Counted from the stretch's first letter, positions 1 through 64,000 are shown. The stretch is DNA of 64,000 bases from a virus (IMGVR_UViG_3300028888_000047:160001-224000), one strand, 5' to 3'. A program made the numbers and translations. Notes: a model not told the origin generated them from the sequence alone.

Positions 1-657
1 TTTACCGAATGTTTTTAACTCTTTAAAACTGTCAATAAACTCGTCTTTATTAAGGTTTTCTAATTTTCCTCCTTTACTTTCTACGTATTCTATTCCATTT
101 TTTTTCAAAAATCTTTTAAGTGTTGTCAGCCCTACTTTATATTTTTTGGATATTTCCTTTTTTGATAGTTTGTTATTTATGTCTTCTTTAATATCTTCTA
201 CATTTAATTTATTCTTTATTATGAATTTACTTTGTTTTTTTTCTTTTACATTTTTATTTTCGAAATAAACTATACTTCTTTCAATTTCTTCTTGTTCTTT
301 TTTTGCCCTAACATCTTCTCGTTCTTTAGCATGTAATTCTCTATGGCAATTGGCGCATATTAAAACGCATTTATCTGCTTCCTTTTTTAATTTTTCTAAA
401 CTTCTTGTATCACCAGCAATACCAAATTCTTTTTCATTAGGGTCAAGATGATGAAATTCCAGTGCGTCAATACACTTGTCATACCCGCATATTTCGCATT
501 TTCCTCCCTTGTATTCTACAAGCCTAATTTTATTTCTTCTTCTAATGTCTAATACTGCTTCTTTTCTACATTCTTTGCACTTATAACTTCCGTTTTGAAG
601 TAAAACGTGCTCAGTAACACCATGCCTAGGGCATTCTCTCATTATTGTTCTACTCAT
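1..657 (-). CDS. HNH homing endonuclease (3' end runs off the window)
   Basis: Manual translation from ATG at 657: MSRTIMRECPRHG...KGGKCEICGYDKCIDALEFHHLDPNEK...KCVLICANCHRELH; open to position 1; absent from the ORF track because it is truncated. Confidence 0.85.
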   Translation of the reverse strand, partial: MSRTIMRECPRHGVTEHVLLQNGSYKCKECRKEAVLDIRRRNKIRLVEYKGGKCEICGYDKCIDALEFHHLDPNEKEFGIAGDTRSLEKLKKEADKCVLICANCHRELHAKEREDVRAKKEQEEIERSIVYFENKNVKEKKQSKFIIKNKLNVEDIKEDINNKLSKKEISKKYKVGLTTLKRFLKKNGIEYVESKGGKLENLNKDEFIDSFKELKTFGK

Positions 658-722
658 AATAATTAATCTTTTATTATAAATATAGCAATAAGTCCAAAAA
701 ATTAAATAATTTTGTTAATTTG

Positions 723-794
723 CGCCTGGTGAGAATTTCGAAATCCCGACCCGCATGTTAACAGCATGCCGCTCTGCCTCTGAGCTAACCAGAC
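723..794 (-). tRNA. tRNA-Asn(GTT)
   Basis: Cloverleaf: acceptor GTCTGGT/ACCAGGC, anticodon arm GCATG-CTGTTAA-CATGC, T-loop TTCGAAA. Confidence 0.9.
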
Positions 795-796
795 TT

Positions 797-824
797 TATG
801 CTCTAACCAACTGAGCTACGTTCC
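797..824 (-). pseudogene. 5' tRNA fragment (acceptor 5' strand + D-arm only)
   Basis: GGAACG-TA-GCTC-AGTTGGTTA-GAGC-A abuts tRNA-Asn; no anticodon or T arm. Confidence 0.7.
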
Positions 825-843
825 AATTATTCATATTCTTGTG

Positions 844-851
844 CAAAGATA
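844..851 (-). promoter_or_regulatory. Bacteroidota-type sigma70 promoter -7 box (TATCTTTG) for the tRNA-Asn/HNH unit
   Basis: Matches TAnnTTTG with an upstream TTTG; the same box recurs at about 5195, 8633, 9129, 12002, 13416, 17147, 17580, 18376, 22649, 24461, 26205, 32534, 35208 and 38454. Confidence 0.75.
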
Positions 852-884
852 CAAAAAATATTTTTAAAAAACAAATTTTTTTAG

Positions 885-1172
885 TTAAAAATTGTTAACC
901 CATCTGTTACTTATTTCTGCCCAAAAGTTATAACCTTGTGGCGTTTCAGCCCACTCAAAAGAATACTTAAGTATACATCTTTTGTCTTTTATTCTTTCGC
1001 ACAAATCTTGTAAACTATTACCTACATATTTATTGAATTTATTAACATAAGTTTGATTACACCAACCTTTTCTTAATTTGGATTGTATATAAAAGTTTTT
1101 TCTGAACTGCGAATAAACGCCACTTTCTTTTAAAAACCTTTTAAGGCTTTTACAAATTAAATTTTCTTTCAT
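885..1172 (-). CDS. hypothetical protein, paralogue family LKExGxY...F.W..T....FW
   Basis: 95 aa ORF; similar to 22264..22644. Confidence 0.75.
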   Translation of the reverse strand: MKENLICKSLKRFLKESGVYSQFRKNFYIQSKLRKGWCNQTYVNKFNKYVGNSLQDLCERIKDKRCILKYSFEWAETPQGYNFWAEISNRWVNNF

Positions 1173-1261
1173 ACAGCAAGTCCAGTACCTTCAATGTTAG
1201 TAATTTCCACTTTTGTTCCATCTGCTGATGATGTAATGATTTTTTTATCTTTCTTTTTCAT
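1169..1261 (-). CDS. small hypothetical protein (30 aa)
   Basis: MKKKDKKIITSSADGTKVEITNIEGTGLAV*; ATGA overlap with the next gene. Confidence 0.5.
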   Translation of the reverse strand: MKKKDKKIITSSADGTKVEITNIEGTGLAV

Positions 1262-1274
1262 AGCTTATAGGAAT

Positions 1275-1319
1275 TAAAAAAAGCTGCTGAAAACTTTTTT
1301 AGGAGTTCATCAACAGCTT
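1275..1319 (-). terminator. intrinsic terminator / possible attenuator
   Basis: AAGCTGTTGA...TCAGCAGCTT followed by a T run on the minus strand. Confidence 0.65.
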
Positions 1320-1353
1320 GGCGTTTATAGTGAAGTAAGTGCATTTATTATAT

Positions 1354-1497
1354 TCATATACTTACAAATTCCCAATGCTGTTTTTGAACGTTATTATTAA
1401 AATCTACGGCTGATACAGACATAATATCACTGTTGCATTTACTTGTAGCAAACGCAGCATTAATAATGGATGTGATATGTTTAAAATTCTGTGCCAT
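1354..1497 (-). CDS. small ORF / possible leader peptide (47 aa)
   Basis: MAQNFKHITSIINAAFATSKCNSDIMSVSAVDFNNNVQKQHWEFVSI*, immediately upstream of a terminator. Confidence 0.4.
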   Translation of the reverse strand: MAQNFKHITSIINAAFATSKCNSDIMSVSAVDFNNNVQKQHWEFVSI

Positions 1498-1587
1498 AAT
1501 TTTTTATAAAAAAATTTTATTTGTTTATAATTATTAATTAATTTTCAAAAAACAGTATTTTTCAATAAAAAAATACAAAAAATATTT

Positions 1588-2511
1588 TTATTTTCCAACA
1601 ATCAACAACTCATGTGAAGTCTTGATATTGTCTTTATCGTAATCTCTTTCTGTTCTTGTTTTGCCTATTCTTGTTTCTCCTTGACCCATTGTATATTGCC
1701 AATGAACCTCGTGTATCTCAAAATCCTTATAAGCCTCTCTTACCATTGAACAATCATTATATGAAAGAATGAAACCACCTTTATGTTCGTGCAATAATTT
1801 GCAAAGTAACTCGTGGTTAAATCCATTGTGATGAATTGGAAAGTTCCTCATGGGATATATTCCCTTAAACATCTTGCTGTCTGCACATTCATCCAACACA
1901 TAAGGAGGGTCAAGATAAAGAAATTCTCCTTGATTCTCAGGTATACTTTCCTCAAATCCTTTGCAATATACTCTTAGATTTGGTAAATGGAAATTTTTAA
2001 CCTTTTCAATAGTTGAGTTATATTTCTTCTCTGATTGATATATTGATGACATCCATCCCAAAAAACCCGGTCCATATGACAATTGCATATTGTAATAGTA
2101 ATAAACAGCAGCGTCTATTGGGTCTAATTTACCATCATATCCATCAGTTTTATTCCAATGTTCTTTCAGTATGTTTTTAACCCTCTCATATTCTTCTTTG
2201 GTTGGAGGCATCGCTGACAGACGTTTGTATAACTCTTCGCCATTAACTGTTTGCTGCTGCCAATAGTTAACCAACAAATCAAAAACATCATACGCAACAA
2301 CCTCAAGCCCCAACTCTTTTGCCAATGCAATTTCAACTGAACCGCCTCCTATAAAAGGGCTTACAACCTTTTTTACGTCTTTAGGTAAATGTTCTGTTAT
2401 TAATCCGACTGCAAGTGATTTACCCCCTGCATATCTTAATGGACTGCCATTATATCTTTTATAATTACCATTCTTTCCCTTTAACAGTTTCTGTAACTCT
2501 TCAATTTGCAT
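1588..2511 (-). CDS. DNA adenine methyltransferase (Dam/D12 class)
   Basis: SPLRYAGGKS, SPFIGGGSV motif I, DPPY motif IV, ILSYND. Confidence 0.93.
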   Translation of the reverse strand: MQIEELQKLLKGKNGNYKRYNGSPLRYAGGKSLAVGLITEHLPKDVKKVVSPFIGGGSVEIALAKELGLEVVAYDVFDLLVNYWQQQTVNGEELYKRLSAMPPTKEEYERVKNILKEHWNKTDGYDGKLDPIDAAVYYYYNMQLSYGPGFLGWMSSIYQSEKKYNSTIEKVKNFHLPNLRVYCKGFEESIPENQGEFLYLDPPYVLDECADSKMFKGIYPMRNFPIHHNGFNHELLCKLLHEHKGGFILSYNDCSMVREAYKDFEIHEVHWQYTMGQGETRIGKTRTERDYDKDNIKTSHELLIVGK

Positions 2512-2555
2512 AACTCATTCATTCATACTTTCGATTTAAGTTGTTTCTTTTGTTT

Positions 2556-2882
2556 TCAATCAGCAAAAGAAACTTGCGCTACAACGGCATTATCATCTGT
2601 GTAATCGACTATTTTCACAATGTGTTCCACTTCATACGCTTTAGGTGCGTTATATGGTAAAACAACACCCATTAAATATATCTTACCGTTGTATGTGTAT
2701 TTATCAACATTACCTGAAGTTATTACTTTATGGCCACTATTTAACATTGTGGTAAACGATATTCTATCGCCTTCAATAGCTTCAAATAACTTTGTTGATT
2801 TATTGTATAATTTGTTGTCCTTAACAACCAAATCTTTTTCAAGAATCTCTAATTCTTTACCTGTGTTTGTTTTTATTATCAT
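2556..2882 (-). CDS. hypothetical protein
   Basis: 108 aa ORF on the coding strand. Confidence 0.7.
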   Translation of the reverse strand: MIIKTNTGKELEILEKDLVVKDNKLYNKSTKLFEAIEGDRISFTTMLNSGHKVITSGNVDKYTYNGKIYLMGVVLPYNAPKAYEVEHIVKIVDYTDDNAVVAQVSFAD

Positions 2883-2912
2883 CTGTTTTAACTCGATTGG
2901 TTAAACATATAG

Positions 2913-2987
2913 TACTTCCGGCAAGACTCAAACTTGCGACTTCCAGATTCGTATTCTGGCGTTCTAATTCAACTGAACTACGGAAGC
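2913..2987 (-). tRNA. tRNA-Arg(ACG)
   Basis: Acceptor GCTTCCG/CGGAAGT, anticodon arm CCAGA-ATACGAA-TCTGG, T-loop TTTGAGT. Confidence 0.88.
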
Positions 2988-2995
2988 AAATTTAA

Positions 2996-3169
2996 AGGAA
3001 CGCCCTTTAAGGTCTTGGGAATGACCGTTACAAGTCAGTTACTTGTTCTTCGCTGCTTGCCTTAATAAGAACGGTGCTTCACGCTCCTTGCGGATTTAAC
3101 GCTTCTCCGTTCTCTCTCCAGTCTGATTAATACGAAATTTATGCTTTATTAATCTTGCTGTACGTTCCT
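2996..3169 (-). ncRNA. ACAGCAA-stem RNA, copy A (174 nt, multi-hairpin cargo)
   Basis: AGGAACG-TACAGCAA...CGTTCCT terminal stem; internal helices GATTAATA/TATTAATC, AGAACGG/CCGTTCT, TCC-GCAA-GGA, TTAAGG/CCTTAA, ACAAGT/ACTTGT. Confidence 0.7.
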
Positions 3170-3176
3170 GTGATTG

Positions 3177-3213
3177 TACACCCGGCAGGATTCGAACCTG
3201 CGACCCACTGCTT
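3177..3213 (-). pseudogene. 3' exon of an intron-interrupted tRNA (probably Arg)
   Basis: AA-GCAGT-GGGTC-GCAGG-TTCGAAT-CCTGC-CGGGTGT-A directly after the intron's terminal G. Confidence 0.8.
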
Positions 3214-3935
3214 CATGCTACTCTATGTTACCATAGCTAAAATTATCTTTTCCGCGAGCCTTGATTATATGCACGCGACCGAATTCCACAGTTATTTACT
3301 TCTTGAATCTGATAATTTTATTGTAGTCTGGAGCATATCATTACCATATTGAAATTCTTGCAAGTAATCAACCTCTATTCTGCTATACATCAATGTCATT
3401 CAGCCATAGATTATGATAATTTCAACTTAGGCATTCTTATCAGACACGTCTGAATGGAATGTGAGGGTATTCAATGTATTTCCCTCATTTCTCCTCTATA
3501 CTCTCTACACATTTATGAAAATAAATTGAAAATTGACTATGTTATACCATCGTCTTTTTACATACTTTTGGATATTCTGTATGTTTTTTCAACTTATAAA
3601 TGAGTTAGTAGCGTTTGCATCTACTCTCGCCTGATGCTCATATTTATGCTAAGTGTTTCAACTTAGCGGCTGTCTACTATATAAGAATATAACTCATTTA
3701 CAATGCGAACTAAAATTTTGCGCAAATACCATATTTAGTTTCCTCAATTTGTTATCTCATATATGATAAATTTTAGAAGCATTAATTTCAATTTAGCACG
3801 GTATAATCCTTACACATTATTGGTTAGTGTATCACGCCATTCAGTGCCTTGACTAAATCGTAATCTTCTTCAGGTAGGATTTCCACCGTTTTATGGAGAT
3901 TCTACTATGGGATTTCTCGCCATAGCATCCAATTT
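3214..3935 (-). ncRNA. group I intron (ORF-less, large peripheral insertions) at a tRNA anticodon position
   Basis: Starts CCT^AAATTGG; P element AAAACGGTGGAAA, Q ATACCGTGCT, P3 TCTCC/GGAGA, R TGTAGAGAGTATA, S AATGATATGCTCC, P9 CTATG-GTAA-CATAG, terminal G before the tRNA 3' exon. Confidence 0.85.
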
Positions 3936-3967
3936 AGGTTTTACCATCTACAGGTGTTTTTTTATTG

Positions 3968-4015
3968 TGATGGGACTGGGACTCGAACCCAGATGGACTT
4001 ATTAGGTCCGTCAGT
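3968..4015 (-). pseudogene. 3' fragment of a class II (Leu-like) tRNA
   Basis: CTGAC-GGAC/GTCC variable arm-CTGGG-TTCGAGT-CCCAG-TCCCATC-A; no 5' half upstream. Confidence 0.65.
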
Positions 4016-4032
4016 TTATTTTCCTATTTTTG

Positions 4033-4106
4033 TGGTTCCAGTGGGACTCCAACCCACAACCGCAGTCTTAGAAGGGCCGTGCTCTATGCTGTTGAGCTAT
4101 GGAACC
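4033..4106 (-). tRNA. tRNA-Arg(TCT)
   Basis: Acceptor GGTTCCA/TGGAACC, anticodon loop CTTCTAA; D-loop has GC and T-loop is TTGGAGT (C19-G56). Confidence 0.88.
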
Positions 4107-4114
4107 GATTGGTA

Positions 4115-4912
4115 TTAAACCATATAGAATTTATCTATTTTTTCATTATACCTATAAAACTTACACCCTAGTTCTTCTATTATTTCTTGTTGCCTTATGA
4201 TGTCTCTGTCGCATAAAATATTGTTGTAGACATCAATATAATGCCTTGGTTCATCATATTCAAACGCAATATTTAATTTTTCATCGTATCCATCTAAAAA
4301 ATATCCACGTACTTGTTTTTCTCCGCCATTTTTAGCATGTACAAGATGCCAACCATTCTTTTCATTTAAGAAATCAATGTATTTGCACCCTTTTTCAGAA
4401 AAATGCTCCCCAAATTTTCCGTTTCCAATACTTTTGATGTAATCTATCATTTTTTCCCTTAGAACCTTCTTTGTGGCATTAGTGTGAGGCTTGCCAATAA
4501 CCGTAAATTTGCCATTTTCTAAAGATTTTCTACGAGCATTTGCTTGTTTAAGAATCCGTTCATCGTCCAACATCGTTTTACCTTTGTTCCATACATTGTG
4601 TCCATTACTTTTACCTCCGTTTCCTTTACGATTTGGGCATTTTACTTTGTTTGGATTTAGTTCGCATGCTTTTTCGTGAATACTTAAACACCCAGCATTA
4701 GAAACTACTTTTCCGCAAAATTTACATGTATAAGTATTATCAATACTTGGGTCGTGCTGTTTTACGTTTTTTCTGGCATTTTCTAAATTCTCTAAATGCT
4801 CTTTAATTTTTGGATTATTAGGACAATATGTTACGTGTCCAGCTAATTTACGTTTATCGTTAAACTCTTTTCCACAATGTCTGCAATAATATATTTTTTC
4901 ATTCTCAGCCAT
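4115..4912 (-). CDS. putative homing endonuclease (Zn fingers, NUMOD3-like repeat, Vsr/DUF559-like nuclease)
   Basis: CRHCGK..H...C and CKFCGK zinc fingers, WNKGK and HTNATKKVL motifs, C-terminal YFLDGYDEKLNIAFEYDEPRH...D..RQ. Confidence 0.8.
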   Translation of the reverse strand: MAENEKIYYCRHCGKEFNDKRKLAGHVTYCPNNPKIKEHLENLENARKNVKQHDPSIDNTYTCKFCGKVVSNAGCLSIHEKACELNPNKVKCPNRKGNGGKSNGHNVWNKGKTMLDDERILKQANARRKSLENGKFTVIGKPHTNATKKVLREKMIDYIKSIGNGKFGEHFSEKGCKYIDFLNEKNGWHLVHAKNGGEKQVRGYFLDGYDEKLNIAFEYDEPRHYIDVYNNILCDRDIIRQQEIIEELGCKFYRYNEKIDKFYMV

Positions 4913-4946
4913 ATCTATAATGTATTTTATAATAAATATCAGCCAA

Positions 4947-4972
4947 GTTTGAATAGTTCAGCGGATAGAGCA
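4947..4972 (+). pseudogene. inverted tRNA 5' fragment
   Basis: GTTTGAA-TA-GTTC-AGCGGATA-GAGC-A on the + strand. Confidence 0.55.
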
Positions 4973-4978
4973 AAAAAA

Positions 4979-4999
4979 TATCCCCTGAGCTACGGGTGC
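4979..4999 (-). pseudogene. 5' end of the tRNA whose 3' exon lies at 3177-3213
   Basis: GCACCCG-TA-GCTCAGGGGATA; GCACCCG pairs with CGGGTGT of the 3' exon. Confidence 0.7.
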
Positions 5000-5009
5000 A
5001 TCATATATT

Positions 5010-5165
5010 TTATTGTTTTATTGTTGAGTCTTTCTTAGTGCCATAATCATCATGTAAGAATGGCTCTTTAGGGTCCACCATCTTAGCAATTCTAATTTCA
5101 TGAAAGAAAATCACAAGTGCAACAAAAATAATTATTGCAGAAAAGACCAACAGAAAATTTCCCAT
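5010..5165 (-). CDS. small membrane protein (51 aa)
   Basis: MGNFLLVFSAIIIFVALVIFFHEIRIAK...; downstream of the promoter at 5195. Confidence 0.65.
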   Translation of the reverse strand: MGNFLLVFSAIIIFVALVIFFHEIRIAKMVDPKEPFLHDDYGTKKDSTIKQ

Positions 5166-5229
5166 ATCTATTCTTTATTTATCATTAAACAATACAAATA
5201 TACAAAAAAATATTTAAAAAAAGAAATGT

Positions 5230-5526
5230 TTAACGTAATTTAACACCATAAAATTTCCAACAATAATCAGCGTAATTCATAAGATTGGAATATAGAGTTT
5301 TCCATTCTTCATATGATGGTCTGCCAAAATCTCCATTAGAAGGTATGCTCTTTGCGCGAGCAGCATTACCCGGTTGCATTCTCATTGCTTTTCCTTGTTC
5401 TGGCGTTAAGCCATTAGCTGCATCAGTTTCTTCCCAAGAATGCCATCCATTAGGCGCATTATCTATTTCACAAACTTCTCTTATTACCTTGTTTATTGAT
5501 TCTGTAATGATTTTATTGATATTCAT
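5230..5526 (-). CDS. hypothetical late protein (N-terminal KIITESINK motif)
   Basis: 98 aa; upstream GATATTTAT motif. Confidence 0.7.
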   Translation of the reverse strand: MNINKIITESINKVIREVCEIDNAPNGWHSWEETDAANGLTPEQGKAMRMQPGNAARAKSIPSNGDFGRPSYEEWKTLYSNLMNYADYCWKFYGVKLR

Positions 5527-5553
5527 AATGTTTACTTTTTTTCATTATAAATA

Positions 5554-6330
5554 TCATGGATTTATCGTTTCATTTATTCTTTTCAATGAATATTTAACTT
5601 GTTCTTCAGATATTTCACTTCCAACATATATCGGACATTTTTCAGAAAGAATGCATCCTACCGCTGTTGTACCAGTTCCCATAAATGGGTCGTATACGAT
5701 AAAGTCTTTCGAACCAGCATATAGATTTAGTAATTTTACTACTAATTCACTACTGAATGTGGCTTGATTTAACTTATTGGTTTTTTCATCGTTATTTTTA
5801 GCTTCAACAAAGTTATAGAAAACATTGTAATATGTCTGCTTTGTTTTTTCACTAACTGATGCAACTCCTTTATCTATGAAAAAATCGTTAGTCATTCCAT
5901 CCTTTGCAAATACAAACACATATTCCCAAGTTCTACTAAGTCTACATTTGTTTGCCGGAAACGGTAAGCCACTACTTTTTTTCCAACATATAGTATCAAC
6001 CAATCTCCAATTGGTCTTTTCAACTATCTCAGTTACTAACTTATATGGAAGTGCTGGGTTTTCAATGCTATACCCAAAGTTATATAACACAACCCCATTA
6101 TCAACAACAATCCTATTAAATTCATCGAAAACGTTTTTTGTAAATTCTAGGTATTCTTCCTCTGTCTTCCAATCCTTATAGACATCATATCTACCACTAT
6201 CAGCATAACCGCCTTTACGCTTTGTCATATTGTAAGGAGGACTGGTCAATATAAGATTTATAGACTTGTCCTCCATACGTTTCATAGTGTCGAAACAATC
6301 CTCATTGTATATTGCGTTGAACTCAATCAT
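5554..6330 (-). CDS. N4/N6 DNA methyltransferase (beta class)
   Basis: ILTSPPYN catalytic motif precedes the DPFMGTGTT SAM-binding motif. Confidence 0.92.
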   Translation of the reverse strand: MIEFNAIYNEDCFDTMKRMEDKSINLILTSPPYNMTKRKGGYADSGRYDVYKDWKTEEEYLEFTKNVFDEFNRIVVDNGVVLYNFGYSIENPALPYKLVTEIVEKTNWRLVDTICWKKSSGLPFPANKCRLSRTWEYVFVFAKDGMTNDFFIDKGVASVSEKTKQTYYNVFYNFVEAKNNDEKTNKLNQATFSSELVVKLLNLYAGSKDFIVYDPFMGTGTTAVGCILSEKCPIYVGSEISEEQVKYSLKRINETINP

Positions 6331-6446
6331 AAGTTACTTTGGCTCTTATTATTTATATAAACAAAATTGTCATATGAATATTTATCGCCATGTATTTTTT
6401 TAGCGTTTTCAACAAAGTCTTTTTTAGTTTTTCTTGGTTGCCACAT
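6327..6446 (-). pseudogene. remnant of a homing-endonuclease DNA-binding repeat
   Basis: MWQPRKTKKDFVENAKKIHGDKYSYDNFVYINNK..., truncated after one 'HGDKYDY'-type repeat. Confidence 0.6.
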
Positions 6447-6451
6447 ATATT

Positions 6452-7003
6452 TTATTCAATTTTTTCATCCACAACTGCTATGGTATCATTATGCATTGAA
6501 CCATGAGCAACAAGAAGAATCTCCTTAATCTCACATCCGTATTTCTTGCCAATGCCATTTGTATTCCATCCAAATGTGAGACATACACCACCAGGTTTAA
6601 GTATTCTACTAATTTCTTTCTTTATATCAGTCCAAAACGCTATTGATGTTGACTGATAATCAACTGTCTTACCCAACTTCTTATAACACACCTTAACCTG
6701 GGTAGGAGAGAATGGCGCATCGAAGAGAACCATATCTACAGAATTGTCATCAAACATCTTTAAAAAGTCCTTTGCGTCCAAATGATAATCAGTATCATAT
6801 TGTGGGTCAATATCATTTGTTATCGTTCCATTTTTATTGGAGTTTGCAAATGGGTCTAAAATGATAGCATTTTCTGGTAATTTAGCTTTGTATTTATCGA
6901 TTAGTTCTTTAAATGGCTTTATTGAAAATGTGTTTTTATTGGGCATTGCCCATGTTCTCCTAAGTATTACTCCATCTTCATCGATTGTTTTAAATTCAGG
7001 CAT
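6452..7003 (-). CDS. small adenine-specific DNA methylase-like protein
   Basis: WAMPNKNTFSIKP, ILDPFAN, VLFDAPFS (DPPY variant), RILKPGG. Confidence 0.8.
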   Translation of the reverse strand: MPEFKTIDEDGVILRRTWAMPNKNTFSIKPFKELIDKYKAKLPENAIILDPFANSNKNGTITNDIDPQYDTDYHLDAKDFLKMFDDNSVDMVLFDAPFSPTQVKVCYKKLGKTVDYQSTSIAFWTDIKKEISRILKPGGVCLTFGWNTNGIGKKYGCEIKEILLVAHGSMHNDTIAVVDEKIE

Positions 7004-7034
7004 TAAATTTAATAATTTACATATATTATTTTAG

Positions 7035-7116
7035 TACACCCGGTGAGACTCGAACTCACACGCCTCGCGACACTACATCCTTAGTGTAGCCTGTCTACCA
7101 ATTCCAGCACGGGTGC
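7035..7116 (-). tRNA. tRNA-Leu(AAG)
   Basis: Class II cloverleaf; anticodon arm CTACA-CTAAGGA-TGTAG; discriminator A. Confidence 0.9.
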
Positions 7117-7155
7117 TTTTATATAATATAGTAAATTAAAAGATGGAGTCAATAA

Positions 7156-7584
7156 TTAGCAGCCTCCTCCTCCACATCTTCCACGAGAAAAAATTCCGCC
7201 ACAGCCTCCTCCGGTGCCACAAGATGCGCTTCTATTTCCGCTTCCACCACATCCGCCATATGACTGACGAGTATCAAAAAAACTTCCTCCCCCACAATCG
7301 CCATACGAAGGTGCTACACGTTGTCCGCAGCTACCGTATGTTTTTCCGCCGCAACTACCTAAAATTGGACTTCCATATACAGGTCTATATTCGTCTCTAT
7401 GGTTTCCGTGTGGCATTACTCCTAAATATGGGTCAATATCAGGTTCTTCATTATCATCTGTTGGATAATCAAATTCTCCTGAATTGTCTCTTCTAAATAC
7501 TATACCACGTCTTTCCAATGCTTCTCTTAAAGCTTCTGACAAACCATTGATGTCATCTGAATCAATAAATAGTAACTTACTCAT
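7156..7584 (-). CDS. hypothetical protein with Gly/Cys-rich repeated C-terminus
   Basis: Acidic N-terminus followed by repeated xCG(G) motifs. Confidence 0.75.
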   Translation of the reverse strand: MSKLLFIDSDDINGLSEALREALERRGIVFRRDNSGEFDYPTDDNEEPDIDPYLGVMPHGNHRDEYRPVYGSPILGSCGGKTYGSCGQRVAPSYGDCGGGSFFDTRQSYGGCGGSGNRSASCGTGGGCGGIFSRGRCGGGGC

Positions 7585-7590
7585 AGTTAT

Positions 7591-8610
7591 TTAAATTGTT
7601 GTTATTTTAACTAAATTTTCTTTAAGTTGTTTTTTAAGTGTTTCTTTTATTTCTTCCAACTGTGATTCATTATTTATTATTTTTGAAAATTCTGTATGTT
7701 CTGTAAGGTTTATTCTATCAGTATGTATGTCTGCACAATAATATTTTATTACATTACCATCCTTATTCCAATCAACATAAACCTCTATTTCTGTATCTTC
7801 AATATCAGGAGTTTTGAATATCCAATTATTGAATTCATCGTCATTATTGAAATCCCAATCCTTGTATACATTTCCATCAGGGGTAATTATAACATCATTG
7901 ATATATGTTTTATTACCCATTTTAACAGATGAAAACATCAATCCTCTATGATATGAAATAATACAATTATCTGCCTCAAAAGTTGAAGAGTGACATACTA
8001 AACAGCCTCCACTTCCACTATACATATATTCTTCGCTGAGAAGAGTTTCAATCTCGTCACGGGCCTTTAATGTTGTTGTATCAAGCTTTGTATAATCAGC
8101 CCTTAGATTTATAAGCCTCTTTTCGCTTCCCCATTTCTTAACAAACTCTTTAAACTCATCAAATGAGAAATTTTTATTGATAACCGTATTAATTCTTATC
8201 GGCTTTTCAATTCTGTCTATTAACTTCAAATCAGCCACGCCACTAAATTCGTGACCAATATGTCTTGATATATTAATACCGTGTATCTTTGGCTCAGAAT
8301 TGATATAATCAATTATTTCATCAATGTTCTTAACCAATGGCAATGTTGTGTTAATAAAACACCTTTTATTCATCGCCGATATAATCCTTTTTGTTTCATC
8401 AAGATTAGCAAAAGGCTCGCCACCGGTTAATACATATTCTACCACATCGTAGTTATTGTTTATTTTATTGATTTGTTCTATAATTTTATTCGGATTTAAT
8501 TTGATGTTCTTATACATCTTCTTTGATGTACAAAAAGGACAATTGTTGTCGCAATCAAATGGAACAAATATAGTACAAGCCAAGTTTCTTCTTCCAACTA
8601 AGTATTTCAT
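7591..8610 (-). CDS. radical SAM protein
   Basis: CDNNCPFC (CX3CX2C), LTGGEP, extra GCLVC; start moved to ATG 8610, downstream of the promoter at 8633. Confidence 0.9.
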   Translation of the reverse strand: MKYLVGRRNLACTIFVPFDCDNNCPFCTSKKMYKNIKLNPNKIIEQINKINNNYDVVEYVLTGGEPFANLDETKRIISAMNKRCFINTTLPLVKNIDEIIDYINSEPKIHGINISRHIGHEFSGVADLKLIDRIEKPIRINTVINKNFSFDEFKEFVKKWGSEKRLINLRADYTKLDTTTLKARDEIETLLSEEYMYSGSGGCLVCHSSTFEADNCIISYHRGLMFSSVKMGNKTYINDVIITPDGNVYKDWDFNNDDEFNNWIFKTPDIEDTEIEVYVDWNKDGNVIKYYCADIHTDRINLTEHTEFSKIINNESQLEEIKETLKKQLKENLVKITTI

Positions 8611-8692
8611 ATTTAAAAAATTAATATTTGTCCAAAGATACACAAAAAAATCAATATGAACAAATATTTTTAGTTAAAAAAAGTTAAATGAA

Positions 8693-9091
8693 TTAAGGCT
8701 TTTTAAACACTTCAGCCCCATCGAATAAATCTCCAACATATAGTTTATTAACATCAATACTTTGCTTGATGCCATCATATTTAAACATTATGTTGAGATT
8801 ATCATCCTTTACATTAACAGTAACTTCTGACCAATCGTCTGCTGCAAGGTCATCTTGCTGCGGGGACCATCCAGTCATTACATTTTTTTGGAGTTTATCG
8901 TATTTGCATAAAACCTGTTCGGCCTTTACTTCTCCACCATTTACATCAGCGAGCATTTTTAATATTGGGTCTTTACACCATTCTGATTTAACGCTTGCCT
9001 TTGGCTTGAGCCAAATGAATATTCCACTCCAAGATATTCTTGAAACAAAACCACCTTCCTCCAAAATCTTGTAACATTCTCCAAATTTCAT
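8693..9091 (-). CDS. DUF2829 / Tad2-like (Thoeris anti-defence sponge) protein
   Basis: MKFGECY..L..G..VSR..W.G.FIWL ... GWSPQQDDLAADDW signature. Confidence 0.78.
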   Translation of the reverse strand: MKFGECYKILEEGGFVSRISWSGIFIWLKPKASVKSEWCKDPILKMLADVNGGEVKAEQVLCKYDKLQKNVMTGWSPQQDDLAADDWSEVTVNVKDDNLNIMFKYDGIKQSIDVNKLYVGDLFDGAEVFKKP

Positions 9092-9170
9092 ATCTTTTTT
9101 GCTTTAATGAATAATTCTTTTCATATTACAAATATACAAAAAAAAGTTAAAAAAAAGAAATAATAAAAAC

Positions 9171-9199
9171 AAAAAAATTGCACCATTTCTGATGCAATT
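9171..9199 (-). terminator. intrinsic terminator closing the ncRNA/tRNA-Gly unit
   Basis: AATTGCATCA-GAAA-TGGTGCAATT followed by a T run. Confidence 0.75.
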
Positions 9200-9323
9200 A
9201 ACGCCCTAACAACGCTCCTATGGAATTACCCAATGGTCTGTCACCTTCTTCTTTGCATAAAGCAGTCGAAGCATTTACAAGGTTCAAGGGCTTTGGTTTG
9301 GCGTTAACCTACTGTAGCCCCTT
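9198..9323 (-). ncRNA. candidate pseudoknotted ncRNA
   Basis: Hairpin AGGGGCT/AGCCCTT whose loop TTAACGCC pairs with downstream GGCGTTAA. Confidence 0.45.
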
Positions 9324-9338
9324 TTTCGGTTTTATCAT

Positions 9339-9489
9339 TTAATTTGAGTGTGTTGCTACACCAAAGAAACATATTGATTACCCTCTGCATGCTAGAGGTA
9401 GGCTATTAACTCCTACGTGGCTTCCGTTTATGAAGAATTGTTTCACTCTTTGAAAGATGGACACTTCCAATCCTACTTCCTCAAATTAA
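9339..9489 (-). ncRNA. 23S rRNA GTPase-associated-centre (H43-H44, uL11-binding) mimic
   Basis: GAG-GAAG-TAGGA-TTGGAAG-TGTCCA-TCTTTCAAAGAGTG-[insert]-GTGTAGCAACACA-CTC, closed by TTAATTTGAG/CTCAAATTAA. Confidence 0.7.
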
Positions 9490-9494
9490 TGTTG

Positions 9495-9567
9495 AGCGGA
9501 TGACCAGGTACCATCTGGCAACCTTTGCCTTGGCAAGGCAACGCTCTAGCAATTGAGCTACACCCGC
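9495..9567 (-). tRNA. tRNA-Gly(GCC), non-canonical elbow
   Basis: Acceptor GCGGGTG/CATCCGC, U73, anticodon arm TTGCC-TTGCCAA-GGCAA; T-loop ATGGTAC, D-loop AATTGCTA. Confidence 0.85.
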
Positions 9568-9616
9568 GTGGAGCCGGCACTGTGATGCAACAGCGGTTCA
9601 CCCGGCATGTTATTAG

Positions 9617-9689
9617 AGCAGATGACCGGGTACCATCCGGCAACCTATGCCTTGGAAGGGCATCGCTCTAGCAATTGAGCTACATCTGC
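9617..9689 (-). tRNA. tRNA-Gly(TCC), non-canonical elbow
   Basis: Acceptor GCAGATG/CATCTGC, U73, anticodon arm ATGCC-CTTCCAA-GGCAT; T-loop ATGGTAC. Confidence 0.85.
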
Positions 9690-9691
9690 AA

Positions 9692-9945
9692 GATTGGGCA
9701 ATTAAGGTTTGCCCAGTACCTTTTTATTTGCGATAACAAATAAGATTATGCGCTTATTGAAAGTTGTTATCCTTTCTCGTTTGGTACGCACCGTGAGCTG
9801 TTTACGTGTTTCAGCAACCACCTTATTTGCTCTACTCCTTAACCTCGCTCGGTTAAGTAAATATATGATGTATGAAGAACCTATCAACAAATTTGTTTGT
9901 TTTCGCAGAGCATAAGACTTGTAGTTTATCACGCAGGAAACTACC
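9692..9945 (-). ncRNA. candidate structured ncRNA (about 250 nt)
   Basis: Helices GTAGTTT/AAACTAC, GCTCT/AGAGC, CTTAACC/GGTTAAG, GCTG/CAGC, GTACC/GGTAC, TGGGCAA/TTGCCCA; overlapping ORFs look spurious. Confidence 0.5.
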
Positions 9946-9961
9946 AAAACTGTTATTTTCG

Positions 9962-10984
9962 TTACTGCAAAGTCTTGACAATAGCTGAACGTCCGGTCTC
10001 AGGATTGACTCCCTTACCCTCAAAGCTATTTACCTTCACGCCACGATTTGTCAAATAATCAGCAACTGCCTTTGCTCTCTTCTCAGACAACTTCTGATTA
10101 AATGCAGCAGTACCTTCCTTAGATGCTGTAGCTGTTACATCAACAATTGCATCGTTTCCAATCTGATTAAGAATGTACTTAGCCTCAGGAGAAAGAACTG
10201 CACTACCTGTGGTAAATGTAACCATCCAAACCTCATTTGCCGTTGCAACTGTTGCAGTTTCAACCGTCTTAACTTCAACAACCTTTTCGATTACCTTTGG
10301 CTTACGGCTCTCACACTCTGAAAGTGCGCCATTCAAGCGGTCAATCTCACTAATCATAGCGCCTATGTCATAAGTCTTGAAGTGGTGTGTTCCATTGCTT
10401 GTCTTGAAGTGGTACACATAAGAAACATTCAATGCAAACTGTGCGTTGTGCTTATTGAACTGCAACGCACCAAAATTGCGCAAGTTCCAATAAATAGCGG
10501 GAGTAAAAACAATTGAATGAGCCTTTTTCTTACCAAGATTAAACGCAAGGTCAAGACCAGTTTTACCCGTCAAACTATTGGATGATGTGTTCCACGTATG
10601 AAGCCAACCAATACCACCAATTGCGCTAACCTCAAACACGCGAGGGAAACCCTTATAGCCCCACAAGGCATTAGAAATGTTAAATACGCCATTAGCGCCA
10701 ACATTAGTTGCCTTTACGGCCGTTTTAATGTCTGAGAAATGGTTGTCATTAAGAACAACTAAGCCCTCTAACTGAGCGCCAAAAACAGGGGTGAAATCCT
10801 TCTGCAACTTAATACCTACATTTGTGTTCAAAGGGAACACACTGTTAAAATCAAGAGGAGTAGAAACACCTGCTGTGATTCCGAAGCTAATGTTGTCAAG
10901 CGCATTACTATTCTCAGTAGCAATCTGCGCATTAGCACTTACTACGCCCAACATAAGGGCAAAAATAAACATTAATTTCTTCAT
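9962..10984 (-). CDS. ompA: OmpA family outer membrane protein (Bacteroidales type)
   Basis: Signal peptide, beta-barrel N-terminal domain, C-terminal NQKLSEKRAKAVADYL peptidoglycan-binding motif. Confidence 0.9.
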   Translation of the reverse strand: MKKLMFIFALMLGVVSANAQIATENSNALDNISFGITAGVSTPLDFNSVFPLNTNVGIKLQKDFTPVFGAQLEGLVVLNDNHFSDIKTAVKATNVGANGVFNISNALWGYKGFPRVFEVSAIGGIGWLHTWNTSSNSLTGKTGLDLAFNLGKKKAHSIVFTPAIYWNLRNFGALQFNKHNAQFALNVSYVYHFKTSNGTHHFKTYDIGAMISEIDRLNGALSECESRKPKVIEKVVEVKTVETATVATANEVWMVTFTTGSAVLSPEAKYILNQIGNDAIVDVTATASKEGTAAFNQKLSEKRAKAVADYLTNRGVKVNSFEGKGVNPETGRSAIVKTLQ

Positions 10985-11054
10985 TTTTTTTTCTAATTTT
11001 TTAATTACAATTTTTATTTTATTATAATTTAAAACAATAAATACTACTTTAAAA

Positions 11055-11121
11055 GGGAACGCCTATTGAAGTTATCGCAATCAGAAATATGTTACAAATG
11101 TAAAATTTGCTGTACGTTCCC
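11055..11121 (-). ncRNA. ACAGCAA-stem RNA, copy B (67 nt)
   Basis: GGGAACG-TACAGCAA...GG-CGTTCCC. Confidence 0.65.
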
Positions 11122-11130
11122 ATATATTAA

Positions 11131-11466
11131 TTATGCCTTTGAAATCTTATATTCGTAGGAATAACCTTTAGATTTAGTACCATCTTTTTCGTCGATGTCT
11201 ACAATCTTGTAATGTTCCATCTTACAGTTAAAGCCTCTACGTTTAATGGTTTTTTCTATAAGTTCAATTCCATCATAGCAATATTGAAATTTTCTACTTA
11301 CAATAGGAATTACCAATGTGCTTGGTGGGTCCGTATCAAGTTTTCCCTTCTTTCCGTCTATAAGCCCATAGAATTCAAGCTTATTCATTATAATACCCAA
11401 AAAACATAAGGTATAAGCAGGAAAATCTACCGTTTCCTTTGTGTTCTTTTCATAAACATGTGCCAT
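11131..11466 (-). CDS. hypothetical protein
   Basis: 111 aa ORF. Confidence 0.7.
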   Translation of the reverse strand: MAHVYEKNTKETVDFPAYTLCFLGIIMNKLEFYGLIDGKKGKLDTDPPSTLVIPIVSRKFQYCYDGIELIEKTIKRRGFNCKMEHYKIVDIDEKDGTKSKGYSYEYKISKA

Positions 11467-11505
11467 ATAAACACTATTTTTAAAATTAATACTTTCGTTA
11501 AAAAT

Positions 11506-11620
11506 AAGGAGTCATTTTAAACCCGATAGTGTTAGATTCGAACCAACGACCTCTTGGTAAAATCCAAGGCTCTAACCAACTGAGCTAACTCCCGCAGTAA
11601 ATTTTGCTGTTAGACTCCTT
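11506..11620 (-). ncRNA. ACAGCAA-stem RNA, copy C (linear pseudo-tRNA cargo)
   Basis: AAGGAGTC-TAACAGCAA...D-arm GCTCAGTTGGTTAGAGC, CTTGG-ATTTTA-CCAAG, T-arm GTTGG-TTCGAAT-CTAAC...GACTCCTT. Confidence 0.75.
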
Positions 11621-11630
11621 GTATATATAA

Positions 11631-11776
11631 CCTGACTGCGTGAAGGGATTATAGGATTAGTTCTACCCTCAGATAGGGGAGGCTTCTTATGTGGGTTTTC
11701 AAATCAATCAGATGTCCCACAGCCGTTCTATACATTTACTATCAAACCACTTGCTATTACTTACACGCCTCAGCGG
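11631..11776 (-). ncRNA. candidate rod-like ncRNA (possibly 6S-like)
   Basis: Terminal helix CTGA-GGCGTG/CACGC-AGTCAG, inner helices TATAG/CTATA, GGCT/AGCC, GTGGG/CCCAC; no ORF. Confidence 0.45.
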
Positions 11777-11784
11777 TTAAATTG

Positions 11785-11857
11785 TCGGGGTGACAGGACT
11801 CGAACCTGCGACCACATCATCCCAAATGACGCATTCTACCGACTGAACTACACCCCG
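11785..11857 (-). tRNA. tRNA-Pro(TGG)
   Basis: Acceptor CGGGGTG/CACCCCG, anticodon loop TTTGGGA. Confidence 0.92.
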
Positions 11858-11863
11858 AAAATT

Positions 11864-11987
11864 AGGAAACATTTAAAAATTAGCTGGCGCTCTAAACCTA
11901 CTGAGCTATATGCCGTAGCATAAGTGGATTCGAACCACTGGCCTCCTGCTTGGAACAATTTTTTTAGTTCTTTGCTGTGAGTTTCCT
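11864..11987 (-). ncRNA. ACAGCAA-stem RNA, copy D: circularly permuted tRNA mimic (YrlA/Y-RNA-like)
   Basis: AGGAAAC-TCACAGCAA...GCAGG-AGGCC-[T-arm AGTGG TTCGAAT CCACT]-[closed acceptor TATGC TACG GCATA]-TA-[D-arm GCTC AGTAGGTTTA GAGC]-G-CCAGC...GTTTCCT. Confidence 0.85.
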
Positions 11988-12001
11988 TGTTAATATCTAT
12001 G

Positions 12002-12009
12002 CAAATATA
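12002..12009 (-). promoter_or_regulatory. Bacteroidota -7 promoter box driving copy D and downstream RNAs
   Basis: TATATTTG about 15 nt upstream of the RNA stem. Confidence 0.75.
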
Positions 12010-12068
12010 CAAAAAAACATTTTAATAACAAAATAATATATGTTAAAAAATGTTAAATTATATCTTAA

Positions 12069-12154
12069 TGGTTGGCGTTGGTGGACTCGAACCACCCGTG
12101 GAATTAACCAGAAGATTTACAGTCTTCCCCGATGCCATCTCCGGTCACACGCCA
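12069..12154 (-). tRNA. tRNA-Tyr(GTA), U1-A72, encoded CCA
   Basis: Anticodon arm GAAGA-CTGTAAA-TCTTC, long variable arm, acceptor TGGCGTG/AACGCCA-A-CCA. Confidence 0.88.
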
Positions 12155-12158
12155 ATGT

Positions 12159-12434
12159 TTATTTTTCTTTTTTAAATCTTTCTATATCATCATTCAGAAT
12201 ACCTTTTCCTCTTTTAAGATAGCTTTCAATTTCAGTTTTTTCTTCAGGAGATATTGTAGCATCTTTAAGCGCCTTTTCAAATGAATCGATGTATGATAGG
12301 CTTTTTTCCGCATCTTCTATTGTCCTTATATTGTCAGAACTAATTAAAGATACAAGGAACATATATTTTACCTGTCTATTTTCACATATCTTATCAATAT
12401 CCTCTCCTGTAATGGTAAATTTTTTCTCTTCCAT
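12159..12434 (-). CDS. hypothetical protein
   Basis: 91 aa ORF. Confidence 0.7.
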   Translation of the reverse strand: MEEKKFTITGEDIDKICENRQVKYMFLVSLISSDNIRTIEDAEKSLSYIDSFEKALKDATISPEEKTEIESYLKRGKGILNDDIERFKKEK

Positions 12435-12460
12435 AACTTGTTTTTTTTTATTTCAAAAAT

Positions 12461-12510
12461 AAGGGAACATTTTTTAAACGTTGTTCTACCAACTGAACTA
12501 CCCCTACATC
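12461..12510 (-). pseudogene. 3' remnant of a permuted (copy D-type) ACAGCAA-stem RNA
   Basis: GTAGGGG-TA-GTTCAGTTGGTAGAAC-A...AAAAAAT-GTTCCCTT: D-arm followed by the closing-stem 3' strand, the same order as in copy D. Confidence 0.55.
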
Positions 12511-12511
12511 T

Positions 12512-12982
12512 TTATACTTTCATTTCAACTTCTTCCCACTCTTCTTTTTCTTGCTTATGAATTGGAAAAAGTGTTCTCATTCTTATTAACAATGATAGCC
12601 AATCTCCATTATCTGCGTCAAAGCCAAACTTATCATCAATGCCTATATTGAAATAGAGTTTACCATCATAATTGCCCAATTTATCATTTTGTACCTCCGG
12701 ATTTTCGTTGATATAATCAAACTTAATACCGTTAGCTTTAAACACTTCTATGTATTTGTCTATTTTATCTTTATAAGAAGAAGTCCACAGTATAAGTGAA
12801 ATTTTTTTGTTATTGGTCATAAACTGTAATGCTTCTTTTGCTCCAATAAGCCACTCATATTTTTCTTCTTTTTCGTAACTGGGTCTAAATATTGTGTTAT
12901 GAATATCAACCAACACATATATCTTTTCCCATTTCTTTTCTTTCATACGTTTGTATGCAAAATCTAATGATGTTTCAATCAT
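12512..12982 (-). CDS. HAD-superfamily hydrolase-like protein
   Basis: VDIHNTI motif I variant, LILWTS, INENPE, IDDK. Confidence 0.75.
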   Translation of the reverse strand: MIETSLDFAYKRMKEKKWEKIYVLVDIHNTIFRPSYEKEEKYEWLIGAKEALQFMTNNKKISLILWTSSYKDKIDKYIEVFKANGIKFDYINENPEVQNDKLGNYDGKLYFNIGIDDKFGFDADNGDWLSLLIRMRTLFPIHKQEKEEWEEVEMKV

Positions 12983-13229
12983 GAATTGTCCAAAGTCTAT
13001 TTGTTAATGGATGCCAATCATCTTTTTCAGTTTGGAAATAATAATAACTTCCATTCACTTCAGATGTATATTCTCCAACATCTACTAATATAGTTTCGCC
13101 ACTATAATTAAAATAACATCCTTTTGAGTTGTCTAATTTCAAAAGTTTAACTGTTGGAAAATCTCTCATATGCAACATTGTGCCACTCTTAAGAGATGGC
13201 CAATCAACTGCTGTAACTTTTGCTGACAT
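12975..13229 (-). CDS. hypothetical protein
   Basis: 84 aa ORF overlapping the next start. Confidence 0.7.
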   Translation of the reverse strand: MSAKVTAVDWPSLKSGTMLHMRDFPTVKLLKLDNSKGCYFNYSGETILVDVGEYTSEVNGSYYYFQTEKDDWHPLTNRLWTIHD

Positions 13230-13246
13230 AATAAAAATTAATTTTG

Positions 13247-13318
13247 TAGTCGGTACGAGATTCGAACTCGTATGGCAAGAATGAAAATCTTGAATCCTAG
13301 CCCTTAGATGAACCGACC
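13247..13318 (-). tRNA. tRNA-Glu(TTC)
   Basis: Acceptor GGTCGGT/ACCGACT, anticodon arm CAAGA-TTTTCAT-TCTTG. Confidence 0.92.
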
Positions 13319-13324
13319 ATTTTT

Positions 13325-13383
13325 AGGAAACTCTTTTTTGGTACGGAATTTGCAGTTCTGTGAAAATTTGCTGTAAGTTTCCT
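13325..13383 (-). ncRNA. ACAGCAA-stem RNA, copy E (anticodon stem-loop cargo, GCA)
   Basis: AGGAAACT-TACAGCAA-ATTTTC-ACAGAA-CTGCAAA-TTCCGT...AGTTTCCT. Confidence 0.7.
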
Positions 13384-13467
13384 TGTTCATATATAAGCCT
13401 ATGAAAAACACTATACAAATATACAAAAAATATTTGATAAACAAAAATTATTATTGTTAAAAAATGT

Positions 13468-13501
13468 AAAAAGGTGAATAATCGCGTAGATTATCCACCT
13501 T
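13468..13501 (-). terminator. intrinsic terminator (attenuator candidate)
   Basis: AAGGTGGATAATC-TACGC-GATTATTCACCTT-TTT. Confidence 0.75.
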
Positions 13502-13559
13502 CATTGTTCTAATATCATGAAAACACACTTAGTATGAGATACATATCAGGATAATCTAC

Positions 13560-13655
13560 TTAAAATGAACAGTATGGTTCTTCTCCGAAAGCATATTCGC
13601 CCTCGTAGCCGCCGTAAACCGGTTCATAAGTATAATTAAATGATATGTTTTGCAT
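13560..13655 (-). CDS. Tyr/Phe-rich small peptide (31 aa), putative leader peptide
   Basis: MQNISFNYTYEPVYGGYEGEYAFGEEPYCSF*; preceded by ATATTTAT. Confidence 0.55.
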   Translation of the reverse strand: MQNISFNYTYEPVYGGYEGEYAFGEEPYCSF

Positions 13656-13696
13656 TTTTTCTATTTTTATAATAAATATAACAATTTTTTTAAAAG

Positions 13697-14158
13697 TCAA
13701 GATTTTTTAGTAAAACTGGTGGATAATATATCAAAACATTCTTTTTTCTTTGCTTTTAATTCTTTTATTTTTTCATTTATCTTCTTTTTTTCAGCCTCAA
13801 ATTGCTTTAATTCCCTGTCAATAGATTCTGTTAATTTATATGCATATTGTTTTCCAAAATCTTCAAGTGCTTTTTCTGCCTCTTCTTTAACAGTAAAGAA
13901 CCTAAATCGTTTATCTACTACTGAGTCGTCATTTACTTCGCCTCTGTGATAGCATCTTATTGGATTATCCCAAGAAACTCCTGCCGAAGAACATGGTACA
14001 CAATAAAATGTACCAAAAAAAGTCAAACCTGTGGCTTTCTCTTTTTGCACAAAAGTTTTAACTTTATTTCTTACTATTTTTCCTTCTCTGATTTCTGGAA
14101 AAATATAGTAGAGCCTGCCTTTATAATTATTTACGTCTTTTACCTTTATTAATTCCAT
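13697..14158 (-). CDS. hypothetical protein
   Basis: 153 aa, coiled-coil C-terminus. Confidence 0.75.
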   Translation of the reverse strand: MELIKVKDVNNYKGRLYYIFPEIREGKIVRNKVKTFVQKEKATGLTFFGTFYCVPCSSAGVSWDNPIRCYHRGEVNDDSVVDKRFRFFTVKEEAEKALEDFGKQYAYKLTESIDRELKQFEAEKKKINEKIKELKAKKKECFDILSTSFTKKS

Positions 14159-14574
14159 AATAATACAGATTCATCTTGAAAAATTCCTGTGCTTTCTGCT
14201 ATTCCGTAGACATCTTTTGTCCATCCAAAACAATTTCCGTCTGTGCTATCAATACGGAAGTATAGTTCTTCATCACGCTCTATAACTTCAGTGCAGCGAT
14301 GAACCATATAGAAATCGCCATATCCGCCTTCTTTCAATGGGTATACAAAATGACAAAATACAGGCTTCCCAACGAAAAATTCCTTATCGACAATTTCTCC
14401 AATAGGAGTAATTTTACAATATTCCATATGAGATATAATAGGATGCATTGAATATCCGCTTTCCCAATGCATAACAGTTTCTCCGTTTTTCAAAGCATCA
14501 AGAATTTCTTTTCCATCTTGTACTACTCTATATCCTTTAACCTCTTTTGGCTCGTTTACAATTTCCTTTTTCAT
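14149..14574 (-). CDS. hypothetical protein (weak S24/S26 peptidase-like motifs)
   Basis: SGYSMHPII and MVHR motifs; start moved to ATG 14574. Confidence 0.65.
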   Translation of the reverse strand: MKKEIVNEPKEVKGYRVVQDGKEILDALKNGETVMHWESGYSMHPIISHMEYCKITPIGEIVDKEFFVGKPVFCHFVYPLKEGGYGDFYMVHRCTEVIERDEELYFRIDSTDGNCFGWTKDVYGIAESTGIFQDESVLLWN

Positions 14575-14579
14575 TTTAT

Positions 14580-15692
14580 TTAATATTCTAATATTTGTAA
14601 CCCATTCCATTCTCCAACACGTGGACCAAATATTTTGTCCATTCTAGAAAAATGCTTATCAAGTGATTTAAACACTCTATCTATGTCATCTGAAGACATT
14701 TCTTTTTTCTTTGGCTTAGGTTGATTTTCATCATTTGATTCATCCCATTTCACACCAATGACATCATCAACGTCTTTACCATCCAATGCAGTATGAGCCA
14801 CGCCTACAATTCCATCAGGCGTGTTTGCATTAAGGGATTGTTTTGTAAGGTCAACTTCAACATAGATGTTATGTTTATCATCGCAAATAGAAAAAACCTT
14901 ACTACCGTTATCTCTACCAACTATTTTGAATGGTAATTGCTCTCCTATTCTAAATCCTGCACATCCATTATCTGTTGATATGTTTTGTCTTGCAAATATT
15001 GTAAGGGATGAAATGAAATCGTTTGTAGGAATCATTGCCCCAGTAGGGGTTATAATATGGGAATTATTATATGGAGAAAAGCCGTGCAATTCCAATATAA
15101 TTTTCCTTATAGTTCCATCTATTTCAGATGTAGGATATGTTGACATATTACAATAATCAATCCACATTTTTTCGTCAACAATATCATCAACATCTACCCT
15201 TTCAAAACCACTGTTTATTGGCCAAAGTTCAAAACCAGGACTATATTTCAACCCCATCATTTTACACATTGATGGTGATATTGAAAATGTGCGTCTTCCT
15301 GTTGTATTTACTCCTTCTATAAGATTTCCATTTTCATCAATACTAACTTCTCTCAGTATTAACGAATCTAGATTAACGCCTTTATATTCTCTTATTACTC
15401 CATATAGCTTAAAATACAAACGGCCAAATTCAACCCCTTCAACAGATTCTTTTCCCAATGAATATATAGCGCCAGGAACAAATTCGTTTCCATTTGCGTC
15501 ATCAGCTTTTTCTCCCCTTAACATTTCAACATCTACATCAAGTAGTTGCATAAGGGAAAGTGATTCATTAGAAAGAGTAACCCATTTAGGCTTATTTGAA
15601 GTATAATCTATCAAATCATTTTGAAACACAACGTCACTTTCAAGTTTAAATCCTAAAGGTCTTCCTATTTTTGGGTGTATTATTTTTGCCAT
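14580..15692 (-). CDS. hypothetical protein
   Basis: 370 aa ORF. Confidence 0.8.
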   Translation of the reverse strand: MAKIIHPKIGRPLGFKLESDVVFQNDLIDYTSNKPKWVTLSNESLSLMQLLDVDVEMLRGEKADDANGNEFVPGAIYSLGKESVEGVEFGRLYFKLYGVIREYKGVNLDSLILREVSIDENGNLIEGVNTTGRRTFSISPSMCKMMGLKYSPGFELWPINSGFERVDVDDIVDEKMWIDYCNMSTYPTSEIDGTIRKIILELHGFSPYNNSHIITPTGAMIPTNDFISSLTIFARQNISTDNGCAGFRIGEQLPFKIVGRDNGSKVFSICDDKHNIYVEVDLTKQSLNANTPDGIVGVAHTALDGKDVDDVIGVKWDESNDENQPKPKKKEMSSDDIDRVFKSLDKHFSRMDKIFGPRVGEWNGLQILEY

Positions 15693-15750
15693 ATTTATTT
15701 TAGCATTTAAAAATCCCTCACATTTTGCAAGGGATTTATTGTTTTATTTT

Positions 15751-17115
15751 TTATCGTGGTCCTCCATCTGAAGTACCATCAACAGAATATTTAGCTTCAA
15801 TTGCAGCAGCACTTGTCGCTTTACTATCAATTGCCACACCTGACATCATAGAATCAAGTTCGGCTCTCATCTTAGCCATTTCACGCTCATTATTCAAACG
15901 CTCCTTTGCTGCTTCGTCAATAATGCGCAAACAATCGCTAGTGGTTTGTTTAATTTTCTCTTGATTATGCTTAAGAGTTTCAAGCTTAATTGATGGGCTT
16001 TCAGTCATCTTAGTAACACGAACCTTAAGGTCGTGCGTAGCATCTGCATTGTGCGTAAGAATTTCATTAAAGCCATCAATCATAACCTCATGTGCTTTAA
16101 GACCTTGTTCAAGATTGTATAGATATACTGCTTGCTGCAACTGGTCGCGAAGCATTGGCATCATATTATCAATATCCTGAGAAATTGAATTACTATGAGC
16201 AATGTTCGCGTCTTGTATGTCACGAATACGGAACAATGATTGATTGAATGACAAATGCCACGTTAGCATTGCTTCAACTCTTTTATCAAGTTCGTGCTTA
16301 AAGTTTCTTGTATCATGAATATCGATTGCTGAATACTTGTCTGGCTGTGACTCCATTACTTCAAGGGCTTTTCCATATTCCTCAGATTTTAGTTTTGCTG
16401 CGATAATCAACTTTTCCAAAACCTCAATATATGAAATTGTTTCTTGGAATCTCTGCTCCAATTCAGTATTATCACGAAGTGCAATTGCCTGTGCAGCGTG
16501 AAGTTTCTCTTGCATCATTTCGACATCCTTTTCCAAATTCTCACATTTGGTTATGAACTTCTGAATTGAGAAAAACATCTTATTGAGCAAAGGAATTTCA
16601 CGAATAGTTCTAACAAACCAATTTGGCTTCTTAATTTCATCCAAATCAATTGTTACAAGCTTCGCACTGATGGCTTTCATAATAGATTGCGTTTCTTCTC
16701 CAAGCTTCGCAGAAGAACCACGTTTCATCAAATCCTTAGTGCTTCTATTCAATTGCTCGCTAAGTTCGGCTCCATAGTTGGAAATTGACATCTTATCATG
16801 AACGTCAAGCTTCTTACCAATGTTGTGATATTCCTCTAATTCACTGGGAGTGAACTCAGACATGTTAACAACGCCGTCGTCGTTAATTCGTCTAAAAGTG
16901 GTTACTTTCTTTTCCTTGGAATCGAGTATTTTAGCGACTGCTTTAGTTGTATCGCCAACAGTGCTTTTCTTTTCTGTTATTTCGCTAATAACAGCAGAAA
17001 CCTCACGTGTATTGGTTGCTGACTTTTTTCGTGTTCTTTTAGGCTTTTCAGCCACCTGAGTAGATGCCACTGTTACCTCTACAACAGGAGTTTCGGTCTT
17101 TTTCTTACTTGCCAT
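15751..17115 (-). CDS. toxic anion resistance protein (TelA family)
   Basis: ISNYGAE, LRDNTELE, IIAAKLK, IQDANIAH...MMPM pattern; start moved to ATG 17115, after the promoter. Confidence 0.8.
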   Translation of the reverse strand: MASKKKTETPVVEVTVASTQVAEKPKRTRKKSATNTREVSAVISEITEKKSTVGDTTKAVAKILDSKEKKVTTFRRINDDGVVNMSEFTPSELEEYHNIGKKLDVHDKMSISNYGAELSEQLNRSTKDLMKRGSSAKLGEETQSIMKAISAKLVTIDLDEIKKPNWFVRTIREIPLLNKMFFSIQKFITKCENLEKDVEMMQEKLHAAQAIALRDNTELEQRFQETISYIEVLEKLIIAAKLKSEEYGKALEVMESQPDKYSAIDIHDTRNFKHELDKRVEAMLTWHLSFNQSLFRIRDIQDANIAHSNSISQDIDNMMPMLRDQLQQAVYLYNLEQGLKAHEVMIDGFNEILTHNADATHDLKVRVTKMTESPSIKLETLKHNQEKIKQTTSDCLRIIDEAAKERLNNEREMAKMRAELDSMMSGVAIDSKATSAAAIEAKYSVDGTSDGGPR

Positions 17116-17197
17116 ATTATATCTAATCAATATTAAACGATTTATGCAAATATACAAAAAAAATACCAAGAAAAAAAATCTTTGGCGTTAAATATTG

Positions 17198-17551
17198 TTA
17201 AATAGTTGGCTTAAATTTGTAAAACAAATCATAGTAAAACGAAGTTGTTTTATCAAAGTTGATATAATGCCCACTTTGACCGCCCCACATATTCCAACCG
17301 CTGTTTTCAAAATGCCCAATTAAATAAAAAATATCAGTATTTGATTTGATAATATTTATTGCCCCTTGAATTCCTGTATGATGCTTTTTCATCACTAATG
17401 AAATAAAACGTTTAAATTCACCAGATTCTTTTAAACACCTTAAAAGCTTTCTATGTGGTGGCAATGTCATATATTCTTTTTTAGCAATAAGCTCTTTATT
17501 TAGGCTTCTTAAAGCCTTTTCTTTTTTTCTTTTTTTGCTGCTTTTACTCAT
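17198..17551 (-). CDS. hypothetical protein (LKESG paralogue family)
   Basis: LKESGEFKRF; promoter at 17580. Confidence 0.7.
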   Translation of the reverse strand: MSKSSKKRKKEKALRSLNKELIAKKEYMTLPPHRKLLRCLKESGEFKRFISLVMKKHHTGIQGAINIIKSNTDIFYLIGHFENSGWNMWGGQSGHYINFDKTTSFYYDLFYKFKPTI

Positions 17552-17656
17552 ACTAATTAATCAATATGATATACTCAATCAAAGATACAAAAAAAACACG
17601 AAATAACCAAATATTTCGTGTTAAATAATGTTAAAAATTATTATATTACGCATTTA

Positions 17657-18085
17657 TTAGAATGGTAAATCATCTTCAGGCTCCTTAGCTATTGTTGTTT
17701 CTGCAACGACAGGCTCTTTCAACTTACCGGTACTAACTGTGGTTTCTGTTGTGGTTGTAGCGCCATCAGTACCATTGCTACTTTTGCCACCAACGTAGTT
17801 AATGCTATCAGCAAACACATCTATTGATATTGCAGTTTCACCTGCCTTAGTTGTGTAGGTGCTTGCTTTTAGCGTGCCGGTTATAAACACATGACTTCCC
17901 TTCAATAACTTCTTATTACCTACCAACGATTGACTTGCAGTAACCTTAACCCATGTTGTTGTTTCCTGCTGAGTTTTCTTGTCATAATCGTTTGTTGCTA
18001 CTCTAAACGACACAAATTGTCCGTTCTGCGTTTCAAATGTTTCAGCATCTGCGCCCAAATGCCCAGTAAATGTTGTTTTAATCAT
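17657..18085 (-). CDS. ssb: single-stranded DNA-binding protein
   Basis: GHLGADAE, FRVATN, KGSHVFITGTL, acidic EDDLPF tail. Confidence 0.93.
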   Translation of the reverse strand: MIKTTFTGHLGADAETFETQNGQFVSFRVATNDYDKKTQQETTTWVKVTASQSLVGNKKLLKGSHVFITGTLKASTYTTKAGETAISIDVFADSINYVGGKSSNGTDGATTTTETTVSTGKLKEPVVAETTIAKEPEDDLPF

Positions 18086-18105
18086 ATCTGTAAAATATTT
18101 TTTAG

Positions 18106-18354
18106 TTAAGTAAATAAATAAATTTCTTCCCCGTTATCAGATAATTCCCATTTATTATCTGTTAATAACTCTTGTTTAAATTCCTTATCAACTAAATCAT
18201 TTAAGTTTACTTTGTAAAAATAATCATTAGTTTCCCTGTTAATTTCAAATGTAACATCTGCAACTTTTTTTAGTTGTTCCAATTGTATTAATGGTAATGT
18301 TGCATTTGTCTTTTTTCCATTTTTTATTAATTCTTTTAATTCATCTATTTTCAT
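18106..18354 (-). CDS. hypothetical protein
   Basis: Start at ATG 18354, after the promoter at 18376. Confidence 0.7.
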   Translation of the reverse strand: MKIDELKELIKNGKKTNATLPLIQLEQLKKVADVTFEINRETNDYFYKVNLNDLVDKEFKQELLTDNKWELSDNGEEIYLFT

Positions 18355-18431
18355 TTTACTTTTTTTAACACAATACAAATATACAAAAAAAAATTGAAGA
18401 ACAAAATTATTCTCCAACTTTTTTTTAATTT

Positions 18432-19352
18432 TTATTCTATGGTGTACTTTTTTACAATTTCACCTCTGAATATGTCAATGGGAATTGGGTGTGGCAATCT
18501 TTTAAATTCAGAATTAACCGAACGCATAATAACACGTTTTACATTATCTTCTCCATATTTCTCAACCAATGTTTTAAAAATAGTTCCTTTCTGATTAAAC
18601 CCATCCTTTAAATATGACTCTTTAATTCTGTTATCAAGAGTTACCCAAGGCATAAGAATTGCATCAACATCGTTATATGTAAAACCAGGCATAATTTGGT
18701 CTAAATCAGAATTTGATACACCATTGCCATCAGTAGGTGTAATCTCAATAGCAACCTTTAAAGCCTCAGAACCTTTATAAACCTCTTTATAAAGGTAATT
18801 AGCCAAGCCATATACTTCGGTCTTCCAAAGGTTTCCAATTGGGTTTAAATCGCCAACATCACCATTTACTGTAAAGAACCCCAAATAATGTTCAGTTAAA
18901 TTATCAGTATCAATTACAATACCCCCATGTTTACTTGCAATGTCATAGAGTGTAATCATTCTAAGACGAGCCTTTATATTACCCTGAGAAATATTTGTAC
19001 TTTTAACCCCTGAAGCCTTTTCACACATTCTCTCAACGCATTCAAATCCTTCTTGAATGTTGAATTCAGAAAACTCATTGCAAAATTCCTTACCCGCCAA
19101 TGCAGCAGAAGAAACTTCATCACCTTTATTTGTTGAACATGGTAAACTAATTCCGACCAAAGGAATGCCTATCTTTTCATTTACCTTTTTACAAATAGCC
19201 GCGCACACAGTTGAATCAAGTCCGCCACTCAGTCCTAATACCATTGCCTTAATACCATTATCGGTTAAATACTTTGCTGTGGTGTTAACAATTGTTTCAA
19301 ACACACTCTTGTAATCAAGAGGCTCACTTCTACCTATTATCATAACTTTCAA
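18432..19352 (-). CDS. nadE: NH3-dependent NAD+ synthetase
   Basis: LGLSGGLDS, GNIKARLRM, GFFTVNGD, LWKTEVY. Confidence 0.93.
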   Translation of the reverse strand: MKVMIIGRSEPLDYKSVFETIVNTTAKYLTDNGIKAMVLGLSGGLDSTVCAAICKKVNEKIGIPLVGISLPCSTNKGDEVSSAALAGKEFCNEFSEFNIQEGFECVERMCEKASGVKSTNISQGNIKARLRMITLYDIASKHGGIVIDTDNLTEHYLGFFTVNGDVGDLNPIGNLWKTEVYGLANYLYKEVYKGSEALKVAIEITPTDGNGVSNSDLDQIMPGFTYNDVDAILMPWVTLDNRIKESYLKDGFNQKGTIFKTLVEKYGEDNVKRVIMRSVNSEFKRLPHPIPIDIFRGEIVKKYTIE

Positions 19353-20013
19353 TTAATAATTTATTTCTTTCTTTATCTTTTTTTTCTTTATTTACATATG
19401 CCAAAAATTCCCTAGATATAAAGTTCGTATGTACTTTTTTCTCATCATAGAATTTAGCATCTTTAATAAGAGGTATCATTGCTAAGAAGTTTTTCTCCAT
19501 GATTTTCAAAGAGAACATTCCTTCCTTATCAAACTGAATTTCTTCAGGCTTATCTCCGTATATTTCGTTAACATATGAGCCGCCAACCATTATTGCATTG
19601 TGCATTTGAAAAACCTTCATCATTTGGTCAAAACAATTGGTATTTCCCGTTCTTCTACTCACACTAAAGAATGAACATAACTTATGTTCTATTAATTTAG
19701 GCCTTGAATAAAACAGCCTTGTGATAAACGCTTGCAACTGTGACGTGATGGAATAATAGTATACAGGGCTTCCTATTATAATCCCATCTGAATGCTCAAT
19801 AACTTCTTCTACAAGAGGTAGGAATGTGTCTACCTTACATACAGTGTTATTATCCTTACATTTCCTACAATTAACACAATGTTTTATATCAGAAGGAATA
19901 TCTATTGTGACTACTTCTACGCAATCATGCTTAAACAAGTCAGATAGATAGTCAACGCAAGCCCTTGTACAACCGTTAGCGGAAGGAGAACCGTTTATAA
20001 TAGTTACCCTCAT
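19330..20013 (-). CDS. flavodoxin-like iron-sulfur flavoprotein / FMN reductase
   Basis: INGSPSANGCT, CVNCRKC...C, GSPVYY. Confidence 0.88.
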   Translation of the reverse strand: MRVTIINGSPSANGCTRACVDYLSDLFKHDCVEVVTIDIPSDIKHCVNCRKCKDNNTVCKVDTFLPLVEEVIEHSDGIIIGSPVYYYSITSQLQAFITRLFYSRPKLIEHKLCSFFSVSRRTGNTNCFDQMMKVFQMHNAIMVGGSYVNEIYGDKPEEIQFDKEGMFSLKIMEKNFLAMIPLIKDAKFYDEKKVHTNFISREFLAYVNKEKKDKERNKLLIESYDNR

Positions 20014-20984
20014 TGTTTTTCCATACTAAGAAGTGCATTACCACAAGTAATTCTATCTTCATCCTCTTCCTTAGAAGGGATAAATACAATTACATCCCAT
20101 CCTGCCTCAATTAATGGCTGCTCAAACTGCTTATAGACATCATACTTATAATATCCTTCAGGAGTGTTAATACCATTCTCATTTGCTTCATTTGTCTCAT
20201 GAATGGGAGTAATCTTAACAATAAACTTATTCTTGTCGAATAACTCATCAAGAGTCTTTGGGTCAAGAATTGTTTTATCTGTTACAGGAAAATTAAGTGT
20301 ATACTTACGCCCAACCGGCATCGGAAGTTCTTTGGCAATATCAGAAATTTCCTTTAGCGACAAAGACCTATTTCTAAACAATTCATTACGCTGAGTTTCA
20401 TCAGTAGAATTGATAGATAATTGTAATCCTGCTTCTCCCTTATAATCTTCGTTCTTAATTGAACAGAACTCAAGAAGAATATCCTTAAGTTTATCTTTGC
20501 CAACTCCTTTTGGACACATCGTTGTGAATACAGGATGAATCGCATCTGCCTTCATTTTTGAATTGACCAAATTCCTCAAGTCCTCTCTCATAAAATCAAA
20601 TACGTTCCTTGCGTTGAATGCAGGTTCTCCCATACGAGCAAAGTGTAGATTAAATCGTGCTGTATAATTACACTTTGACGCATTTATAGACCTTTCAACT
20701 TGCTCGTAAAGTTCTTCCCTTGATGCATTACCACCAAACTTAACCTTTGGGCAGTCACAAAACATACAAGCCATAGGACAGCCCTTCTGTGTTGAAATTG
20801 TTACAACCAACTTATAACCGAGGTCTACTTCATGGTGTTTAACTTGATTAATCTCTTTTGTAAGACCAAGGAAATTTGCCTTAATGTTATTTTCCTTACC
20901 GTAATCTCCTACATATAGGTATTCCAACTTTTTCTCTGTGTCGCAAAAAATTGCTCCAGTACGTGTTTTAAATTCTTTAATCAT
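20010..20984 (-). CDS. RlmN/Cfr-like radical SAM RNA methyltransferase
   Basis: ISTQKGCPMACMFC, ARMGEP, LQLSINS, C-terminal TCG (methyl-carrier Cys position). Confidence 0.78.
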   Translation of the reverse strand: MIKEFKTRTGAIFCDTEKKLEYLYVGDYGKENNIKANFLGLTKEINQVKHHEVDLGYKLVVTISTQKGCPMACMFCDCPKVKFGGNASREELYEQVERSINASKCNYTARFNLHFARMGEPAFNARNVFDFMREDLRNLVNSKMKADAIHPVFTTMCPKGVGKDKLKDILLEFCSIKNEDYKGEAGLQLSINSTDETQRNELFRNRSLSLKEISDIAKELPMPVGRKYTLNFPVTDKTILDPKTLDELFDKNKFIVKITPIHETNEANENGINTPEGYYKYDVYKQFEQPLIEAGWDVIVFIPSKEEDEDRITCGNALLSMEKQ

Positions 20985-20985
20985 A

Positions 20986-21225
20986 TTATTCAGTTTCAGT
21001 TATTTCTTCAATAATTTCTTCTTGTGCTTTTTCCTTTCGTTTTTTAAGAAAATCCCTGAGCCACAAAATGCCAAATACAGCAGCAGCCCACATTAATACC
21101 TTCTTCCAAGAGAAACCAAGCATTCCACCTATAATGCTCATAATTGCATCAATAATAAGTAGTATAATTGCAAGTTCTCCTAATAGAAGTATTAAATACC
21201 AACCTTTCTCAAGTAATTCTTCCAT
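20986..21225 (-). CDS. small membrane protein
   Basis: Two hydrophobic segments. Confidence 0.75.
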   Translation of the reverse strand: MEELLEKGWYLILLLGELAIILLIIDAIMSIIGGMLGFSWKKVLMWAAAVFGILWLRDFLKKRKEKAQEEIIEEITETE

Positions 21226-21227
21226 AT

Positions 21228-22262
21228 TTATTGCGTTTTAACAAATGAATATCCACTGTTAACATTTACTTTTGCTTCTTCTATCAAAATTAAACAACAA
21301 CTTAACACGCTGTGTTTTCTACCTTTTGTGTACAAATCATCAACATTAACTCTTGTCTTTGTTTCTCCTGTTATTTTACCTAATGAAATAAATGGACTGC
21401 CACTGCCACCTGATACTGCATATGCTACCGTATCTCCATAATGAAGCTGTTTTTCTCTTTTATCTGTGAATGAAATTGGTTTTCCATCGTGGTTAGACAT
21501 TGCTTTAATGTATTTATCTGTGGCGCTTTTCTGCTTTCTATTTTTACGTTCAGAAATCGCTTTTATTGCGTCCTTTTCATCAATGAAAAATCTCTTGCAT
21601 CCTTTATCTCCTTTAAAAGGATAGTCATAGAAATAATTATCAATTTGTTCTGATAGTTTATCTTCCCATATACTTTCTCCAACTATTATAAAGCCATTAT
21701 CTCCAAAGCAAATTTCATATTCGTTTTCCCCATCTTCGTGATTTTTTATTTCTGTAAACGTGATAGCGATAGGTTTATCTTGTGTTTCTGACGAAATATA
21801 ATAAACAACAGTTCCTGGCTTTAATAGCTTGAAGCACTTACCTTCTCTAAGTTTTGCTTGCCATTCTTTTGCCTCATCTTCAGTGGTGAAAAAACGCCCA
21901 ATGTGGCTTCTATTCCCTTTATATTTAAAATTCTTTATTTTATTGATTACTTTTTCATTATTTTTTGCAAGTTCAGCATTTCTATATGCACCAGGAACAA
22001 AAGTTTTAGTTCCTTCTATGTCTTTTGAATATCTAATACTTCTAGTGCTCCAACTTTTATATCTTTCCTTAACTATAATAGGAATAATTTCAAAATTATT
22101 GGTATCATCTAACATATAGATTATATCTCCTTCATAATCTATACTAATTACTTCATCGTTATTAGATGTTATTTTTTGCGTTTTATACACTTGTTCTGGA
22201 TGATACCTGTTCTCAACAGAAAATTCAACACCGTTTAAATCGTTAAAAGTTTTTTTTGCCAT
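21228..22262 (-). CDS. hypothetical protein
   Basis: 344 aa ORF. Confidence 0.8.
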   Translation of the reverse strand: MAKKTFNDLNGVEFSVENRYHPEQVYKTQKITSNNDEVISIDYEGDIIYMLDDTNNFEIIPIIVKERYKSWSTRSIRYSKDIEGTKTFVPGAYRNAELAKNNEKVINKIKNFKYKGNRSHIGRFFTTEDEAKEWQAKLREGKCFKLLKPGTVVYYISSETQDKPIAITFTEIKNHEDGENEYEICFGDNGFIIVGESIWEDKLSEQIDNYFYDYPFKGDKGCKRFFIDEKDAIKAISERKNRKQKSATDKYIKAMSNHDGKPISFTDKREKQLHYGDTVAYAVSGGSGSPFISLGKITGETKTRVNVDDLYTKGRKHSVLSCCLILIEEAKVNVNSGYSFVKTQ

Positions 22263-22263
22263 G

Positions 22264-22644
22264 TTATTCTTTATATAATATTTTTTTTAAACCATCTATA
22301 TATTCTTTTTCTTCATGAGTAGTCATTTCTCCATAAACTATTTTTTCACCAATTGTTTTCATCTTTTTACTGAGCATAGACCAAAAATCGAACTTTTCTT
22401 TAGTTTTTTCCCAATCAAAAGAATCATTTATGAAAAGATAAAACGTATTTATTAATTTTTCTTCTTCAGACAAAAAATTTCCGCTAAATCTTATTTGTAC
22501 ATAATTCTCTACAAATTTATTAAAACTTAAACCGCTATAACAATGTGACACTCCATATCTTTCCAACTTTTCAAAATTGGCGAAATATGCTCTATAAACT
22601 CCGTTATCCTTTAATATTCTAACGAAAACATCTTTAAAATTCAT
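22264..22644 (-). CDS. hypothetical protein (LKxxGxY...F.W..T....FW family)
   Basis: ILKDNGVYRAYF...SFDWEKTKEKFDFW. Confidence 0.75.
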   Translation of the reverse strand: MNFKDVFVRILKDNGVYRAYFANFEKLERYGVSHCYSGLSFNKFVENYVQIRFSGNFLSEEEKLINTFYLFINDSFDWEKTKEKFDFWSMLSKKMKTIGEKIVYGEMTTHEEKEYIDGLKKILYKE

Positions 22645-22663
22645 AACACAAAGATAACAAAAA

Positions 22664-22691
22664 AACGTGGAATAACCAAATATTCCACGTT
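22664..22691. repeat. palindromic terminator overlapping a promoter; identical copy at about 35223, variant at about 17595
   Basis: AACGTGGAATA-ACCAAA-TATTCCACGTT. Confidence 0.7.
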
Positions 22692-22708
22692 AAATTATGT
22701 TAAAAACA

Positions 22709-22945
22709 CTAATTTTCTTCCTTTTCAAGAGTTTTTGGGTGGAAAATAAGTTGCCTAAGTTCAGGAGATTTTTCAAGTACATCAAGTCTGCGTAGCTCAA
22801 TTATTTTTTTGTTGTCAGACACATACTTTCTTGTTTCACACCACGTCTTTAGATTCGTAGTAACCGGTGATATTGCTCCAAAGAAAACAGCAGCAACAAA
22901 ACAAATAACAAATACTGTTGCCCAAATCAAATTTATCATAACCAT
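22709..22945 (-). CDS. small membrane protein
   Basis: N-terminal transmembrane segment. Confidence 0.7.
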   Translation of the reverse strand: MVMINLIWATVFVICFVAAVFFGAISPVTTNLKTWCETRKYVSDNKKIIELRRLDVLEKSPELRQLIFHPKTLEKEEN

Positions 22946-22958
22946 AAATCCAACAATT

Positions 22959-24245
22959 TTAACAACAAGTGATTAACGTATAATCTTTCTTACCCTTTTG
23001 CAACAGCAAATACTTACCATTGATAAGATTTGCATCAGTTACAAGTTCCTTCTCATTAACCTGCTTTGTCTTGTTAATGGAGAAACCATTGCTCTTGATT
23101 AGTTTTCTTGCCTCAGACTTTGAAGGAACTTTATCGTGCATTGCTGCAAGGTCAATAACAGTAACACCACTTGTGAACTGCTCCTTATTAACCTCGACGG
23201 TTGGAACACCATTCATTGCTGCCAAGAATGTCTTTTCATCCAACTTTTCAATGTCAGCCATTGTTCCCTTCCCAAAAAGAATTTCAGAAGTTTCAACAGC
23301 CTTGTTGTATTCTTCCTCAGAGTGAACAAGACAAGTCATATATTTCGCAAGAGTAGACTGCAATAAACGCTTCTCAGGTACTTCCCTGTGTTGCTCAATT
23401 AGTTTGTTAATTTCATCAATATCAATCAACGTGAACAGTTTTATGAAACGTTCAGAATCAGCGTCGCTTTGATTAAGCCAAAACTGATAGAACTCATAAG
23501 GGGTGGTTTTTTTAGCATCCAACCAAATATTACCCTTTTCCGACTTGCCAAATTTAGAGCCATCAGCTTTAGTTACAAGTGGCCAAGTAAGAACGCATGC
23601 ATCGTCCTTTTTCAGCATCTTATGAATAAGTTCAATACCTGTTGTTCCATTTCCGTACTGGTCACTTCCTCCAATTTGAAGTTTACAATTGTATTTTCTG
23701 TAAAGTTCAACAAAATCATTGCCTTGAATGAGCTGATATGTAAATTCTGTAAAAGACATTCCGCTGCCCTCGCGTTCCAAACGCTTTTTCACAGAATCCT
23801 TTGCCATCATATAATTCACAGTAATACATTTACCAACCTCACGGGCGAAATCAATGAAAGACATATTTTTCATCCAATCATAATTGTTGACCATAATTGC
23901 AGCGTTTGGCGCTGTAGAATTAAAATCTAACAACTTGGAAACTTGCGAACGAATTCCTTCGACATTATGAGCAACCGTTTCTGGGCTTAAAAGTTTACGC
24001 TCTTCAGATTTGAATGAAGGGTCGCCAATAAAGGCTGTGGCTCCGCCAAGCAAAACAATAGGCTTATGACCATGTTTTTGTAAAAGTTTTGCTGTTGTAA
24101 AGGCCAACAAGTGTCCTAAATGAAGGCTATCCGCCGTTGGGTCTGTTCCAACGTAGAAAGTTGTTGGTTTACTAAGCAACTCAACGAGGTTGCCTGATTT
24201 GCTTGCGATAAGCCCTCTAAATTCAAGTTCTTCTAATAGTGTCAT
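22959..24245 (-). CDS. tyrS: tyrosine--tRNA ligase
   Basis: DPTADSLHLGH (HIGH), GGSDQYGN, KFGKS (KMSKS), C-terminal S4 domain. Confidence 0.97.
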   Translation of the reverse strand: MTLLEELEFRGLIASKSGNLVELLSKPTTFYVGTDPTADSLHLGHLLAFTTAKLLQKHGHKPIVLLGGATAFIGDPSFKSEERKLLSPETVAHNVEGIRSQVSKLLDFNSTAPNAAIMVNNYDWMKNMSFIDFAREVGKCITVNYMMAKDSVKKRLEREGSGMSFTEFTYQLIQGNDFVELYRKYNCKLQIGGSDQYGNGTTGIELIHKMLKKDDACVLTWPLVTKADGSKFGKSEKGNIWLDAKKTTPYEFYQFWLNQSDADSERFIKLFTLIDIDEINKLIEQHREVPEKRLLQSTLAKYMTCLVHSEEEYNKAVETSEILFGKGTMADIEKLDEKTFLAAMNGVPTVEVNKEQFTSGVTVIDLAAMHDKVPSKSEARKLIKSNGFSINKTKQVNEKELVTDANLINGKYLLLQKGKKDYTLITCC

Positions 24246-24258
24246 TTTTTATGCTAAT

Positions 24259-24432
24259 TTAATTTACAGATTCAATTGGTATTTTAGGTTTGCAAATCAT
24301 TTGCAGCACAAGATTATCCATTTCAACGCTTGTTAATCCAAAACGCTTTTTCTCCTTCATACAGCCACTCTTATTGCAGCATTTTCCTTTGTTCTTGTGC
24401 TTTTTATGCCTTTTCTTGTAGAAAAACATCAT
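24259..24432 (-). CDS. small basic hypothetical protein (57 aa)
   Basis: MMFFYKKRHKKHKNKGKCCNKSGC...; after the promoter at 24461. Confidence 0.5.
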   Translation of the reverse strand: MMFFYKKRHKKHKNKGKCCNKSGCMKEKKRFGLTSVEMDNLVLQMICKPKIPIESVN

Positions 24433-24573
24433 GTCAACTTCTTTTAATCAATGTATAGTGCAAAGATACAAAAAAAATAGCAAAAAAAGAATTTTTTTAT
24501 GTTAATTAAACTTAAAAATGAGCAGCACCTCACGATGCTGCTCATTTATTTTCAGTACACTATGGCATCATTC

Positions 24574-26178
24574 TTATACCGTAATATAAGAAAGAATTTC
24601 TTGTCCAAGGGCAGTATTAATCATTTCCTCCATAGTAGGCTGCTTCTTTTCAACAGCTTCCTTTTCAGCCATTTCTCCACCAAGAAGTAGAGAAACAATA
24701 CTTCCATCAAAGCCACTAAAGAAATAACACCCGCTATTTTCAATTGTTGCAGGAACGTCTTGCGTTCTGCCTGTCACCTGCCACCAAATGAACTTCATAT
24801 CATCAACAAACTCCTTCGGAAACACCTCGTAAAATTCAGCCTTCATCCTCTCGTAGTTTGTCTCAGCATTACCATTCACAGGGTTAAATTGCATGTCTGA
24901 CACCACCAACAAGGTTTGTGGAAAATCTTTCAACGGAATTTCGGGATGTTCTTTTCTAATCCTAACAATTTCTTGAACAATGCTTTGGAAGTTGGTTCCG
25001 CCCCAGGCAGTTTTTGTGTTCACAATATCCGAAATCATATCACAGAATCCGCCTTCAAGCTGTTTAACACGTGATATATTATCGAACATAATGACATTCT
25101 TGTGGAATGCACCAGTATTGATTGTTGAGAAAAATACGCCAAGTGATATACAAATATCATAAGCTGTAATGTTTCCAACAACACTTGTGGTCATTGAACT
25201 GCTGGTGTCTAGAGCGCACCACACATTTCCAAGGATATTGCCATCTTCAACAGCCTTCTTAACAAGTTCGTCGAACTGCTTATCAATGGTGATTTTCTTG
25301 AACAATGGAAGATTGTTTGCCCTAGGGCTCCAACCACCTGACATAACCTCTTTTGCCAACTCATACACATAGCCTGTATACTTAACAGTTGGCTGTGCCA
25401 ATACCCATTCAGTATAACCCTTTTCAAGCTCATGCTTTGACAAGAACTTCTGCGAAGCAATCTTGCTAAGAGCACGTCCTGGAATAAGATTCCAATTAAT
25501 GTCCTTATAACGGCCACTACAAATAAGCTTTTGGAAATCGTGTGCTGTACCACTTGTCTTCAGCTTATTATAGTCCTTATAAGCCATACCGTTATAATTG
25601 GCATACTCACGCGCAAGTGAATTGGTAATTTGTGTCCAATCAGTTGTACACTTCGTATTGGTCTTAATACGAGGCATAAACTTCTTGATGAGCTCCATAT
25701 GAGCGCCACACTTCAGACCCTGATTAATAAGGTCAAAGATAACCTCATGATTGATGGCGTTTGTCTTAAATGTGATGTCATAGAACATCAATGTCCACAG
25801 GTCTTTCCATGAGCCTACCAATGGCAGAGCCCAAATATTCTTATAGAAAGAATCGGGCTGATTTACAGCAATCCACAATAGGCGCTTAAAGGCTTCATCA
25901 CGAACGCCTTGTCCTTTTTGTACCTTCTCGGTAACGTTGTCGTTATTGACCTTAACCTTACGTGTTACCATACGAAGGTAGAATGGGAAACGAAGAGCTT
26001 GTTCTGGATTCTCAATCCACAAAGCCTCTTGCTCCTTAAATACGGCGTTTATATCACGGCCTCGATAGTTTGCAGCCTTACCAAATTGGTCTACCAATAC
26101 GCTACCTGTACTCTTGTAACTTACAGCTCCATTCTCGGTTAGCGCAAAGTTGTTAAAATCGTACTTAAACTTTTCCAT
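24574..26178 (-). CDS. DUF2828 family (Ro60/TROVE-like helical ring + vWA) protein
   Basis: N-terminal TENGAVSYKSTGS, GQGVR, GSWKDL, KFMPR; vWA MIDAS DTSSSM, WGGTNF, VSDMQF, SGF. Confidence 0.85.
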   Translation of the reverse strand: MEKFKYDFNNFALTENGAVSYKSTGSVLVDQFGKAANYRGRDINAVFKEQEALWIENPEQALRFPFYLRMVTRKVKVNNDNVTEKVQKGQGVRDEAFKRLLWIAVNQPDSFYKNIWALPLVGSWKDLWTLMFYDITFKTNAINHEVIFDLINQGLKCGAHMELIKKFMPRIKTNTKCTTDWTQITNSLAREYANYNGMAYKDYNKLKTSGTAHDFQKLICSGRYKDINWNLIPGRALSKIASQKFLSKHELEKGYTEWVLAQPTVKYTGYVYELAKEVMSGGWSPRANNLPLFKKITIDKQFDELVKKAVEDGNILGNVWCALDTSSSMTTSVVGNITAYDICISLGVFFSTINTGAFHKNVIMFDNISRVKQLEGGFCDMISDIVNTKTAWGGTNFQSIVQEIVRIRKEHPEIPLKDFPQTLLVVSDMQFNPVNGNAETNYERMKAEFYEVFPKEFVDDMKFIWWQVTGRTQDVPATIENSGCYFFSGFDGSIVSLLLGGEMAEKEAVEKKQPTMEEMINTALGQEILSYITV

Positions 26179-26301
26179 ATGCTTTTTCTTAATCGTTATT
26201 TTTGCAAAGATACAAAAAATATTATTAAAAACAAAATTTTTTATGCAAAAAAGTGTTAATTTAAGGTAAAAAGATATTTATATATAAAATATTGTGATAT
26301 T

Positions 26302-26775
26302 ATGAATATTGATAAGATTATTACAGAAGAGATAAATAGATTTATAGATGAAGAAGTTCTTGTCGAAAAAAATAAGCACCATAAAAGCGAAAAAAATAAA
26401 GCAATTAGTGATATTTTGACGGGTAAAAAAGAACTAAAAAAGGGAAAGGTTAAGAAAAAAGATTTAGCTTCAACAAAGAAGAACGCTAAAAAATTAAAAA
26501 ATGGCCTTCGTACAGATTTTGATGCTAAGAAAGATAAAGAAACAAATCCAAACTTGAACAATCAAGATAGTGAGGATATTGCTAATGTAATTGACAGCCC
26601 ATTGGTTAATACTGCTGCTGTTGCTCATGAACTTCGCCCTGATTTAACTCCCGAAGGCGCTCAATCAGAATTGAGGAAGAAGGTTAAGGGTTTAAAGAGT
26701 GACAGTGGTTCTACTTATAAGCTTAAGAAAAAAGAAGCATTTAAATTGAATAGAATTTTATCAAAATATATGTAA
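26302..26775 (+). CDS. hypothetical late protein (KIITEEIN motif)
   Basis: 157 aa; upstream GATATTTAT; terminator at 26777-26803. Confidence 0.75.
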   Translation: MNIDKIITEEINRFIDEEVLVEKNKHHKSEKNKAISDILTGKKELKKGKVKKKDLASTKKNAKKLKNGLRTDFDAKKDKETNPNLNNQDSEDIANVIDSPLVNTAAVAHELRPDLTPEGAQSELRKKVKGLKSDSGSTYKLKKKEAFKLNRILSKYM

Positions 26776-26807
26776 TAAAAAAGGTGGATATTTGTCCACC
26801 TTTATTT

Positions 26808-27032
26808 TTATCTTTCCTTATAATTTTCTTCTAAGGTATACTCATTACTTTTTGAAAAAGGAAGCCCCCAATATCTAGATGGGGTGTTGGCAAACATACC
26901 CTCAACTTCATAAATTGTATAACCTTTATTCACTTCATCAACTTCAATAACTTTTGAAATGCATTTTTCTCCACGGACTATTTGAGAAATATAATCTCCT
27001 ACATTAAATTTCTGAATTTTATTTTTCGACAT
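26808..27032 (-). CDS. hypothetical protein
   Basis: 74 aa. Confidence 0.65.
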   Translation of the reverse strand: MSKNKIQKFNVGDYISQIVRGEKCISKVIEVDEVNKGYTIYEVEGMFANTPSRYWGLPFSKSNEYTLEENYKER

Positions 27033-27038
27033 AGTTTG

Positions 27039-28004
27039 TTAATTATTTAAAATATAGTTAATATTTTTCTTATATACTTCCCTCATACATTCTTTAGAAT
27101 CAGTTATAATTTGCCTAACTCTTTCCTTTGTAAGTTTTGTCCTATCTGCAATTTCAGAAACCGGGCATGGAGCATTATGTCTTTCTCCAATGCCAAAATA
27201 CATTTTGATAATGCTTTTATCTCTTTCTGAAAGTTCTCTCATAAGAGTATTAACAAGTGCTCCTAGATGTTCAAGTTCTGCTTTTGATTCATACTCATTA
27301 CTTGATGAGCTGTACGAATTAAACAATGACAAATGCCCTGCATTTGCGCCATCATTATCGCCGTCTCCATCAATAGGTTCATCTATCGATGATACTCTTA
27401 CGGTTAGAACATCAGCAGAATCTTTAATTTTAGCATTTGGGTAATGCTTATTAATGAACTCCATAAGTTCCTCGCTTGTTGGCTCTCTTTGAAATTCTTG
27501 AACAAACTTATTTGTCATGTTTGATATGACGTGGTAAGTTTTTGATTCATTGTTCTTTCTGATGAGCAGACCATCGTTTTGCCTAAACAGGTTAATTTTC
27601 TGTCTAATAAGATAGATTGCGTGAGTTTGAAATCTATTTCCAAGAGTGACATCAAACGTGTCTACGGCTTCAATAAGGCCAATATTTCCTTCATCAATTA
27701 GGTCAAGAAAATTGTTATTGGTAGCATATATTCTTGCCACAGAGATAACAAAGCGAAGATTGGAATTTATGATAAAATTCCTCAATGATTCAACTTCCTT
27801 TCTATATTTTGCAGACAGTTTAATATCTTTTTTTGCCATTGCCTTTTTAAGACATTCTTTCCCTTCATTGAGGGTCATAAAAAGTTCTTTCTCCCTATCT
27901 GCATCTATTACGTCATAATCACGTACTTCATTAAGATATTTCGTTAGTGTTTCAGTTCTTTCGAAATAGTTGTTTGTTGTTTTAAAATTAGGCGTTGTTG
28001 CCAT
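27039..28004 (-). CDS. RNA polymerase sigma70-family factor (RpoD/SigA-like)
   Basis: SNLRFVISVA, DLIDEGNIGLIEAV..FD, REPT.EEL, LTKERVRQI. Confidence 0.93.
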   Translation of the reverse strand: MATTPNFKTTNNYFERTETLTKYLNEVRDYDVIDADREKELFMTLNEGKECLKKAMAKKDIKLSAKYRKEVESLRNFIINSNLRFVISVARIYATNNNFLDLIDEGNIGLIEAVDTFDVTLGNRFQTHAIYLIRQKINLFRQNDGLLIRKNNESKTYHVISNMTNKFVQEFQREPTSEELMEFINKHYPNAKIKDSADVLTVRVSSIDEPIDGDGDNDGANAGHLSLFNSYSSSSNEYESKAELEHLGALVNTLMRELSERDKSIIKMYFGIGERHNAPCPVSEIADRTKLTKERVRQIITDSKECMREVYKKNINYILNN

Positions 28005-28009
28005 ATAAA

Positions 28010-28537
28010 TTATCCTTTCTTTTTAAGTATAACAATTGTTTTATTTCCATCGTCTCTTGGCTGAGATTCAGGTGTTGCAACATCTTCCAATAGCACGATG
28101 AATTCAAGTATTGAGCGTTTATTGTCGTCTCGCCTCATCAATTCTCTTCCCTTCATTGTCAAGGTAACTTTAACCTTATTACCATTTTCAATGAATTTTT
28201 TTGCATTATTGGCTTTTGTCTGCAAATCGTGTTCAGTAATATTAACTGACAGTTGTATTTCTTTTAAAGGCTTTGCTGATTGTTTGTTTTTCTTTGCGGC
28301 CTTTTTAAGTTCATACATCATTTTTTCATAAGATGCGATTTTAATTATAGCCGGGCTTGCTGATGGATTGATTTCAATTAAATCAAGTTGCATATCTTCA
28401 GCAATCCTTTTTGCTTCTGATAATGAAACAACTCTACTTTCAATTCCCTCACCAACTATGCGCACATCTTTATGCCCATATATTTCGTCATTAACACGAA
28501 ACTTTGGCGCATTAAAAACATTTTTGTTTTTTGCCAT
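28010..28537 (-). CDS. infC: translation initiation factor IF-3
   Basis: RVNDEI...DLIEI...KEIQLSVNITEHDLQTK...KVKVTL.MKGRE. Confidence 0.93.
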   Translation of the reverse strand: MAKNKNVFNAPKFRVNDEIYGHKDVRIVGEGIESRVVSLSEAKRIAEDMQLDLIEINPSASPAIIKIASYEKMMYELKKAAKKNKQSAKPLKEIQLSVNITEHDLQTKANNAKKFIENGNKVKVTLTMKGRELMRRDDNKRSILEFIVLLEDVATPESQPRDDGNKTIVILKKKG

Positions 28538-28842
28538 TAATTGTTTTGATTAATAATGTATTCTAATTTTTCTATTCTGCTTTTTATTTCCTTTAACTCA
28601 TCTTCTTTCAATGAAAGAAACATTTTCTCATAAGAAAGCTGTTGCTTAGCCTCTTCTACAGACATTGGCTTCTTCGCTTGTTCATCAGCTTTTATTTCGT
28701 TTTCTTCCATTTTACGAATAAACCTTTCAGCAACCTCTCCTTCAAGAATTGGCATTGGCTTAGAAAAGTCAGTATAAGCTAATGCTGTTGGTTCATCGTC
28801 ATAATCAGCAGCAAAGATACACTTTTTATTTGACATACACAA
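28537..28842 (-). CDS. hypothetical protein
   Basis: About 100 aa, coiled coil. Confidence 0.7.
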   Translation of the reverse strand: MCMSNKKCIFAADYDDEPTALAYTDFSKPMPILEGEVAERFIRKMEENEIKADEQAKKPMSVEEAKQQLSYEKMFLSLKEDELKEIKSRIEKLEYIINQNN

Positions 28843-28867
28843 ATATTTTTAGTTAAATGATGTTAAA

Positions 28868-29245
28868 TCATGATTCTTTCTCAAAAATCAACTCGTTGTC
28901 TTTAGCTTTATACACGCCTACCTCTAACCCACCTTTAACAACATATTGATGTATAAGAGCCTCTATATAATAGAGATTGTCAACAATGTATTTATGCAAT
29001 GATAGAATACGATTTGTATCTTCTTCGCTAAAGGCTTTTCCTTCCGGGTCATCTTCGGTGCCTTTGATTGCTCTATCATATATTCCCAAAGCCATTGCCA
29101 AATCTTCCATTAGCCCAAAGCCAATAGAATACATATGCGATGAGTCTATTGTTATTGTTTTATTATCAAACCCATTTTTTTCTTGTAGAAATATAATAGG
29201 TATAACTTTCAATAAATCTTCTGTAACTTCAATTCTTTTTATCAT
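28868..29245 (-). CDS. hypothetical protein
   Basis: 125 aa. Confidence 0.75.
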   Translation of the reverse strand: MIKRIEVTEDLLKVIPIIFLQEKNGFDNKTITIDSSHMYSIGFGLMEDLAMALGIYDRAIKGTEDDPEGKAFSEEDTNRILSLHKYIVDNLYYIEALIHQYVVKGGLEVGVYKAKDNELIFEKES

Positions 29246-29256
29246 ACTTGTAAAAA

Positions 29257-29862
29257 TTAATATCTAGCATGTCCATTATTTTTTATTCTTTCGTCCGCTT
29301 CTTCTTTTCTTTTTTTAACAGCTTCATAGTAAGCTTCCAAATCAATTTCTTTTAATTTCAATTCAGATATTCTTACTTTTTTCAATTCTTCAGAACGGCT
29401 TAACTGTACATAATCATATATGGTTAAATCAACATCTTTGATGGTATTCATAAAAATACCTATTATTTTATTTTTATCGCCATTTCCATCAAAATTACTG
29501 CCTCCTAATAATGTACAAGCAACTTTTTTCCCTTTATATAATATATTAACTAATTTAAGACATTTTTCAAGGGATTCATATTCCAAATAATCTTTTTTTA
29601 AATCCGGCCTAAAATTTCCTTTATTGATATATAATAGAGCGAATTTAGGTTTTCCTTCTTTTTCGCACTCAAGTATTGTTCCAAGTTTTGCCTCATCGCC
29701 ATATTTGGTTGACATGTTTTTATCCTGTACATATGGATAATTAAGCATTACTTTTCTTTGAAACCCTTGAGATAGATTACAATATATATTAGTTCCTACC
29801 AATATAACGTCATACTTATCTATGTCTTCGTATAAGTCAGTTCCTGTTGTTATTTTAACCAT
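29257..29862 (-). CDS. macrodomain-like (ADP-ribose binding/hydrolase) protein
   Basis: DLYE...DVILVGTNIYCNLSQGF...YP...KLGT...YESLEKCL...GGSNFDGNGD pattern. Confidence 0.6.
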   Translation of the reverse strand: MVKITTGTDLYEDIDKYDVILVGTNIYCNLSQGFQRKVMLNYPYVQDKNMSTKYGDEAKLGTILECEKEGKPKFALLYINKGNFRPDLKKDYLEYESLEKCLKLVNILYKGKKVACTLLGGSNFDGNGDKNKIIGIFMNTIKDVDLTIYDYVQLSRSEELKKVRISELKLKEIDLEAYYEAVKKRKEEADERIKNNGHARY

Positions 29863-29864
29863 AA

Positions 29865-30989
29865 TTATTCGTGTAATGGCTTAATAGTTTTCTTCACAAC
29901 CTTATTATAAACAGGTTCATCTGGTAATCCAGGTTCATTATATCCCGGTATTGCATTATCATTTTCGTAGCCTTCATCTTCCTCAACCTCTAATGGGTCT
30001 TCCTCATATATAGGATTACAAGCAGATTCTTCATCACATTTAGATTGTTTATCATAGCTATCCTTAAAACCTATTTTTCTTCCGTCATCCTCAGTAACTT
30101 TATAATGACCATTATGCTTTCTTGCTTTTTCTATTCTTTCGAACACAACATCTTCAGGTATATCATCAACATATATTCCTTGTATTGCTTCTTTAACAAA
30201 GTCAAAAGTAAAACCTTCTGTCTTTTCGACATACCTTTTTATGTCTTCTTTAACTTTGTCAGAATCCACATTAACGCCACCATCTTTAAGTTTATTGTAG
30301 ATATAATATTCCCTCACCTTTGCGTCTGGTTTCTTATATTCAAGAACAAGATTGAATCTACTTGGTCTACAAGTCCAACGCTTTTCAAGATTCTCCGGGT
30401 AATTGGTTGTGGCGATAGTTACAATACTATCAAGTTGTTCATTTCCATCCAACAATTGTAGTAAAAGGGCTGAATAGTATTCGTCTTTAGCCAGCCTTTC
30501 GAAATCTTCGATAATAGTTATTATCTTTCTATTAGGTTCTACTTGTCTAAACTTGCCCATTATCTTTGTATAATAGTCAAGTTCCCTTTGTGTATCAATG
30601 CAAACAATAATACCATTATATTTCTTAATTAACTCTTGGCACATTATGTTTATAAGACAAGTCTTGCCATTACCAGGAATTGAATATAACAATATATTTC
30701 TTTTATATACGCTTTGGAATTTTCTATATCTATCTTCAGATTTCCAAAAACGTTGTATGTCATCTACAATTACGTCTTTGGCTTCGTTTGGCAGTAAATA
30801 CAACTTTGGGGTTATAATTTTCTTTGGCTCAAGATAAAATTCGCCACTATATGAATCATGAGCCGGTTTATAAAATCCTGCAGGTATTGTTTTCACGGTG
30901 GCTTGCATTGGATAATATCCATCGCCTTTTAACTTGTATTGGCAATATGTGTTTTTGCCGTCGTTTTTTTTGTTATTAGAAATTTTCAT
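29865..30989 (-). CDS. AAA+ ATPase
   Basis: Walker A PGNGKT, Walker B IIEDFE, ATTNYPE, RPSRF. Confidence 0.9.
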   Translation of the reverse strand: MKISNNKKNDGKNTYCQYKLKGDGYYPMQATVKTIPAGFYKPAHDSYSGEFYLEPKKIITPKLYLLPNEAKDVIVDDIQRFWKSEDRYRKFQSVYKRNILLYSIPGNGKTCLINIMCQELIKKYNGIIVCIDTQRELDYYTKIMGKFRQVEPNRKIITIIEDFERLAKDEYYSALLLQLLDGNEQLDSIVTIATTNYPENLEKRWTCRPSRFNLVLEYKKPDAKVREYYIYNKLKDGGVNVDSDKVKEDIKRYVEKTEGFTFDFVKEAIQGIYVDDIPEDVVFERIEKARKHNGHYKVTEDDGRKIGFKDSYDKQSKCDEESACNPIYEEDPLEVEEDEGYENDNAIPGYNEPGLPDEPVYNKVVKKTIKPLHE

Positions 30990-31013
30990 ACTTGTATTTT
31001 TTAAAATGTAACA

Positions 31014-32093
31014 TTAACTAAAATTTTCTTCCTTCTTCAATTCTTCCAATAACTTCCTTTCATTATCGTTAATTTTCTTTGGCATTATAATTCTCACCTC
31101 ACCAAACATATCACCATATTCATTACTTCCATATTTAGGCATTCCATATCCGCCAAATCTCATTATATACCCATCTGACGTTCCACTTGGTATTTTCGCT
31201 TTAAGCTTTTTACCATTAATTGTTTCGACGGTTACTTCACAACCAAGTAAAGCATCAACCACAGGAACATCTATATATGTTTCAAGATTATTACCATCCC
31301 TTGTGAACTTTTCGTTTTCATTCTTGTCAAACAAATCTATCACAAGATTTCCAAATTGGCCTTTCATCTTGGATGGCGCATGACCAAATCCATGCACGGT
31401 TAACTGCATCCCTTGAAATGCTCCTTTTGGTATGTCAATTTCAACTTCTTGTACCGTATCACAAACACCATTTCCGCCACATTTTGGACATGGATTTGTT
31501 GTTACCTTTCCTGAGCCACCGCAATAATGACACGTTGTTATCTGTTGAAAAAAACCATTGTTTGAATATAACTTACCTGTACCGCCACAATGTTTACATC
31601 TTTCTACTTTACTATCTTTTGTTGTTCCATTTCCGCCACAAACTTCACACTTGTTATTTCTGTGATATTTGATTTTCTTCTTAATGCCATAATACATTTC
31701 TTTCAATGAAAGCCGCATCTTAAGCCTTATATTAGCTCCTCGTTGAACTATATTAACGTTATGGCTAAAACCTCCCATTCCGCCAAATCCAAAACTGTTT
31801 AAAATTTCATCAATGTTGAAATTGTTAAAATCAAAACCGGAGTTAAAGTTAACTCCTCCAGTCATTGGGTTGTCATATTCTTGCCTTTTTTTCTCATCAC
31901 TAAGAACTGAGTACGCTTCTGCTGCATCTTTGAATTTTTCCTCAGCTTGTTTATTACCCGGGTTTTTATCCGGGTGGTTCTCAAGGCAAATTTTCCTATA
32001 TTTCTTTTTTAATATTTTATTGAATTCATCACCAGATAATTTTTTTTCTTCATCGGTGATTCCTAATATTTCATAATAATTTTTATTATTCAT
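31014..32093 (-). CDS. dnaJ: molecular chaperone DnaJ
   Basis: HPD J-domain, four CxxCGGxG repeats. Confidence 0.96.
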
Positions 32094-32527
32094 AGCTTAT
32101 GTATGTCATTAATATCTTTTTTAAACCCCCAACCATTTTCAAAATCAATTGGTTTGCTATTTACCAAAGAGATTCTAAAAATAGGTATTCTATTACCTCC
32201 TTCAGTAAACACATAAAATTTATCCAAATCAAAAATAAATAGTACAACTTTGTATTGAAATTCATATTTGTTGTCTGGTGTTCTTACTGTTATAACATCT
32301 CCTATATTAATTGAATTATTTTCCGCCCATTCGTATATGAATTCTTGTGGAATACCATTATACCCCCAAGACATAGCTTCTTTGTTGAAAATGCCATCGA
32401 TTTCATGCAAAAAACGAATTGGGCAATCATTCCAATGTTTAAGAATAGATAAATTTTGTTGCTTGTTAATTAATGAGTAATATCCTTTTTCTTTAAGATA
32501 CCTAAAAACCAAAGTTCCAAATCTCAT
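32090..32527 (-). CDS. hypothetical protein (LKEKGYY family)
   Basis: 145 aa; promoter box 6 nt upstream of the ATG. Confidence 0.7.
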
Positions 32528-32643
32528 TTGTTACAAATATACACATTTTTTTCGAAAAAAAGAAATCTTTTTAAAAAATAGTTAAAGCTCCAAAACAGAA
32601 ATAACCATTTTGGAGCAAATAACTACCTATTTGTTAGTTTTCA

Positions 32644-34539
32644 TCATGATACCTCTTCAAAATCAGCATCTTGAACTTGATTATCAGCATCTACAGTACC
32701 TGTATTAACTGTATTATCTGTAGGCTGCTGTTGCGTCTGATTATTGGCGTACACCCTCTGAGAAACCTCGTTCCAAACGCTATTAATTGAAGTTTCCAAT
32801 TCGTTAATCTTGTTAACGTCCTTTGCCTTAACAGCATCCTTCAATTGACCAATAAAGCCGTTGAGCTTTTCCTTCTCAGAATCGTTAAGGTTATCCTTCT
32901 GCTCATCAATCAATTTCTCCTGAGCAAAAATCAATTGGTCGCCCTTGTTAACAGCATCAGCTATTTCTCTCTCCTTTTTATCAGATTCGGCATTAGCTTC
33001 TGCTTCAGCCTTCATGCGTTCAATCTCTTCCTTAGAAAGGCTACTTGAGCCTTCTACACGAATTGATTGTGCTTTACCTGTACCTTTATCGGTTGCGCTA
33101 ACCTCAACAATACCATCAGCATTAATCTTTATCTTAACTGCAATCTGTGGCACTCCCCTTTTTGCGGGTAGTATGCCGGTCAAATTGAATTTACCAATCG
33201 ACTTATTTTGACTTGCCATTGGTCTATTTCCCTGTAATAGATTAACCGTTACCTCCGTTTGGTTGTCTGATGCCGTTGAAAAAACTTCCTCTTTTTCACA
33301 TGGAATTGTTGTATTGGCTTCAATCAAAGTTGTCATAACCCCACCCATTGTTTCGATACCCAAGTTAAGAGGCGTTACATCAAGAAGTACAATATCGCCA
33401 ACTCCTTTTTCTCCACCAAGCACAGCACCCTGTATAGATGCGCCAATAGCAACAGCTTCATCAGGATTTACAGCCTTAGATGGCTCTTTGCCAAAAACAG
33501 ATTTTGCTGCTTCAACCACTTTAGGAATACGGGTAGAACCTCCAACAAGAATAACTTCGTCTATATCCTTTACATCAAACTTAGACAGCTCAAGAGCTTT
33601 CTTACACAACTCAACCAACCTGTTGTATAAAGATTCAGAAAGTTGTTCAAATTTTGCCCTAGAAAGAGTTACATTAAGATGTTTAGGAACTCCACCTACA
33701 GGTGCAAGATATGGAAGGTTAATATCGGTAGATGTAGCTGTAGATAATTCAATCTTAGCCTTTTCTGCTGCTTCCTTCAAACGCTGCATCGCCATAGAGT
33801 CATCACTAATATCTACACCCTCTTGCTTCTTGAATTCATCAATAAGCCAATTCACAATAACTTGGTCAAAATCTTCACCTCCGAGGTGAGAATCACCGTT
33901 TGTTGAAATCACCTCAAACACACCAGCGCCAAAATTGAGAATTGAAACATCTGACGTTCCTCCACCGATGTCATAAACAACAATATTCATATCCTTGTCT
34001 GACTTATCGATACCATATGCAAGTGCAGCTGCTGTTGGCTCATTTATGATACGCTTAACATTTAATCCTGCAATTTGACCAGCTTCGCTTGTTGCCTTAC
34101 GTTGGTCATCATCGAAATATGCAGGTACTGTGATTACAGCCTCAGTTACTTCATGACCAAGGTAATCTTCTGCTGTTTTCTTCATCTTTTGAAGAATTGT
34201 GGCAGAAATCTCCTGTGGTGTATATTTTCTGTCTTCAATGCTTACACGTGGATAACCACCTTCATTTACAACATCATAAGTCACACGCTTAGCTTCTTTT
34301 TCAGCCTTATCATATGTAAGACCCATAAAACGCTTAATAGCATATACAGTGTTTTTTGGATTGGTTATTGCTTGCCTTCGTGCCGCATCACCGACTTTTC
34401 TTTCTCCTTTTGAAAAACCAACAACTGAAGGAGTTGTACGATTACCTTCGCTATTAACAATTACTGTTGGCTGACCGCCCTCAAATACTGAAACGCAGCT
34501 AGTGCTAGTTCCTAAATCGATTCCAATTACTTTTCCCAT
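32644..34539 (-). CDS. dnaK: molecular chaperone DnaK
   Basis: [34 protein letters not shown]. Confidence 0.98.
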
Positions 34540-34566
34540 AACTAAATTATATTTTTTTAAAAAAAT

Positions 34567-34851
34567 TTATTTTCTTATTAATTCGTTATATTTTTCAAGC
34601 AATGTCTTATATTCATTACTTTCTATTATATCTCTTTTTGCTTTTATAAGGTCATCAAGTAACCTGTCATTTTCTAATTTTAACTTTTTCTTTTCATCTT
34701 CTAATCTTTTTATTTTTTCATTACTTCTTCTTAATTCTACATTTTTGAACTGAATGGATTCGTTAGCAATCCTTAGTTCTCTTCTTTTCTTGTCAAGTTC
34801 CTTTGACTCTTTTTTGAAAAGATGTTTAAAAATATATTCTCTAAGTTTCAT
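34567..34851 (-). CDS. hypothetical coiled-coil protein
   Basis: 94 aa. Confidence 0.7.
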   Translation of the reverse strand: MKLREYIFKHLFKKESKELDKKRRELRIANESIQFKNVELRRSNEKIKRLEDEKKKLKLENDRLLDDLIKAKRDIIESNEYKTLLEKYNELIRK

Positions 34852-35080
34852 GAATTAAAACATATCTTTCACATAATTTACCGTCTTTATCCTTATAAGG
34901 CATTGATGAGCCTCCTCCGAACACAAGCCTTACAATTCCGTTGTTTAAGTGATATTCCTTTGCAATTTGTTCCTTTACGCTATTTAAGCCAACAAATGCA
35001 ACCTTAAATGTACCATCATCCTCTTCTATTATTATATTATAACAAGGATTTGGTTCTTTGCCGTATCTGTACACTTTCAT
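34841..35080 (-). CDS. hypothetical protein
   Basis: 79 aa. Confidence 0.7.
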   Translation of the reverse strand: MKVYRYGKEPNPCYNIIIEEDDGTFKVAFVGLNSVKEQIAKEYHLNNGIVRLVFGGGSSMPYKDKDGKLCERYVLIHET

Positions 35081-35272
35081 TTCAAATATCGTGCCAAAAT
35101 TAATTATCTGCCATTTTGTCAGTTTATTTTTAACATATATTATTTTTTTATGTCATATTCAAACTGACAATTTGTCATACCTTATATATTATAATACGCA
35201 TTTTCCACAAAGATACACAAAAAACGTGGAATAACCAAATATTCCACGTTAAACTTTGTTAAAACTATACAA

Positions 35273-35680
35273 TTAAGATAAATAATCATTGATATTATTG
35301 GTCACAAAAGTAAGCTTTGTAATCAACTCACCCATAATTGCATCTTCTGTAAGCATTGTCACATCATTTGTTTCAATCATTCCGGCATCTTTTCCTTGTT
35401 CAATTCTTGCCTTTGCCAATTCAATGCCGAATTCTTCATCAAATTCATCCAGTGGATGACAGATTGAAATTCCAATTGTTAATGTTCTATGTAAGGTTCT
35501 CTTATTAAATGTCAACTTTCCGTTAACGAATGAACCTGGCTTTACTTCTACAGGTACTTCCTGTGTAATTTCCTTCGGTACGTAATTTTGTGTAAACTTA
35601 CCGACAACTGTTACTACATGCTTCTCGCCACCTTCGTCATATGCGTCTGCATAAAGGTGATAGTACTTAATTTTGCTCAT
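35273..35680 (-). CDS. hypothetical protein
   Basis: 135 aa; SICHPLDEFDEEFG motif. Confidence 0.75.
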   Translation of the reverse strand: MSKIKYYHLYADAYDEGGEKHVVTVVGKFTQNYVPKEITQEVPVEVKPGSFVNGKLTFNKRTLHRTLTIGISICHPLDEFDEEFGIELAKARIEQGKDAGMIETNDVTMLTEDAIMGELITKLTFVTNNINDYLS

Positions 35681-35711
35681 AACTTTGTATTTATTAATTA
35701 GTTTATTATTT

Positions 35712-35930
35712 TCAAACTTTATTTTTTATAACATTCTCAGTTCTTATATATTCTTTCAAGAACTTTTCATCTGTAAATAGTTTTCTAATATCTGACGCAT
35801 AAGGTTCGGGTATCATTATACCATCTATAAATAACATATTTCTAAACGCTGTTATTTCTCTTCCTTCATCTATTTTACCTAATGCACAATCATATCTCTT
35901 TTTAAAGACATATCTTTTCTTTTCATCCAT
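35712..35930 (-). CDS. hypothetical protein
   Basis: 72 aa. Confidence 0.7.
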   Translation of the reverse strand: MDEKKRYVFKKRYDCALGKIDEGREITAFRNMLFIDGIMIPEPYASDIRKLFTDEKFLKEYIRTENVIKNKV

Positions 35931-35932
35931 AC

Positions 35933-36484
35933 TTAATAACTGTAATCTATTTTTACGTATTTATTTTCCTCATAAGCAAGCCTTTTTGCTTCTAACACTC
36001 TTTCTTCTACTTCTTCAACTCTTTTACAAACCTTTCTTAAAATTGGTGTCATATACATATCTAACACTTCCCAATTAACGTATGGTCTTCCATCTTTAGG
36101 ACAAATTAATGGAATCATACAGTTGCGGTCATCTATATCCCATATTCCCCAACATTTGCAAGATAAATCTCCATCTGAATCTTGTAATGGGTTTCTGCCA
36201 ATTCCAAAGAATTCTATTCCTTTTGACTTACAGAAATCTATTGCCGGCTGAATGTGGTTTTCTCCCCTCATTGTTTCCAAGATAAATTTAACGCCAAACT
36301 CTTTTTCCCACCTTTTCATTATTTCTATACAATGGTCATTTTCTGTAAATGTTCCGTGTAACCAAGAAGAAGCCTTTGTAATAGTAAAGTCAAAATCTAT
36401 AACAATTGGTATAATCCATTTATTGTTTTTTTCATCTTTTTTCGAATACCATACTATTTCTTCGCAAATTTTATCTACATTCAT
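35933..36484 (-). CDS. HAD-superfamily hydrolase
   Basis: IDFDFTI, ILETMR, IDDRN. Confidence 0.8.
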   Translation of the reverse strand: MNVDKICEEIVWYSKKDEKNNKWIIPIVIDFDFTITKASSWLHGTFTENDHCIEIMKRWEKEFGVKFILETMRGENHIQPAIDFCKSKGIEFFGIGRNPLQDSDGDLSCKCWGIWDIDDRNCMIPLICPKDGRPYVNWEVLDMYMTPILRKVCKRVEEVEERVLEAKRLAYEENKYVKIDYSY

Positions 36485-36502
36485 TTCTGTTTAAAATTTA
36501 AG

Positions 36503-36643
36503 TTATTTCTCAATAAAGTCAACACAATGCCTACCATACTCAAGTATAAAAAGTTCATACATGTCGTCGTATGCTTCCTCATTTGCTCCTTTTAATATTG
36601 GGCAACCCGGAAACCTAATGCAATTAAAACAGCTTCTACTCAT
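36503..36643 (-). CDS. small Cys-containing hypothetical protein (46 aa)
   Basis: MSRSCFNCIRFPGCPILK...; fills the gap between neighbours. Confidence 0.55.
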   Translation of the reverse strand: MSRSCFNCIRFPGCPILKGANEEAYDDMYELFILEYGRHCVDFIEK

Positions 36644-36649
36644 GTATTA

Positions 36650-37267
36650 TTATTTATTTTCATTAAGTTTATATGCTGCTCTATTTCTCTCCCTATTTAT
36701 TTCAACAATTTTAGGGGTGACTAAATCTTTTGGATAATCAACATCGTTGTTTTCGTATTGATTTAAACCATGTTTTTTCCAATAAGCGTGATTGAGTCTT
36801 AAAAGAACGCCATTATTATACATTGTTGTATAGTCATTCCTGTCTGCATATTCTAATTCTATGTTGTTTTCTTTGCAATATCTGTATATAAATTCTGCAA
36901 TGGCTCTGGAACGACTCATGCCGGCTCTACAGCAAATTCTAAAATATGTTACACCATTTACTATATTATTTTCAATGAAATCTATTGTTTTTTCTGCTTG
37001 CTCCATTGTCATTGTTTTAAAATGATGCCCATTATACATAACATCATCACCAATATCATCAAACTCTAAATTAAGAACATTTTGATGGCCTTTGAAATAA
37101 TGTTTTGTATCTGCTTCATCAAGATAATATATCAAGCATTCTCTAGTGCCGATAATATCAATAAAAGCTTTATTTTTTTCATTTTCGACATTTTCATCGT
37201 TTAAGTTATCTTTTTCACACATTTCTTCAAAATAACAATGTGAAAAAACATCAATTTTTATTTTCAT
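36650..37267 (-). CDS. protein-tyrosine/dual-specificity phosphatase-like protein
   Basis: CRAGMSRS (CX5R), LEFDD. Confidence 0.82.
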   Translation of the reverse strand: MKIKIDVFSHCYFEEMCEKDNLNDENVENEKNKAFIDIIGTRECLIYYLDEADTKHYFKGHQNVLNLEFDDIGDDVMYNGHHFKTMTMEQAEKTIDFIENNIVNGVTYFRICCRAGMSRSRAIAEFIYRYCKENNIELEYADRNDYTTMYNNGVLLRLNHAYWKKHGLNQYENNDVDYPKDLVTPKIVEINRERNRAAYKLNENK

Positions 37268-37467
37268 AATAATTCAATTTCAGACATATTTAAATTAACA
37301 ATACTTGCGTTTAATCTTTCTTGTCCGTTTTTACCGTTGGTTATTTTTCCATCCCTCATTAAAACAATTGTGCATAAATCTCCTTTTGAAACGCTATATA
37401 GATACCAAGGTCTTTTTCCTTTCCAATCCTTTTTATAATAAACAATATCACCAACATTCATTATCAA
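37264..37467 (-). CDS. hypothetical protein
   Basis: 67 aa. Confidence 0.65.
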   Translation of the reverse strand: MIMNVGDIVYYKKDWKGKRPWYLYSVSKGDLCTIVLMRDGKITNGKNGQERLNASIVNLNMSEIELL

Positions 37468-37582
37468 TGGAAAAAATTATACATTTTTTTTAATATACCA
37501 TTTTTATCAAAAATTTTTAATTCTATCGAATTAGAATTATCCCAAAGTTCTTCCAAATATGTTTTTCTAAATGTTTCGTCAA

Positions 37583-38437
37583 TCATAACACTTCTCTTAA
37601 TTGTTTAGTCACATCCTTAACTGGAATTAATTCATATGTTCCATCATCTTTAAGCCATATGATTCTCCTTGCAATTACCTTTAACCCAATATCCTCTAAC
37701 GGTAATTGGTAGCAATTTAATTGGAGTACATACGTACTATAACTTTCTGAGAACATATCATTAAATGGCGCATACATCATAACTCCATTATTCCTATTGA
37801 AGTCATTATAAAGGTCTTTATTTGTCTTATAGTCCATAATTACGAGTCCATTTTTTTCGCTATTGTTTGGGTCAATGTAATACATCAATAAGTCAAATGT
37901 TCCTGCATAATCTTGTTTCAAATTGGTTATTTCTTTGTTTTTTCCTGTATATACCTTTGTTTCCGCCAAAACAAAATGAAGATTATTATTGAGCTCATCA
38001 TAGAACTTGTTTATGGCTTCTTCCTTTGGTCTCGTAGGTATTAGCCATCCTTTTTCTTCAATGTATTTTGTTTTACACGATTCGGTTATAAACTCAGGAT
38101 GGCCATTCTTCAACCAACCCAATGATTCACCATGCTCATGAACAAGGCTTCCTGTTGTGGTTGCTTTTAGATTATTGAATTTCCATTGGTCAAGCCAATA
38201 CTCCTTTGTCATGCCATTTTTCTCAGCATATCTTTCAGCAACCCCATCACTATCAAACGGAACCGAAAATTGGTGTGTTACATGAGATACACTCGGTAAT
38301 TCAATTCCATTTAAGTAGTATTTATGCGGGCCTTCTTCAAACTTCAAGTCCTTAAATTCATTCAATATTTTGTTCCTTATTTCTGTAACCTCGCTTGGTT
38401 CATTTGGAACAACTATTTTACTTGTTTTTTTAGTCAT
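37583..38437 (-). CDS. PD-(D/E)XK nuclease (exonuclease-like)
   Basis: PSVSHV, AGTFDLL...DYKTN, YVLQLNCY. Confidence 0.87.
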   Translation of the reverse strand: MTKKTSKIVVPNEPSEVTEIRNKILNEFKDLKFEEGPHKYYLNGIELPSVSHVTHQFSVPFDSDGVAERYAEKNGMTKEYWLDQWKFNNLKATTTGSLVHEHGESLGWLKNGHPEFITESCKTKYIEEKGWLIPTRPKEEAINKFYDELNNNLHFVLAETKVYTGKNKEITNLKQDYAGTFDLLMYYIDPNNSEKNGLVIMDYKTNKDLYNDFNRNNGVMMYAPFNDMFSESYSTYVLQLNCYQLPLEDIGLKVIARRIIWLKDDGTYELIPVKDVTKQLREVL

Positions 38438-38511
38438 TTAAATGATTTTGTTACAAATATACAAAAAATATTGATAAAAAAGAAATATTTATTAAAAAAT
38501 GTTTAAGTAAT

Positions 38512-38898
38512 ATGCAAAAAACAATTATACTATCAGAATCTAAGTTTTCAAAAATAATGAATTTGGTAAACGAAAATACAATACGTCTTCAACTGATTAA
38601 TGGCTTTTTCTACCCAACAGATAGCATAAGCAGAGATATACTGTATGACGATTATAATTTATCAAGAATTCCGGAAGATAGTTTTGATAGATGGAGTCCA
38701 AGGATGGTTCGGGATGGCTATAAATTGGCTATAAATGATTATAATCCACCTACAACACAAGATTTTAACCCGCCAAGAGGAAGCAAAATTGGTGGAGAGC
38801 CACACCCTTCAAAAAATCCATGTATAAAATGCAAAATGAATGGATTATGTGATTCTGATGAATGCGGAAATAAAATAAAAAAGAATATAAAAAGATAA
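38512..38898 (+). CDS. hypothetical late protein
   Basis: IILSESKFSK N-terminus; upstream ATATTTAT; terminator at about 38898-38923. Confidence 0.7.
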   Translation: MQKTIILSESKFSKIMNLVNENTIRLQLINGFFYPTDSISRDILYDDYNLSRIPEDSFDRWSPRMVRDGYKLAINDYNPPTTQDFNPPRGSKIGGEPHPSKNPCIKCKMNGLCDSDECGNKIKKNIKR

Positions 38899-38966
38899 AA
38901 GGACAGTTAAAATACTGTCCTTTATTTATTATATATTAATATATTTCTAGTTTATTTATATATTAT

Positions 38967-39776
38967 TTAATCCCATTTTTGTAATATTTTAGTTATTAAA
39001 CCGTTTCTAACAATATCATCATCAGTGAATTCTGTTATTGATACTTCTTCCATATCTTTTAGCCTTTCAACAGAATAGTCCAAACCTGATACATCATTTT
39101 TGTTTTTAATGCTTTTTCTATTAACCTGTTTTGAATCTCCGGTTATTACTATTTTACTATTTTCTCCTATTCTTGTTAAAATAAGTCTAAGGTTATCTTT
39201 TGTATATTGTTCACATTCATTTACCAATATCAATGAATTATCCAATGTTTTTCCAAGCAAGAAATTGACATATTCATGTCTTATAATTCCAGTATTAATT
39301 AACATATTTGTAATTTCATTGTAAGAAATGTTTTTGCTTATCTTCAATATTTTATTGATAGTTTCCTTATCAGCCTCTGTAAACATTCTTGTCTTGTCGT
39401 AGAAATCACCTTTTAAGTACCCCAGTGATAAATCTTGCCCTCCTGCTTGCGCTGTTGGTATTATCATGACAATATTTTCAAATTCGCCGTCTTTTAATGC
39501 TTTTAAGCCGTAGGTTAATGAAATAAATGATTTTCCTGTTCCTGGAGAACCTATCCCAAAACATATTTCTTTATTTTTGTTTTTAAGACAATTTAAAAAT
39601 TCTTTTTGTTTTTCGGTTTTACATTTCACATCCAACCTGTAATTCAATGCTTTCAATGCCGTCGCACTAACCACATCATCAGGATTAATGTAATCTGTAA
39701 CGCTTTTTCCTAATTTTTCATTGATTAAATCAAGTTCAAATTCTTCTAAACCTTTAAGATTTTTCTTTTTTCCCAT
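38967..39776 (-). CDS. phoH: PhoH-like ATPase
   Basis: GSPGTGKS, LGYLKG, LTRIGENSKIVITGD..Q, DIVRN. Confidence 0.92.
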   Translation of the reverse strand: MGKKKNLKGLEEFELDLINEKLGKSVTDYINPDDVVSATALKALNYRLDVKCKTEKQKEFLNCLKNKNKEICFGIGSPGTGKSFISLTYGLKALKDGEFENIVMIIPTAQAGGQDLSLGYLKGDFYDKTRMFTEADKETINKILKISKNISYNEITNMLINTGIIRHEYVNFLLGKTLDNSLILVNECEQYTKDNLRLILTRIGENSKIVITGDSKQVNRKSIKNKNDVSGLDYSVERLKDMEEVSITEFTDDDIVRNGLITKILQKWD

Positions 39777-39979
39777 AAAAAAATAATTTTAATGAAAAAA
39801 GCGAGACATTCCCTATACCGGAAACGCTCGCTTATTATGTTTATTAGTTAGTTCAAAATGCATTTTGTGTTAACTTTATTAATAAATATTTAATTTAAGT
39901 TAATTTTAACGTATTTTATCAATAATTTCTTCTTTTTTACCAATTTATTTTGTATCTTTACCAAATAAAATAATATAAT

Positions 39980-40333
39980 ATGAAAAGAAGTAATCTTAAA
40001 AGGCTTGCAAAAGCAAGAATTGAATTGAAAAAGATGCGCAGATGGGCAATAATTGGTTTAGAAACCATATTATGTTTAATTTGTTATTCATTTGTGTCGT
40101 TCATTATTCTTACAATATTGTACTATACAATAAAGTTGGTTAATGAAAATGAAGCGTTTAGATGGTATATTTTGGGTATATTAACCATTATTGCCACGGT
40201 GTTGTCTATTATGTATATTAAAAAATATAATAAAAAATATAGAATAAATGATAGTGATTCATCCGAAAGACAAAACTACTTCCTTTTTGAGACAGATATA
40301 CGCAGGGAAGAGGAACGTTACTTTAATAGATGA
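39980..40333 (+). CDS. membrane protein
   Basis: Two transmembrane segments; TATCTTTA promoter-like box upstream. Confidence 0.65.
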   Translation: MKRSNLKRLAKARIELKKMRRWAIIGLETILCLICYSFVSFIILTILYYTIKLVNENEAFRWYILGILTIIATVLSIMYIKKYNKKYRINDSDSSERQNYFLFETDIRREEERYFNR

Positions 40334-40787
40334 GACTTGGAATAGTCGAAACATACGAGAAGCAATTGGTTCTTCTCCAAAGGAAGAAGAAATAATGATG
40401 CTTGGACATGGCTGTGATGACGGATTATTTGCTCCTTATGGGGCAAAGCAATTTGCCAGGAAAATAGTTGATAGCAAATTAGTATACCTTCTTAGGGAAC
40501 ATACTTGCATTGGCATTTGGTGTTATGCAAATCAATTTGCTGAAAAATATGGGCTAAAAGGATTGTTCACAGGAATGGTTATTAGTGATATTGATGAGGC
40601 ATATAACAACTGTATAGATATTACAGGTGAAAACATAGACCGTTGCAATGAACAATACGCAAGTGACCTTGAATATTGTATGCGTAGATATTCTTTAGAC
40701 CTTGTTCCAAAAATGATGTTGGAGTTGCAAGATTATCATTCAGAATTAAAAGATTTTAATTATAAAAGTTTTTACTACTATGAGTAA
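40248..40787 (+). CDS. hypothetical protein
   Basis: 179 aa; MLGHG...IGIWCYA (His-Gly/Cys spacing reminiscent of clan CD peptidases). Confidence 0.75.
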   Translation: MIVIHPKDKTTSFLRQIYAGKRNVTLIDETWNSRNIREAIGSSPKEEEIMMLGHGCDDGLFAPYGAKQFARKIVDSKLVYLLREHTCIGIWCYANQFAEKYGLKGLFTGMVISDIDEAYNNCIDITGENIDRCNEQYASDLEYCMRRYSLDLVPKMMLELQDYHSELKDFNYKSFYYYE

Positions 40788-41106
40788 TATAACATATTTA
40801 GCACCAACGTCAATATCTTCTATTTCGACAGAAGATATAGAATTTAAATATCCTGAACCAAAAAATATATTTCTAATAAAAATCATTTCTGGTGGCGTAT
40901 CTACAGCAGGATATGGAGGATTTTGTGAAAAAGTTTATTGCCTAAGTTTTGACTTTTCAAAAGAAGGGTTTAAAATAAAAGAAAAAACCGATGCAATTGT
41001 TAAAAAATTGTTGGAAATAATCAAACACCCACTTACATCAGATTCAATTGTAAAACTAACATTGATAGAAGGGAGCTATGGAAATTATAAGATAGAATTT
41101 ATTTAA
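40780..41106 (+). CDS. hypothetical protein
   Basis: 108 aa. Confidence 0.65.
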   Translation: MSNITYLAPTSISSISTEDIEFKYPEPKNIFLIKIISGGVSTAGYGGFCEKVYCLSFDFSKEGFKIKEKTDAIVKKLLEIIKHPLTSDSIVKLTLIEGSYGNYKIEFI

Positions 41107-41107
41107 A

Positions 41108-41136
41108 AAAAGGCAGGATTAATCGTCCTGCCTTTT
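41108..41136. terminator. bidirectional terminator between convergent genes
   Basis: AAAAGGCAGGA-TTAATCG-TCCTGCCTTTT. Confidence 0.8.
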
Positions 41137-41143
41137 ATTATTT

Positions 41144-42163
41144 TTATACATCTTCCCTGGTCCAACCATCAGGTATTCCACTTATATCATCAATGGTCCA
41201 ATTAGTTGAACTTTTACACTTGAATGTTCCGCTTGAAGCAACCCCATCAACCCAATCGTTTGTGCAATTATCTGCACTAATATTTTCTGCAAGGCAAGTA
41301 ATCTCATTCAATGATTCACACCCATAAAACATTTGTTCATAACAGCTCTCTTTTAATACTTTAGCTGGTAGAGTTGGTGCTTTTGTTAATGCTGTGCAAC
41401 CTTCAAACATATACGAATAGCAATCATTAGCCAAATATATTGCTGGTAATAAATCACTTGGAACAGTCACTAAATTTTCGCACCCTAAAAACATTTGATA
41501 ATAACATGCTTGAGATACTATTAAAGGAAGTTTTAAATCAGCTATGCTTGTTAAGCCTGTACATCCATAAAATAAATTTTCAAAAGCATGAGGAACCGTA
41601 TCAAATTCTGTATCTGCAATATCAAAATAATCATCATACAACAATGTTGCTATTTTACCCCCAAGAGTAAATGTTCCTGTTGTACTGCCGAACTCGCCAA
41701 TTCCATTATTAACCCCAAGGCCAACGTGGTCTTGAGGTCCACGAAGCCTTATTTTATCCCCCGACGCAACGGTAACGCCAGTGCTGGGCAAACTTGTCCA
41801 CGAACCTCCATTTTTTGAATATCTAGGCATTGCGTTAGTTGTGGAATCAAACACTAACTTCCCGCTACTTGTAAACGAAAACGTAAGCCAATCTGAATTA
41901 TTTTTTTGTATAATTTCAGCATCTTTATCGGCGCATAATGTTCCATCAACATAGCTATTGAGCGTTGCTGTTCTCTGTGAATCTCCATTGTTAGTTTGCG
42001 CTGAAATTGTTACGGTTTTAGTACTTGTATTTGCTGTAAATGAATACCATGTGTCGGCAGCACTGGCCTTTTGGAAAGTAACGTTGCCACCATCGCAAGA
42101 AAAATTATATGTAAAATTTTTTGTGCCTCCGCTATGAGACATGTTAACAGTTATTGAAGCCAT
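41144..42163 (-). CDS. BACON-like + BspA/DUF285-type leucine-rich-repeat protein (putative virion adhesin)
   Basis: N-terminal Ig-like domain; repeats LA..CY..MF.GCT.L..P.LPA; C-terminal WVDGVASSGTF...GIPDGW. Confidence 0.8.
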   Translation of the reverse strand: MASITVNMSHSGGTKNFTYNFSCDGGNVTFQKASAADTWYSFTANTSTKTVTISAQTNNGDSQRTATLNSYVDGTLCADKDAEIIQKNNSDWLTFSFTSSGKLVFDSTTNAMPRYSKNGGSWTSLPSTGVTVASGDKIRLRGPQDHVGLGVNNGIGEFGSTTGTFTLGGKIATLLYDDYFDIADTEFDTVPHAFENLFYGCTGLTSIADLKLPLIVSQACYYQMFLGCENLVTVPSDLLPAIYLANDCYSYMFEGCTALTKAPTLPAKVLKESCYEQMFYGCESLNEITCLAENISADNCTNDWVDGVASSGTFKCKSSTNWTIDDISGIPDGWTREDV

Positions 42164-42190
42164 CTATATTAATTTTTAATTTTATTTTAA

Positions 42191-43219
42191 TCAAAAAGTA
42201 TATGTAATACTACCCCAATCATAATAGTAATCTGAATTAGGTAATCTACGATATACTCTTATAGTGTTATTATAATGATATTGATAAGGGTTGTAAGGCT
42301 GTACTTTAATGATTACATCCATAGCACCTGGATTAGAAGCATCTGGCAAGAAATCTATACTATCAATTCCATAAGAGCTGTAATCTTTTGTGTATCCTGT
42401 CTCACTAGAAACATAAAGGTCTGGTTGGTCAGTACAATCCCAGTAATAACCAAAGTGAATAATATTTTTACCTTTATCTTCCTTTGGAGAACATCCATCA
42501 ATCCCACTAGGAGAAGGCCAAATATATTTACCATCTATATCTACATAAATGCCACCACAACCTCCATAGTGGCATGGGTCATCTGCCGCTGGTTGATTGA
42601 TTGTTACCTCTTTGCCGCTACAAGGAGAGCCATCAATATATGGCGTAATTGTTATAGTTCTATCATCACCAGTAGATGGGTTTTCTGTTAATGTGACAAA
42701 TACATTATTACCGCTTTTTTGAATTCCTCCGGTGGTTCCAGAACCGCTAATTCTAAATTCAAAAGCATTGAAACAACTTGGCTCATTTAATGTATATATA
42801 TTAATAGAGCCTCCTTGAGAATCTGCGTTCATTGTAGCACTAACTCTCGATATTGAATCACAACCACAAGTTGGAGGTTCTGGTGTTGGTTCTGGACTTG
42901 GTTGATTCAAAGTCAATGCTGAGCATGGGCAACTTGGTGTAGGCTCTTGCCCTTGTTGTGTAACAGTAATAGTACTGTTTGAACATGAGTTAGAGCCTAT
43001 CTTTGGAGTTAAAGTAACCGTACGAGTGGAATCAGCACTTAACTCCCCCGCACTAATTTGAACCGTGCTATTTGAATCATTAAATGTTACGTTAAAATAA
43101 CCAGTTTGGCTTTGTGTGACAACCCAATCACTTGAAGTCAACGAACCATAGCAATCAGATAAATTCCACGAGTAAGTTACGCTACCGCCAGAAGATGGAA
43201 ATGTTTTATTATATGCCAT
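42191..43219 (-). CDS. BACON/Ig-like repeat virion protein
   Basis: FPSSGGS...RTVTLTP...ITVTQ repeats, Cys pairs. Confidence 0.7.
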   Translation of the reverse strand: MAYNKTFPSSGGSVTYSWNLSDCYGSLTSSDWVVTQSQTGYFNVTFNDSNSTVQISAGELSADSTRTVTLTPKIGSNSCSNSTITVTQQGQEPTPSCPCSALTLNQPSPEPTPEPPTCGCDSISRVSATMNADSQGGSINIYTLNEPSCFNAFEFRISGSGTTGGIQKSGNNVFVTLTENPSTGDDRTITITPYIDGSPCSGKEVTINQPAADDPCHYGGCGGIYVDIDGKYIWPSPSGIDGCSPKEDKGKNIIHFGYYWDCTDQPDLYVSSETGYTKDYSSYGIDSIDFLPDASNPGAMDVIIKVQPYNPYQYHYNNTIRVYRRLPNSDYYYDWGSITYTF

Positions 43220-43229
43220 TTTTTATTTA

Positions 43230-44735
43230 TTATGTATATTTGTTATTAATGTCATCCACAATATTAAAATGTAAAACGTCATGGTGAATTATTTCTTCCA
43301 TGCCGTATTTTATTTTAATATCCAAATAATATTTCTGCGGTATTAAAATATTTGTATCAATAAGAATATAGTTTTCAAGGAATGTTTTATTGACTGGTTC
43401 CCAATGTAATACATCAAATTCTCTTGTTCCGTCCTTAATATAAAGTCTTGTTTCCATTCCATTTATTAATTCATATTCCTTTGTTTCATATTCAACGCGA
43501 GCCAATATATTAACCTTTCTAATATCACCACGTTTAATATCTTCATCTGTGTTTATTCCTGAAACATTTGGAATGAATCGTTTATTATTTTCCAATTTAT
43601 TACCAATGTTGAAAAACATATTTGGAGATTTCAATGTAAAATCAAGTTCAACCGGAGATAATTCGCTTCCTTCATATTTTATATTTTTCCAAGTATCATA
43701 TAACATTGTATCTTCTTCTCTATTTGATATTTTCAAATCAATGTAATATATACCTTTTGAAAAATGCTTCGCCTCAACATTTTCCAATAAATTTCCTGAA
43801 GCGTCTTCAACAACATCTTCATTTGAATCAGTTATTGTAACTGTAGGTAATTCATCCAAATCAGTTAATTGGCCTCCTAAGTTACAATATAGATATAGTT
43901 TATTATCTTTATTCAAAATGAAGTTTGCCCTATCATCATCAACGTAATCATGATATTGTGTTTCAACAAATGGTTCAAAAAATGTATTAGTTTTATTCGT
44001 GAACCATGATGAGTAGTGTTCTGTTAAACTTATAACTCCATTTTTAGCCCCACCAGAGCGTTCTAACATTGGAGAGTAAGCAATACCAATGCCATAGTTT
44101 TCTAACTCACCAGAGACGAATTTGTTAACAATATCAGTTATATCCAAATCTATGCTTTCTCCGCCAACTTCAAACCTTTGCCTTGCGAATATAATATCGC
44201 TTCCTTCATCTGAGGAAAACTTATCATATTCCTTTGTTAATGTTTCGTTTGTATAAACACCTTCTTCATCCCAATTAAGACCATTTCTCCTTTGATACCA
44301 ATTGCAGCCGTCTGTGGAAACCAATCTATTTCCCCAAAATTCACTCTTGGTGTCATAATAATCTTCCTGAAATTTGTTTCTTGAATAATCGAAGCCTTTT
44401 CCAGCATCCCATCTTTTTGGAATTAAAAAGAAAATAAGGTCAAAAGATGAAGCCCTTCTGCTTTTGCATTCATTAACAGAGCTACATTTTTGACTATGCA
44501 ATATGGTAAAGTCAACGCTGCCTGCGTTTGTTATCTTAAGTCTATGTGTTATCTTTGACTTATCAGGCATTGTACCATCTTCCATCATTTTCTTTATCTT
44601 GCTATGGTCAAAATAAAGCAACATTCTTGAAACATTTTTACCATATAAGATTTCAGATACAGGATTCAAACTTGTATTAATATTTGAACCCTTTATGATT
44701 GTATTGATTTTTTCTATAAACGTTTTATATATCAT
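43230..44735 (-). CDS. putative virion structural protein
   Basis: 501 aa, late-gene context, ATATTTAT upstream. Confidence 0.65.
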   Translation of the reverse strand: MIYKTFIEKINTIIKGSNINTSLNPVSEILYGKNVSRMLLYFDHSKIKKMMEDGTMPDKSKITHRLKITNAGSVDFTILHSQKCSSVNECKSRRASSFDLIFFLIPKRWDAGKGFDYSRNKFQEDYYDTKSEFWGNRLVSTDGCNWYQRRNGLNWDEEGVYTNETLTKEYDKFSSDEGSDIIFARQRFEVGGESIDLDITDIVNKFVSGELENYGIGIAYSPMLERSGGAKNGVISLTEHYSSWFTNKTNTFFEPFVETQYHDYVDDDRANFILNKDNKLYLYCNLGGQLTDLDELPTVTITDSNEDVVEDASGNLLENVEAKHFSKGIYYIDLKISNREEDTMLYDTWKNIKYEGSELSPVELDFTLKSPNMFFNIGNKLENNKRFIPNVSGINTDEDIKRGDIRKVNILARVEYETKEYELINGMETRLYIKDGTREFDVLHWEPVNKTFLENYILIDTNILIPQKYYLDIKIKYGMEEIIHHDVLHFNIVDDINNKYT

Positions 44736-44756
44736 TTTCTTTTTTAATAATAAATA

Positions 44757-45677
44757 TTAGGAAATTCTAACATGTTTTGATAATATGTCATCCAATTTAT
44801 TCAGCCAATCAGCATTATCCTTTACATACTCTGCCATTGATGGCGGCATTCCTGCAAATGGATGAACATGTGTAATAATTGCCTTAATCATTACATCCAA
44901 CACTTTAACCAAAACATCACCCATTGGAACTTGATGTAATTTTGACATCATTTTATCAAGGTCTTCGTTTTTAATTAATTGCTCCGTATCAGTTAAATCA
45001 AATGCATTATCGTCTTTATTGCTTATTATATTGATTTTATCAGCGACCAAGTTAATAACGCTATTTGCTTCTTGATTATATTCTTTTGTTAATGCTTTTT
45101 TATATTTCAATTGAATATAAGCCGGGTCTAATTTATTAAATACAACTTTTCCAACCACAGCTTCTCCATTTCTTGAATCTCCAAGTGTTGAATCGTTTCT
45201 GATTCCGCACCTAATGTCAATTTCATCACCAACGTCTTTTGAATCCCTTAATATAATATCTTGGCTTGTTCTGCCCAATACAGCCACATCATCAACTGTC
45301 GGAAAAGAGCCAAAAGTTTCCTTATAATTTGATATTTTCTCAAGTGGTTCTATTGTTCCTCCATCTATTAATGATGTTGCGTTTCCCCTTCCATAAGAAT
45401 ACTCACATTTTTCTTGAAATTGAGGTTGTGATATAATCGGTCCAAGGTAATATCGTTGACTTTCAGCATTATCTGACATTGTTGTTATGACAAATGCCCC
45501 TTCTCCTATTTTTGGAACAGATTGAAACGTTTTTGGCAACAATGGAAATGAATAAGGTATTTGTTCCAATGGTTTTGTTCCATCCTGTTGAATTCTCACC
45601 TTAATTCTTAATCCATCAGCTGTATCTTGGACCATTTCAACTTGTCCTTTTTTAATTATTGACTGACCGTTATCCAT
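44757..45677 (-). CDS. baseplate hub/spike protein (gp5/GpV-like)
   Basis: N-terminal OB-like RIKVRI...FPLLPK...PKIGE; C-terminal HVH metal-tip motif. Confidence 0.7.
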   Translation of the reverse strand: MDNGQSIIKKGQVEMVQDTADGLRIKVRIQQDGTKPLEQIPYSFPLLPKTFQSVPKIGEGAFVITTMSDNAESQRYYLGPIISQPQFQEKCEYSYGRGNATSLIDGGTIEPLEKISNYKETFGSFPTVDDVAVLGRTSQDIILRDSKDVGDEIDIRCGIRNDSTLGDSRNGEAVVGKVVFNKLDPAYIQLKYKKALTKEYNQEANSVINLVADKINIISNKDDNAFDLTDTEQLIKNEDLDKMMSKLHQVPMGDVLVKVLDVMIKAIITHVHPFAGMPPSMAEYVKDNADWLNKLDDILSKHVRIS

Positions 45678-45862
45678 TAAAATATACCTTTATTCCTATT
45701 GCTTATTTCTTGTTTTGTCTTTAAATATAGAGTATCAAGCTCTTTCATTTTTTCCATTAATTCAAGAACTTTTATTTTTGTACTTTCATATTCATTTTCA
45801 AGTTTTTTTAACTCTATATTTAATTCATCATTGGTTAGATTTTTGTAATCAATTGTTCTCAT
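45677..45862 (-). CDS. small coiled-coil protein
   Basis: Start moved to ATG 45862. Confidence 0.65.
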   Translation of the reverse strand: MRTIDYKNLTNDELNIELKKLENEYESTKIKVLELMEKMKELDTLYLKTKQEISNRNKGIF

Positions 45863-45863
45863 A

Positions 45864-46256
45864 TTATTGTACAATAGCTTGTCCTTTACTAAAATTAATA
45901 TTAATTCCTTGTGATACAACTGGTCCCGCTGAATTAGCACCAGTTGTTAATACAGATATTGCTCCCGGCATATGCGCAACTTGTATATTAGCGTCTTCTT
46001 TAATTGCTCTAAACACTTCTTCAACAATTGCTATCACCAATGCAACTGTTTTATTTTCACTTCCATCTGGCATTGCTTCTGTAGGTATACTATGTTTGCT
46101 TAATGCTTTTACAATATTTCCTGTGGATATAACAGAAGACAATCCGGGTTTTTGCGTACAGCCTATTGCCATAAGCATTCCTGGAATTTCGGGCGCTGGC
46201 TGCCTTGTTATGTTAAATAATGCTTTAATTGCATTAGATATTTCAGATATACTCAT
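45864..46256 (-). CDS. hypothetical structural protein
   Basis: GANSAGPVV C-terminus; start 46256. Confidence 0.7.
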   Translation of the reverse strand: MSISEISNAIKALFNITRQPAPEIPGMLMAIGCTQKPGLSSVISTGNIVKALSKHSIPTEAMPDGSENKTVALVIAIVEEVFRAIKEDANIQVAHMPGAISVLTTGANSAGPVVSQGININFSKGQAIVQ

Positions 46257-46258
46257 TT

Positions 46259-48757
46259 TTAACAATTATTATTTATTGGTGCATTATCTTTATTATCACT
46301 AGGATATATGTCAGCGTAGAATACGTCATCAAGAATTGTTGCCAAATCTGTATCTGTCATATTGCTAAAGTCATAATTATTACCGTATTTATCATTAAAT
46401 CTGCTTGCTACTGAAGATAATATAGAACTTGCTCTTCCTACAGTATCAACTCCTTTATTAAACCACGATAATAACAATCTTATGATTGCCATATATGCAG
46501 CAAATTGTTCTGAAAATACTTTTGCTTGAATTTGTAATGCCATTGGGGTTAAATATTTTAATATATAATCCAATATTTTTTGCATTATTAAATCACGCAC
46601 TTCTCTCACCAACGATTTAATTACGCTTTTCAATAGTTTCATCAAATCTTCTGCATTTAATGGTTCTTCATCCATTCCATTCATCAGCTCATTATTAATG
46701 AATAACAACATTAATAATTTTGGACTAAACAGCGCATCAACCATTGCTGCAACTAATTGCTGCAAAATATTTGTCAGGAAATCAATTTCAACCGTGCTAT
46801 TGTCTGTTGACAATGTTGTATTGTTTTTATTTCCAATACCATTACATGCGGCAATTAATGCTTTATTGATTACTTCTTTCTTTTCCTCATCAGTACCGTT
46901 TTCGGGGAATGTTTCTAATATTTTATTAACTTCAGTAAAATCTATTGTTATCCCCTCGTTATAGCCTTGATTATATGGTAATTGTCTATACCTTATCTCT
47001 TCAGTTTTTTTTAGCATTTCATCATATTGCTCATTGGAAAAGGTATAAAAGCAATCCATAATTTCATCCCCATCTTCTTCAAGGATTTCTTTAACTATTT
47101 CAACAATGTGTTGTTTTCCTGTTATAAATGGGTGTTGTTTTTTATTCTTAAGTTTGTTTAAAGTAAATTGAAAGTCTGCATCGTAGTAAGGGTTTGCTGC
47201 ATTATCAAAAATTCTTTGGCACACAACTTTTGGGTCAAATAATTTCATACCCATTATATAGTCATAGTTAAATTCATATACTGTTAAACCCGGATAACAT
47301 TCAACAAGAATTGAACTTAAATTGGTGACATTATCTAAATAATATTTACCTGTTTTTGTGTTTACATATAATTCTCCTCCTTTTTCATGTATTCCGCCTT
47401 GTGTAATTCCATAAACATCATATTTAATAAAATCACCATCAACAACCCCACGACTCAAAGTTGGCTGTAAATCATATGTTTCTGAAATTAAAGAGAATTT
47501 TCCTTTTTGGTCAGGATTACCATCAGCATCAAATAGCAATCTGATTGGCCTCCATTGTAATTTTACGTCTCCTTCTGATGTTTTATTCACAGAAGGTCCT
47601 AGTACATATGGTTTTGGCAATATTGTAAATCTAAAGTTATATGGTGCTCTTGGTATTTCATGACCCTTATAATCATATTGTGGGCAAAATCTTATATTAC
47701 AAATGGCTTTTTCTTCAGAATAATTTCTATTAGACTTTTTCCTATATCCAAGATTTGAATTATAATAATTTGTTTTATCAACATACCAATTGCAACTAAA
47801 CCAATCTGATGACACTGGAACCAAAGTATTGCTTATCACATTACCTTCATCGTCAACATTACTCTTAATGCAAATTGCTATGTTATTTGGACTTTTATAT
47901 TCAAATAACGTAGTTCCTGCAATAATATTAGATTCGCCATTAATTGGTCTTACTGTAACTTCTCCCAATAAAGATGTGCCTCCACCAATTATTTCATAAA
48001 TGATGTCGTTTATAGAGAAAGTGCCATCACCTGATATGTTTATCCCTATAGGGTTTTGTTTATTTCCTTTATGAACAACATACCATAGGAAAGCATTAAA
48101 ATCATCTGCCCTAACCAATTTTGCTGTTCTTGAATTACCTCCGCCGACAACTTTAACCTCATCAAGCAATATGCTATCATCATACTTTGATATTACTTTT
48201 TTAATTGAATCATCTAAATCTTTATCATTACCACAGCCAAAATAATACAATTTGCCAGGATAAGTAAATGGTGATAGGTCAAGAATACCTTCGGGGTCAA
48301 TTGCGTCAATATTTATGTATAGTCCTCTATCTTCATTTATACCTGTTAATATGTTTGTATAAACAGAATCAGACACTTTCTTCCTCAAACGTTGTGGTAT
48401 TCTTGGGTCTGTATTACAAGAAACTAAAGCTTTTATATTAGATAAAAGAGATGCTTTTACTCCTGTTTCAACAGCCGGTAGTGTATAAACTAATATCTCT
48501 ACAATCCATTCTCTTAATGTATCTCTATCAACCCCAAGAGTTCTTAATATGTTGAATAAAAATCCCAATGGGCTTGCTGAAAACGTAAAAGAATTTGCAT
48601 TAATAATATCAAGCGTAGAATCAACAAAATCTGGCAATGTTTCTAATATTGCCATAGTTGCGTCAATTCTACTAAACACTTCACGTTGTTTATTTACCGC
48701 TCTATTATAATTCCTAACGTTTAAAGTTCCTTTACTGTTTATAAGAGGATTAGCCAT
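46259..48757 (-). CDS. large hypothetical (structural) protein
   Basis: 832 aa. Confidence 0.8.
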   Translation of the reverse strand: MANPLINSKGTLNVRNYNRAVNKQREVFSRIDATMAILETLPDFVDSTLDIINANSFTFSASPLGFLFNILRTLGVDRDTLREWIVEILVYTLPAVETGVKASLLSNIKALVSCNTDPRIPQRLRKKVSDSVYTNILTGINEDRGLYINIDAIDPEGILDLSPFTYPGKLYYFGCGNDKDLDDSIKKVISKYDDSILLDEVKVVGGGNSRTAKLVRADDFNAFLWYVVHKGNKQNPIGINISGDGTFSINDIIYEIIGGGTSLLGEVTVRPINGESNIIAGTTLFEYKSPNNIAICIKSNVDDEGNVISNTLVPVSSDWFSCNWYVDKTNYYNSNLGYRKKSNRNYSEEKAICNIRFCPQYDYKGHEIPRAPYNFRFTILPKPYVLGPSVNKTSEGDVKLQWRPIRLLFDADGNPDQKGKFSLISETYDLQPTLSRGVVDGDFIKYDVYGITQGGIHEKGGELYVNTKTGKYYLDNVTNLSSILVECYPGLTVYEFNYDYIMGMKLFDPKVVCQRIFDNAANPYYDADFQFTLNKLKNKKQHPFITGKQHIVEIVKEILEEDGDEIMDCFYTFSNEQYDEMLKKTEEIRYRQLPYNQGYNEGITIDFTEVNKILETFPENGTDEEKKEVINKALIAACNGIGNKNNTTLSTDNSTVEIDFLTNILQQLVAAMVDALFSPKLLMLLFINNELMNGMDEEPLNAEDLMKLLKSVIKSLVREVRDLIMQKILDYILKYLTPMALQIQAKVFSEQFAAYMAIIRLLLSWFNKGVDTVGRASSILSSVASRFNDKYGNNYDFSNMTDTDLATILDDVFYADIYPSDNKDNAPINNNC

Positions 48758-49158
48758 TACTTCTTATTTAATTCAATTGTTTTAGTTTGTTCCTTTTCTT
48801 CGTGCATGCTTTTTACCATTTCCTTAATCTTCGAAAGGTCAAATGCCTGTTTTCCTGCTGATTGCGCATCTGATAACGCAGAACCAACATTGCCATTATG
48901 ATGCAATATTTCGGTCATTAACTTGGCTATTTCAACCTTTTTTGAAATTGCCTTATCAATAATTCCAAGGTAATCGTTTATGGATTTTGCATATTTGCTT
49001 TTAGAATCCATTACCTCATTTTGTAATTGTGTTGCATTTGCCAATTTGTTAATCTCATTTTGTGCTTGAACTATTTGGGCATCTGATAAATCATATGCCA
49101 TCTGTAATACGTCTCGTACATTTTGAGAATCATTTAATTCTATTTTAAATTTTGCCAT
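48757..49158 (-). CDS. hypothetical protein
   Basis: 133 aa, helical. Confidence 0.75.
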   Translation of the reverse strand: MAKFKIELNDSQNVRDVLQMAYDLSDAQIVQAQNEINKLANATQLQNEVMDSKSKYAKSINDYLGIIDKAISKKVEIAKLMTEILHHNGNVGSALSDAQSAGKQAFDLSKIKEMVKSMHEEKEQTKTIELNKK

Positions 49159-49170
49159 AGTTTTATATCT

Positions 49171-49719
49171 TTAAAAAGGTGATTCAAAATCTTTTAAAAA
49201 TGGATGTTTAGTGTCTTTTTCTGATAATATGGCTTTATCTGTAGGTATTTTCCAATCAATACCCAATGATTCATCAAGAATGTTAATTCCTCCATCTGCT
49301 TCTGGATGATAAAAATTATCACATTTATATTGGAATATTGCCTCATCACTTAATACCGCAAAGCCATGCGCAAAACCCTTTGGAATAAATAATTGCCTAT
49401 GGTTATCTTCTGTAAGCTCTACGGCAACGTGTTTGCCATATGTTGGACTATCCTTTCTCAAATCAACAGCAACGTCTAATACAAAACCTTTAACGCATCT
49501 TACAAGCTTTGCTTGTGTATATGGCGGCCTTTGAAAATGAAGCCCTCTCATAACGCCATAAGTGGATTTTGATTCATTATCCTGTATGAAGTCAACAAAT
49601 TTTACTTTGTTAATAAAATTCAAATCGTTGTATGATTCAAAAAAATAGCCCCTTGAGTCATTAAATATTTTTGGTTCTATAATGACCACGCCATCCAATT
49701 CAGTTTCAATTACGTTCAT
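49171..49719 (-). CDS. rfbC: dTDP-4-dehydrorhamnose 3,5-epimerase
   Basis: DSRGYFFE, QDNES, RGLHFQ, QAKLVRC, GFAHGF. Confidence 0.96.
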   Translation of the reverse strand: MNVIETELDGVVIIEPKIFNDSRGYFFESYNDLNFINKVKFVDFIQDNESKSTYGVMRGLHFQRPPYTQAKLVRCVKGFVLDVAVDLRKDSPTYGKHVAVELTEDNHRQLFIPKGFAHGFAVLSDEAIFQYKCDNFYHPEADGGINILDESLGIDWKIPTDKAILSEKDTKHPFLKDFESPF

Positions 49720-49739
49720 TACAATAAATATTACGATAA

Positions 49740-50480
49740 TTATTCTTCAAGCATTTGTTTTTTTAATAAATAATATGACGCTTTGAACCCCTTCATTGAG
49801 TCTCTTATGTCCTTTGTGGATAAAAGCGTTGTTTCTTTTAAAAAAAACAATATTGAGCTTTTATTAAATTTATCACTACCTGTTCTTGCAAATAATTCTT
49901 CCCAATTTGTCAATATCTCAACCAATGCTTTTCCTACCTTAATTTGGTTATCTGTTAATTTATTCTTAACCGGGTCATCCAATTCATTTTGAATATCTTT
50001 TGCTGTTTTTCTCATCAGTTCATTAAGAAACTCTAAATTATTTTGTCCACCGTTATATGAATATCTTAATGCATCTGTAATATCTGACATTTCTTCAGTA
50101 TTATATGCATCATATGAACTATTCCTCTTTTGGTTTTTAACAAATTGATTTATTTTATATATTAAATAATTTTTAATTATCGTTCCACAGTAGGAATAAC
50201 TTTTATAACCACTGTCGGGGTCAAAATTTTCAATTTTTGTCATTAAAAATGACATTGTATCATCAAATGTCTCTTGAAAGCTTTCGTCAGGTGGGTATAA
50301 ATTATATCGCCTGATAATAGATTCTGTCATTTTTGTAAAAGCAGGTTTTAATACTGTGTTAAATATCTTTTCCTTTTCTTCCTTGTTTTCGCATCTAAGA
50401 TATTCTCTGAATTTTTCCTCCTGCTCCTCATACCAATATCCTTTTCTGGATTTTCCCGGTTTTCTACCTCTTTTTGCCAT
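49740..50480 (-). CDS. putative late-transcription sigma factor (T4 gp55-like)
   Basis: FLMTKIENFDP..GYKSYSYCGTIIKNYLI resembles sigma region 2 of gp55-type factors. Confidence 0.6.
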   Translation of the reverse strand: MAKRGRKPGKSRKGYWYEEQEEKFREYLRCENKEEKEKIFNTVLKPAFTKMTESIIRRYNLYPPDESFQETFDDTMSFLMTKIENFDPDSGYKSYSYCGTIIKNYLIYKINQFVKNQKRNSSYDAYNTEEMSDITDALRYSYNGGQNNLEFLNELMRKTAKDIQNELDDPVKNKLTDNQIKVGKALVEILTNWEELFARTGSDKFNKSSILFFLKETTLLSTKDIRDSMKGFKASYYLLKKQMLEE

Positions 50481-50547
50481 TTTAATTTGTAAGAATTTTT
50501 ATTTAAAAAATGGCATTAATAATTATTAATGCCATTCCACTTTTTCA

Positions 50548-51339
50548 TTAGTCCTCAGCCTCTTTATCGGCATTATAAACATATTTTGATTTATCTCTCT
50601 CTTGTTTAAAAAATTGTTCTTTGCGTGCAACATTTACCCAGAAGTTGCTTTCTTTTTCATCAATAGTTGTTTTATATCCTTCTATTAAAGAACCCTTTCT
50701 TCCAAGTTTATGCGCATATCCTATCTTTGGTATAACATATATTTTTTTACCATTGTGTGTTGCTCTCAGCAACCACTCATACCAAAATGTAAGCTTTATT
50801 GATGGTTTTAATCCTCCAACTTCTTTCCAATCTTCGGTATTAAATATTCCACCTGTTAGATAGAAATCAAAAAAGTTTTGAAGACAGTCATTATCAATAT
50901 ACCCAATTTCATTTGAGAAAGAACTTGCCCATACAGCCTCATTACCAACGCCAACAAATTTATTATCGTTTGCGTCAATCAAATCTTCCAATGGTAAGAA
51001 TACACTAATGTCTGAATAGAAATCAACATATTTCTTAAAATTATCAAACCAAATTGGTGTATATTCGTCATCATATTCAAGAATGCTAAACCACTTTGAA
51101 TCTCCAACAGCTTGATTTACAAGGCTACAGAAATCACTAGGTGCGTCAGCGGCTTCGCTTTCATATATGACAATATTTTTATTTTTCTTATATGCCTTTT
51201 TAATATCTTCGCTAAGACCATTCTTACAAGAAATCCTTATTTCAAGGTCTTTTGGAACTGAATTGATTGCCTTTGTAAGAAGTTCCTCAACGTCTTTATT
51301 AAATTCATGTAACGGTATAATTATTACTAAATCTTTCAT
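50548..51339 (-). CDS. GT-A/GT2-like glycosyltransferase
   Basis: VIIIPLH...AINSV, ILEYDD, EVGG. Confidence 0.78.
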   Translation of the reverse strand: MKDLVIIIPLHEFNKDVEELLTKAINSVPKDLEIRISCKNGLSEDIKKAYKKNKNIVIYESEAADAPSDFCSLVNQAVGDSKWFSILEYDDEYTPIWFDNFKKYVDFYSDISVFLPLEDLIDANDNKFVGVGNEAVWASSFSNEIGYIDNDCLQNFFDFYLTGGIFNTEDWKEVGGLKPSIKLTFWYEWLLRATHNGKKIYVIPKIGYAHKLGRKGSLIEGYKTTIDEKESNFWVNVARKEQFFKQERDKSKYVYNADKEAED

Positions 51340-51344
51340 ACGAA

Positions 51345-51860
51345 TTACTTTTTATTTTTTTTGTTATTGAAATAGTTTTCAATTATAAGCGATAATAATG
51401 CACAAAATTCTGCTTCTATATCACATTTGCCCATAAAATCGTAACCATCATAATTAATCGCCAAAAAAGAGAATTTTTCAAGGTATGTTAAAAATTCGTC
51501 ATAACTAAAATTATCAACTTTGCATATTACTCTTCTAAGTATTGGGAAAACAATAACGTCAAAATTTACCCCTATTTTTGTTTCATCATCAGGCATACAA
51601 TTGAATTCGTATTTCTTTTTAATCTTAATTACTCTTTCATTTTCCGTTAGTAAATCATGTGAGATATTATCAAATGCAACGGCTATAATCTCTTTCTTTT
51701 CTTCTTCTATTATACCATTAAGGAAACCCATATTTTCCCAACGATTGACTGCTTCTTTAATTACAGCTTCTCCAACATTCCACTTAGACAAATCTTCATA
51801 TCTAAGAGAAGTAACATTTTCTATATTATCCAATACGTATTCTTTTAAAAACTCTGTCAT
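51345..51860 (-). CDS. protein resembling the N-terminal part of a T4-like major capsid protein
   Basis: RWENMGFLNGI...IAVAFDN...FDVIVFPILRRV. Confidence 0.55.
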   Translation of the reverse strand: MTEFLKEYVLDNIENVTSLRYEDLSKWNVGEAVIKEAVNRWENMGFLNGIIEEEKKEIIAVAFDNISHDLLTENERVIKIKKKYEFNCMPDDETKIGVNFDVIVFPILRRVICKVDNFSYDEFLTYLEKFSFLAINYDGYDFMGKCDIEAEFCALLSLIIENYFNNKKNKK

Positions 51861-51863
51861 GGT

Positions 51864-52991
51864 TTACTTTTTATTTTCTTTTTTATTATTGTCTTCCTTT
51901 TCAACATTTCTAATCAATGCCTCAAGCTCCATCTTTCTACCGTTAATATATGCATTTAAAGCATCTTTAAACTCTTTAATTGTTCTTTCCTCTGAATATC
52001 TATCTGTTACCTTCTTTGCTTCGTCAGAAATTTCCTGTGGCACATTATCTGTAATCCAAGAACGAACAACACTTGCAATTTGCCTATGAACATTATTGAA
52101 GTCATCAAACCATACACAACAGTTTCTTAATGTTCCAACATTTTCATCACCGTCAGCATCAATCCATTCAAGAGGAGTATTTGGAACTTTTGCAATTACA
52201 ATAGAACCACTTTTCATGGCTTCTATTGCACTATAACCAAAGCTTGTATCAGTATCTACCCAAATGGTTATTGCAGCATCTCTGAGGGCATTTGCAAAGC
52301 CTTCTTTTGAAAAACCTCTAAGGTCTCTAAAAGACACCCATTTAAATGTCGGATATTTCCAATAGAAAGGTTTAATAATCTTATTAATATCAGATTGGTC
52401 TTTCGCAACAATATTTATTACCATCTTTTTTGGCTCAATTGTATTTCCAAATTTTTTATCAATATACGGTGTAACAACCTTTGTTTTAACATATGGGAAA
52501 ATGTCTTTTATTAGTTCAGCGTTATACTCTGTATTTGTTAAGCAATCCAATATTGCAAAATCCCCCCATTGTGCTGCAAATGGCATCTGTTCGATTAAAT
52601 AGTCATAATTTTGTAAAATTGCAACTCTCTTACATGGCAATTTCTTTGTCTGATTCATAACATTTGAAAAAATCTCAGGTATAAATACAATATCAGAAGG
52701 CGTAATTTCTACCTCGTCTTTTGAAACGTTATAATGTGGTAAGTTTGCATATTCTTCTCCAAGCCATTCAGATACGCCTACAAACTCATCGTTTTTTTCC
52801 AATTGATATAACATTCCGGTTTCATAACCTTCATTTTTCGCAATCATTGCAAGTTTATAGATATACTCCAATGACCCTGAAGCAATGCCTTTGGTATCCA
52901 AAACAAAGAAAAATACTTTATTTTCCTTCTTATCTATTTTTGCAATCTCTTCTTTAACTTTATCTAAAGCCTTTAATTTCTTTTCATCCAT
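51864..52991 (-). CDS. GT-B/GT4-like glycosyltransferase
   Basis: DIVFIPE, SFGYSAIEAMKSG. Confidence 0.78.
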   Translation of the reverse strand: MDEKKLKALDKVKEEIAKIDKKENKVFFFVLDTKGIASGSLEYIYKLAMIAKNEGYETGMLYQLEKNDEFVGVSEWLGEEYANLPHYNVSKDEVEITPSDIVFIPEIFSNVMNQTKKLPCKRVAILQNYDYLIEQMPFAAQWGDFAILDCLTNTEYNAELIKDIFPYVKTKVVTPYIDKKFGNTIEPKKMVINIVAKDQSDINKIIKPFYWKYPTFKWVSFRDLRGFSKEGFANALRDAAITIWVDTDTSFGYSAIEAMKSGSIVIAKVPNTPLEWIDADGDENVGTLRNCCVWFDDFNNVHRQIASVVRSWITDNVPQEISDEAKKVTDRYSEERTIKEFKDALNAYINGRKMELEALIRNVEKEDNNKKENKK

Positions 52992-52997
52992 ATTTTA

Positions 52998-53333
52998 TTA
53001 GTTTTCAATTTCTTTAATTAATCCATAACTTCCCATTGTGTTTAATACCATTTTTTGACCCAATGACAATGGTGCAATTTCTTGGTCAAGTTCTACATTA
53101 TCAAGAATATCCATGAACATCTTAATCATATCATATCTTATGGTCTGTCTATTGCTATCTGTACTTTTAACCTCTCTTGTGACTCTCGTTTCGGTTTCAA
53201 GTTTTCCGTCTTCGTTTTTAACCTGTGTCTCGGTGATTTCAACATCACTGCTTCTACCGTCTTCATCGCCAAAGATAAAATCTTTAATTCCATCTAAATC
53301 GTAAATTAAATTTGAATTAATTTGTTTTGCCAT
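52998..53333 (-). CDS. hypothetical protein
   Basis: Start moved to MAKQ. Confidence 0.75.
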   Translation of the reverse strand: MAKQINSNLIYDLDGIKDFIFGDEDGRSSDVEITETQVKNEDGKLETETRVTREVKSTDSNRQTIRYDMIKMFMDILDNVELDQEIAPLSLGQKMVLNTMGSYGLIKEIEN

Positions 53334-53961
53334 CTGCAACATTTTTATTTCTTTTATTATTAACAAAGTCTTGCAAAGTTTCAAGCAATTTTTCATCTTT
53401 AATTACACTATCTAAAGAATCATATTCCTTATCAGCTTTACATTCCTTATCTACATTATTTAAAACTTTAATTACATACGTATTATGATTTGTATTGTTA
53501 AAATATTCAATTATTTCTTTATTTCCAGTAATTACAACATCATACTCATCACGTATTTCATCAATAGATTTAGGGAATATTATCTTTCTTACTCTTGTTC
53601 CAATCTTACTTAAAAAGAAATAACTTGATTGGATTGTTAATGAATCTTCCTTTAAGCTAAAGAATGAAATCTCAACTTCATCTTCCTCATAATTTGTAAG
53701 TTCAGATAACCAATTATTTATCAGTACAGGCAACTCCTTGCTCATTGTTTTGGCGCAACCATATAACTCATATGGATAATCAATATAAATGAAATCATTT
53801 TTCTCATCCAACGAATTAAACTTGGCATATTTAAAAACATCATCCTTTTCGTCAATATCTTCAATTTCCAATGTTGGGTCAATATCCTTTTGATAATATT
53901 TCAAAATCTGTTTGTTTATATTTCTTACAACATGATTTAATTCTATTCCTATTTTAATCAT
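53317..53961 (-). CDS. 5'(3')-deoxyribonucleotidase-like HAD-fold protein (degenerate motif)
   Basis: KIGIELNHVVR resembles the IGIDxDGV motif I. Confidence 0.55.
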   Translation of the reverse strand: MIKIGIELNHVVRNINKQILKYYQKDIDPTLEIEDIDEKDDVFKYAKFNSLDEKNDFIYIDYPYELYGCAKTMSKELPVLINNWLSELTNYEEDEVEISFFSLKEDSLTIQSSYFFLSKIGTRVRKIIFPKSIDEIRDEYDVVITGNKEIIEYFNNTNHNTYVIKVLNNVDKECKADKEYDSLDSVIKDEKLLETLQDFVNNKRNKNVADGKTN

Positions 53962-54013
53962 TTTTCTATTTTTATTTTATAAAAAATATTATTAATTATT
54001 TTCAAGTAAATAA

Positions 54014-54877
54014 TTATTCTTCAACAATCGGTCCATTAATAAATTCTTTTTTTTCCTTCTTCTTATACTTTTCTTCCAACTCTGCGTTAAAAAACTTATC
54101 AGTCAAATCTATTACAGTATAATCTTTCCATTGATATAACAATTTAAATTCTCCATTTTCATGATGTACGCCAATTAATTCAGGAGATACAAATGAATAA
54201 GAAACCACGTCAGGTTGCCTATCGGTAGCCTTAAATGTTGTGAAATTCATGCACATAATTGATGAGGCAAAATCATTTCTGCTCAAACCATACGTATCAT
54301 TCCTATTGAAGATTTCTTCCAATTTTTCAAGCTCAGTTACAAATGGTTTTGACTTGAATTCCTGTGGATTTCTAACATCACTAAAATGTAACGTGGTTAC
54401 TGCTTTTTCTCCATCTTTAATCAATACATCAACCAAAGTCAAAAACTCTTGAAGCTTAAATCTAACAGGAGAGATATAATCAATTCTTACTGTGTATTTA
54501 TCAACACCATATGAATCAACTCTACTTAATTCAGTTAAAACATCATCACAAATTAATTTATTTTCTTGAGAAAACTTAATTGTTTTATTATTTTCTTTTT
54601 TTTCTTCTTTCTTAACAGCCACCCCATGGCCAACATATTCGTAGTTATTAGTCTCTCTATCAACCTTATATGTTCTATACCTTAACTCTTCTACCTCTTT
54701 GGTTATTTCTCCCTTTAAAAGGTGCTTAGCAACCCTTTTATCATTCACTTGTTGCTGAACAACAGTGTCATTACCAATACCTGAATTATTTGAACCCATA
54801 ATTTCAGTATCAGCAGCCTTTAAACCAAACGGAAGAGAATAAAATATATTTTTTAATTTATTAAATAGTTTATTCAT
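54014..54877 (-). CDS. hypothetical protein
   Basis: Start moved to ATG 54877. Confidence 0.75.
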   Translation of the reverse strand: MNKLFNKLKNIFYSLPFGLKAADTEIMGSNNSGIGNDTVVQQQVNDKRVAKHLLKGEITKEVEELRYRTYKVDRETNNYEYVGHGVAVKKEEKKENNKTIKFSQENKLICDDVLTELSRVDSYGVDKYTVRIDYISPVRFKLQEFLTLVDVLIKDGEKAVTTLHFSDVRNPQEFKSKPFVTELEKLEEIFNRNDTYGLSRNDFASSIMCMNFTTFKATDRQPDVVSYSFVSPELIGVHHENGEFKLLYQWKDYTVIDLTDKFFNAELEEKYKKKEKKEFINGPIVEE

Positions 54878-55124
54878 ATAATTTAAACAATTTATCTTCA
54901 ATAATTGCATTTATGCTCATTAAAAGTCCTGATAACTTATTTCTCCTATCATGCATCGCTTTAACTTCTGTTGGCATTTTCAAAAATGCCCTATCGTCAT
55001 TTAATGTGGCATAAGTTGTTAAATTCTTATCATAATCATTGCATATAGAAGCCACTAAAGCCCTCAATGATGCCAAATCTTCAATAGATTTATTTGACAA
55101 ATATTTATTTAATTTTCCATCCAT
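54870..55124 (-). CDS. hypothetical protein
   Basis: 84 aa. Confidence 0.7.
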   Translation of the reverse strand: MDGKLNKYLSNKSIEDLASLRALVASICNDYDKNLTTYATLNDDRAFLKMPTEVKAMHDRRNKLSGLLMSINAIIEDKLFKLYE

Positions 55125-55247
55125 ACAAACATTTTATTAAACTTTTTATTTCTTCTTCCTTTGTTTTTGAAGGATAAAACTTCATTTCCCACTTTCCGCC
55201 ACATCGTATTGGCTCATATTCTATATTTAACTTCATCAACAAATTTT

Positions 55248-55949
55248 TTATTTATTCTTTTTATCCTTTTCAACATCAATTGGATATACATCTTTATATT
55301 TCTCATTAATATATTCCCTTGTTGTATACCAACCTTCTCTCATTTGGCCAACAGAATTATGGGCAAGCCTGATGTTAGTTGTTACACCAATCTTAGTCTT
55401 ACCATCCAAATAGTTATCCAAACACATTGAAATATCATAAAAATCAAAACGTGTGTTTTGGTCAAACTCCTTTGTTATCCTCTTTCTATGTACAGCCATA
55501 AATAAACCATCAATCACGCAAACTTCTTGCAAATCTTTATCCAACAATGGGGAGAAAGATGTTAACCATGACTTTCCTTCGTGACGATGCAAAACCTGTC
55601 CATATTTCTTATCATATTGCCACCATGCCGCCCTTTCATCAAACTGTGCGGAACCGGCAACTCCAATAATGCCATAATCCTCGTGGTCGTTGAATAACTT
55701 TAATATTTCTCTACCCCAACCTTTTCTGAGAAATTCAATATCATCATGAATGAACACAATAATATCATTTTCTGTTTTTTCCGGTGATAATAAAGAATTA
55801 TATATCTCAGATAAACCTACACCATCCGGATTGAACATAAAATACGTGTGAGCATTGCATTCACAAGTATCTTTTATGTGTTCAACAATTTTTTTCTTAA
55901 CCTCATCATTGTTTCTTGAACAAACTACAACTGAAATACTATTTTCCAT
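55248..55949 (-). CDS. glycosyltransferase-like family 2 protein
   Basis: ISVVVCS, VFIHDD, GIIGVAG, IDGLFMA, FDFYD. Confidence 0.85.
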   Translation of the reverse strand: MENSISVVVCSRNNDEVKKKIVEHIKDTCECNAHTYFMFNPDGVGLSEIYNSLLSPEKTENDIIVFIHDDIEFLRKGWGREILKLFNDHEDYGIIGVAGSAQFDERAAWWQYDKKYGQVLHRHEGKSWLTSFSPLLDKDLQEVCVIDGLFMAVHRKRITKEFDQNTRFDFYDISMCLDNYLDGKTKIGVTTNIRLAHNSVGQMREGWYTTREYINEKYKDVYPIDVEKDKKNK

Positions 55950-56019
55950 TATATACTTTTTTATAAAAAATAAAAATTATTTCAAAAAAATAAATATTTA
56001 TGAATAAATAATACGTATT

Positions 56020-57918
56020 ATGAATACAATAGAATTAAACGAAGGTAAATACAAAGTAAGCATAAGTAATGTTATAAGTAACGCTTGCAAAAATAATATT
56101 TCAGCATATTCAACACAAGGTTGGATTACTGGTATAAATTTTAACAATTCAAACACGTTAGAATTTAATGTAAGCCGTAACACCGGTGCCGCTACAAGAA
56201 ATGGACAAATAACCCTATCTGTGAATGGAAATAGTTGTGCAAATAGCGGTGGCATAATAAACATAAGGCAGAAAAAAGGAAGTGATACGTGTAGTGCCAC
56301 GATAAACCAAACAGTTGAAACATTGGCTAAAACCGGTGTCCCTGCTGATACAGAAGTAGGAACATGTACATTTATATGTGATAATTTAACAATTACTGAT
56401 TATGAATTTGTAACAAGATATGGAAGCGACAGCTTTAAGTTAAAATTGGTAAGCATTCCTTCCGGCAATAAGCAATATTTCATAAAAACAGTAAATTATT
56501 TACCACAAAATGACTCATCTATACTTAAAACATTTGCGTTAGATTTAACTCATATACCTACAGGACAACAAATTGGTGATACATTATGGTTCTCACAAGA
56601 TTGTATGAGTTGTTCAGATGGTTGCAGTGGAAGTAATATAACATATACACCGCAAACAATTGCTTTAGACCCATGCGGCGCTGAAAGTACTGGTCCGTTG
56701 GCTTATTTCAGCTTTTCTGAATGCGATTCCAGTACGGTAGATGCCAGCAAACTCGAACTTGTTGTGTCTAATAACTCATGGAATGATTTTTATGTTAGTT
56801 GGAATGCCGGTATGAACGCAGGAACAATAGCGGCTCATAGTTATGAGCGTAACATCAACGCAAAAAGAAGCGTAATAGTTTGGCCTAGATATGATGGGGT
56901 ATATGCGCCAGGAGAAGGGTTTACATTTGAACAAGAAAAATGCGAACTTGTTTGTAATGCTACAATAGACCAAGACATAGAAACATTAAGCAAAGATGGT
57001 GTTCCTGAAAACGTTGTGCTTGGAACTTGCACTTTTATATGCGATACATTAGTTATTGGAGATTATGAATTCGTCAGAACAAGCGGGGATAGCTCTTTAA
57101 CACTAAAGTTGGTGAGCACGTCTTCTGGTACAAAGCAATATCTTATAGAAACAGCAGCATATTTGCCACGAAACGAAACCGGAGGTGAAAGAGCGTATTC
57201 TTTTGACTTAACACATACGCCAACAGGCCAAAAAATTGGAAGCACATTAAATTTCGTTCAACAATACGAACACGAGCCAATACCATGTACGGCTGATGAT
57301 ATAGTATATGATGCTACACCAGTTGCACTAGATTGGGAAGGTCTATCTGCCGGTGGCGCTCGCCAAAAAATATGTGAATTCACATTCAATAGATGCGAGA
57401 GTGTTGACAAAACAAAACTTGGTGTAAGTGGAGAAGAATCGTGGATGAACTTCGAGGTTGAATGGGATTCAGTTGCTGGTCACGCTAACGTTTATGCCAC
57501 TCACTATGATGGATATACATCTTCTAAAGGAGCAGGAAATTATAGAATATGGCCAGAATATGATGGAGAAGACGCTGGCGGCGGAGAAATTAAATTATCT
57601 TATTTATTTGACGTAAATATAACACAAACGATTGAAACATTGGCTAAAACCGGTGTCCCTGCTGATACGGTAGTAGCAGAATGTGTATTTAACAACGGAA
57701 ATGCTGTTAATCTTACTAATTACGAAATAGTTCCAAAAGGCGGTAGTAGCGCGTTAAAACTCGGATTTGTACAAAGATATAGCGGAACTTATAGCATTGT
57801 GTTGACTGAAGCCTTGCCTCAAAACACCACAACAGGTGCCATACAATTTGGAATGATAATAAAACAAACGGTTTTAGACCAACAAGTTGGGGAAACAATG
57901 TGGTTTACACAAAATTAA
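56020..57918 (+). CDS. repeat-containing BACON/Ig-like virion protein
   Basis: N-terminal BACON-like domain, then alternating repeats; ETLAKTGVPADT occurs with a 35-nt exact DNA repeat (about 56317 and 57634). Confidence 0.75.
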   Translation: MNTIELNEGKYKVSISNVISNACKNNISAYSTQGWITGINFNNSNTLEFNVSRNTGAATRNGQITLSVNGNSCANSGGIINIRQKKGSDTCSATINQTVETLAKTGVPADTEVGTCTFICDNLTITDYEFVTRYGSDSFKLKLVSIPSGNKQYFIKTVNYLPQNDSSILKTFALDLTHIPTGQQIGDTLWFSQDCMSCSDGCSGSNITYTPQTIALDPCGAESTGPLAYFSFSECDSSTVDASKLELVVSNNSWNDFYVSWNAGMNAGTIAAHSYERNINAKRSVIVWPRYDGVYAPGEGFTFEQEKCELVCNATIDQDIETLSKDGVPENVVLGTCTFICDTLVIGDYEFVRTSGDSSLTLKLVSTSSGTKQYLIETAAYLPRNETGGERAYSFDLTHTPTGQKIGSTLNFVQQYEHEPIPCTADDIVYDATPVALDWEGLSAGGARQKICEFTFNRCESVDKTKLGVSGEESWMNFEVEWDSVAGHANVYATHYDGYTSSKGAGNYRIWPEYDGEDAGGGEIKLSYLFDVNITQTIETLAKTGVPADTVVAECVFNNGNAVNLTNYEIVPKGGSSALKLGFVQRYSGTYSIVLTEALPQNTTTGAIQFGMIIKQTVLDQQVGETMWFTQN

Positions 57919-57924
57919 CAGCAA

Positions 57925-57960
57925 AAAAAATGAGCAACCAATCAAGGTTGCTCATTTTTA
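57925..57960. terminator. bidirectional terminator; inverted-repeat partner of 60601-60636
   Basis: AAAAATGAGCAACC-AATCAA-GGTTGCTCATTTTT. Confidence 0.8.
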
Positions 57961-58035
57961 TATATTGTTCCCTTTTTTAACAAAACATTAAATGAAATTT
58001 CTATAATATTTATAATTAAAAATTAATGTTTATTT

Positions 58036-60576
58036 ATGAGCTATTTTTATAATATAGTAAAAGGACAGACATTAGTGTTAAAATGGTCTGTCGATTCTAG
58101 TAGTTGTAGCGGAACTTCTGTATCATGGAGTATGAGTGATATAGTGGAAAGCCCTCCTACAGCACAAGGAGAAGAATTTTTTGCTGTTTCAATAAACACC
58201 ACAACAAGTACAATAACCATAAGTAGTGACTCTGAGGATACTGTAGCGCATGAGGTGTATTTAAGTCCTTCTATCAACAGCAATAAATGTGAAAGCCTTA
58301 TAACAGTAAGACAAGAAGGAACAACACCTACGCCAGGTTGTGAGTGTATAAGCACAATACAAATTCCTACAATAAATGCAAGTGGTGCTTCAGCAAATAG
58401 CGTCATAGGTACTATGACATTAGCTGAAGGATGTTCATTTAGCAATGTTTCATTCACATCATCAACACTTTCACTTTCAGTTGATGGAAACGGTAATGTA
58501 AAAACACTAAATGTAATTCCAGAAACAAATACCGGAGCTTCTTTCAATGTAGAAGTATATTACAATGGAACTAAATGCCGTGATATTACAATAACACAGA
58601 CAGCGGCAGAATGTGGCTGTTCAATGGCAGCATACTATATAGACATGTTCCAATCATCATGGGGCGTATCTGGAAGTTGTGAAAGTTCTGGATGTAATAA
58701 TGTATTGATTGGAAGCGGTCATACTGAATGTGGTTATTTAGTGCCGACATGTAACTCTGATATGCTAGATGGCGGAGAAATGACGTACTCTCATGATTCA
58801 AATGGATTTTATTTCTACGGCACGATTTTGAAAAATAATACAGGACTCGTTCGTGCTGCTGGTGTTACATTTACGTTAGTTGGTAATGATGGACAAATAA
58901 TAGAAAGTGGATGTAATATTAACGCACAGCTAATACAAGCAAGAGGAACAAATTCTTCATGTAATTGCAAAAATTTCGAACATAAAAAATATCCATATGA
59001 TGCTGATACTGCTGACTTTTCATCTGAGTATCGCTATTATTTTTGCTTTTATAAATCGCAAACATATAATCCAACATACTACTTCCGTGCTCTTAGATTT
59101 TCTAAAAATAATTGGAACAATTTTGTAAATAAATTTGGTCATGGAGGAGAATATGAGGGAAAACTATTTATAGGTACTACTCCATATTCTGAATATACTA
59201 TTTGCGATGGACGTGCTATTGGAACTGAAATAGCATATATAGACCCATATATAGAAAATCTGTTTGACCACGTAGAAAGCGCAAGCGGTATTACACTTTA
59301 TCCAAAACATTTGGAAAGCGAAGAACTAAATGAATATTTCGACCAATCAAATTGCAATCCAGATTATTCAGACTATTCAAGCGGTCATAAAATAACTCTA
59401 AAGCATAGAGTAGACGCACAAATTAATGGTGATGAAATCGTATTGGGAACTTTATGTGATAAAGAATATGATTATTACCTATATTTTGATGTATGCGCGG
59501 TTTGTTACTGTGTGTTTGAGAAACAAAATGATATGATTTCTCAATATCCAATCGACCCTGTTGTAATTGGACCAGACTATAATTTCCTCTACTATTATGG
59601 AGACGAAAACTGGCTGACGGATAATAACTTATGGGATAATGATTCGTGGGATTCATCTGAGCACGCATATACAGAACACCCCTCATGGCTTCATGTTGAA
59701 AAATTAACAAATCCAGATTACCCAGATGAGCCTTACTATATGATTAGCGCACAAACAAATGACACTGGAGAAGAAAGAATAGCTTTAGTTTTACTACCTG
59801 ATAAATGTGATGATGATTATTTCTTTAGGTTCACACAAGAGCCGTGCGATTGCGGCGAGTTCTATCAATATACTGATGGAAAACATGATGAAGGGTCAAG
59901 AACTTGGTATTGCGATGATGTATCAGAAAGTCTTGTATGGCAAAGAGAGTATTGTGTTAAAAAACAAGTGTTTCTTGTACCGGTTAGTGGAGATACCACT
60001 CATTGGAATTTTAATATTACCACCAATGATGTTGGTAAAAGTAAAATTTTGGCAAAGCCAGTATCAAAAGCCACTACAGATGACGGAAGTACTTACTACA
60101 GGGGGCATTGGAAAGTTAAAATGGACACGGCTCCAATTTATGCTGCGCCAAATCATGAAGAGTACGTATGCCCAGATGGCACTCACTACGAAGAGGATTT
60201 GATATTGGAACATTATGATTGTTACATACCACCTACGCCAACTGCTGTATGCTCTTGTAACGACTTTAGAATAACAGGTAATGTTTCTGGTGGAGGAAGC
60301 TACAGTAATACGCCTCAAACAATAAATCTTGGTAATTTATCAATAAGTTGTATTAACGATAGGTGTGATGGAAGTGATGTTTATTTGTTTGCCACAACAA
60401 CGCAGTCAGAATATATATATCCAGACATCGATAGTAGCGGAAATGTCACTGTGAACATTTATGGTACTACTTTACCTATACCATCACAAAATGTAGCATT
60501 TGACATCCATTATGCGTATGATGGCGGAAGTAAAACATGTTATTATAGAAGCGTATTCTTCACATTAAATCAATAA
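58036..60576 (+). CDS. Cys-rich multi-domain Ig/BACON-like virion protein
   Basis: Repeated CxC...ITQ modules; ATATTTAT upstream. Confidence 0.72.
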   Translation: MSYFYNIVKGQTLVLKWSVDSSSCSGTSVSWSMSDIVESPPTAQGEEFFAVSINTTTSTITISSDSEDTVAHEVYLSPSINSNKCESLITVRQEGTTPTPGCECISTIQIPTINASGASANSVIGTMTLAEGCSFSNVSFTSSTLSLSVDGNGNVKTLNVIPETNTGASFNVEVYYNGTKCRDITITQTAAECGCSMAAYYIDMFQSSWGVSGSCESSGCNNVLIGSGHTECGYLVPTCNSDMLDGGEMTYSHDSNGFYFYGTILKNNTGLVRAAGVTFTLVGNDGQIIESGCNINAQLIQARGTNSSCNCKNFEHKKYPYDADTADFSSEYRYYFCFYKSQTYNPTYYFRALRFSKNNWNNFVNKFGHGGEYEGKLFIGTTPYSEYTICDGRAIGTEIAYIDPYIENLFDHVESASGITLYPKHLESEELNEYFDQSNCNPDYSDYSSGHKITLKHRVDAQINGDEIVLGTLCDKEYDYYLYFDVCAVCYCVFEKQNDMISQYPIDPVVIGPDYNFLYYYGDENWLTDNNLWDNDSWDSSEHAYTEHPSWLHVEKLTNPDYPDEPYYMISAQTNDTGEERIALVLLPDKCDDDYFFRFTQEPCDCGEFYQYTDGKHDEGSRTWYCDDVSESLVWQREYCVKKQVFLVPVSGDTTHWNFNITTNDVGKSKILAKPVSKATTDDGSTYYRGHWKVKMDTAPIYAAPNHEEYVCPDGTHYEEDLILEHYDCYIPPTPTAVCSCNDFRITGNVSGGGSYSNTPQTINLGNLSISCINDRCDGSDVYLFATTTQSEYIYPDIDSSGNVTVNIYGTTLPIPSQNVAFDIHYAYDGGSKTCYYRSVFFTLNQ

Positions 60577-60600
60577 TAACATAATAATTAAAAACACATA

Positions 60601-60636
60601 TAAAAATGAGCAACCTTGATTGGTTGCTCATTTTTT
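60601..60636. terminator. bidirectional terminator, reverse complement of 57925-57960
   Basis: AAAAATGAGCAACC-TTGATT-GGTTGCTCATTTTT. Confidence 0.8.
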
Positions 60637-60666
60637 ATTTTAGTAGATAACAAAATCATTTTATTG

Positions 60667-63054
60667 TTAAGTTTGTTCTGTTATAGTAATATTTCCGCAA
60701 TCACATGGACGAGCGTCTTGAGATAAACTAACAGTCTTTGTACAATCTGGATGTGAGCCAGATGTGAATGTAACTGTCAATGTTGCAGTTCTAGGTGTGC
60801 CTGAATTGTTTTGACTATTTGGAGTTATTGTTATTTTACCAGACCCGAGAGTTGCGGTGAAATTGCTAGGATTGCTTAATGATATATTACTTACGCAATT
60901 AGATGATGAAATAGTTACATCCTTAGCGGTTGTCGAACTCCAATCCCAAGTTAAACTTGTAGGGCTAAGAGACAACGCTCCGCAATCGCAATCGCAATCA
61001 GAAGGTCTTTGTTGTGTTACATTCCAATTAACTGTTATGTCACTAGAATTACAACCATTACTTCCACAAGACTTGTGGTTTGTCCACGTAAAGCTTCCAC
61101 TCTTTGCATAGTTATCGCAAGTTGCTGCCGCAAACGTAACTGTTGTGCTGCTTGTTCCATTACTTGTTAAAGCACTTGATACAGCACAAGTTGATGCTGT
61201 TGTCCAAGTAATGGCGCTGTATGCCCACGTTACAGATGCAGATGTGGCTGTAGAAGAAACAGTGCTTGCCGTTGCATTACCAACAAGATAACATACACAT
61301 GTTGTTGATGGGCAAGTACGAGGATTCTGTTTTACTTCGAAAGTCTTGTTGGTACAGCTACCACCATTTGCCGTATACACTACGGTAACGGTATCAGTAT
61401 AAGCTGTGGTATCTGTGTTATTACCCTTTGGACTAATATTTATAACGCCGTTTCCAAGACTAACATTAAAGTGTGTTGTGTTACTTACTGACATACTAAT
61501 GCAAGAACCAGAACTAACAGAAACTGTTTTAACATTTGTTTCATTATATTCCCACGCACTAGGAGCTGAACCGATAGATAGGTCATCACAACTACAGCAA
61601 CAAGGTCCTGCTGCTTGTGTTACTAAAGGTCTTGAAAGTTCAAGCGTGCCACCAATTATTCTTGATTGAATTTCTCTAGAAGAACTATTAGGGTTACAAC
61701 TGACAGCTGGTATTGGTGTATTAGTATTTGTGCCAGGTATTATTGATGTTGTACCATCGGCATTATGTACTTCACAAGTCCACCCTACTGACATTAAAGT
61801 GCTACTAGCTGCTGAGCAATTAACTACTACGTCATCATAAGTATATGCTGAAGTTACTTGGCAACAAGGTGCTCCTGTCACATAAATATGGCCATCTATC
61901 CATCCGCCGGCAGTGCTACAATTCCATGTTTTTGTATATGATACGTTTGTTCCCGCAGATGTCCATCCTACACAATTACCGCTACCGTCAATGTAGCCTC
62001 CGCTAAATGTATATGCTGTTGCTCCTACTGTTGCCGTTCCTGCTGTACAAGCAACTGTAACATCAGTATACGATGTAAATGGCTTTGGTGGGCAATCTGC
62101 ACACTGAGAGCATACTTGCCAACAAGAATCGCTATCATATAAGCCATCATATGTTGCCTCAAATGTAAATCTACTATCAGCAGCCGTAGTTACTTGGCAT
62201 TCATATGTATATGATGTTGCATTAAGATTAGAACTTACATCAAGAGTATTATCTTTTACTATGTTAACGTTTTCCTGCTGATAATCTCTGTTACATGTGT
62301 CAATATAATGTCTTTCAGTCCACGTGGTATAGTAGTATAACGCACTTGCGTATGAAGTTCCTCCCTTACAGTCAAAACTATATGGATAACATGACACGTC
62401 AACGCTTTGTCCACTAGACATTGAGTAGTCGTTGTAATGACTAAATTCTCTTACTTTTTGGCTTACTGCAACAGAATTTGATGTATAGTTGCACCCCCTC
62501 CAACTGATTGTACAATAGACAGAAGATGCATGTGTATCAGTGAAACTATCATTTATAGGGTATGTCTTCGTACCAGTACCACTACCATCAGTTCCATGCC
62601 AAGTTACGCCAAGTACGGTATCTACCTGTGTAGTAGAAGTGGCTGTCTTATTGCATTCCTTAGTGTATTTTCTGAAAGTAAGTGCCTTAGTTGTGGTGGT
62701 AGCGCCTCCACACTCTGAAACTATAGGAGAAGAGTTTGTTGTCACAAGACTCTCAAATGCCGTATATATCAATTTTAAGTCTTTCTTTGCAACACATTGG
62801 TTATTTGAATAACCGGGATTTATTACAATACCATCGACGTTATTTGACCAAGCATTATTACCACCATCACTGAAGTTTGGAATCAGAGTACCACCAGTTA
62901 GTTCGCCGTATGTGGGGCAGTATGAGTCATTACCAGTCACAGTTATAGTTGTACAACATGCACTTGGTATAGCTGCCACCAATTCTTTAAGATAACCAAT
63001 TGTAACGTTATGGTTACATGTTACCTCAAGGGAATTACAAGGTTCGCAATTCAT
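60667..63054 (-). CDS. Cys/Thr/Ser-rich fibre-like virion protein with C-terminal BACON-like domains
   Basis: About 795 aa, many Cys pairs; start moved to ATG 63054. Confidence 0.72.
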   Translation of the reverse strand: MNCEPCNSLEVTCNHNVTIGYLKELVAAIPSACCTTITVTGNDSYCPTYGELTGGTLIPNFSDGGNNAWSNNVDGIVINPGYSNNQCVAKKDLKLIYTAFESLVTTNSSPIVSECGGATTTTKALTFRKYTKECNKTATSTTQVDTVLGVTWHGTDGSGTGTKTYPINDSFTDTHASSVYCTISWRGCNYTSNSVAVSQKVREFSHYNDYSMSSGQSVDVSCYPYSFDCKGGTSYASALYYYTTWTERHYIDTCNRDYQQENVNIVKDNTLDVSSNLNATSYTYECQVTTAADSRFTFEATYDGLYDSDSCWQVCSQCADCPPKPFTSYTDVTVACTAGTATVGATAYTFSGGYIDGSGNCVGWTSAGTNVSYTKTWNCSTAGGWIDGHIYVTGAPCCQVTSAYTYDDVVVNCSAASSTLMSVGWTCEVHNADGTTSIIPGTNTNTPIPAVSCNPNSSSREIQSRIIGGTLELSRPLVTQAAGPCCCSCDDLSIGSAPSAWEYNETNVKTVSVSSGSCISMSVSNTTHFNVSLGNGVINISPKGNNTDTTAYTDTVTVVYTANGGSCTNKTFEVKQNPRTCPSTTCVCYLVGNATASTVSSTATSASVTWAYSAITWTTASTCAVSSALTSNGTSSTTVTFAAATCDNYAKSGSFTWTNHKSCGSNGCNSSDITVNWNVTQQRPSDCDCDCGALSLSPTSLTWDWSSTTAKDVTISSSNCVSNISLSNPSNFTATLGSGKITITPNSQNNSGTPRTATLTVTFTSGSHPDCTKTVSLSQDARPCDCGNITITEQT

Positions 63055-63120
63055 TTTATTTATTTTCAGTTTTTTGGTAAGAGCCACACAGAAACCCATG
63101 TGGCTCATTATTATTTTTAT

Positions 63121-63999
63121 TTATTTTTCTTCATCAAATTTGTTTTTGAGTATTGAAATTTCCTTTTCAAGTGCTGCTATCTTAAGTAGAAGAAGACCAG
63201 TATAATCAACTGACCTTATACCATTCTCATCATAATGCACAAGTTCCTCAAGTCCAAGACGTTCTACATCCTGTGCTATAACACCGTATACCTTTCTTCT
63301 AGAAGGGTCGCTCTTATAGTAGAATGACTTAAGTTCAACCTTGCTTACTCTTGAGATTTCCTCACCTCTTATGTAGTGTATGTCATCCTTAAGAGTTTCA
63401 TCTGAAGAAGTATACATACCACCGGTTGATGTGATTGTACCGTTGACACAAAGATTATTACTTATGTTTAAGCAACTAGAAGACCAATCACTAAGATGAG
63501 AAAGACTGCTTGGTATCACAATATTAGTACCGCTATTAGTGTTATCACAACTAGCTCCTGGGTCGTAAGTACCAGTATTTGCGGAACCATTAGACCAAGT
63601 AAGTGTTCTCCTATTCAAATGACTAACACATGTAGGTATGCTAATATTTTTATCGGCAGATGTATTGAACGTAACGCTTCCACTCTTTCCACTTGTTGCT
63701 TCATATGTTGCGGTTAATGAATTGTGAGGTGCTGTCAAAGAAGTTGATGCACCAGGAATATAATCATACGATAAACCATTATGAACAAGAGTTAATTTAC
63801 CTCTACTTCCCAAATCTCCTAACTTAGAAGGAATATCAACAGTGGTAGCCGCTGAAGTATTGTAAGTGGTAGAAGAACTTCTATCACCAACATTTACGCC
63901 ATAATTAATTGTTAATGCGCTGTGAGGCGACGTAAACGTTGCGTTAGATGCAGGGTCAAATGTTCCACTAAATCCATTATGACTATATGATAATGTTCC
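63121..63999 (-). CDS. tail fibre protein with C-terminal intramolecular chaperone (peptidase S74) domain; 5' end outside the window
   Basis: Frame open to the window edge; SSDETLK...YGVIAQDVE...VDY coiled coil. Confidence 0.85.
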   Translation of the reverse strand, partial: GTLSYSHNGFSGTFDPASNATFTSPHSALTINYGVNVGDRSSSTTYNTSAATTVDIPSKLGDLGSRGKLTLVHNGLSYDYIPGASTSLTAPHNSLTATYEATSGKSGSVTFNTSADKNISIPTCVSHLNRRTLTWSNGSANTGTYDPGASCDNTNSGTNIVIPSSLSHLSDWSSSCLNISNNLCVNGTITSTGGMYTSSDETLKDDIHYIRGEEISRVSKVELKSFYYKSDPSRRKVYGVIAQDVERLGLEELVHYDENGIRSVDYTGLLLLKIAALEKEISILKNKFDEEK

Positions 64000-64000
64000 T

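What the first reader, a model, noticed from the sequence alone, without database searches (positions are those of the whole stretch)
2996..26178. Candidate phage Ro60/Y-RNA-like system: ACAGCAA-stem RNA family with interchangeable cargoes plus a DUF2828-vWA protein
Seen in sequence: five minus-strand elements (2996-3169, 11055-11121, 11506-11620, 11864-11987, 13325-13383) and a 3' remnant (12461-12510). Each intact copy has a 7-8 bp terminal stem whose sequence co-varies (AGGAACG/CGTTCCT, GGGAACG/CGTTCCC, AAGGAGTC/GACTCCTT, AGGAAAC/GTTTCCT, AGGAAACT/AGTTTCCT), followed within 1-2 nt by an invariant unpaired ACAGCAA. The interiors are unrelated: a multi-hairpin domain, a short loop, a linear pseudo-tRNA, a circularly permuted tRNA and a lone anticodon stem-loop. 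All lie in the tRNA island, and two have their own Bacteroidota promoter. Established: Y RNAs are modular, with a conserved terminal stem bound by Ro60/Rsr (TROVE+vWA) and a variable effector domain that in YrlA mimics tRNA. Inference: the 534-aa DUF2828/vWA protein at 24574-26178 is a Ro60-like ring that binds the stem-ACAGCAA handle, giving a set of RNPs for tRNA repair, decoying anti-tRNA defences or RNA decay. The handle does not resemble the canonical Ro-binding helix as I recall it, so this may be an undescribed family; no Rfam check was run.
Basis: partly seen in the sequence, partly recalled or inferred. Interest (0 to 1): 0.92.

Follow-up and report, generated by a model that had tools for sequence, protein, structure and literature searches.

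The report
Phage Ro60-like protein with Y-RNA-like partners
A 317-kb phage carries small RNA genes that share a short "handle" (a 7-8 bp stem next to ACAGCAA), some with tRNA look-alike bodies, plus a protein with the ring shape of the RNA-quality-control protein Ro60; the same RNA-protein pair sits side by side in unrelated phages, bacteria and an archaeon, so it is probably an undescribed relative of the Ro60/Y RNA particle.

Summary

**RNA elements**
- All five elements and the 3' remnant lie at the stated coordinates, on the minus strand (5 found; 0.175 expected from shuffles).
- The whole genome has 11 copies. Every [AG]GG-N4-N1-2-ACAGCAA site on that strand has a perfectly complementary 3' arm.

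**Protein**
- The protein at 24574-26178 matches Pfam DUF7788, and DUF2828 weakly. Its model is confident (pLDDT 92).
- The best structural matches are Ro60 structures over the whole length (Z 19.6, against 10.9 or less for vWA-only hits). The MIDAS motif is intact. It does not match Pfam TROVE.

**Link between the two**
- In 78 viral DUF2828 loci, stem+ACAGCAA occurs 87 times on the gene's strand and 3 times on the other. In distant phages it is often 60-500 nt from the gene, in tandem arrays.
- This holds where no tRNA gene is within 10 kb, and no other gene is a constant neighbour.
- A covariance model built from those distant RNAs finds window elements 13325-13383 and 11055-11121. It also gives 47 hits, all on the gene's strand, in 72 bacterial DUF2828 loci it was not trained on, including Veillonella isolates.

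**Status**
- No Rfam family or paper I could find describes this. Binding and function are untested.
- This scan reached the same reading earlier on neighbouring windows of this genome.

The parts
2996..3169 (-). Handle RNA 1. Stem AGGAACG/CGTTCCT, then ACAGCAA, then a 140-nt multi-hairpin cargo. It ends 8 nt before tRNA-Arg(ACG).
   Evidence: Sequence. Fold z -3.57. The cargo is conserved, with some compensatory changes, in two related phages. No Rfam match.
11055..11121 (-). Handle RNA 2, short form. Stem GGGAACG/CGTTCCC, then ACAGCAA. It starts 9 nt after the stop codon of ORF 11131-11466 and is followed by a T-run.
   Evidence: Model R1, built from distant DUF2828-adjacent RNAs, hits 11049-11125 at 27.5 bits, E 5.7e-4.
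11506..11620 (-). Handle RNA 3. Stem AAGGAGTC/GACTCCTT, then ACAGCAA, then a linear pseudo-tRNA cargo with a 6-nt anticodon loop.
   Evidence: ARAGORN tRNA-??? with anticodon 'tt'. Rfam tRNA 41 bits. Sequence.
11864..11987 (-). Handle RNA 4. Stem AGGAAAC/GTTTCCT, then ACAGCAA, then tRNA-like cargo in YrlA order (T arm, acceptor closed by a UACG loop, D arm). It ends 6 nt before tRNA-Pro.
   Evidence: The Rfam YrlA model hits 11886-11946 at 25.8 bits over model positions 24-84.
13325..13383 (-). Handle RNA 5, short form. Stem AGGAAACT/AGTTTCCT, then ACAGCAA. It ends 6 nt before tRNA-Glu.
   Evidence: R1 hits 13320-13386 at 35.7 bits, E 6e-6, the best hit in the window.
12461..12510 (-). 3' remnant of a permuted-tRNA-type handle RNA: D arm, A-rich strand and 3' arm GTTCCCT. 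The 5' half is displaced by ORF 12512-12982.
   Evidence: Alignment with the 3' parts of three intact copies. Sequence.
24574..26178 (-). 534-aa Ro60-like protein (DUF2828/DUF7788): a helical-repeat ring plus a C-terminal vWA domain with an intact MIDAS motif. It has its own Bacteroidota-type promoter and a terminator hairpin.
   Evidence: Pfam. PHROG 850 'RNA-binding protein', E 4.7e-51. AF2 pLDDT 92.3. Foldseek and VIA-align against Ro60. MIDAS residues D324/S326/S328 are invariant; T395 and D428 are also conserved. Flanks.
12002..12032 (-). Bacteroidota-type promoter (TTTG ... TATATTTG) about 14 nt upstream of handle RNA 4.
   Evidence: Read from the sequence. The consensus TTTG/TAnnTTTG is from my own knowledge of Bacteroides promoters; no tool tested it.
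13416..13445 (-). Bacteroidota-type promoter (TTTG ... TATATTTG) about 32 nt upstream of handle RNA 5.
   Evidence: Read from the sequence. Same caveat as for the other promoter.
2912..2987 (-). tRNA-Arg(ACG) directly downstream of handle RNA 1. RNase P cleavage at its 5' end would set the RNA's 3' end (inference).
11784..11857 (-). tRNA-Pro(UGG) directly downstream of handle RNA 4.
13246..13318 (-). tRNA-Glu(UUC) directly downstream of handle RNA 5.

Best explanation
The elements are genes for small non-coding RNAs of a Y-RNA-like kind. Each has a terminal 7-8 bp stem of free sequence, followed on the 5' strand by unpaired ACAGCAA and faced by an A-rich 3' strand. This 'handle' is most likely the binding site of the Ro60-like ring protein encoded at 24574-26178 (DUF2828/DUF7788 plus vWA).

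The variable interior is an effector module: a tRNA mimic with a sealed acceptor and no anticodon loop, a pseudo-tRNA, a multi-hairpin domain, or almost nothing. This parallels YrlA (tRNA-like) and YrlB (short) on bacterial Ro60.

In this phage the RNA genes sit inside tRNA operons or just behind Bacteroidota promoters, 6-8 nt upstream of tRNAs. Ordinary tRNA end-processing (RNase P downstream, 3' trimming upstream) would therefore release them as discrete RNAs in step with tRNA production.

Shown here: the RNA family, its covarying stem, the protein's Ro60-like fold, and the tight same-strand genomic linkage of the two across very different genomes.

Inferred: direct binding. Also inferred is the role, by analogy with Ro60/Y RNA: the ring surveys or hands over misfolded or damaged RNAs, here probably tRNAs, and the cargo recruits tRNA-recognising enzymes or host exoribonucleases.
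For: **Fold**
- AF2 model pLDDT 92.3.
- The Foldseek top 12 PDB hits are all Ro60/TROVE, with 544-619 aligned columns.
- VIA-align: Z 19.6, rmsd 4.0 A over 422 residues against 1yvr; Z 15.4 against phage phiLo Ro60; Z 14.4 against Rsr. vWA-only hits score 10.9 or less.
- A profile of the family hits Ro60 first among all PDB sequences, E 1.8e-4.
- The MIDAS motif is invariant.
- PHROG 850 is annotated 'RNA-binding protein'.

**Linkage**
- In 78 IMG/VR DUF2828 loci (26-79% identity, GC 24-56%), stem+ACAGCAA occurs 87 times on the gene's strand and 3 on the other. 104 control permutations of the 7-mer average 7.9.
- In distant loci the elements lie 60-500 nt from the gene, often in tandem arrays of 2-4.
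- They are adjacent even where no tRNA gene lies within 10 kb.
- No other ORF family is shared by more than 2 of 29 such loci.
- Replicate in GTDB genomes: 28 against 5.
- Model R1, on 72 loci it was not trained on, gives 47 hits at E 0.01 or better, all on the gene's strand. Every full-length Veillonella locus searched has one, about 290-350 nt upstream of the gene, at 21-26% protein identity.
- R1 finds the two short window elements as its only significant hits in 64 kb.

**Structure**
- 11 of 11 sites in the genome have the 3' arm.
- An eighth pair that was not used for selection is a standard pair in 25 of 25 sequences.

**Y-RNA parallel**
- Permuted tRNA-like cargo occurs here and in distant loci. 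It matches the YrlA model's tRNA-like module at 38.2 and 25.8 bits.

**Whole genomes**
- All six complete or near-complete DUF2828 phage genomes examined carry at least one element.
- The phage also encodes RtcB, a CCA-adding enzyme and two RNA ligases.
Against: - There is no binding or expression data.
- In this phage and its close relatives the RNAs are 11 kb or more from the protein gene, not adjacent. Here the link rests on co-presence in the genome and on family identity with the adjacent RNAs of distant genomes.
- One 29.7-kb phage record, scored complete, carries a single element behind a promoter but has no DUF2828 gene and no tRNA.
- Some DUF2828 loci show no element within 10 kb: L172-L175, and most loci from relatives of this phage at 47-59% identity.
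- The handle bears no resemblance to the Ro60-binding motif.
- The protein fails Pfam TROVE, so binding cannot be carried over from Ro60 by homology of the contact residues.
- Phages lacking DUF2828 were not sampled, so absence of the motif outside DUF2828 genomes is not shown.
Confidence: 0.75

Rival explanations
1. The elements are spacers of tRNA operons. The clamp stem and ACAGCAA guide host or phage RNases, or insulate neighbouring tRNAs from misfolding. They have no partnership with the DUF2828 protein.
For: In this genome most copies lie between tRNAs, with arms 3-14 nt from tRNA or tmRNA ends. The nearest copy is 11 kb from the protein gene.
Against: The same handle lies next to DUF2828 genes in loci with no tRNA within 10 kb. 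It occurs in a tRNA-free phage. In Veillonella and other bacterial loci it is always on the gene's strand. Tightly packed tRNA arrays of a related phage need no such spacers.
Confidence: 0.08
2. The handle is a cis-acting binding site, not a trans-acting RNA. The Ro60-like protein binds it in its own mRNA leader or trailer and in tRNA precursor transcripts, to autoregulate or to chaperone processing. No stable Y-like RNP forms.
For: Single copies sit 60-350 nt upstream of the gene in several lineages, for example Veillonella, L145, L167 and L103. One copy lies in an mRNA leader in a small phage.
Against: Tandem arrays of 2-6 copies lie downstream of the gene. Copies carry elaborate conserved cargo (tRNA mimics, the 140-nt domain). 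Some copies have their own promoter. All of these fit independent RNA genes better.
Confidence: 0.1
3. The elements are miniature mobile elements, or debris of tRNA-gene rearrangement, with terminal inverted repeats. The link to DUF2828 reflects shared mobility.
For: There are many copies with unrelated interiors, one truncated remnant, and the pair moves between unrelated genomes.
Against: Arms differ between copies yet are always complementary within a copy, with G-U pairs tolerated. All copies have strict strand polarity relative to transcription. The invariant ACAGCAA occurs on one arm only. No transposase or target duplications were seen.
Confidence: 0.03

Closest known systems
Bacterial and mycobacteriophage Ro60 (Rsr) with YrlA/YrlB Y RNAs (Rfam RF02553; Chen et al. 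2014, PMC4201824)
   Same: A ring protein with a C-terminal vWA domain. Small RNAs whose 5' and 3' ends pair in a terminal stem, with a short conserved motif on the 5' strand. One RNA class carries a tRNA-like module in the order T arm, closed acceptor, D arm; another class is short. RNA genes lie on the same strand next to the protein gene (here, in distant relatives).
   Different: The protein is DUF2828/DUF7788, not Pfam TROVE, with about 11% identity to Ro60 in structural alignments. The handle motif is ACAGCAA, not GNCGAAN0-1G. The YrlA model scores at most 38 bits against a threshold of 69. In this phage the RNAs are dispersed in tRNA operons, in many copies (11) and with more kinds of cargo.
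Ro60 of Thermus phage phiLo with Yrl1/Yrl2 (PDB 9KOP, 9L5Y; PMC12135203)
   Same: A phage-encoded Ro60-fold protein (Z 15.4-17.2 to the model) with phage-encoded partner RNAs close to the gene. Proposed use of host RNA-decay enzymes.
   Different: phiLo's RNAs carry the canonical CGAA motif and lie directly upstream of the gene. The phiLo protein was retrieved from UniProt as a Ro60 homolog, whereas this protein fails Pfam TROVE. There, binding has been shown by experiment; here it has not.
Metazoan Ro60/Y RNA particle (PDB 1YVP, 1YVR)
   Same: This is the best structural match of the protein (Z 18.5-19.6). The RNA plan is modular: a protein-binding stem and a variable loop.
   Different: Metazoan Y RNAs have no tRNA-like module. 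The stem motif and RNA biogenesis differ (Pol III transcripts with a La-bound U tail).
Circularly permuted tRNA genes of red algae and some archaea
   Same: The gene order is 3' half followed by 5' half of a tRNA.
   Different: Those are processed through a circular intermediate into working tRNAs. Here the acceptor is sealed by a tetraloop and there is no anticodon loop, so no decoding tRNA can result.

Membership tests
Ro60/Rsr (TROVE + vWA) proteins | Closed ring of alpha-helical (HEAT-like) repeats capped by a C-terminal vWA domain | tested here: met
   AF2 pLDDT 92.3. Foldseek top 12 hits are all Ro60/TROVE. VIA-align Z 19.6, 422 residues, rmsd 4.0 A, spanning residues 8-503.
Ro60/Rsr (TROVE + vWA) proteins | MIDAS motif (DxSxS ... 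T ... D) in the vWA domain | tested here: met
   D324, S326 and S328 are invariant. T395 and D428 are at least 90% conserved in 95 homologs and invariant in the 31-sequence subset.
Ro60/Rsr (TROVE + vWA) proteins | Sequence membership in Pfam TROVE (PF05731) | tested here: not met
   The Pfam scan returns only DUF7788 and a weak DUF2828 match. There is no TROVE match anywhere in the genome at E 1 or better.
Ro60/Rsr (TROVE + vWA) proteins | Binds Y RNA on the outer ring surface and single-stranded RNA ends in the central hole | not testable with these tools
   Needs EMSA, RIP or a structure. Only genomic linkage was shown.
DUF2828/DUF7788 (PF11443/PF25043) | Scores above the Pfam gathering thresholds | tested here: met
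   PF25043: 69.7 bits against a cut-off of 27.1. PF11443: 25.6 bits against 29, just below, but many close homologs carry both.
YrlA Y RNA (Rfam RF02553) | Covariance-model score at or above the gathering threshold (69 bits) | tested here: not met
   25.8 bits at 11886-11946. 38.2 bits for the copy at genome 157680-157790. Weak YrlA hits are also common in control genomes.
YrlA Y RNA (Rfam RF02553) | Conserved Ro-binding motif GNCGAAN0-1G near the 5' end (PMC4201824) | tested here: not met
   The invariant motif is ACAGCAA in all copies.
YrlA Y RNA (Rfam RF02553) | tRNA-like module: T arm, closed acceptor-like stem, D arm | tested here: met
   Present in 11864-11987 and the remnant in the window, in two further genome copies, and in distant loci. 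Absent from the short forms.
YrlA Y RNA (Rfam RF02553) | Encoded within about 4 kb of the Ro60 gene on the same strand | tested here: inconclusive
   In this window the strand is the same but the distance is 11-23 kb. In distant DUF2828 loci it is met, at 60-500 nt.
Circularly permuted tRNA genes | An open acceptor junction with processing sites and an intact anticodon arm, so that a functional tRNA can be made | tested here: not met
   The acceptor is closed by a 4-6 nt loop. The anticodon arm is replaced by the strands leading to the handle.

The most novel reading that the evidence does not exclude
DUF2828/DUF7788 proteins and ACAGCAA-handle RNAs form a second, so far unrecognised lineage of Ro60/Y-RNA-type particles. 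It is spread across phages, many bacterial phyla and at least one archaeal MAG. Large phages have multiplied the RNA genes inside their tRNA operons and fitted them with tRNA mimics, to survey, repair or shield their tRNA pool during conflict with the host. That would also point to an RNA partner for the uncharacterised members of Pfam DUF2828; that this family also occurs in eukaryotes is from my memory and was not checked here.
Probability: 0.6. Interest if true: 0.85.

Novelty: new variant of a known kind. Interest (0 to 1): 0.78.

Why it matters
Ro60 and Y RNAs are a classic RNA-surveillance particle, and what the Y RNA modules do, especially the tRNA mimic, is still unclear. This finding offers:
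- A function for a widespread domain of unknown function.
- A new RNA family that is absent from Rfam.
- A natural series of handle RNAs with exchangeable cargo in one genome.
- Cultured bacteria (Veillonella species) that carry the gene-RNA pair, so protein-RNA binding and the role of the tRNA-like module can be tested directly.

It also adds a likely RNA-based layer to how very large phages manage their own tRNA sets.

Tried and rejected
- **Near-identical phages.** Megablast of the tRNA island against GenBank phages found nothing.
- **Locus search with the 95-sequence alignment.** It had no stretch conserved enough. A 31-sequence alignment worked.
- **A conserved RNA next to the protein gene in this window.** The flanks hold only a promoter and a terminator hairpin.
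- **Known RNA families, including self-cleaving ribozymes.** The window scan at gathering thresholds returned only tRNAs. Permissive (E-value) scans of the two element regions (window 10900-13500 and 2850-3300) added only chance-level hits and a sub-threshold YrlA match. Seven distant loci with arrays also returned only tRNAs.
- **Genome-wide YrlA scanning as a detector.** Rejected as too noisy. Junctions of adjacent tRNAs score, and 13 of 14 control genomes give weak hits.
- **Permuted tRNA genes that mature into tRNAs.** Rejected because the acceptor is sealed and there is no anticodon loop.
- **A third gene as the real partner.** No ORF family is shared by more than 2 of 29 loci.
- **tRNA islands as the hidden cause of the linkage.** Rejected by the tRNA-free loci.
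- **Circularity of the stem criterion.** My regex selects for perfect stems, so covariation counted on the seven selected pairs is circular. I rely instead on the 11 of 11 tally, the unselected eighth pair, the permutation and strand controls, and the model's hits on untrained loci.
- **Long-cargo copies.** The covariance model does not detect them.

Full report
**What the window is.** The window is bases 160001-224000 of a single 317,464-bp virus record (32% GC, estimated 95% complete). ARAGORN finds 37 tRNA genes and a tmRNA in the genome. The window also encodes a tyrosyl-tRNA synthetase, IF3 and a sigma factor. Elsewhere the genome encodes RtcB, a CCA-adding enzyme and two RNA ligases. The promoters read in the sequence are of the Bacteroidota type, TTTG ... 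TAnnTTTG (the consensus is from my own knowledge).

**The observation.** All five elements are at the stated coordinates on the minus strand. Each has a 7-8 bp terminal stem and ACAGCAA 1-2 nt after the 5' arm.
- A scan for a perfect 7-bp stem, a 0-3 nt gap and ACAGCAA finds 5 on the minus strand and none on the plus strand. Dinucleotide shuffles give a mean of 0.175 and a maximum of 2 in 200.
There are 11 copies in the genome, all on the minus strand.
- Without using the 3' arm as a criterion, all 11 distinct minus-strand sites matching [AG]GG-N4-N1-2-ACAGCAA have a perfectly complementary arm within 400 nt. The only plus-strand site has none.
- The arms differ between copies at four positions, always with compensation.
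- The remnant at 12461-12510 aligns with the D arm, A-rich strand and 3' arm of the intact permuted-tRNA copies. Its 5' half has been displaced by an ORF.
- The only detail I could not support is a 'lone anticodon stem-loop' in 13325-13383, where folding predicts nothing but the terminal stem.

**Cargo.**
- Element 11864-11987 and two copies outside the window carry a T arm, an acceptor stem closed by a small loop, and a D arm, in that order. The strands that would form the anticodon stem lead to the handle. This is the layout of the tRNA-like module of YrlA. The Rfam YrlA model matches that module at 25.8 bits here, and at 38.2 bits over its full length in the copy at genome 157680-157790. 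Both are well below the threshold of 69, and the match is limited to the tRNA-like part.
- Element 11506-11620 is a linear pseudo-tRNA with a 6-nt anticodon loop.
- The 140-nt interior of 2996-3169 is conserved, with a few compensatory changes, in two other phages and matches no Rfam family.
- The shortest copy in the genome is 45 nt, so the handle alone is the constant part.

**Position.** Most copies lie between tRNA genes. Their 3' arms are 5-9 nt upstream of a tRNA, or 14 nt upstream of the tmRNA. Several have their 5' arm 3-7 nt after the preceding tRNA. Two follow a promoter directly. I infer that RNase P and 3'-end trimming of the flanking tRNAs would release them as discrete RNAs. This is not shown.

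**The protein.** The 534-aa product of 24574-26178 matches Pfam DUF7788 (E 2.9e-19) and, just below threshold, DUF2828. It does not match TROVE, and the genome has no TROVE gene. PHROGs places it in family 850, labelled 'RNA-binding protein'.
- An AlphaFold2 model made with 95 homologs is confident: pLDDT 92.3, pTM 0.91.
- Foldseek's 12 best PDB matches are all Ro60/TROVE structures, aligned over the full length.
- VIA-align gives Z 19.6 (422 residues, rmsd 4.0 A, model residues 8-503) against Xenopus Ro60, 15.4-17.2 against the Ro60 of Thermus phage phiLo, and 14.4 against Deinococcus Rsr. The best vWA-only match scores 10.9.
- A profile of the family finds Ro60 first among all PDB sequences, E 1.8e-4, in the vWA part.
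- The MIDAS residues are invariant.

So this is a Ro60-shaped protein from a sequence family distinct from TROVE.

**Do the RNA and the protein belong together?** In this phage they are 11-23 kb apart, so the window alone cannot say. I therefore collected DUF2828 genes from elsewhere.

*Viral contigs.* I took 78 loci with 10-kb flanks, at 26-79% identity to the window protein and 24-56% GC.
- Stem+ACAGCAA occurs 87 times on the strand of the gene and 3 times on the other. The 104 permutations of the 7-mer average 7.9 for both strands together, and the highest are shifted versions of the same motif.
- In loci at 30-47% protein identity, the elements lie 60-500 nt before or after the gene. They are often in tandem arrays of 2-6, with stems of unrelated sequence but the same ACAGCAA.
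- About ten of these loci have no tRNA gene within 10 kb.
- In 29 loci with adjacent elements, no other ORF family is shared by more than two. DUF2828 is therefore the only constant neighbour.
- Longer elements in these distant loci again carry permuted tRNA-like cargo.

*Bacterial and archaeal genomes.* An independent collection of 75 loci gave 28 on the gene's strand against 5.

*Covariance model.* I built a model (R1) from 25 short elements of these other DUF2828 loci (24 at 47% protein identity or less, and L179 at 58%).
- The seven selected pairs are complementary by construction. An eighth, unselected pair is a standard pair in 25 of 25 sequences, and sliding the partner columns destroys pairing.
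- In the 64-kb window, R1's only significant hits are 13320-13386 (35.7 bits, E 6e-6) and 11049-11125 (27.5 bits, E 5.7e-4).
- On 72 genome loci that did not contribute to the model, it gives 47 hits at E 0.01 or better, all on the gene's strand. Every full-length Veillonella locus searched, cultured type strains among them, has one about 290-350 nt upstream of a gene only 21-26% identical to the phage protein.

*Whole genomes.* Every complete or near-complete DUF2828 phage genome I examined has at least one element. The window's genome has 11. Three 400-kb relatives have several each. Two more distant ones (52-58% identity) have one each, again next to a tRNA or the tmRNA.

**Against.**
- One 29.7-kb record with terminal repeats has a single element in an mRNA leader, but no DUF2828 gene and no tRNA.
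- Some DUF2828 loci show nothing within 10 kb.
- I could not sample genomes that lack DUF2828 without bias.
- Nothing here shows physical binding or expression.

**Interpretation.** The best-supported reading (about 0.75) is a Ro60/Y-RNA-like particle in which the DUF2828 ring binds the stem+ACAGCAA handle and the interior is an exchangeable effector.
- What the particle does is inference from the Ro60 literature: surveillance of misfolded RNAs, and tethering of exoribonucleases by the Y RNA (PMC4201824, PMC12135203).
- It is also inferred from context. DUF2828 genes are often embedded in phage tRNA islands, the cargo mimics tRNA, and this phage carries RNA-repair enzymes.
- I consider tRNA quality control or repair, or recruitment of tRNA-recognising or RNA-decay enzymes, the most likely roles. 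I cannot choose between them.
- The rivals are a pure processing spacer, a cis-acting site, and a mobile element. Each explains part of the pattern and is weakened by the controls above.

**Comparison and novelty.**
- The system works like Ro60 with YrlA/YrlB. It fails two defining membership tests for these families: Pfam TROVE for the protein, and both the GNCGAA-type motif and the Rfam threshold for the RNA.
- I found no paper on DUF2828 function, and none linking such a protein to partner RNAs.
- Rfam 15 has no matching family.
- I class it as a new variant of a known kind.
- Earlier agents of this scan came to the same reading from neighbouring windows of this genome. I took from them the lead to look at distant DUF2828 loci, and tested it independently as described.

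Noticed in passing
window 12073-12154 (-): A long-variable-arm tRNA with anticodon GUA (Tyr) that ends in CCA. ARAGORN misses it; the Rfam tRNA-Sec model scores it 32.4 bits, below threshold. The phage's own TyrRS gene is at 22959-24245.
   Followed up: no
window about 3175-3260 (-): Directly upstream of handle RNA 1 there is a stretch with a perfect T arm and an acceptor-like 3' strand. No tool calls it a tRNA. It may be another non-canonical tRNA-like RNA.
   Followed up: no
window 8693-9091 (-): This ORF matches the Pfam Tad2-like (Thoeris anti-defence 2) domain, E 1.4e-10. It lies among the tRNA genes.
   Followed up: no
window 22959-24245, 27039-28004, 28010-28537 (-): Phage-encoded tyrosyl-tRNA synthetase, a sigma-70-type factor and translation initiation factor IF3 flank the Ro60-like gene.
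   Followed up: partly
L079 10431-10483 (G010, IMGVR_UViG_3300021400_000803, 29.7 kb with terminal repeats): A small phage record scored complete, with no tRNA and no DUF2828 gene. It carries one handle element 37 nt after a Bacteroidota-type promoter, in the leader of a small membrane-protein ORF. It may use a partner protein supplied in trans, or the handle may have another role there.
   Followed up: partly
L227-L252 (Veillonella species, e.g. V. atypica ATCC 17744, V. tobetsuensis, V. rogosae), about 290-350 nt upstream of the DUF2828 gene: Cultured Veillonella strains carry a distant DUF2828 homolog (21-26% identity) with one handle RNA upstream on the same strand. This gives a tractable system for experiments.
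   Followed up: partly
L222 5855-5978 (Candidatus Woesearchaeota MAG): Two tandem handle elements lie directly upstream of a DUF2828 homolog on a contig binned to an archaeon. Whether the contig is viral was not checked.
   Followed up: no
genome 121423-121519, 147543-147632, 148502-148587, 229770-229858 (outside the window): ARAGORN calls unusually long tRNAs here: Cys 97 nt, Met 90 nt, Trp 86 nt, Gln 89 nt. They may have extra arms or insertions.
   Followed up: no
L082 11880-12200 (G008): In a 355-kb relative, the single variant handle element lies directly after a large structured RNA that ends in a T arm, an acceptor strand and CCA. That RNA is probably the tmRNA. In the window's genome a handle element lies directly before the tmRNA.
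   Followed up: no
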